Below the pieces are notes generated by a model. The model worked only from the letters and a program-made list of their open reading frames with translations. It was not told the DNA's origin and searched no databases. This document shows positions 1 through 28,102 of a stretch of DNA of 28,102 nucleotides, piece by piece. The stretch is from Candidatus Altarchaeum sp. (lineage in GTDB: Archaea > Altiarchaeota > Altiarchaeia > Altiarchaeales > Altiarchaeaceae), in NCBI GenBank assembly GCA_018260615.1, contig JAGWDQ010000113.1, positions 1-28,102 on the forward strand. Direction: 5' to 3'. Both the position numbers and the translations under genes were made by a program. Each line of letters starts with the position of its first letter. The first letter of the stretch is position 1.

Positions 1-240
1 TGCTTCACCCTGCTTATATCCGATTTCCCTGTCAATTTTTAAAGCATCCTGATGATATTTAAGTGCATTATCCAAATCCCCTTTATCCGAATAGATGAGC
101 CCGATATTTCCCAAGTCAGATGCTTCACCCTGCTTATATCCGATTTCCCCGTGAATTTTTAAAGCATCCTGATGATATTTAAGTGCATTATCCAAATCCC
201 CTTTATTTTTTAAGATGAGCCCGATATTTCCCAAAGCCGA
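1..240 (-). repeat. 120-bp tandem repeat encoding 40-aa TPR units (at least 2 copies, continues off-window)
   Basis: Bases 1-120 and 121-240 are near-identical. Differences fall in three short patches (codons SD/SA, YSD/LKN, DR/HG). Confidence 0.95.
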
Positions 241-1020
241 TGCTTTTCCTTCTAATGCGTCTTTTTTGCCGACTTTTTCAGTTATTTCAAGCAATGCATT
301 GTAATTTTCAAGTGCTTTATCGTTTTGGCTTAATGAATAGTATGCATTACCCAAACTCAAAAGAATTGACATTTTTTCAGTTGGAGAAATCATGCATATC
401 CGCAAAATATTTTCAAATTCTTTTATTGCATCTTCATATTTATCATTCTTACATAACAAAAGTGCTTTGAGATAATGTTCTTTTAATTCCTTATCATCTG
501 ATTTTGGAATGCCATCAACCCAATATGTTGCTCCTTTACTGCTTAACTCTTCTTTAGAAAGATAAATAAGAGGGGAGGGATTTTTGCTGAAATACTCTCT
601 GTTTAGAATTCTGTTTATTACATCTCCAGCAAGTTCTTCTTTGGTTTCAGATTTAAAATATTGTCTTCCTTCTAATCCTACATCTATAAAAAACTTTTTT
701 GCCTCATCAGTGTCAAGATTAGTATCACTTTTTATATATACTCTAATATTTTTTCCTTCCTCTTTAGCCCATCCCACCTCTTCTTTAGCCGCATCAGAAA
801 GGAATATTCCTGAGGTGATGATGAGAAATATTTCTTCAGCATTTTTGAGTACTTCATGTCTCATTTCTTTTTCCTTTTCCCCTATGGGAATGTCCCTTTT
901 GGATGCTGCCACAAAACAATTTATCTTACATCTTTTCCAAAGAGCATCTTTGAGATGCAAAGCAAGATAAGCCCCGGTAAATGTCTCATAAATGATAAAT
1001 GCATCAAATTTCTCATCCAC
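1..1020 (-). CDS. TIR-domain + TPR-repeat protein (3'-truncated by window edge; absent from the ORF track)
   Basis: Manual translation from GTG at 1020 gives 340 codons with no stop to base 1. N-terminus MDEKFDAFIIYETFTGAYLALHLKDALWKRCKINCFVAASKRDIPIGEKEKEMRHEVLKNAEEIFLIITSGIFLSDAAKEEVGWAKEEGKNIRVYIK has a TIR-like layout with a Glu in the aC helix (KEEVGWA). The C-terminus has 40-aa TPRs (ASALGNIGLILKNKGDLDNALKYHQDALKIHGEIGYKQGE). Confidence 0.85.
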   Translation of the reverse strand, partial: MDEKFDAFIIYETFTGAYLALHLKDALWKRCKINCFVAASKRDIPIGEKEKEMRHEVLKNAEEIFLIITSGIFLSDAAKEEVGWAKEEGKNIRVYIKSDTNLDTDEAKKFFIDVGLEGRQYFKSETKEELAGDVINRILNREYFSKNPSPLIYLSKEELSSKGATYWVDGIPKSDDKELKEHYLKALLLCKNDKYEDAIKEFENILRICMISPTEKMSILLSLGNAYYSLSQNDKALENYNALLEITEKVGKKDALEGKASALGNIGLILKNKGDLDNALKYHQDALKIHGEIGYKQGEASDLGNIGLIYSDKGDLDNALKYHQDALKIDREIGYKQGEA

Positions 1021-1072
1021 TTTTAAAATTTTAAACTAAATTTTTATCTTAACAATTTTTATCAAACATTAT

Positions 1073-1510
1073 TTAAAAATTTTGTTTTTCTATTAAAATT
1101 TCATCATCTTTTTTAATAATTCCTCCCTTTAAAACCTTTGTAAATATCCCTTCTGTCGGCATTATACATTTTCCGACCTTTTTGAAAATTTCGCATTTGT
1201 CATGACAGGTCTTTCCTATTTGTGTAACTTCAAGGACAACATCACTGATTTTTATCTTTGTTCCTATGGGCAATGCGAGTAAATTTATTCCCTCCGTTGT
1301 TATATTCTCGGCAAAATCCCCTGAACTTACATCTAATCCCCACCCACGCGCTTTTTCAATGCTTTCAACAGCAAGCAAACTTACCTGTCTGTGCCAGTTT
1401 CCGGCATGAGAGTCACCTTTGATTCCGAAATTTTCAATAACTTCTGCAAATTCAACGGGTTCTTTTTTTGTTCCTTTTGCTTTGCTTATATTTACCGATA
1501 TGACTTTCAT
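1073..1510 (-). CDS. MOSC-domain protein (molybdenum cofactor sulfurase C-terminal family)
   Basis: VISVNISKAKG, GIKGDSHAG..RQVSLL, GDFAENIT, LEVTQIGKTCH..C and GIFTKVLKGGII motifs are typical of stand-alone MOSC proteins. Confidence 0.85.
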   Translation of the reverse strand: MKVISVNISKAKGTKKEPVEFAEVIENFGIKGDSHAGNWHRQVSLLAVESIEKARGWGLDVSSGDFAENITTEGINLLALPIGTKIKISDVVLEVTQIGKTCHDKCEIFKKVGKCIMPTEGIFTKVLKGGIIKKDDEILIEKQNF

Positions 1511-1527
1511 TTAGTAATAATTAAATT

Positions 1528-2592
1528 TTATCCTTCTTTAAATTTAAATTTTTCCTTAAATTTTAATGCAACATGGACAAGCAAAATCAGGACCGGAACT
1601 TCAAGCAAAGGTCCTATAACAGTTGCAAATGCCACATTTGACGAAATTCCGAAAATCGCTATCGCAACTGCAATTGCCAGTTCAAAATTATTGCCTGCCG
1701 ATGTAAATGCAAGAGTTGTTGTTTGTTCGTAATTTCCAAATTTTTTTGCAATGAAAAATGTTACAAACCACATAATAAAAAAGTATAATGTAAGTGGAAT
1801 TGCTATTATTATAACATCATAAGGGCTTTTTATTATATACTCTCCTTTAAGAGAAAACATAACTATAATAGTAAATAACAGAGCAATTAAGGTTACGGGA
1901 CTTATTTTCGGAATAAATTTTTGTTCATACCATTCCATACCTTTCCTTTTTATCAGCATGAACCGTGTTGTTATTCCCGCAATGAAAGGAATTCCCAGAT
2001 ATATAAAGACAGTTATTGCCGTCTCAATAATTGAAATTTCTATGTTTAAATTTTTAACGAGCCCGAGATAGTTTAATCCGATTGTTATAAATATAAAGAT
2101 GTAAGCAGCATAAAACAAAACCTGAAAAACAGCATTAACTCCGACTAAACCCGCAGCAAGTTCTCTGTCTCCTTTTGCCAGATCATTCCAGACAATAACC
2201 ATCGCTATGCACCTTGCTAATCCGATTAAAATAACTCCGACCATATATTCGGGATAATCGTGCAGAAATATTATTGCCAGAATAAACATAACGATAGGCC
2301 CTACGAGCCAGTTCTGGATTAGCGAAAATGTTAAAATTTTTTTATTGTGAAGTACTTTTCCGATTTCTTCATATTTTACTTTGGCGAGAGGCGGATACAT
2401 CATCAGTATTAAGCCGATGGCAATGGGAATTGAGGTTGTTCCTGTTTGAAAGCCAGAAATTACCTTTGTGAAATCCGGAATAAAATATCCGATTGCTATT
2501 CCGACTGCAATTGCGATAAATATCCACAAAGTTAAAAATTTGTCCGGACTTGAGAGTTTCTTTACACTTTCTGTATTAACTCTATTAACCAC
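1528..2592 (-). CDS. acr3: Acr3-family arsenite efflux transporter
   Basis: Highly hydrophobic. Carries [40 protein letters not shown] (conserved Cys) and [22 protein letters not shown]. Confidence 0.95.
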
Positions 2593-2601
2593 CTTTAAAA
2601 A

Positions 2602-3519
2602 TTAAATTACTGCAATCATTCTTTCAATGCTCTTCCTCGCCTTGTCCATAATATCTTTGTCTAAATTTATTTCATATCTTTCAAATTTTAACGCATTATA
2701 AACGCTTTCCAATGTTGTCATCTTCATATTCGGACATATAGCGGTCTTTGAGGCGGGCTCAAATTTCTTGTTGGGATTTTCCTTTCGCAAACGATAAATT
2801 ATTCCGATTTCGGTTCCGACTATAAATTCGCTGTTGTCTGAACTTTTCACAAATTTTACCATCTGTTCTGTTGAGCCGACAAAATCAGCAATTTCCAGAA
2901 CTTCTCTTGTGCATTCCGGGTGTGCGATAAATTTTGCGTGCGGATGCTGGGTTTTTGCCTCTTTTATATCATTAACTGATATTTGATGATGCGTCGGGCA
3001 ATTTCCAAATTCAAGGAGTGCAATTATGTTTTTATTTGTATGCTTTCTCGCATAGTCGGCTAAATTTGCATCGGGTCCGAAAATTATACTATCGTTTGTT
3101 ATGGAATTTAAAATTTTTACGGCATTTGCCGATGTGCAGGCATAGTCAGATAACGCCTTACAGGATGCGTGAGTGTTCACATAAAGCACAACCGCCGGAT
3201 TTTGGGACTTAAATTTTTCCTTTGCGGTTAAAATTTCTTCCGGGGAAAGCATCATCGCCATCGGGCACATTGCTTTTTCAGGAATCAGAACTTTCTTATC
3301 CGGATTTAAAATTTTTGCTTTTTCCGCCATAAAATCAACACCGCAGAAGACAATAACATCTGCCTTTGTTTTACCTGCCTCTATTGAAAGTCCGAGAGAG
3401 TCCCCTACAAAGTCGGCAATATCCTGAATTTCCGAACGCTGATAATTATGTGCAAGTATTACTGCGTTCTTTTCCTTTTTTAACTTTAAAATTTCTTTGA
3501 TGTACTCGCTGTTTTCCAT
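2602..3519 (-). CDS. nadA: Quinolinate synthase (4Fe-4S)
   Basis: ILAHNYQRSEIQDIADFVGDS, VFCGVDFMAE, HPEC and GSTEQM. Three cluster Cys in AMCPMA, GNCPTH and AICPNMK. Start moved to the ATG at 3519 (MENSEYIK); the upstream extension is AT-rich promoter sequence. Confidence 0.95.
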   Translation of the reverse strand: MENSEYIKEILKLKKEKNAVILAHNYQRSEIQDIADFVGDSLGLSIEAGKTKADVIVFCGVDFMAEKAKILNPDKKVLIPEKAMCPMAMMLSPEEILTAKEKFKSQNPAVVLYVNTHASCKALSDYACTSANAVKILNSITNDSIIFGPDANLADYARKHTNKNIIALLEFGNCPTHHQISVNDIKEAKTQHPHAKFIAHPECTREVLEIADFVGSTEQMVKFVKSSDNSEFIVGTEIGIIYRLRKENPNKKFEPASKTAICPNMKMTTLESVYNALKFERYEINLDKDIMDKARKSIERMIAVI

Positions 3520-3738
3520 CTTGTAATAATAAAAAGTTGATAGAATATAATTACATTTGAATAAATTTATTTTTTCAATAAAATTTATTTTGTTTAATAT
3601 TACCAAAACGAAATTAATATTAATAATAATATTACCAAAATCAAATTAATAATAAAGATAAATAATAAAACAAAATTTTTAATAATTTTTAATAAATTTA
3701 AAAAACTAAATTTAATAAACCAAACTTAATAAACCAAA

Positions 3739-4392
3739 ATGCACATACCTGACGGATTTTTAAGCCCGCCCATATTTGCCGGAATGTGGGTAATAGCAAT
3801 ATTGATTATTGGCTATGCAGTAAAAAAGACAAACAAAAAATTAGGCGATAAACATGTTCCGTTAATGGGTGTTCTCGCTGCATTTATCTTTGCTGCACAG
3901 ATGCTTAATACTCCGGTTGCAGGTGGAACAAGCGGACACATGCTTGGCGGAGTACTTGCGGCAATATTTCTGGGACCTTTTGCGGCATCAATAGTTATGG
4001 CAAGTGTTTTTACAGTTCAGGCATTATTTTTTGCAGACGGAGGAATTACATCATTAGGAGCAAATATATTTAACATGGGATTGCTGGGAACAATATTCGG
4101 ATATTTCATTTATGTAGGAATAAGAAAAGCGATTGAAAAGGTAACCGGAAAGGAAAGCAAAAAAGGAATAATAATTGCCGCCGGAATTGCATCATGGTGT
4201 GCTGTTGTCCTGGCAAGTGCGGCATGCAGTATTGAAATATCTGCATCCGGAATGTTTCCGCTAACGGAATCCTTAATTGCGATGGTTAGCATACATGCAG
4301 TTATCGGATTAATTGAAGGTCTGATAACGATGGCAGTTGTATCTTTTGTGCTGAAAGTAAGACCTGATTTGTTAAATCTGGAAAAAATTTAA
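3739..4392 (+). CDS. cbiM: ECF Ni/Co transporter substrate-binding component CbiM/NikM
   Basis: Signature N-terminus MHIPDGFL, plus FAAQMLN.PVAGGTSGHMLGG, QALFFADGGITSLGAN and HAVIGLIEGLIT. Confidence 0.92.
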   Translation: MHIPDGFLSPPIFAGMWVIAILIIGYAVKKTNKKLGDKHVPLMGVLAAFIFAAQMLNTPVAGGTSGHMLGGVLAAIFLGPFAASIVMASVFTVQALFFADGGITSLGANIFNMGLLGTIFGYFIYVGIRKAIEKVTGKESKKGIIIAAGIASWCAVVLASAACSIEISASGMFPLTESLIAMVSIHAVIGLIEGLITMAVVSFVLKVRPDLLNLEKI

Positions 4393-4433
4393 AAATTTAA
4401 AAATAATCAAAAACCAAAATTTAAAAATTTAAG

Positions 4434-4742
4434 GTGGAAAAGTTATGGATATTCGGACTGGCGGCTGCGTTGATAATGGGCGGAATAATTTCGCTGTTTG
4501 CATCTCCTGAACCCGACGGGCTTGAAAGAGTGGCAATAAATTTATTCGGCGGTGAAGATGAGTTAGAGGAACATACTGCACAAATATTTAATTCCCCGAT
4601 GCCTGACTATATAATTCCGGGAATTGAGAACGAAACACTTGCGGCATCTCTCGCCGGAGTAATTGGTGTTTTGATAATATTTGCAATTGTAATCGTAACC
4701 GGAAAATTTTTGAAAGGAAAACAAATTCAGTGTGCAAAATAA
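4434..4742 (+). CDS. PDGLE-domain small membrane subunit of Ni/Co ECF transporter (CbiN/NikN-like)
   Basis: Two TM helices flanking SPEPDGLERVA and SPMPDY..PG; lies directly after cbiM; GTG start. Confidence 0.8.
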   Translation: MEKLWIFGLAAALIMGGIISLFASPEPDGLERVAINLFGGEDELEEHTAQIFNSPMPDYIIPGIENETLAASLAGVIGVLIIFAIVIVTGKFLKGKQIQCAK

Positions 4743-4751
4743 TATTAAGAG

Positions 4752-5525
4752 ATGAAAATTTCAGTCAGCGGAAAAGGCGGAAGCGGAAAAAGCACAATAA
4801 CTGCATTATTAGCAAGAGAATTCGCAAGAAAAAATTTTAGTGTTTTGGTTATTGACAGCGATGAATCAAACACAAATCTTTACCTGCTGTTAAATTTAGA
4901 TTCAATGCCAACTCCGCTGATGAAAATGGTCGGCGGAAAACAAAGCATCCAGAGAAAATTAAGGCAGGCAGTAGGGTTTCAGTTTTTATCAAAAGGTCTG
5001 ACAATGGATGAAATTCCCGATGAATTTATAGCAAAGAAGGACAAAATAAATTTAGTCGTTGTCGGAAAAATTTTACAGTCAAATGAAGGGTGTGCCTGTC
5101 CGATGGGTTCATTAACAAAGGAATTTCTGAAAAAGCTCAATTTAAGGAATAACGAAATTGTTGTTGCAGACATGGAAGCTGGAATTGAACATTTCGGAAG
5201 GGGAATTGAGAAATATGTTGATGTCCTTATTGTTGCCATTGAGCCGTCTTATGAATCAATAGGTCTTGCTTTGCGAATAAAGGAACTTGCAGAGCAGTCA
5301 AACATAAAGAAAATTTTTGCGGTTATTAATTACAACAAGCAGGTCAGTCAAAATATTAAAGAAAAGATAGAGGACATTGTCAGAGAAAAGTTTGAGTCCG
5401 TCTTTTCAATTCCTTACAGTGAGGAAATTTTAAATTTCGGAATTATTAGCGAGAAATTTTCAGAGGGCGAGGATGTCCGGGAAAGTGTTAAGTGCCTTGC
5501 GGCTCAAATTTTACGGGAAATTTAA
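4752..5525 (+). CDS. cooC: CooC/AcsF-family nickel-insertion ATPase (CODH/ACS maturation)
   Basis: MKISVSGKGGSGKST Walker A, IDSDES, GCACP metal motif and DMEAGIEHFGRG. Confidence 0.88.
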   Translation: MKISVSGKGGSGKSTITALLAREFARKNFSVLVIDSDESNTNLYLLLNLDSMPTPLMKMVGGKQSIQRKLRQAVGFQFLSKGLTMDEIPDEFIAKKDKINLVVVGKILQSNEGCACPMGSLTKEFLKKLNLRNNEIVVADMEAGIEHFGRGIEKYVDVLIVAIEPSYESIGLALRIKELAEQSNIKKIFAVINYNKQVSQNIKEKIEDIVREKFESVFSIPYSEEILNFGIISEKFSEGEDVRESVKCLAAQILREI

Positions 5526-5655
5526 CACGAGAATGCCAATTAAAGATGTTATTAAAGTATTAATTCTAATATTATTATAGTTATATGATATTATATATTG
5601 CTCTATAAAACTTCAGATATATCAATTCCGTTACCTGCAAGACCAAAAAAATACT

Positions 5656-5719
5656 CTGCGGAGAATAATATTGTTTTTTACCGCAAAAAATACGGAGAAT
5701 GTTTTTGCCTGCGGAGAAT
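5656..5719 (+). promoter_or_regulatory. Clustered ~11-bp repeats (CTGCGGAGAAT) upstream of fic; putative operator
   Basis: ctgcggagaat at 5656-5666 and 5709-5719, tacggagaat at 5691-5700, and a degenerate inverted copy tttttaccgca at about 5676-5685. The regulatory role is inferred. Confidence 0.4.
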
Positions 5720-5785
5720 TATATCTGTGTTTATATTTATATTTGTATTTGTATTTATCCCAAATATTGCAGAAAATAACACAAA

Positions 5786-6907
5786 ATGAAAGTATATTTA
5801 TATCAACAGGACGACTGGCCTAATTTTACCTGGAACAATGAGCGTCTGATATCACTTCTCGGGCAGGTCAGAAATTTGCAGGGAAAAATGACCGGAAAAA
5901 TGGAGGCGCTCGGATTTAAGTTAAGAAGCGAAGCCGTTTTGGAGACATTAACCCAGGATGTAATTAAATCAACCGAAATTGAAGGTCAGATATTAAATCC
6001 GGAGCAAGTCCGTTCATCAATAGCAAGACGTTTGGGGCTGGATATTTCCGGTCTGGTTTCTTCAGACAGAAATGTTGACGGCGTGGTTGACATGATGTTG
6101 GATGCAACTCAGCATTTTGAGATGCCATTAACAGTAGAGAGGTTGTTTGGCTGGCATTCGGCATTATTCCCGACAGGGAGAAGCGGAATGTATAAAATTG
6201 TTGTTGGTGACTGGAGAAATGATTCTGCCGGTCCAATGCAGGTTGTTTCCGGGGCAATAGGAAAGGAAAAAGTTCATTACCAGGCTCCTGATGCCGCAGA
6301 TATAAAAAAAGAAATGGAGTCATTTATTAAGTGGTTTAACAGTGAAGAAAAACCTGACCCGGTAATAAAAGCCGGACTGGCTCATTTATGGTTTATAACA
6401 ATACACCCGTTTGAAGATGGTAACGGAAGAATTGCCAGAGCAATTACAGATATGTTACTGGCAAGGTCAGACGGAATTTCCCAGCGATTCTATAGTATGT
6501 CCACTCAAATAGGAATAGAACGAAAGAAATATTATGATGTGCTGGAAAAATCACAAAAAGGGACACTTGATGTAACCGAATGGCTGGAATGGTTCCTGAA
6601 TTGTTTAAAGAATGCACTAAATGCATCAGAGCAGGTGCTTGCAAGAGTAATTTATAAGCACCGGTTTTGGAATAAATACGCAACAGAAATTTTAAACGAC
6701 AGACAGGTACTGCTGCTCAATAAATTATTGGATGGATTTAACGGAAAACTGACTTCATCAAAATGGGCAAAAATCGCAAAGTGTTCGGCAGATACGGCAC
6801 TTCGGGACATTCAGGACTTAATGAATAAAGGTATGCTTCAAAAAGATGTAGCAGGCGGAAGAAGTACAAATTATGAATTAACTGCTCAATATGGGAAAAA
6901 TGACTAA
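5786..6907 (+). CDS. Fic-family protein (N-terminal DUF4172-type region, Fic core, C-terminal wHTH)
   Basis: Canonical HPFEDGNGRIAR catalytic motif. STEIEG matches the class II autoinhibitory (S/T)xxxE(G/N) helix. C-terminal LTSSKWAKIAKCSADTALRDIQDL is wHTH-like. Confidence 0.92.
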   Translation: MKVYLYQQDDWPNFTWNNERLISLLGQVRNLQGKMTGKMEALGFKLRSEAVLETLTQDVIKSTEIEGQILNPEQVRSSIARRLGLDISGLVSSDRNVDGVVDMMLDATQHFEMPLTVERLFGWHSALFPTGRSGMYKIVVGDWRNDSAGPMQVVSGAIGKEKVHYQAPDAADIKKEMESFIKWFNSEEKPDPVIKAGLAHLWFITIHPFEDGNGRIARAITDMLLARSDGISQRFYSMSTQIGIERKKYYDVLEKSQKGTLDVTEWLEWFLNCLKNALNASEQVLARVIYKHRFWNKYATEILNDRQVLLLNKLLDGFNGKLTSSKWAKIAKCSADTALRDIQDLMNKGMLQKDVAGGRSTNYELTAQYGKND

Positions 6908-6960
6908 AAACAACCACCTGGCACACACTTTAATGTCAGGCAAAATTTCAAACCCGACAT

Positions 6961-7263
6961 TTAAAAAATTTCAAAGAATTTTTAAAGATTGAAAATTTTA
7001 TAAATTTTCAGTATTTTAAAAACGAAGTTTTTAAAATCTCCGAGCACAAGCGAGGTGATTTAAAAATGCTTCAGGCATTTTAAATACGAAGTATTTAAAA
7101 TCTCCGAGCAAGAGCGAGGTGATTTTTAAAGATTGAAACCGAAGGTTTCAGTATTTTAAAATCAAGAGATTTTAAAAGATTGAAAATCTCACAGATTTTC
7201 AGTATTTAAAAACCTCGCAGGTTTTTAAAGATTGAAAACTTGTATTTTTCAGTATTTTAAAAA
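6961..7263. repeat. Mosaic array of palindromic modules (4x module A, 2x module B, 5 short linker hairpins)
   Basis: Module A (TTTTTAAAGATTGAAAA-loop-TTTTCAGTATTT(T)AAAA) at 6979-7022, 7123-7161, 7170-7212 and 7222-7263. Module B (AAAATCTCCGAGCA.AAGCGAGGTGATTT) at 7033-7061 and 7097-7125. Confidence 0.92.
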
Positions 7264-7290
7264 TCAAAAAATTTAAATTTAAATATTAAT

Positions 7291-8058
7291 ATGCATCACT
7301 ATTTTTTAGATAAATATGCCAATGTCAATAGCATAATTCATCATTTAGACCCGCGGCTGAAAATAATCGCCTTTATTTCTTATGTTTTATTTGTTATCCT
7401 CACTCCTCCGACCGAATTTATAAAATTTTTCCTTTACTTTTCCCTTATCTTTTCAGTTATTTTGCTTTCAAAGTTGCCTTTAAAATTTATCTTTAAGAAA
7501 TCATTGGTTATTGTTCCCTTTGTTCTGGCAGTTGCGCTCTTTATTCCGTTTTTAAATGAAGGAGAAATTGCCGGCTCATATTCTTACGGAAATTTAAATT
7601 TTGCAGTAACTTATTCGGGCTTACTGATTTTATTTAATGTTCTGGTTAAGTCATGGCTTTCTGTTATTTCAATGCTTACACTGACATCAACAACAAAATT
7701 TTCCGATTTGCTTAAGGGCTTTGAATATCTGAAATTTCCAAAGGTAATGCTGCTCGTGATTTCATTTATGTACAGATATATTTTTGTAATTGCCGATGAA
7801 GCGATGCGGCTTAAGACGGCAGGCGATGCGAGAAATTTTGGAAATTTAAAGTTGAAGCAGCGGATTGAAATTTTCGGAAACATTATTGCGGTGCTTTTTA
7901 TAAGGTCTTACGAAAGAGCGGAAAGGGTTTATGCGGCGATGCTTTCACGGGGATTTGACGGAAATTTTAAAACAATAAAAGAATTTAAATTTTGCAGTAG
8001 GGATTTCGGGTTTGGTGTAATTATGGGGTTAATTCTGATAATTACATTTGTGATTTAA
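7291..8058 (+). CDS. cbiQ: ECF Ni/Co transporter T component CbiQ/NikQ
   Basis: IHHLDPRLKII, SFMYRYIFVIADEAMRL..A..AR and LFIRSYERAERVYAAMLSRGF motifs. Confidence 0.92.
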   Translation: MHHYFLDKYANVNSIIHHLDPRLKIIAFISYVLFVILTPPTEFIKFFLYFSLIFSVILLSKLPLKFIFKKSLVIVPFVLAVALFIPFLNEGEIAGSYSYGNLNFAVTYSGLLILFNVLVKSWLSVISMLTLTSTTKFSDLLKGFEYLKFPKVMLLVISFMYRYIFVIADEAMRLKTAGDARNFGNLKLKQRIEIFGNIIAVLFIRSYERAERVYAAMLSRGFDGNFKTIKEFKFCSRDFGFGVIMGLILIITFVI

Positions 8059-8082
8059 ACCCGGGTAAAAATATGTTAATAT

Positions 8083-9465
8083 TTAAACTAATTTATTCAG
8101 TTCTTCATTTGCAATCTTTCTCCCGAATTCAATTAATTCCTTCGCCCTGCTCTCTGTTTTTCCTTCTGCAAATATTCTGTAAATCGGCTCTGTCCATGAA
8201 GGTCTGAATAAAACCCATCCGTCACTGAAATAAATTTTAACCCCGTCGGTTTCATCAATTTTAGTGTTGTTCATTTCTATCTTTATTCTATCTTTTATTG
8301 CAGCGGTCAATTTATTCTTTAATTCATCCCTACACTGAATTTTTTCCTTAATCTGGTAAAATTTCGGATATTCGGCAATTATTTCCGAAAGGTCTTTCTT
8401 TTTTTCATGCAAAATTTTTAAAATTTGGACAGCAGTTAATCCTCCTTCTCTTCCTAAATTCAGAGTTGGAAATATACTTCCCCCGTTTTCTTCAAATCCG
8501 AAAACCGCGTTATTTTTCATTATCGCCCCGACAACATCAGCAGCACCGACTTTTGTTCTTATAACTCGTCCTCCATTCTTTTCAGCAACATACTCAATTA
8601 TTGCAGAAGTAGTTATTCCAGTAACAACAATATCACCTTTTCTCATCAAATAATCTGCAATTATTGCCCCTACCATGTCCCCCATAACATACTCTCCTTT
8701 ATCATCAATAAATATACTTCTGTCTCCGTCTCCGTCAAATGCCATTCCGATATCTGCATTTAATGCCCTGACTACTTTCATTAAATTTTCCAGATTTTTT
8801 TTGTCCGGCTCGGAAGGTCTGCCCGGAAAGAATCCATCCATCTGGGCATTGAGCGTTATAACTTTATGTCCTAGTTCTCTTAAAATCTGAGGCATAACAT
8901 TTGACTGCGCTCCGTGTCCGGTATCAACAATTATGGTCAATGCATCTTCTTTGCTTACTTTTACTCCTTCTTTTAAAAGCATTTCTTTATAAATTTTTCC
9001 CGCATCGGCAGTATAAATTTTTCCGATTTCATTCCACGAAGCCCTTTTAAATTTATTGCCAAAATAGATATTTTCAATCTCTTCTTCAGTTTTCCCATAA
9101 ACCTCATTTCCATCGGGCATAAAAAATTTTAGTCCGTTTCTGTCTATCGGAATATGCGAGCCGGTAATCATAATACCCGCATCAAATTTATAAATTTTTT
9201 CCTTAACAGCGTATTGTATTGACGGAACAGGAGTAATTCCCGAATCATAAACATCACATCCCGCAGAAAGTAATCCGCTTATTACAGCAGTCCTTATCAT
9301 ATCCGATGAAGTTCTCGGATCCATCCCAACCAGAACATTTTTTGCATTAAATTTTTCATTCAGATAGTTTCCAAATACGCAGGCAATCTTTGAGCAAAAT
9401 TCAGGCGTTAAAAAGTCATTTGCAGTTCCTCTTATTCCCGTTGTTCCGAATAGTTTTCCGACCAT
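8083..9465 (-). CDS. alpha-D-phosphohexomutase (PMM/PGM or GlmM family)
   Basis: KLFGTTGIRG, active-site ITGSHIP, metal loop FDGDGDR, GFEENGG and VLFRPSWTEPIYRIFAE. Substrate specificity cannot be assigned. Confidence 0.92.
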   Translation of the reverse strand: MVGKLFGTTGIRGTANDFLTPEFCSKIACVFGNYLNEKFNAKNVLVGMDPRTSSDMIRTAVISGLLSAGCDVYDSGITPVPSIQYAVKEKIYKFDAGIMITGSHIPIDRNGLKFFMPDGNEVYGKTEEEIENIYFGNKFKRASWNEIGKIYTADAGKIYKEMLLKEGVKVSKEDALTIIVDTGHGAQSNVMPQILRELGHKVITLNAQMDGFFPGRPSEPDKKNLENLMKVVRALNADIGMAFDGDGDRSIFIDDKGEYVMGDMVGAIIADYLMRKGDIVVTGITTSAIIEYVAEKNGGRVIRTKVGAADVVGAIMKNNAVFGFEENGGSIFPTLNLGREGGLTAVQILKILHEKKKDLSEIIAEYPKFYQIKEKIQCRDELKNKLTAAIKDRIKIEMNNTKIDETDGVKIYFSDGWVLFRPSWTEPIYRIFAEGKTESRAKELIEFGRKIANEELNKLV

Positions 9466-9532
9466 TTTAAGTTAAATTTCTACTTTAAAAATTATTTAAA
9501 AATTAATTTTAGAAATAAAACAATTATAAAAT

Positions 9533-10543
9533 TTATTCGCATTCAACAACCCCATCCCTTTCCTTCACATTAAAACCAAATAAATTTACCGTATAAATGT
9601 TTGTCATTGCGTGCATCGTTGTGCTTATTTTTGCCTTTCCTTTTGCTAATGCAATGTATGGAATAATCTGGTCGCTCGTATGGGAATCAACTCCTGCATC
9701 ATTCCTGATTTCATTTATTAAATTTTTTGCACATTCAATCCCGACATCTTCCGCCTTCTTATTTACCTCTCCGAGCGAGCATGCCCCGATAACTGACTTT
9801 TCTGTTCTCGCAACTAATGTTATTCCACTGCCTGTTGAAAAGGTATTTGCATATTCCTCTTCTATATTAATCGTATCTGTCTTATCGCATAAATTTTCAC
9901 CCCTTAAAATTTTTTCCGCTGCATTTTTCTGCCTTCCAGCAACATTTCGGCTTTTTAAATCGGCACTTGCATGAGAAATCCCGTAAATTTCGGAAATTTT
10001 GCATTTTTCTGTAAAGTCAACAGGACTAAATTTATTAACCTTTTTAATCATAAGACGTACTTTCCCACATCCCTTAGGATAATATCCCCTTTTTAAAATT
10101 TCAATTTCTGCATTTAATCCGATTGTTTTTAAAATCTGAAGCGTTACAAATTTAACATAGTCAATAGACGGTGCAAACCGGACATCTGTTCCTCCGGTAA
10201 TTTCCAGTTCAACATTGTTGTTTATTGCAGCGAGCATCAATGCCTGTAAAACCAGAGGAATTGAGCCGGCAGTTCCTATATCGAGCGTAAATTTTTTGTC
10301 TGAAATTTCTTTCGGCTCAAATTCAATTTCGCATGAACCAATATTTAAGCCCCTAATATCTGCCTCGCATAATTTTCCGACTGCGTTTATTGCACTTATG
10401 TGCTGTGCTCTCAATCCGGGATTTTGTCTTTTTTTTCTTATATTTATAATTCTTATCGGTGTTTTTGTTAATGCACTCAGGGCAACACCTGTTCTTAAAA
10501 TCTGTCCGCCGCCTTCACCATACAGTCCGTTTATTATAAGCAT
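9533..10543 (-). CDS. rtcA: RNA 3'-terminal phosphate cyclase
   Basis: GEGGGQILRT, NPGLRAQH, GTAGSIPLVLQ, GGTDV..AP, RGYYPKG.G and catalytic His in DSHTSDQII. Confidence 0.93.
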   Translation of the reverse strand: MLIINGLYGEGGGQILRTGVALSALTKTPIRIINIRKKRQNPGLRAQHISAINAVGKLCEADIRGLNIGSCEIEFEPKEISDKKFTLDIGTAGSIPLVLQALMLAAINNNVELEITGGTDVRFAPSIDYVKFVTLQILKTIGLNAEIEILKRGYYPKGCGKVRLMIKKVNKFSPVDFTEKCKISEIYGISHASADLKSRNVAGRQKNAAEKILRGENLCDKTDTINIEEEYANTFSTGSGITLVARTEKSVIGACSLGEVNKKAEDVGIECAKNLINEIRNDAGVDSHTSDQIIPYIALAKGKAKISTTMHAMTNIYTVNLFGFNVKERDGVVECE

Positions 10544-10665
10544 ATTTTAATTAATTTAAAAATTTTTATTTGATTAAAAATTTAATTTGTAATTCTAATT
10601 TATAAATTTAAAACATATAAATTTAAATCATTCGGATATTAAATATTTATTAAAAATTTTAAAAG

Positions 10666-10869
10666 ATGAGTATAAAAGAGAAGATAGCCAAATTTCGGGA
10701 AACAATAAAATTTTGGCTCAAGGAAACAGGCCGGATTTTACGACTGACAAGAAAACCAAAACGCTCGGAATTTGACGAAGTTGCAAGAATTACCGGATTA
10801 GGAACAGTTTTATTAGGACTTGTTGGCTTTATCATATTTTTCATAAGCCAGCTCATAAGAATGTCATAA
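10666..10869 (+). CDS. secE: Preprotein translocase SecE/Sec61-gamma
   Basis: RILRLTRKPKRSEF motif followed by one TM helix; immediately upstream of spt5 as in conserved archaeal synteny. Confidence 0.9.
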   Translation: MSIKEKIAKFRETIKFWLKETGRILRLTRKPKRSEFDEVARITGLGTVLLGLVGFIIFFISQLIRMS

Positions 10870-10889
10870 AATTTATTTATAATTATAAA

Positions 10890-11411
10890 ATGATATTTGC
10901 GTTGAAAGTTACACAGGGACAGGAAAGAATAGTTGCAGAAATGTTTTACAATGAAGCGAAAAAACCATCTGCAAGCGGAACTACAAAAGGAATTCACAGT
11001 GTTGTTTATGTTACTACCCAAAGAGGATATATTTTTATTGAGGCGGAAAAAGATAATTACAGGGCAATAGAAGAAATGGCAAAGACAATTCCGAAAACAG
11101 GGCAATTAGTCGGAAGAAAAAATACAACCCTAAAAGTAGTAAAAACAAAAAAAGCAGACAAAACACCACCCAGGCCGGTGCTAATTGAGGAATTAGAAAA
11201 CATTATGTTCCCGAAGAAGATAGTTGCATTTTTAAATGCAGGTGATTTCGTTGAAGTTGTCAATGGACCTTTCAAAGGTGAGAAGGCAAGAGTTATAAAA
11301 GTAAACAAAGAGAAAAACGATGTAACAATTGAATTGACAGAATCAGCAGTTCCGATTCCGATAACATTAAAGGGCTCCGACTTAAGGGCTTTAAGTAAAG
11401 ACAGCAGATAA
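10890..11411 (+). CDS. spt5: Transcription elongation factor Spt5/NusG (NGN + KOW)
   Basis: IFALKVTQGQE and GYIFIEA in the NGN domain; KOW domain GDFVEVVNGPFKGEKARV..VPIPITL. Confidence 0.92.
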   Translation: MIFALKVTQGQERIVAEMFYNEAKKPSASGTTKGIHSVVYVTTQRGYIFIEAEKDNYRAIEEMAKTIPKTGQLVGRKNTTLKVVKTKKADKTPPRPVLIEELENIMFPKKIVAFLNAGDFVEVVNGPFKGEKARVIKVNKEKNDVTIELTESAVPIPITLKGSDLRALSKDSR

Positions 11412-11452
11412 ACGGATATATAAATATAATAAAAATTTATAAAATTTAAAAA

Positions 11453-12007
11453 ATGGAAAGGAAAAATACAGGTAAAGAAAATTTAGAGGACAGTATAGAA
11501 GAAGCGGAGGAAAATATGTCAGAATACTCAAAAGAAGAAGCGGAAGCAGACAGAAAAGCAGTAGAAGAAATAGCAAAAAATTACAGAAAAACAATTGAAG
11601 CAAATCCGGATGATATAGATGCACATTATATGCTGGGAATTACCTTACATGTATTGGAAAGATATGAAGAAGCGGAAAATGCCTACAAAAAAGTCATAGA
11701 AATGAATCCGGGTTATAAAGGCGTATATCACAATTTTGGAGCATTATTATCCGAATTGGAACGTTACGATGAAGCTGAGAAAGCATACCGAAAGGCAATA
11801 GAAATAAATCCTGATGATGTTTATTCATATAGTAATCTGGGATTTTTGTTTTATGATTTAAAACGATTTGATGAAGCAAAACAGGAAATTTTAAAGGCAA
11901 GAGAATTATTTAAAAAAGGAGGTGAATTTCTCGCAGAAGAAGAAATTGTTGAGATGGTTAAAGATTGCGATGAAATTTTGGATGAAATTTCAAAGACAAA
12001 AAATTAA
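11453..12007 (+). CDS. Tetratricopeptide repeat protein with acidic N-terminal extension
   Basis: About three 34-aa TPRs (AHYMLG..ERYEEAENAYKKVIEMNP; VYHNFG..ERYDEAEKAYRKAIEINP; SYSNLG..RFDEA). Confidence 0.87.
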   Translation: MERKNTGKENLEDSIEEAEENMSEYSKEEAEADRKAVEEIAKNYRKTIEANPDDIDAHYMLGITLHVLERYEEAENAYKKVIEMNPGYKGVYHNFGALLSELERYDEAEKAYRKAIEINPDDVYSYSNLGFLFYDLKRFDEAKQEILKARELFKKGGEFLAEEEIVEMVKDCDEILDEISKTKN

Positions 12008-12065
12008 AAAATTTAAATTACAAAAAAATACCCAAATAAAAATTTAAACTTAAAATTTAAAAATT

Positions 12066-12300
12066 ATTTAAACAAAAATTTAAAATAAGTTCGCTTCGCT
12101 CTCATTTAAAAATCTTGTAGATTTTTAAAGATTGAAAACTTGTAGTTTTCAGTAAAAATTTATAATTTTTAGTATATTTAAAATTTAAACAAAAATTTAA
12201 AATAAGTTCGCTTCGCTCTCATTTAAAAATCTTATAGATTTTTAAAGATTAAAAATTTATAATTTTTAGTATATTTAAAATTTAAACAAAAATTTAAAAT
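12066..12300 (+). repeat. Tandem duplication of the rpl11 upstream region with embedded repeat modules C and A
   Basis: Units 12066-12182 (117 bp) and 12183-12279 (97 bp), and a partial unit 12280-12300 ending at the rpl11 ATG. Unit 2 lacks the 20-bp GAAAACTTGTAGTTTTCAGT hairpin. Confidence 0.92.
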
Positions 12301-12769
12301 GCCGGAAATAATTGAATCGCTTGTTGACGGGGGAAACGCAAAACCAGGACCTCCGTTAGGTCCAATGCTCGGACCAACGGGAGTAAATATAAAGCAGGTT
12401 ATAGACGAGGTAAATAAAAAGACAAAGGATTTTGAAGGAATGAAAGTTCCGGTAAAAATCACAATTGACACAGGTACAAAAAAATTTGAAATTGAAGTCG
12501 GAACGCCGCCAACATCTGCATTATTAAAGAAAGAAATCGGTTTGGCAAAAGGAGGAAAAGATAAAAATTTTGTCGGGAACATCAGCATGGAGCAAATTTT
12601 GAAGGTTGTAAAGATGAAAAAAGATATAATGCTTGCGTCAAATTTAAAAGCAGCACTCAAAGAGGCGGCAGGAACATGTGTTTCTATGGGACTAACTATT
12701 GAGAATATGCCTCCGAAGGACTTCATAAAAGCAGTCAGTGATGGAAAATTTGATAAAAACATAAATTAG
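12299..12769 (+). CDS. rpl11: 50S ribosomal protein L11 (uL11)
   Basis: GGNAKPGPPLGPMLGPTGVN, KGMKVPV-like FEGMKVPVKI, GTPPTSALLKKE and GTCVSMG. Confidence 0.97.
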   Translation: MPEIIESLVDGGNAKPGPPLGPMLGPTGVNIKQVIDEVNKKTKDFEGMKVPVKITIDTGTKKFEIEVGTPPTSALLKKEIGLAKGGKDKNFVGNISMEQILKVVKMKKDIMLASNLKAALKEAAGTCVSMGLTIENMPPKDFIKAVSDGKFDKNIN

Positions 12770-12830
12770 ATTTTCTTATTTTTCTTCTTTATTTTTCATC
12801 GCACTTTTTTCTTTTTATTTTTTTAGTTTT
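12770..12830 (+). terminator. T-rich tract, probable archaeal intrinsic terminator for rpl11
   Basis: About 60 nt of oligo-T runs directly after the rpl11 stop, between convergent genes. Confidence 0.4.
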
Positions 12831-12831
12831 T

Positions 12832-13398
12832 TCATTTTTCCTTATTCTTTTTCATTTTTCCTTCCACAACAAAAATTTCCTCAAAAAACAATTTCTTTGA
12901 AGCGACCTTTTCCATCACAAATTTTTCGGTATATCTTTCCGGTGAAATTTTCGTCAGGGATGAAAGCAGGATGAGAAATTTTCCATCGTCTTTCAGGTGT
13001 GCATCAACTTCTTCAAAAAATTTTTCTATCGTTCCGTCATCATTCCATGCCCTTTCAATTAAGAAATTTATTTTATCATTTACGGGAAGGTAAGGAGAAT
13101 TAAAGACAATTAAATCAAATTTTTCTTTAATGTTTTCAAATAAATCACCCTTTCTAAATTCAATTTCGGTATTATTTAAATTTGCATTCTTTTTTGCAAT
13201 TTCAATTGCTTTGTCATTAATATCCGATGCAATAACAGATGCACCTTTCTGTGCGGCAACGAGCGCCAAAATTCCGGTTCCCGTTCCAATGTCAAGCACA
13301 TCTTTGCCTTCTAAATTTTCATAATTTTTCAAAACATCTGCAAGCAGGTATGAATCATCGCTTGGTTCATAAACATCCGGGTGGGTAAGCAATTTCAT
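12832..13398 (-). CDS. HemK2/PrmC-like (Mtq2/N6AMT1-type) SAM-dependent methyltransferase
   Basis: VYEPSDDSYLL, VLDIGTGTG and FNSPYLP (NPPY variant). Confidence 0.87.
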   Translation of the reverse strand: MKLLTHPDVYEPSDDSYLLADVLKNYENLEGKDVLDIGTGTGILALVAAQKGASVIASDINDKAIEIAKKNANLNNTEIEFRKGDLFENIKEKFDLIVFNSPYLPVNDKINFLIERAWNDDGTIEKFFEEVDAHLKDDGKFLILLSSLTKISPERYTEKFVMEKVASKKLFFEEIFVVEGKMKKNKEK

Positions 13399-13425
13399 AT
13401 TTAAATTTTTAAAATTTTACTTTAT

Positions 13426-13640
13426 TTAAAAATCCTTTGGATTTTTAAAGATTGAAAACTTGTAGTTTTCAGTATTTAAAAAATCTCACAGATTTTTTAT
13501 CGTACGGGAAAGTTCGTTTTATGATCCTCACACGGAGACACAAAGGAGTTATATTCTGTAACCTGGTGACTTTGTGGCTTTGTGTGAGTATTCTTCTGAT
13601 TTTTTTAAAGATTGAAAATTCTCAAAGAATTTTCAGTAAA
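13426..13640. repeat. Repeat mosaic: hairpin + module A + hairpin + module D (minus orientation) + module A
   Basis: Module A at 13442-13482 and 13602-13638. Module D at 13492-13608, of which 13566-13608 is the exact reverse complement of 26908-26950. Confidence 0.9.
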
Positions 13641-14751
13641 TTTCTTTAGGTAGGAAATCCTTTAATCGTCTCAATGCATTAATTTTTTCATGAGCACCTA
13701 TTTTTGCATTTTCAAGCCCCGTCTTTAAGGTTTCTATTGACTTGTCCAATAATTTTCTGCTTACTTTATAAGGATAACCGTCCTTCCCGCCGTGAGCAAA
13801 AGAATACTTTACTGGGTCTTTCCAGGATGGCTTTTCACCATAAACCAAATCGCTCAGCAACGCCAATGCCCTTATCGTTCCCGCCCCGACACCTTTAATT
13901 GCAATTAAGTCCTCATAATTTTTTGGCTGGGATTCATAAGCAAAATTTAATGCCTTTGCAATCCTCTCCGACTTCATCAGATTTTCATAGCCATTCAGAT
14001 AAATTTCGTGGTGCCTTGGCAGTTTAAAATTTTCCACCTCAAACAATGTTGTTTGTTTGCTGAAATAAAATTTTGTGCTTTTTTCTTTTGCCAGATCAAC
14101 ACTGCATTTTCTCGCATTCCTGCTTTCTCCGGCAACCATGTTCAACGGTTCAACCTTAACATCACAGCTTATGCCCGTATGCGGCTCATTAACAAAACCT
14201 TCGTCTTTCCTTAAATTTTCAGAAAGCCAGTGATACCTTCTCGCATACAGTGTTTCTGCATTCATCCCCTGCTGAATAACCGCCCATTTCCCGCCCTCGC
14301 TCAAAACAAACGAATGGTGATAAATTTCAAAACTATCCTGTAAGCAATCGTTATCAACCTTCGCAGAAAGACGGCTCGCTTTGATGAGTTCATCTGTTTT
14401 TTGCTGCGACAGGTTAAATTTCTCGGAAAAATTTTGTATTTCGGAGGGAGTATTTCTTGATGCCTTTCCCTTGCCGCCCAAAAAAGCAATTCCTATATCT
14501 TCATTATTTAACGCCTGTTTCAGTGCCCCGCAGGAAACTGTTGTCGTTCCGGATGAATGCCAGTCAAACCCAATAGCGCATGCAAATCCCTGAAACCAGA
14601 ATGGCTCGCTCAATCTTCTCAAAAATTCGTCCCTTCCAAACTCGTATATTATAACCTTTGAAATTTCCCTGCTCAAATTTGTCATTCGTTCAAAAAGCCA
14701 TCTCGGAGTTGTTCCGGGATGTAACGGTAAATCAACAAAGCCGGTTTTCAT
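13633..14751 (-). CDS. DUF763-family protein
   Basis: DLPLHPG.TPRWLF, RLSEPFWFQGFAC.IGFDWHSSGTTT, AKVDNDCLQD, W.VIQQGMN..YARRYHW, GVGAGTIRALAL and DPVKYSFAHGGKDGYPY. Confidence 0.88.
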   Translation of the reverse strand: MKTGFVDLPLHPGTTPRWLFERMTNLSREISKVIIYEFGRDEFLRRLSEPFWFQGFACAIGFDWHSSGTTTVSCGALKQALNNEDIGIAFLGGKGKASRNTPSEIQNFSEKFNLSQQKTDELIKASRLSAKVDNDCLQDSFEIYHHSFVLSEGGKWAVIQQGMNAETLYARRYHWLSENLRKDEGFVNEPHTGISCDVKVEPLNMVAGESRNARKCSVDLAKEKSTKFYFSKQTTLFEVENFKLPRHHEIYLNGYENLMKSERIAKALNFAYESQPKNYEDLIAIKGVGAGTIRALALLSDLVYGEKPSWKDPVKYSFAHGGKDGYPYKVSRKLLDKSIETLKTGLENAKIGAHEKINALRRLKDFLPKEIY

Positions 14752-14910
14752 ATAAATTTTTTAATAAAAATTAAATTTTTAACTTAATAATGTCAAATTA
14801 AAGTAATTAAAGCAGGCATAAAATTTTAAAACAACAATTTGGTAATTATGATTTAATCAATGCAACTAAATTTATAAACAACTATAAAAAGTATAACCGT
14901 CATTATACAA

Positions 14911-16149
14911 ATGGCCATTATAGAAAGACCTGAGGAAACCAAAAGAATAAACGAATGTAAAAAATGGGTTTTAGTGTACGGCAGAAGAAAGACGGGAAAG
15001 ACATTTCTTATACAAAATTTTGTTGATTATGATGAATATTATTTTGTCAAGCGTGATAAAAGTGTGTTCTCAAAAAATGACAAAAATTTAAATTACGACA
15101 CATTTCTTGAGTTATTCAAGCGCGACTTAAGAGACGATAAAACAATTATTGTTGATGAATTTCATCGTCTCGGAGACGAATTTTTTGATATGTTGCATTA
15201 CACAAAAAAGACAGGTAAATTAATTTTGATTTCCTCAACTTTGTTTCTTTCCAAGAAGATTCTCACATCTCACTCGCCGTTGCTGGGTTTATTTGCCGAA
15301 GTACCGTTAGGACTTATTTCGCTAAACGATTGTATAAAATTTTTGAGCAAGAACAAAGACGAGTTCAATATCCATAAAAAAGATATGTTTGAGATCGCGG
15401 TTCTAATGCGCGAACCAATTACAATAAATTATTTAAATAACGATTTAAGCAATCCAAGAGAGAAAATAATGATGATATTATCATCTTCCCTGCTGACTAT
15501 TCCCTCGCTTGTCGGGGAAATATTTAGTGAAGAAGAGCGAAATTTATCCTCGGTCTATGAAGGGGTCTTAAGAGCAATCGCCAGTGGAAAAGAAAATTCC
15601 GGAGAAATTTCTTCTTATTTGTTCTCAAAAAAACTGATAAAAAAGGACGATCCAAGTATGATTCAGCAATACCTGAATAATCTCCGACAATTCGGAATAG
15701 TTAAAAGAATAAATATTTATCAAAGAAAGGAATTTGCGTATAAACTTACTTCACCGCTAATGCGACTCTTTTATTACAGTGATGAGAAATACAACATATC
15801 AGAAAGAAAACCAAGTGATGCGGAGTTATTGAATATAATATCGGAGTTACTGCCGAGAATCGTTGAAGACGAAATCCGGGAATTTTTGGGCAATAAATTT
15901 GGATTACAGGAAAGTGTTGGCAGGGGAAAGGACTATGATATAGATATAATTTTATTGAAGTTCAAAAATCCGGAACTTGCCGGAGAGGTTAAATGGAAAG
16001 AGGTCATTAAAAGTGGAGATATAGAGAAGACCTACAAAAATCTTGAAAAAATTGAGACAAAAGAAAAGATATTATTTGTTCCCGATAAAAAAATTTATCC
16101 GAAAAACCTGAAAGGGATAAAAGTGGTTGATATTATGGATTTTGTTTAA
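14911..16149 (+). CDS. Archaeal P-loop ATPase fused to wHTH and PD-(D/E)XK nuclease domain (DUF234-type)
   Basis: Walker A VYGRRKTGKT, Walker B IIVDEFH, and C-terminal DIDIILL...AGEVKW. Confidence 0.85.
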   Translation: MAIIERPEETKRINECKKWVLVYGRRKTGKTFLIQNFVDYDEYYFVKRDKSVFSKNDKNLNYDTFLELFKRDLRDDKTIIVDEFHRLGDEFFDMLHYTKKTGKLILISSTLFLSKKILTSHSPLLGLFAEVPLGLISLNDCIKFLSKNKDEFNIHKKDMFEIAVLMREPITINYLNNDLSNPREKIMMILSSSLLTIPSLVGEIFSEEERNLSSVYEGVLRAIASGKENSGEISSYLFSKKLIKKDDPSMIQQYLNNLRQFGIVKRINIYQRKEFAYKLTSPLMRLFYYSDEKYNISERKPSDAELLNIISELLPRIVEDEIREFLGNKFGLQESVGRGKDYDIDIILLKFKNPELAGEVKWKEVIKSGDIEKTYKNLEKIETKEKILFVPDKKIYPKNLKGIKVVDIMDFV

Positions 16150-16236
16150 CCCATAATCTCGGAAAATTTATCAACTGCTTCTCTTTCCACCTAAAATTTA
16201 TATTCTAAAATTTCCTTTCAAGGTCATCTTCTCTTA

Positions 16237-16272
16237 TCAAAATAAAGGTAAATCAACAAATCCGGTTTTCAT
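16237..16272 (-). pseudogene. Relic 5' end of the DUF763 gene (MKTGFVDLPLF*)
   Basis: 16243-16275 matches 14722-14754 at 31/33 nt, and both differences are synonymous third positions. An AGGTGA RBS-like motif lies upstream. Confidence 0.75.
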
Positions 16273-16313
16273 ATATTTTCACCTGAATTTATTCTTTAAC
16301 CACATTGGCACAC

Positions 16314-16442
16314 CTAATGTATTAAGCCATACGAAGACAGATACCACACTGCAAGCACAATTACTGCTATCAAAGTCAATGCGGTTAATATTGGCCATAT
16401 AACCATATTCATATCCCAAAAATATTTTTTCACATTACCCAT
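16314..16442 (-). CDS. Small 42-aa single-pass membrane protein (below ORF-track cutoff)
   Basis: MGNVKKYFWDMNMVIWPILTALTLIAVIVLAVWYLSSYGLIH* with one clear hydrophobic helix; AT-rich promoter-like region upstream. Confidence 0.45.
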   Translation of the reverse strand: MGNVKKYFWDMNMVIWPILTALTLIAVIVLAVWYLSSYGLIH

Positions 16443-16559
16443 TTTACTATATTTTTTAACAAATATATAATTATAATCCTTGATATAATAAATTTATAAT
16501 TTTATCTTAAATAATTTAATTTTTAAAACAATAAATTCAGATTAATAAATACAATCATA

Positions 16560-18188
16560 ATGACCGACGATGCAAAAAAGGCAACCAAATATATAAAAAA
16601 TGTCCAATTTCCACGCCTGACTATATTGATAGCGATGGACTTGTTAATTCCACTGGCATTTTCAGTCGGATTTTCAAATCCTATGTTTCTTATATTGTTT
16701 GGAATTCCATCTGTTATAGCAACATTTGTGCCGGGAGGAATAAAGTACAGGCAGGCGGAGATAATAAATTTTATCTCAACAATTCTTGAATGTATAATAT
16801 TTGCGTTCGGAATTTTAATATCCAAAGAGTATGGAATATCTAATATCGTTTATATATCGCTTGCAGTGGCGATTTCATTTACATTTGCGGCAAGAATTGT
16901 CATATACAGAACTTTAAAAATGTCACTTCAAAAAGCCATTGTCAGAAGCAGCATAAGATTGTTAATTACATTCTTCTTCTTCTCATTTTTTAAGTTAGAA
17001 GATGTCCGGTTTATGGGCGAACGGCTTGTGCTTATTGTCTCAATGTTTACCTTGATTGTCATAACTTTTATTTACTTATTATCAAAGCCGTTTGAGAAAA
17101 CAATAGGCATAAATCCTTTTGACATGGTATTTGCATTTGCGAATGACTGGGTCCATGGCACGAATACTGTTGAATTATCTCTTATGAAGGGAAGCGAGGA
17201 TGGAAGAGTTGTTGTCCACATCATAAATTTTACCGACAAACACGGAAATTTAAAGGCAAATTTTATTGTTCCTTATATTCATCCCGGTCCCTTCGGAAAT
17301 GTCGGAAGTGCGAACATGCCTAAAATTTTTCACGAAAGTATAGAGCATTCATTTACCTTTCACGGCTCATGCACGCACGAATTAAATTTAATAAAAAACA
17401 GCGATGTTTATGCTATAATGAATGACATAAAAGAAGAAATAAGTCATCTTACAGGCAGGGACAATGAAACCGGATTAACCGAAGGCGAATACGGGAAATT
17501 TATTTCAGGTGAAAAAATTTCTGTCTTACAAATTGATTCGGCTGAGCCGAAGAAAGTCATTTTTTGTGACGGAGACGGTGATATTGATGTGGGAATCGGA
17601 CTGGCATGCGGCGATGTGTTTATTGACCTGCACAGTTCGGGAAATGACGAAGAAATTATTAGTGCTTCCACAAAACGGGGGATGGAAATTATAAATAAAG
17701 CGAAAAATTTAAAAACGACTTTAAAGGAGATTGAAAGCAGGAAAATGAAACTTGGAATTGCAGAAGGCACCGTTCAGGATTGTGATGTCCGGGTCGCATT
17801 TTTTGATTTAAACGAAAAATTTGCATTATTATTATTTGATTCAAACAATATGCAAAACAGGGAAATTTTAAATATATTAAGGCAAAAATTTAATTTTCCC
17901 ATTTTTATCTGCACGACCGACAGCCATCAAAGAGATAACGGAAAATTTATGATTGAAATTGCCAAAGATGATGTTAATGAGGTCTCAAATTTGATTGAAA
18001 AGGCGATGAATGATGCGAGCAATGTGCGGGTTAAATTCGGAAAAATTGAGAGAGATGTAAGTGTTATGGGAAAGGAATATGAAATGTTACAGGCGGCAAA
18101 TTTTATGACAGTGCTGCTGAAATTTTTACTTCCGTTTTTAATTTTTATTACGGTATTTTTTGTTTTTGTTGCGATTGTGATGTTGTGA
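16560..18188 (+). CDS. DUF2070-family archaeal membrane protein
   Basis: About six N-terminal TM helices, PYIHPGPFGNVGS, HGSCTHELN, DSNNM, TTDSH, and a C-terminal TM helix. Confidence 0.75.
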   Translation: MTDDAKKATKYIKNVQFPRLTILIAMDLLIPLAFSVGFSNPMFLILFGIPSVIATFVPGGIKYRQAEIINFISTILECIIFAFGILISKEYGISNIVYISLAVAISFTFAARIVIYRTLKMSLQKAIVRSSIRLLITFFFFSFFKLEDVRFMGERLVLIVSMFTLIVITFIYLLSKPFEKTIGINPFDMVFAFANDWVHGTNTVELSLMKGSEDGRVVVHIINFTDKHGNLKANFIVPYIHPGPFGNVGSANMPKIFHESIEHSFTFHGSCTHELNLIKNSDVYAIMNDIKEEISHLTGRDNETGLTEGEYGKFISGEKISVLQIDSAEPKKVIFCDGDGDIDVGIGLACGDVFIDLHSSGNDEEIISASTKRGMEIINKAKNLKTTLKEIESRKMKLGIAEGTVQDCDVRVAFFDLNEKFALLLFDSNNMQNREILNILRQKFNFPIFICTTDSHQRDNGKFMIEIAKDDVNEVSNLIEKAMNDASNVRVKFGKIERDVSVMGKEYEMLQAANFMTVLLKFLLPFLIFITVFFVFVAIVML

Positions 18189-18215
18189 GGTAAAAGAAAG
18201 ATAAGAAAACAAAAA

Positions 18216-18360
18216 AATACTCACACAAAGCCATTTTCAAAACGAAGAGTTTTGAAAATATGAGAGCGAAGCGAACTTATTTTCAAATCGCAGAGATTTG
18301 AAAATCTCCGAACGAAGTGAGGTGACAGAGTATAATTGCCCCTTTGCGTCTCCGTGTGAG
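18216..18360 (+). repeat. Module D interrupted by nested hairpin-C-hairpin-B modules
   Basis: D left part 18216-18233, hairpin 18234-18258, module C 18260-18283 (exact reverse complement of 12082-12105), hairpin 18280-18304, module B 18305-18325, D right part 18326-18360. Confidence 0.9.
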
Positions 18361-18436
18361 AATAATGAAAATCATATACTTTATAAAAATGTAAAAAATA
18401 ATAACAAAAAAATTTAAAAAACAAATTTCGGATAAA

Positions 18437-18997
18437 ATGATTTTGGGCTTTTACGGAAATTCAAATTCGGGAAAAACGACACTGATAGAGAAGATATGCA
18501 AAAATTTAAAAAAGGAAAATTTAAATGTTGCAGTTGTTAAACATATTCCGCACAAAAATTTTTCCATAGATAATAAGGCGAAGGATACGGGAAAATTTAA
18601 AAATTCAGGAGTTGATGTTGTTGCATTTTCTCCCGGTGAGACGGCTTTTATACTTGGCGGGATGAAATTTAGCGATATGATTTCTAAATTAGAATATATC
18701 GGCAGTTATGATGTAATTTTGGTTGAAGGACTAAAAAAACAGAATATTCCAAAGGTCAGGGTCGGAGAATGCAAAATAGAAAACAATACGATAATGGACT
18801 ATAAAATTGCAGGCGATTTAAAAATAATTTTAAAATGGATAAAAAACGAGGTTCAAAAGGAAAAAACAGAATGGGAGAAAAAGAAGAAGCTTTTGCTACG
18901 GGTGATAAAAGTGACGAAGGTAAGAAAGACGAAGTTAAATATGGCGAAGTTAAAAGGGACGAAGGTAAGAACGACAAAGGCAAGAAAGACGAAGTAA
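18437..18997 (+). CDS. mobB: Molybdopterin-guanine dinucleotide biosynthesis protein MobB (N-terminal GTPase domain; tail after about 18870 probably off-frame)
   Basis: ILGFYGNSNSGKTTLIEK, VAVVKH, KDT.KF..SG and YDVILVEGLK. Confidence 0.87.
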   Translation: MILGFYGNSNSGKTTLIEKICKNLKKENLNVAVVKHIPHKNFSIDNKAKDTGKFKNSGVDVVAFSPGETAFILGGMKFSDMISKLEYIGSYDVILVEGLKKQNIPKVRVGECKIENNTIMDYKIAGDLKIILKWIKNEVQKEKTEWEKKKKLLLRVIKVTKVRKTKLNMAKLKGTKVRTTKARKTK

Positions 18998-19134
18998 TTG
19001 TTATTGTGAATGGAAAAAGATTGCCAATGGGAAATTTTCCAAAAGAAATAATAAAGAATGTTGTTTTTGCAATGGTATCTTCATTAAGAGGAGGGGAAGA
19101 AGCAGAAGAAGTAGAGATAAAGATTAAAAAATAA
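18835..19134 (+). CDS. MobB C-terminal-type small domain with pentapeptide-repeat linker, in the -1 frame relative to mobB
   Basis: VIVIVNGKRLPMGNFPKEIIKNVVFAMVSSLRG..EEVEIKI resembles, from memory, the C-terminal domain of archaeal and anaerobe MobB. The true start is unclear (18835, 18871, or a frameshift fusion). Confidence 0.65.
   Translation: MDKKRGSKGKNRMGEKEEAFATGDKSDEGKKDEVKYGEVKRDEGKNDKGKKDEVIVIVNGKRLPMGNFPKEIIKNVVFAMVSSLRGGEEAEEVEIKIKK
18913..19002 (+). repeat. Six degenerate 15-bp tandem repeats (DEGKK DEVKY GEVKR DEGKN DKGKK DEVIV)
   Basis: gacgaaggtaagaaa / gacgaagttaaatat / ggcgaagttaaaagg / gacgaaggtaagaac / gacaaaggcaagaaa / gacgaagtaattgtt. Confidence 0.85.
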
Positions 19135-19158
19135 GAAAATCAGGAATTCATAAGAAAA

Positions 19159-19608
19159 ATGAGAGTTAATATGGTTGATATTTCGGAAAAGGACATTGTT
19201 GAAAGAATTGCAATAGCAGAAGGAAAAATTTATTTAAAGAGGGAAACAATAGACAAAATTTTAAAAAAAGAAATCAAAAAAGGTGATGTATTAACAACAG
19301 CAGAAATTTCAGCAATAAATGCAGTAAAAAATACGCCAAATTTAATTCTGCTGTGCCATCAGATTCCGATAACGAATGTTGATGTCCATTTTAAAATTAA
19401 TGAAAAGGAAAACTCAATAACTGCAAGTGTTAAGGTTAAGGCAATTGCAAAGACCGGAGTTGAAATGGAAGCACTAACAGGAGTCAGCATAGCACTATTA
19501 ACAATCTGGGATATGACAAAGTATATTGAAAAAGACGAGAAAGGACAATACAAAACAACAAGGATAAATAACATTAAAGTTATTGAAAAAATTAAAAAAG
19601 AAAAATAA
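19159..19608 (+). CDS. moaC: Cyclic pyranopterin monophosphate synthase MoaC
   Basis: MVDISEK...R.A.A.G, KKGDVL.TA.I.AI.AVK.TP.LI.LCH and [10 protein letters not shown]...LLTIWDM.K. Confidence 0.95.
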
Positions 19609-19731
19609 AAAACAAGAAGAAAAAAGGAAGATAGTATAGTAAAATAAATTTACTTACTAAAATATTCCTTTAATATTTCTTTTATTGTATTCGCGCTTTA
19701 TATTTCATTTGCATCGGACTTACGACTTACA

Positions 19732-21327
19732 TCACATTCCCATACCTCCTCCTCTTTTCGTTGATGCGATTACATCATCAATTCTTAAAATCATATCAAC
19801 TGCTTCCGTTGCCGATTTCAGCGCCTGAATTTTTACCTTTAACGGCTCTACGACATTCTTTTCATACATATTACCTGTTTTTCCTCCTACAACATCCACT
19901 CCGTAATCCTTTTTTCCTTCACTGTAATGCTTCCTTAAATTTACCAGAGTATCAATCACATCCATTCCCGCACTCTCCGCAAGTGTTTTTGGAATATCCT
20001 CTAATGCATCGGCAAATTTTTTTACTGCTAATTGCTCTTTTCCGCTTTGTGTTACTGCAAATTTTCTTAATTCTTCTGCCGCATCAACCTCAACGGCACC
20101 GCCTCCGGTTACTATCTTTTTCATCTCTAATGCACTTGAAAGAGAACCCAAACCGTCCTTTATTGCTCTTTCTAATTCATCAACAACATGTTCGGTTCCG
20201 CCTCTTAATATAATTGTCGCTACCGTCGGATTTACGCAGTCCTTTACAAATATAAAATCATCTCCTGCCATTTTTGTCTGCTCAACAACACCTGCATTTC
20301 CGAGTGAGTCGGAACTTAAATTTCTCATAGAATTTACAATTTTTGCATTTGTTGCCTTTGAAAGTTTTTTCATATCACTTTCTTTTACTCTTCTTGCAGC
20401 CATAATTCCGCTCTTTGCCAGATAATACTGTGCCATATCATCAATTCCTTTCTGACAAAACACAGCATTTGCACCTGTTTTCTTTACTGACTCAACCATA
20501 TCTTTTAGCATTCTTTCTTCTTCATCTAAAAATGCCTGCATTTGTGCCGGTGTGTCAATTTCTATCTCGCCCTTTGTTTCTGTTTTCTTTACTTCAATGG
20601 CAGCATTAAGAAGCAGTATTTTTGCATTTGTTACCTTTTTTGGCATTTGAGCATGCACGACTTCCTTCTCAATGACCATACCTTTAACAATCTCCGAATC
20701 GCTTACCGACCCGCCTTTTTTCTTTATTATTTGCACATTGTCCTGATCAATCTTTAATTCTCCATCCGCGGTTTCTGCTATTGTTTTAATTGCTTCCACA
20801 CACAGTTTTCCTATATGTGACGGATCTACATCAAGTGTTTTTCCTGCTACGGAAACGGATGCAATTTTAATCAGTGCATCATTATCATTTAAGTCAATAT
20901 CCCGTGCATTATCTTCCAGATACTTTTGTATATGTCCCTGTGCTGCCTTATATCCGGATATTACAACTGACGGATGTATGTTTTTTTCAAATAAGTCCAT
21001 TGCCCCTTCCAGTAACCTGCCTGCATATATCAAAGCGGTAGTCGTTCCGTCCCCGACTTCTTTATCCTGTGTTTTTGCTATTTCAACCATTAGTTTTGCA
21101 GCCGGATGTTCAACCTTTAACTTATCTACAATTGTCGCACCGTCATTTGTTATGGTTATATCTCCCATATCATCCACGAGCATTTTATCCATTCCTTTAG
21201 GTCCTAATGTCGTCTTAACTGCGTCACTTACGGCCTTTGCCGCAGATATATTTGCCCTCATTGCATTACCGCCCAAAAGTCGTTCATAGCCCTCAGGTAA
21301 TACCAAAACCTGCATTTGTTGTGCCAT
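19732..21327 (-). CDS. ths: Thermosome (group II chaperonin) subunit
   Basis: TTLGPKGMDKML, ITNDGATI, EVGDGTTT, ILRGGTEHVVDELER, TGGGAVE, ILRIDDVI and a GGGMGM tail. Confidence 0.97.
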   Translation of the reverse strand: MAQQMQVLVLPEGYERLLGGNAMRANISAAKAVSDAVKTTLGPKGMDKMLVDDMGDITITNDGATIVDKLKVEHPAAKLMVEIAKTQDKEVGDGTTTALIYAGRLLEGAMDLFEKNIHPSVVISGYKAAQGHIQKYLEDNARDIDLNDNDALIKIASVSVAGKTLDVDPSHIGKLCVEAIKTIAETADGELKIDQDNVQIIKKKGGSVSDSEIVKGMVIEKEVVHAQMPKKVTNAKILLLNAAIEVKKTETKGEIEIDTPAQMQAFLDEEERMLKDMVESVKKTGANAVFCQKGIDDMAQYYLAKSGIMAARRVKESDMKKLSKATNAKIVNSMRNLSSDSLGNAGVVEQTKMAGDDFIFVKDCVNPTVATIILRGGTEHVVDELERAIKDGLGSLSSALEMKKIVTGGGAVEVDAAEELRKFAVTQSGKEQLAVKKFADALEDIPKTLAESAGMDVIDTLVNLRKHYSEGKKDYGVDVVGGKTGNMYEKNVVEPLKVKIQALKSATEAVDMILRIDDVIASTKRGGGMGM

Positions 21328-21465
21328 TTTTACTTTTACTTTTTAATTAATTATTCTTTTTATTAATTACACTTATTTTATTAAATATTCTTGTTTTATT
21401 AATTAGTTTGAGTGTATATAAATTAAATTTTAAAAAACTAAAATAGAAATAAATTGGAAATTTCA

Positions 21466-22743
21466 ATGGAAACAACAATAAAAGAAACAATAGTTGAGCA
21501 GTGCAAAGCAGGAAAAATTCCCGAAGAAGCAAAATTTATTGCACGGACCGAAAACAAAGATGTCCATTTTGTAGTAAAAGAGATAGCGAGCGGAGGGCTT
21601 GCTGTATTAAGAAGAAAAACCAAATTTGTCGGAATTGGAAATGGACTAAGAACAAAATTAAATGTAAATTTAGGAACATCTTCTGTCGGAGAAATTTCAG
21701 AAGAGGTTGAAAAAGCAAAAATTGCAGAGAAATTTAAAATAGATGCAATCACTGAAATGTCTATGTGCGGAGATATTGATAAAATAAGAGAAAGCATTTT
21801 TCAATCCGTAACAATGCCTGTAATCACCTGTCCGATATATCAGGTTGCAGCGGAAAATTTTGATAAGGGGAACGGCTTTAAATTTAATGGCGGAGAAATT
21901 TTACATAATATTGAAAAACACTTAAAAGAAGGTGTCAGTGCTGTTGTCCTGCATTTATCAATGACAAAAGATGCGATAAAAAAATTAAAAAATACGAAAC
22001 GAATAGACAGTATTGTTTCAAAAGGAGGTGCATTAACTGCCGCTTATATGATTGAGAATAACTGCGAAAATCCGTTTATTGAAAATTTTGCCCGGATTAT
22101 TGAAATTTTGCACGCTCACGATGCAACATTAATTCTCGGAAATGTTATGCGTTCCGGTGGTGTTTGCGATGAAATGGACGAACTGCATATAAACGAAATG
22201 AAAATGAACAGAAATTTCGCAAATAAGGCACACAGGCATGGAGTTCAGGTTATAGTTGAAGCGTTGGGAGGGCATATTGCGGCGAAAAATTTAATAAGTT
22301 ATACAAAATTTTACAGAAAGAACATAAAATTTCCCTTGTTTGCTTCGGGACCTGTGCCGATTGACTGTGCCCTCGGATATGACCATATTGCGGCATGTCT
22401 CGGGGCGGGGATTGTTGCAGGACACGGAGCGGACTTTTTATGCTGTATAACTCCTGCCGAACATTTGGCTTTGCCGACTGTTGAAGATGTTAAAGAAGGG
22501 ATAATCACATTTAAAATTGCCGCTGAATTTGCCGATGCAATGAAATACGGAATAAGCGAGAGAGACAGAGCGATGGATGAGGCGAGGGACGGACACGATT
22601 GGGAAAAGCAGTTTGGTCTGGCAATAGACGGAGGCGAAAGAGCGAGACAAAAAGGTAAAAATTTAATCAAAGGAACAGGTTGTACAATGTGCGGAAAATA
22701 CTGTGCTGTTGATGTTATGAAAAAATATCTGAATAAAATGTAA
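21466..22743 (+). CDS. thiC: ThiC-family radical SAM enzyme (divergent; HMP-P synthase or Bza-type paralogue)
   Basis: GLRTKLNVNLGTS, PIYQV, GYDHI, DFLCCITPAEHL.LP..EDV.EG.I..KIAA and C-terminal CTMCGKYC. ATG at 21466 is preferred over the TTG at 21454. Confidence 0.82.
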   Translation: METTIKETIVEQCKAGKIPEEAKFIARTENKDVHFVVKEIASGGLAVLRRKTKFVGIGNGLRTKLNVNLGTSSVGEISEEVEKAKIAEKFKIDAITEMSMCGDIDKIRESIFQSVTMPVITCPIYQVAAENFDKGNGFKFNGGEILHNIEKHLKEGVSAVVLHLSMTKDAIKKLKNTKRIDSIVSKGGALTAAYMIENNCENPFIENFARIIEILHAHDATLILGNVMRSGGVCDEMDELHINEMKMNRNFANKAHRHGVQVIVEALGGHIAAKNLISYTKFYRKNIKFPLFASGPVPIDCALGYDHIAACLGAGIVAGHGADFLCCITPAEHLALPTVEDVKEGIITFKIAAEFADAMKYGISERDRAMDEARDGHDWEKQFGLAIDGGERARQKGKNLIKGTGCTMCGKYCAVDVMKKYLNKM

Positions 22744-22840
22744 CTACTCACCCGCTCAAAAAATTACTGGTAAATTTTTTGATTTTTTGTATTTTTTTGA
22801 AATTTTCACAGGTAAATTTTGTTAACCCGTGAGTAGTTAC
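22740..22840. mobile_element. 101-bp MITE-like element with terminal inverted repeats and 8-bp target-site duplication
   Basis: Perfect 12-bp TIR GTAACTACTCAC (22740-22751) / GTGAGTAGTTAC (22829-22840), with imperfect pairing extending further inward. Flanked by AATAAAAT at 22732-22739 and 22841-22848. No ORF. Confidence 0.75.
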
Positions 22841-22848
22841 AATAAAAT

Positions 22849-24003
22849 TTAATATTGTAATAATTTAAATAATTCTTTCCATTTCTTTATGTGTTCTTTC
22901 TTAATCTCCGTCGTTTTTGAGAACTCAATTTCTAAGTTTTTCGTATAATTATCAATAAACTTACCTGGGTCATCCAATAATCTTAAGTAATACTTTAACG
23001 AAGGTATTAACCCATTCACTATAACTTCGCAACCATGCTTATTTCTTATATCCTCAATTACTTCTAAAATCTTATCTTCTTCACCTCGCTTAATATTTGG
23101 TTCTGCTGTGGTTAGTAAATAATATCTCTTTATTGGTGTAACTTTGAATTTATCATAAGCGTCTTGTATCATCACGCTGTCTATCGGAATTCCATGCTTG
23201 ATTTCAACCGCTTCAAAATATGTTCCCCTTTTATCTGTTACTTCAAGGTCGCCTACTCCTCTCGCTCTCGCATCCGGAGAAATATGGCTTCTTAAGGGAA
23301 GTAGTTTTTTATTTTCAAATCTTGAAATGTCTTTAATCAATATCTGGTAAATTGAATAAAGAGATACAACGGGCAACCTTGACGCTCCGGAAACAGAATA
23401 TTTGTTAAAAAAATGTATTTTTAACACATCTACAATAGAACTTATTGTAATTCCTTTTTCAATTTTTATTATATTTGCTTTTTTCTGTTTTACTGATGTG
23501 GATTTAATAAGCAGAATGAACAAAGAAATCAAATAAGTTTGAGGGTCTGCCTTTTTGATTTCAATATCATCAATAATATTCAGGAACGTTGTTTTTACCT
23601 CTTTGTCTCGTATTTTCCCCGGAAAGTCCTTTGTAAATGGGTGTGGTTGTTCAATAGAACGGGTAAGCCAGCCACTTTCTTTCATAGATAATCTTCTGAA
23701 ATGGCTTTTAAAAAATGGAGTTACATAACTTGTATCAAGTGTTCTTCCGGAATATCCGTTTTTTAATTCATGTTTATGATATCTGATGTCTTGTTTTGGG
23801 TCTTCAATCTTTTTAACAAGACAAGTGGTTAAAGCAGTCGTAACAGCTTTTAATGATTCTGATTTATCCGCTACTTTAACGAGCCATTCTTTTTGACTTG
23901 CATTTAGTTTATTAAGATATTTCTTACCTCTGTCTCTTTTCAGTTCTTTTTCTGCTTCTGAAAAAGCATCATTCAAAATCGTATTATAATCGTGATTGTT
24001 CAT
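22849..24003 (-). CDS. Putative type II restriction endonuclease (PD-(D/E)XK)
   Basis: GVGDLEV...FEAVEIKHG catalytic-type motif. ATG at 24003 overlaps the MTase TGA (ATGA coupling). Family and recognition site are not assignable from sequence. Confidence 0.75.
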   Translation of the reverse strand: MNNHDYNTILNDAFSEAEKELKRDRGKKYLNKLNASQKEWLVKVADKSESLKAVTTALTTCLVKKIEDPKQDIRYHKHELKNGYSGRTLDTSYVTPFFKSHFRRLSMKESGWLTRSIEQPHPFTKDFPGKIRDKEVKTTFLNIIDDIEIKKADPQTYLISLFILLIKSTSVKQKKANIIKIEKGITISSIVDVLKIHFFNKYSVSGASRLPVVSLYSIYQILIKDISRFENKKLLPLRSHISPDARARGVGDLEVTDKRGTYFEAVEIKHGIPIDSVMIQDAYDKFKVTPIKRYYLLTTAEPNIKRGEEDKILEVIEDIRNKHGCEVIVNGLIPSLKYYLRLLDDPGKFIDNYTKNLEIEFSKTTEIKKEHIKKWKELFKLLQY

Positions 24004-25180
24004 ATTATCCATTCCATTAGACAATTTTCCTTTTTAATAATTTTCAATCTCTCATTAGCATCATCACAATATTGCCGGTTTATGTCAAAACCAATGTAAT
24101 TTCTTCCTAATTTTTTACAGGCAACAGCAGTTGTCCCGCTTCCGATAAACGGGTCTAATACAATATCATTTTCTTTTGTAAGTAAAATAAGTAATTGCTG
24201 AATAATAAATTCCGGGTAAATCGCAGGATGTCCGGAACCTTTAACCGACTCAACAGGACTTTCTATTATATCTCTTTTAAGAAACTCTCCGTTTATTTTT
24301 ATTATTGTAAATCCTTTTGTAAGCATTTGTGTCTTTCTGCCTCCCTCCTGGCCACCGAATGGTAAAGAATGAATACCGTTAATTTTCATTCTAAAACCGG
24401 AAATTTTTCCGTTTTTGACTTCTACTATAACCTGATTTAGATCTTTTTTTGCCATAAGTTTTTGTGTATCTGTTAAGTTGGACTTCTCAATAAGTTCAAA
24501 ATATTTTTTGCCTATTCCATTACCTCTGATGGTTTTCTTTCTTGTGGTCTTTAAAAATTTCATAAATTCATCTAAATTATAGTAATAGTCATCGGATTTA
24601 ACAAAATGGAAAAATGGTTCGGTACTGCTTACTAATCTGCCTTTAAATTGTCTCGGAGTAGGATTAAGTTTTGCCCAGGTAATATTATTCACTAATTTTA
24701 CAGATTCTTTGTTTAGTATATTCAAAGCGAATCTAAACGGCACCAATAACAAACTACTTTCTAAGTATTTATCGCCTATGTTAAAGACAATGCTTCCGTT
24801 TTTCTTGGTAACTCTTACACATTCATGAAAAAGTTCGGATAATTTGTCTATGTATTCGGAGACCTCTTTTTCGTTGCCTATCTCTTTGTCATCTTTTGTA
24901 TATTCTCTTTGCTGAAAATAAGGGGGCGAAGTAATTATTAAATTTACCGACTCATCCGGTAAAATTTTTATTAATTCCAAACTGTCTCCACATAATATTT
25001 TATTTGTGAAGTTATCTGTAGTTTCCATGATTAACTTCATTTTTATAAATTTTTTAGTCCGTTTAAATATGCTCGCTCATGTTTTGCATTTTGAAAATTT
25101 ACCTAAAATAAATTAAATTTGGATAATTAAATTTAAAGTAAAAAAGCAGAGTTTTTGAAATCTCCGAACAAAGTGAGGTG
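22863..25180. mobile_element. R-M islet lying between intact thiC and a thiC relic
   Basis: Bracketed by direct repeats 22652-22739 / 25216-25303 (83/88 identical) and 22841-22862 / 25305-25326 (21/22). No integrase in the window. Confidence 0.6.
24000..25040 (-). CDS. Beta-class amino-DNA methyltransferase (probably N4-cytosine)
   Basis: Motif IV ITSPPY near the N-terminus, HPAIYP, and motif I VLDPFIGSGTT near the C-terminus (beta order). SPPY favours m4C. Confidence 0.92.
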   Translation of the reverse strand: MKLIMETTDNFTNKILCGDSLELIKILPDESVNLIITSPPYFQQREYTKDDKEIGNEKEVSEYIDKLSELFHECVRVTKKNGSIVFNIGDKYLESSLLLVPFRFALNILNKESVKLVNNITWAKLNPTPRQFKGRLVSSTEPFFHFVKSDDYYYNLDEFMKFLKTTRKKTIRGNGIGKKYFELIEKSNLTDTQKLMAKKDLNQVIVEVKNGKISGFRMKINGIHSLPFGGQEGGRKTQMLTKGFTIIKINGEFLKRDIIESPVESVKGSGHPAIYPEFIIQQLLILLTKENDIVLDPFIGSGTTAVACKKLGRNYIGFDINRQYCDDANERLKIIKKENCLMEWII

Positions 25181-25181
25181 A
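25141..25181 (+). repeat. Hairpin remnant + module B
   Basis: GAAATCTCCGAACAAAGTGAGGTGA at 25157-25181 matches 18300-18325 and the B copies at 7033 and 7097. Confidence 0.85.
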
Positions 25182-25316
25182 TAGTTGAGGCATTGGGCAG
25201 GCATGGCAAAAGAGCAAGGTAAAAATTTAATCAAAGGAACAGGTTGTACGATGTGCGGGAAATACTGTGCTGTTGATGTGATGAAAAAAGAGCTGAATAA
25301 AATTAATAAAATTTAA
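25178..25316 (+). pseudogene. thiC: Internally deleted relic of a second thiC allele
   Basis: 25181-25204 matches thiC 22252-22275 (20/24; IVEALGRH vs IVEALGGH). It is followed by a GGC.AAAGAGC piece like 22633-22643, then KGKNLIKGTGCTMCGKYCAVDVMKKELNKINKI* (25216-25316). Confidence 0.87.
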
Positions 25317-25375
25317 GATTGTAATATAAATTGTAATATAATTTTTAAATTTAAATTTTATACACTTAAATTAAA

Positions 25376-25684
25376 ATGATAGGCAGGATTGTAAATTTTA
25401 GGATGGGAAGGAGAACACAGCATACAAATCAGATGGTATTGGAATTGAACGATGAAATTTCATCAAAGAAGGAAAATTTAGTGAAGTTAATGGGCAAAAA
25501 AGTAACCTACAAAGCAAAGACACATGATATTATCGGAAAAATTACAAGAACGCACGGAAAAAGAGGTGTTGTGGCGAGATTTAACAGAGGTATGCCGGGA
25601 CAGGCAATAGGCGGTGTCGTTGAGATTGCTGCAGATGTATCTCTAAATCCACAGCCGGAACCCCCAAAGGAGGATAAGGAATGA
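25376..25684 (+). CDS. rpl35ae: 50S ribosomal protein L35Ae (eL33) with C-terminal extension
   Basis: G.IVNFRMGRRTQHTNQM, GKITRTHGKRGVVARF.RGMPGQAIG; archaeal/eukaryotic r-protein. Confidence 0.9.
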   Translation: MIGRIVNFRMGRRTQHTNQMVLELNDEISSKKENLVKLMGKKVTYKAKTHDIIGKITRTHGKRGVVARFNRGMPGQAIGGVVEIAADVSLNPQPEPPKEDKE

Positions 25685-25766
25685 AAGGGCTGATGGGTTG
25701 TGAGATTACCAAAAAGGTTTTGTTCGTAAAATTTATGTTATAAAAATTTTTGTTTTCTTATTTTAG

Positions 25767-26897
25767 ATGGCTTTTAAAATTGCCTTAATTCCGGGAGACG
25801 GAATCGGGAAAGAAGTAATGGCAGAAGGAAAGAAGGTTGTTGATGTTGTAAGCGAGAAATTTAATTTTGAAATTTCATGGAATGAGTATGATTTCGGAGC
25901 GGAAAGATATTTAAAAGAAGGGAAAACGCTTACAGAGGACGACTTAAAGGAATTAAGCAAAAACAAATCAATTTATTTTAGTGCCATCGGTGATCCCCGG
26001 GTAAAGCCGGGAATTCTTGAAAAAGGTGTTTTACTCGCAATGAGGTTTTACTTTGACGAATATATAAATTTAAGACCGATAAAATTTTTTGAAGGCGTGC
26101 GGGAAGTTTTAGCGAATAAAACCGCAAAGGATATAAATTTTTATGCAGTCAGGGAAAATACAGAGGATTTTTATGTCGGAATCGGAAGTAATGAGGCAAA
26201 GAAAAGGTCTAAAGATGAATTTGAAATTTTGAGAACACTTTACAGCGTTAAATTTAATCTGGATATTGAAAGCGATAGAGATGAGATTGCTTATCAAATC
26301 GGAATTTTGAGCAAAAAGGGCTGTGAAAGAATTATAAGGTATGCCTTTGAACTCGCAAAGAGAAAAAATTACGACTTGGTAACAAGTGTTGATAAAGCAA
26401 ATGTGCTGAATTTTTATGCCGTCTGGAGAAAGGCGTTTGATGAAATTTCAAAGGAATATATAAAAGATGGAATTAAGAGCGAATATCTTTATGTTGATGC
26501 TGCTGCGATGTTTTTTGTTTTAAAGCCGGAAAGATTTAAAGTTCTTGCCATTCCGAATATGTTCGGGGATATTCTTACTGACCTGGGTGCAGGAATTTGC
26601 GGAGGATTAGGGACTGCTGCAAGCGGAAATATTAATCCGAATGGAATAAGTATGTTTGAACCAATTCACGGAAGTGCTCCGGATATTGCCGGAAAAGGTA
26701 TTGCAAATCCGGTTGGTCAGATTTTGGCAGGTGCAATGATGCTTGACGAATTAAAGAAAAGCGATGCGGCAAATATGATAATAAAAGCGGTTGAGGATGT
26801 CTTAAGGGAAGGTAAAGTTAGAACACCTGATTTGGGAGGAAATGCAAAAACGATGGATGTTGGAAATGAAATTGTGAGAAAGATAAAGGAAATGTGA
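25767..26897 (+). CDS. leuB: 3-isopropylmalate dehydrogenase (isocitrate/isopropylmalate dehydrogenase family)
   Basis: IPGDGIGKEV, AIGDPRVKPG, YINLRP, VRENTED, VDKANV, PNMFGDILTDL, FEPIHGSAPDIAGKGIANP and RTPDLGG. Confidence 0.85.
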   Translation: MAFKIALIPGDGIGKEVMAEGKKVVDVVSEKFNFEISWNEYDFGAERYLKEGKTLTEDDLKELSKNKSIYFSAIGDPRVKPGILEKGVLLAMRFYFDEYINLRPIKFFEGVREVLANKTAKDINFYAVRENTEDFYVGIGSNEAKKRSKDEFEILRTLYSVKFNLDIESDRDEIAYQIGILSKKGCERIIRYAFELAKRKNYDLVTSVDKANVLNFYAVWRKAFDEISKEYIKDGIKSEYLYVDAAAMFFVLKPERFKVLAIPNMFGDILTDLGAGICGGLGTAASGNINPNGISMFEPIHGSAPDIAGKGIANPVGQILAGAMMLDELKKSDAANMIIKAVEDVLREGKVRTPDLGGNAKTMDVGNEIVRKIKEM

Positions 26898-26907
26898 TTA
26901 AAATAAA

Positions 26908-27028
26908 TTAAAAAAATCAGAAGAATACTCACACAAAGCCACAAAGTCACAGAGCAACATTGCCCTTTGTGTCTCCGTGTCTTGGTGTGAGAGAACAATA
27001 AAACGAACTTTCCTGTACGATAAAAAAT
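26908..27028 (+). repeat. Module D dispersed repeat
   Basis: First 43 nt identical to the 13566-13608 copy. Shares CCTTTGTGTCTCCGTGT and ATAAAACGAACTTTCC(C/T)GTACGATAAAAAAT. Confidence 0.92.
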
Positions 27029-27218
27029 TATGGCTTAAAAGGCAGAAAAAATTTATTGCCTAATACAAAAAATGGAACCGGAAAGACATATCTAATAAAC
27101 GCTATTGCTAATGGTAGGGGTTTTGAAATTTTAAATAATGACCAGGAAAACGCATTACCTGTTATTTTCAAATCTCAAAGATTTTTAAATATCAGAATGG
27201 TAATGAGGTTATTTAAAA

Positions 27219-28043
27219 ATGACTAAAATCAGTGTAAAGGGAACAGAAATATCTGTAATAAGTGTAGAAGATGAGGATTATATATCAATAACTGATATGC
27301 TTAAAGCAAAAGACGGGGATTTTTTTATATCGGACTGGCTTAGAAACAGGAATACCGTTGAATTTTTAGGTGTGTGGGAAAAGATATATGATCCTGATTT
27401 TAATTATGGCGAATATGCCATAATTAGAAGCAAATCCGGATTAAATAACTACAAAATAAGTGTTAAAGAATGGGTTGAAAAAACAAATGCAATCGGTTTA
27501 AAAGCAACTGCCGGGCGTTATGGCGGGACTTATGCACACAAAGATATTGCTTTTGAGTTTGGTATGTGGATAAGTGCCGAATTTAAAATATATCTCATTA
27601 AAGAATTTCAACGACTAAAAGAACAGGAACACGAACAATTTGGCTGGGATATCAAAAGAAATCTTGCAAAAATCAATTATAAAATACATACGGATGCAAT
27701 AAAAGAAAATCTGATTCCCAAAGAATTAACCCGACAACAAATAAATCAAATTTATGCAAATGAAGCGGATATATTAAATATGGCTTTGTTTGGAATGACT
27801 GCAAAGGAATGGAGAGATTTAAATCCCAACCAAAAAGGAAATATCAGAGATTATGCAAATGTCTCTCAGTTAGTATGCTTATCTAATTTAGAAAATTTAA
27901 ATGCTTTATTTGTTAATGAAAATTTATCACAGGATAAACGACTAATAAAACTAAACCAAATTGCAATACAACAGATGAAATTATTAACCGAAAATATGAC
28001 TCTGAAAAAATTATCTTATCAAAATAATAAAAAATTTAAATAA
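27219..28043 (+). CDS. KilA-N domain DNA-binding protein (bacterial-type)
   Basis: DYISITDM, DWLRNRNTVEFLGVWE, GRYGGTYAHKDIAFEFGMWIS.EFK.YLIKEFQRLKE and R.LAKINYKIHTDAIK. Confidence 0.9.
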   Translation: MTKISVKGTEISVISVEDEDYISITDMLKAKDGDFFISDWLRNRNTVEFLGVWEKIYDPDFNYGEYAIIRSKSGLNNYKISVKEWVEKTNAIGLKATAGRYGGTYAHKDIAFEFGMWISAEFKIYLIKEFQRLKEQEHEQFGWDIKRNLAKINYKIHTDAIKENLIPKELTRQQINQIYANEADILNMALFGMTAKEWRDLNPNQKGNIRDYANVSQLVCLSNLENLNALFVNENLSQDKRLIKLNQIAIQQMKLLTENMTLKKLSYQNNKKFK

Positions 28044-28102
28044 TTAGAACCTTTATGTCGGGATTATTCCGTGAATCGTGCATTTTTACTTAACTCGGAG
28101 TG

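Follow-up and report, generated by a model that had tools for sequence, protein, structure and literature searches.

The window, a stretch of 28,102 nucleotides of contig JAGWDQ010000113.1 from Candidatus Altarchaeum sp., an uncultivated groundwater archaeon, carries genes for rpl11, a DUF763 protein, DUF2070 and MobB proteins, ThiC and a KilA-N protein. Between its genes lie six loci composed of short palindromic modules: locus 1 (6961-7263), locus 2 (12066-12300), locus 3 (13426-13640), locus 4 (18216-18360), locus 5 (25141-25181) and locus 6 (26908-27028). The original prediction that these loci are mosaics of four modules (A to D) was confirmed for all six, which are intergenic and contain the modules assigned to them. 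The window showed 7 matches to the module A pattern and 4 to the module B pattern, compared to 0.01 and 0 expected from shuffles. Likewise, the predicted long exact matches were found, comprising a 43-nt inverted match (13566-13608 versus 26908-26950) and 27-nt copies of module C at 12079-12105 and 12196-12222; a further C copy at 18260-18286 is 96% complementary to the latter two. The genome under study (G000; 2.23 Mb in 148 contigs) was compared with three congeners (G001, G002 and G003), all four Altiarchaeum genomes being 65-87% complete. Since the genes of the congeners are ~12% diverged from G000, "recent" is a relative term here. The DUF763 protein showed 91-93% identity to two Candidatus Altarchaeum MAGs.

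The smaller modules occur in bipartite units of ~45-53 nt, in which a perfect AT-rich hairpin (h) is followed by a second hairpin, A, B or C'. The stem of h has the form TTTAAAA..TTTTAAA or TTTTCAAA..TTTGAAAA. The motifs TTTAAA and TTTSAAA, which had been regarded as junctions between modules, are indeed present, but they are the stems of these h hairpins. Units start with TTTTCAAA or TTTAAAA, and they end with GAGGTGA or TTTCAGTA. B shares a core of GAGC-loop-GCGA with C read as its reverse complement. The inner stems of module A were fully complementary in 197 of 223 copies, with four main alternative stem sequences, and the variable pair in B was A-T in 130, G-C in 98 and mismatched in 14 copies. 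Folded as single-stranded DNA, h+A reached z-scores of -6 to -6.7; the B hairpin is weak under nearest-neighbour parameters.

Unless stated otherwise, the features described in the following lie on the plus strand. Locus 1 starts with an h+A unit (6960-7013; AT hairpin 6960-6986, module A 6987-7013) and an h+B unit (7014-7058), in which an h with a C-GAA-G loop (7014-7036) precedes B (7037-7058). An h, a mini-hairpin TAC-GAA-GTA and a further B (7101-7122) occupy 7059-7122, followed at 7123-7153 by a module A with a CC/GG inner stem and a GAA loop (7131-7153). Two h+A units complete the locus, one at 7154-7204, which forms two hairpins as single-stranded DNA (-13 kcal/mol, z -6.7), and one at 7205-7254 with an imperfect inner stem of A. 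At locus 2, 117 bp are duplicated in tandem, and the module clusters are bracketed by three direct repeats (20-27 bp) native to the rpl11 leader, the first at 12059-12085. In the first cluster (12086-12175), C (12086-12105) is followed by an h (12106-12129) that belongs both to an h+C' on the minus strand and to an h+A on the plus strand, and then by A (12130-12154) and a further A that is degenerate. The second copy (12176-12299) consists of a leader repeat, C (12203-12222), h, a degenerate A (12247-12271) and a further leader repeat whose end lies at the rpl11 ATG; in G002 and G003, the orthologous spacer lacks this copy.

At locus 3, an h+A unit (13425-13474) is followed by a second one that is split by module D. 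Its h half (13475-13498) contains a T-run (13493-13498) that represents one copy of the D target duplication, while 13600-13638 holds the other copy of the T-run (13600-13606) together with the A half (13610-13638). The D core between them (13499-13599, minus strand; TCAGAAGAAT...GTACGAT) is uninterrupted and has loop type 2. The DUF763 gene takes its TGA stop codon (13633-13635, minus strand) from this A half. Locus 4 is a single D-type element without left tail (18219-18404), flanked by the target duplication CAAAAAAAT on the left (18210-18218) and on the right (18405-18413). After the start of its left arm (18219-18233), an h+C' (18234-18279) and an h+B (18280-18325) are nested in this arm, and the remaining arm, loop, right arm and tail comprise 18326-18404. 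Locus 5 (25136-25181), which has no counterpart in the orthologous spacers of either G003 or G001, consists of a degenerate h and an intact B (25161-25181); a copy of the ThiC 3' end, 88 bp in length, adjoins this B. Locus 6 is an uninterrupted D (26910-27028) with a core at 26917-27021 between A-runs at 26910-26916 and 27022-27027. Beyond the six loci, a seventh was found upstream of the KilA-N gene, a degenerate h+B at 27164-27211.

Module D is a separate, non-coding foldback element of ~105 nt (core 88-107 nt). Its imperfect arms of ~28 nt are runs of 8-nt units (NCACNRAG); the left tail is short and the right one is ~30 nt long. The inverted repeats are subterminal, and the outermost ends, unlike those of a classical MITE, are not inverted. 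Compared to shuffles, D showed only a modest gain in folding (z -1.5 to -2.6). It inserts into A-runs with a target duplication of ~6-9 bp, the length of which is ambiguous because the flanks are A-rich. Identical flanking 7-mers were found in 5 of the 12 copies with informative flanks (GAAAAAA, AAATAAA, AAAAAAC and, twice, AAAAAAT); the overall 7-mer test gave p = 0.035, while exact 6-mer matches were no better than in shuffled pairings. Two empty sites were observed. In G001, G003 and a metagenome contig (locus L172), the orthologous spacer between DUF2070 and MobB lacks the locus-4 element; in CCXY01 contigs, this spacer is occupied by two other MITEs. The second, C44:74208, is absent in G001 and has the target GAAAAA(A). 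There were 17 uninterrupted copies and twelve with a single insert of ~48 nt, and 30 of 47 complete D loci were interrupted. Since nested copies are often inherited from one event, as in the D+48 subfamily, the events are much fewer than the copies.

The small units behave differently from D. In the cases that could be resolved, no target duplication was found. They insert into spacers and also into the loops and arms of other repeats, one h+B lying inside the loop of another h, and their boundaries agree among independent insertions within D arms and loops. The units are mostly arranged head-to-tail and not as inverted doublets.

Throughout G000, the census yielded 224 copies of module A, 175-270 of B (depending on the pattern), 27-46 of C and ~107 D tails, more than 90% of the copies lying outside called ORFs. 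Many copies are located at contig ends, which indicates that the assembly is broken by the modules. The D arm 12-mer occurred 35 times in G000, once in G003 and not at all in G001, G002 or the nearest other genus. For the B pattern, 262, 55, 151 and 72 matches were counted in G000, G001, G002 and G003, and for the A pattern 215, 94, 36 and 212, with none of either in the nearest other genus; 57 further genomes of the class showed 0-3 B matches each, and module B was regarded as absent from them. Modules A and B are genus-wide, being present in all four Altiarchaeum genomes, and D is essentially specific to G000. At loci 1, 2, 3 and 5 modules are missing from at least one congener. These data support the view of a modular, palindromic, non-autonomous repeat family with hundreds of copies across an archaeal genome: the modules are not confined to the window, their copy number and position vary among congeners, and the resident TnpB elements have different ends. 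The expected enrichment beside accessory genes did not emerge. No clustering was seen there, and 8 of ten scanned genes flanked by modules on both sides carry housekeeping-type Pfam domains.

The almost exclusively intergenic position of the modules could also be explained by host cis-elements, i.e. terminators, mRNA-stabilising hairpins or protein-binding sites that are selected and spread by duplication without being selfish. Each h has T-runs on both strands, and these resemble archaeal oligo-T terminators. Furthermore, convergent spacers hold more D copies than their length predicts (24 of 62 compared to ~15%), and D mostly has the same orientation as the genes (22:10). In the right tail of the D at locus 4, a TATA-like TTTATAAAAA precedes the MobB start by ~50 nt. 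However, A, B and C are hardly or not at all biased in their orientation to the genes (43:66, 47:35 and 14:15). B does not serve as a ribosome-binding site, as only 2 of its 242 copies have a start codon within 12 nt, and Rfam contained no match for the modules. Moreover, the modules insert into each other, their copy numbers differ six-fold between species, and orthologous spacers of congeners work without them, as at an operon junction of 6 bp in G002 where G000 has 234 bp. Altogether, we regard an origin as host cis-elements as improbable.

In their general appearance, the mosaics resemble the REP/BIME/REPIN systems (PMC3116915, PMC3733652): short imperfect palindromes (20-40 nt) in hundreds of extragenic copies, mosaics of alternating units, lineage specificity and copy numbers that vary among relatives. 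One end of a REP palindrome is marked by a conserved tetranucleotide, GTAG or CGTC (PMC3733652), whereas the Altiarchaeum units lack both at their ends and show GTAG only inside some loops. They also differ from REP/BIME in being double hairpins, mostly head-to-tail, in an archaeal host. REP systems also have a cognate Y1 HUH gene (RAYT), which the repeats usually flank, but no match to PF01797 was found in the four Altiarchaeum genomes with control genomes matching, a result in which a single-copy HUH gene could be missed because all four are incomplete. On the enzyme side, the analogy to REP/RAYT was not supported. TnpB is the partner of IS605, and TnpB genes are present in the genome. This was the only multi-copy transposase family identified and the only insertion sequence whose ends were compared; no TnpA gene was found. 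In an IS200/IS605-derived PATE the subterminal palindromes are shared with a resident IS605-type element, but the inverted repeats at the ends of the TnpB elements (15 nt; GAGTGATTTCGCTTT) are unrelated to all modules, and only 1 of 7 members has a module within 200 bp. A true REP/BIME-RAYT or IS200/IS605-PATE system, whose HUH gene is absent merely from the draft assemblies, thus appears very unlikely. Equally remote as the main source is local slippage, tandem duplication or gene conversion between palindromes with no dedicated enzyme, which would account for the duplication at locus 2, the head-to-tail arrays and the ThiC copy beside the locus-5 B, but not for identical 47-nt units scattered over as many as nine loci on different contigs, clean and reproducible insertion boundaries in unrelated sequence, or D target duplications at dispersed sites.

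Two further systems share features with one of the components each. SMR-A of Haloquadratum walsbyi are transposase-free archaeal repeats of ~110 bp with terminal inverted repeats, which target IS605/PATE palindromes without target duplication and whose movement was termed enigmatic (PMC3119063). The lack of target duplication and the preference for palindromes of other mobile elements are shared by the ~48 nt inserts, but these target D arms and loops and h loops, and the units are shorter. Because there is no sequence homology, this match is one in kind only. In a census of MITEs, Ca. Altiarchaeum hamiconexum was the archaeal genome densest in such elements, with 146 per Mb (PMC11602168). D resembles a MITE as a short, non-coding foldback element with target duplications, empty sites and a burst in one lineage. 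In contrast to MITEs, its arms are octamer arrays, an arm type shared only with the GxxExxY cassettes described below.

Of the enzymes proposed in the original prediction, GIY-YIG (PF01541) found no match in G000 and HUH none in the four genomes, but GxxExxY was present, tied to module D only. GxxExxY is a PD-(D/E)xK-type nuclease (PF13366, TIGR04256) that is not known to have a biochemical activity or to be a transposase. G000 contains two such genes (TIGR04256, 138-149 bits), each between D-type octamer arms, and in addition ~100 gene-less D copies. Among 61 genomes of the class, GxxExxY was found in G000 only. No transposon with ends like those of D was found in G000, the GxxExxY cassettes being its only gene-bearing relatives. 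Bacterial homologues were framed by periodic arms at 3 of the 4 loci checked: in Sphingomonas, Bernardetia and Bacteroides, the gene is enclosed by 25-30-nt arms whose periodicity is of the type seen in G000, and the fourth locus has a gene-less hairpin alongside. We found no published description of such octamer-arm hairpins associated with GxxExxY. A comparable arrangement, a small single-domain nuclease gene between hairpin repeats plus many gene-less copies, is known from the NTS/SRM repeats with their Ssn GIY-YIG ssDNA nucleases (PMC11893778), but the Altiarchaeum protein has a different fold, and no GIY-YIG gene was found in G000. Based on the co-occurrence in one lineage and the gene position, GxxExxY possibly has a mobilising role for D.

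Altogether, the six loci are likely to be insertion mosaics that were built up by two tiers of mobile, non-autonomous elements of the genus Candidatus Altiarchaeum. The repeat family is real, but the single system originally assumed gives way to two tiers that differ in distribution and insertion signature and for this reason probably use different enzymes. In the first tier, D would enter A-runs as a MITE-like foldback element, duplicate ~6-9 bp of target, and have grown to ~100 copies in the G000 lineage only, its enzyme possibly being the GxxExxY nuclease with its genes inside D-type arms. In the second tier, the double-hairpin units would insert in either orientation into AT-rich spacers and, preferentially, into other hairpin repeats, in both their loops and their arms, and this would lead to head-to-tail arrays and nests. 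Recognition may take place on single-stranded, folded DNA, and the enzyme of the second tier would presumably not be an HUH/RAYT protein. Since the clusters of loci 2 and 5 are bracketed by duplications of 20-88 bp, part of the spread may reflect recombination or tandem duplication. The mosaics are a known kind of selfish DNA in a new form, with a candidate only for the mobilising enzyme.

A more far-reaching reading, which we put forward tentatively and consider rather doubtful, is that D represents the REPIN-like, gene-less version of a foldback family found across domains, the octamer arms of which are the cognate DNA of GxxExxY (PD-(D/E)xK) nucleases, and that the ~45-53 nt units are a second, HUH-independent mobile family targeting folded single-stranded DNA. 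It builds on the clear evidence that D has inserted in this lineage, namely the target duplications, the empty orthologous sites and the ~100 copies of D compared to 0-1 in congeners without a GxxExxY gene. If it were true, GxxExxY would be the mobilising or maintaining enzyme of a RAYT/REPIN-like repeat system built on an unrelated fold.

All six loci that had been described as mosaics of modular repeats (6961-7263, 12066-12300, 13426-13640, 18216-18360, 25141-25181 and 26908-27028, here loci 1 to 6) are intergenic and contain the modules stated for them. The long exact matches between copies were confirmed with 43 nt for I2 and 27 nt for I10 and I11, and the 7 matches of module A and 4 matches of module B in the window far exceed the expected values of 0.01 and 0. 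The observation of modular repeat mosaics is confirmed. The window spans all of contig C113 of an assembly of 2.23 Mb (148 contigs, 33% GC), for which the census gave 224 copies of A, 175-270 of B, 27-46 of C and approximately 107 D tails. The genome-wide count thus comprises hundreds of A and B copies; module copies lie on most contigs and more than 90% of them are outside ORFs. Since 25-35% of the copies are located at contig edges, the repeats in practice break Altiarchaeum assemblies.

The genes of the window are archaeal housekeeping genes, among them those for the thermosome, L11 and L35Ae, and its DUF763 protein showed 91-93% identity to two 'Candidatus Altarchaeum' MAGs. For comparison, three genomes of the same genus (G001-G003) were used, which share about 85-90% DNA identity in genes. 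A metagenome scan returned only three contigs, with a protein identity of 82-89%. An Rfam scan of the window gave nothing relevant and no tRNAs were found in it. Two tandem repeats of another kind were observed, a 120-bp repeat (91% identical) within the leftmost ORF of the contig (1-240) and 15-bp repeats encoding the K/D/E-rich tail of the MobB-like protein (18906-18995).

Module D, a separate foldback element of about 105 nt with octamer-periodic arms, served as a natural trap, and the comparison of its filled and empty copies provided the boundaries of the small units. Both tails were present at 57 candidate D loci, of which 17 were uninterrupted with 88-107 nt between the tail markers, and 12 others comprised exactly one insert each of about 48 nt. 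According to these boundaries, each small unit consists of an AT-rich perfect hairpin (h) followed by a second hairpin: h+B is TTTTCAAAAC-loop-GTTTTGAAAA, then T(C/A)TCCGAGC-loop-GCGAGGT(G/T)A; h+A is TTTAAAA..-loop-..TTTTAAA, then GATTGAAA-stem-loop-stem-TTTCAGTA; and h+C', with the reverse complement of C, is h followed by ATGAGAGC-GAA-GCGAACTTA. The original prediction had described a parts list joined at TTTAAA; the sequences are present, but the filled and empty D copies identify the supposed junctions as the stems of h. Module B and the reverse complement of C have a GAGC-loop-GCGA core in common.

Intact h+B units number 102 across the genome (44-49 nt, with 54 different sequences) and intact h+A units 99 (47-53 nt, with 64 different sequences); the sequence beyond their boundaries is variable. 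Stem pairs were counted with our own script over the unit copies. For module A, the inner stem was fully complementary in 197 of 223 copies, with four main alternative stems (ATCT/AGAT, ACT/AGT, ATTCT/AGAAT and CC/GG). The variable pair of module B was A-T in 130, G-C in 98 and mismatched in 14 copies, a pattern that two subfamilies probably explain better than a large number of independent events. As single-stranded DNA, h+A folds into two hairpins with z of about -6 to -6.7; B and D showed modest folding only. GAA triloops are frequent among the loops, and GCGAAGC occurs in C; both form unusually stable DNA mini-hairpins. These motifs give a hint that single-stranded DNA is the recognised form of the units.

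The assumption of one single system did not hold, since the two tiers differ in their distribution. The A pattern was found 215 times in the genome under study (G000) and 94, 36 and 212 times in G001, G002 and G003, and the B pattern 262, 55, 151 and 72 times, whereas the 12-mer of the D arm showed 35 matches in G000 compared to 0, 0 and 1 in the congeners. None of the three occurred in the nearest other genus, and reversed-pattern controls gave 0. In 57 other genomes of the class, the B pattern had 0-3 matches per genome. D is thus confined to the G000 lineage, yet small units interrupt 30 of 47 complete D loci, so they have inserted since D arrived. The reverse is seen at locus 3, where an h+A unit is split by D at its T-run. 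The orientation of B copies inside D is mirrored between its two parts: on the left, 9 run opposite to D and 1 runs with it, while on the right 18 run with D and 0 against it. As D subfamilies spread once they had gained inserts, these copies cannot be counted as independent; about six underlying arm-insertion events can be distinguished, all with the conserved hairpin outward. Insertion of h+B was also found within another h, in its loop at GCA^GAG.

Evidence for insertion of D comes from locus 4. There, the DUF2070/MobB spacer of G000 has a D-type element of 186 bp (18219-18404) with nested h+C' and h+B, which is missing in G001, G003 and a metagenome contig (L172). Two copies of CAAAAAAAT bracket the element in G000, while the empty sites contain a single copy. 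A second D (C44:74208) has an empty site in G001 with the target GAAAAA(A). For D copies with a left flank that is not pure A, an identical right 7-mer was found in 5 of 12. Exact flanking 7-mer matches overall showed a modest excess (10 vs 7.0, p = 0.035), and 6-mer matches are uninformative because nearly all D targets are A-runs. Loci 1, 2, 3 and 5 are each without modules in at least one congener. The counterpart of locus 3 in G002 is a 6-bp junction from the DUF763 stop to the methyltransferase start, the modules of locus 2 are missing upstream of rpl11 in G002 and G003, locus 5 is missing in G003 and G001, and the CbiQ leader in G001 comprises only about 25 bp.

Several rearrangements were observed at these spacers. 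At locus 2 (12059-12299), the cluster is tandemly duplicated with a 117-bp period, and three direct repeats of 20-27 bp that bracket it derive from the native rpl11 leader, which is single-copy and module-free in G002 and G003. A copy of module A supplies, with its right arm, the DUF763 stop codon (13633-13638), and the C-terminus reads ...KEIY* in the window and ...EEI* in G001. The repeats remodel promoters, operon junctions and even one stop codon.

The DUF2070/MobB spacer is an insertion hot spot. In the metagenome contigs CCXY01000111 and CCXY01000255 (L170:3120-3330, L171:3120-3330), which stem from other Altiarchaeum populations, it contains two other, unrelated MITE families, one with 16-bp terminal inverted repeats (ACATGACTATCGGCTA), the other bounded by GTAACTATTCAG, with an 8-bp duplication (AAAAATTT) and a nested unit resembling h+A. 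A further long duplication in a repeat-prone spacer was seen in the G001 orthologue of the C44 spacer (L187, G001:C71:42650-43200), where about 120 bp from the beginning of the downstream gene are duplicated. In the window, ThiC (21454-22743) is followed by a 391-aa ORF without family match (22849-24024) and an N6/N4 DNA methylase (24000-25040), both on the minus strand, and then by a B unit. After this unit, 88 bp of the ThiC 3' end are copied with 94% identity (25216-25303, matching 22652-22739), and the orthologous spacers of G001 and G003 are without this arrangement. The stretch 22652-25303 looks like a restriction-modification unit inserted with a long target duplication. Furthermore, the TPR gene (11453-12007) between the gene at 10890-11411 and rpl11 is missing in the collinear region of G002 (C58), and the Fic gene (5786-6907) is missing beside CbiQ in G001; the spacers that contain the repeats are thus variable in accessory genes as well.

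Enrichment beside accessory genes was not observed: of ten scanned genes flanked by modules on both sides, eight showed housekeeping-type Pfam domains (GDH, ThyX, Usp, a zinc-finger protein, S17e, SpoU, KsgA and ASD) and two had no Pfam hit. A, B and C are spread roughly in proportion to spacer length, with little orientation bias relative to genes (43:66, 47:35 and 14:15), while D is over-represented in convergent spacers (24 of 62, the expectation being about 15%) and in most cases has the orientation of the genes (22:10). A role of B as ribosome-binding site, considered for its Shine-Dalgarno-like GAGGTGA end, was rejected, as a start codon follows or precedes at 12 nt or less in just 2 of 242 copies.

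The enzyme of the repeat system is unproven, with GxxExxY as the one positive candidate. Two GxxExxY genes (C53:50015-50401 and C109:150-530; PF13366 139-144 bits, TIGR04256 138-149 bits) are present in G000, each inside octamer-type arms, and each arm variant also has gene-less copies. Of the candidate enzymes in the original prediction, only GxxExxY was found, linked to module D alone. Among 61 genomes of the class, a homologue was found in G000 only, which matches the distribution of D, though for a single lineage. The association was tested independently on bacterial records. In Sphingomonas, Bernardetia and Bacteroides finegoldii, the homologue is squeezed in between housekeeping genes and lies exactly between inverted arms of 25-30 nt of the same periodic kind, and in Gemmatirosa a gene-less hairpin of this kind lies beside the gene. 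No paper linking GxxExxY to repeats was found. TnpB-type genes number up to nine in G000, but the elements of the seven-member family have their own 15-nt inverted ends, which are unrelated to the modules, and a module at a distance of up to 200 bp was seen for one of the seven only. No multi-copy protein family flanked by modules was found in G000; among its ten largest paralogue families, nine showed ordinary non-transposase Pfam domains and one had no hit. The predicted REP/RAYT-type enzyme found no counterpart, with no Y1 HUH gene (PF01797) detected in G000 or the three congeners although positive controls matched, and neither did the GIY-YIG candidate, for which no gene was found in G000.

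A viral origin was rejected. Exact-pattern scans of IMG/VR for A and B gave chance hits only, single ones with inner parts that are not self-complementary and with foreign GC content. Neither the D tail in IMG/VR nor a close viral relative of GxxExxY was found. The arm sequence of D (CTCACACAAAGCCACAAAG...) forms hairpins in two IMG/VR contigs of 57-62% GC, one of them with four matches; the positions of such hairpins in high-GC viral contigs are L174:540-615, L174:3630-3652, L175:11384-11691 and L173:9439-9461. Between the hairpins of one pair lies an 80-aa ORF whose weak match is zinc-finger-like, and no GxxExxY gene lies between these hairpins.

Ca. Altiarchaeum hamiconexum was reported to have the highest archaeal MITE density (146 per Mb), its elements not being described (PMC11602168). 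In behaviour, the small units are closest to the Haloquadratum SMR-A repeats, which insert without target duplication, have palindromes of other mobile elements as targets and move in a way described as enigmatic (PMC3119063). In appearance they are closest to REP/BIME, but differ in the end tag and the RAYT gene; CGTC REPs are reported to have no dedicated transposase (PMC3733652). D shows MITE-like behaviour, and its pairing with GxxExxY resembles REPIN/RAYT and NTS/Ssn (PMC11893778), although the protein is unrelated. Altogether, the interpretation as a modular mobile repeat system is partly supported: the mobile modules stand, while a REP/RAYT assignment and a single system do not, and the enzyme is unproven.

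The movement of small transposase-free repeats such as CGTC-type REPs and haloarchaeal SMRs is a standing problem of prokaryotic genome biology. In this genus, the repeats provide a dense, cleanly parsable case with defined unit boundaries, natural filled and empty sites and two mutually inserting tiers, in which no HUH enzyme was detected. Furthermore, the uncharacterised GxxExxY family (TIGR04256) gains a concrete, testable candidate DNA partner in D, for which evidence of actual insertion is available here.
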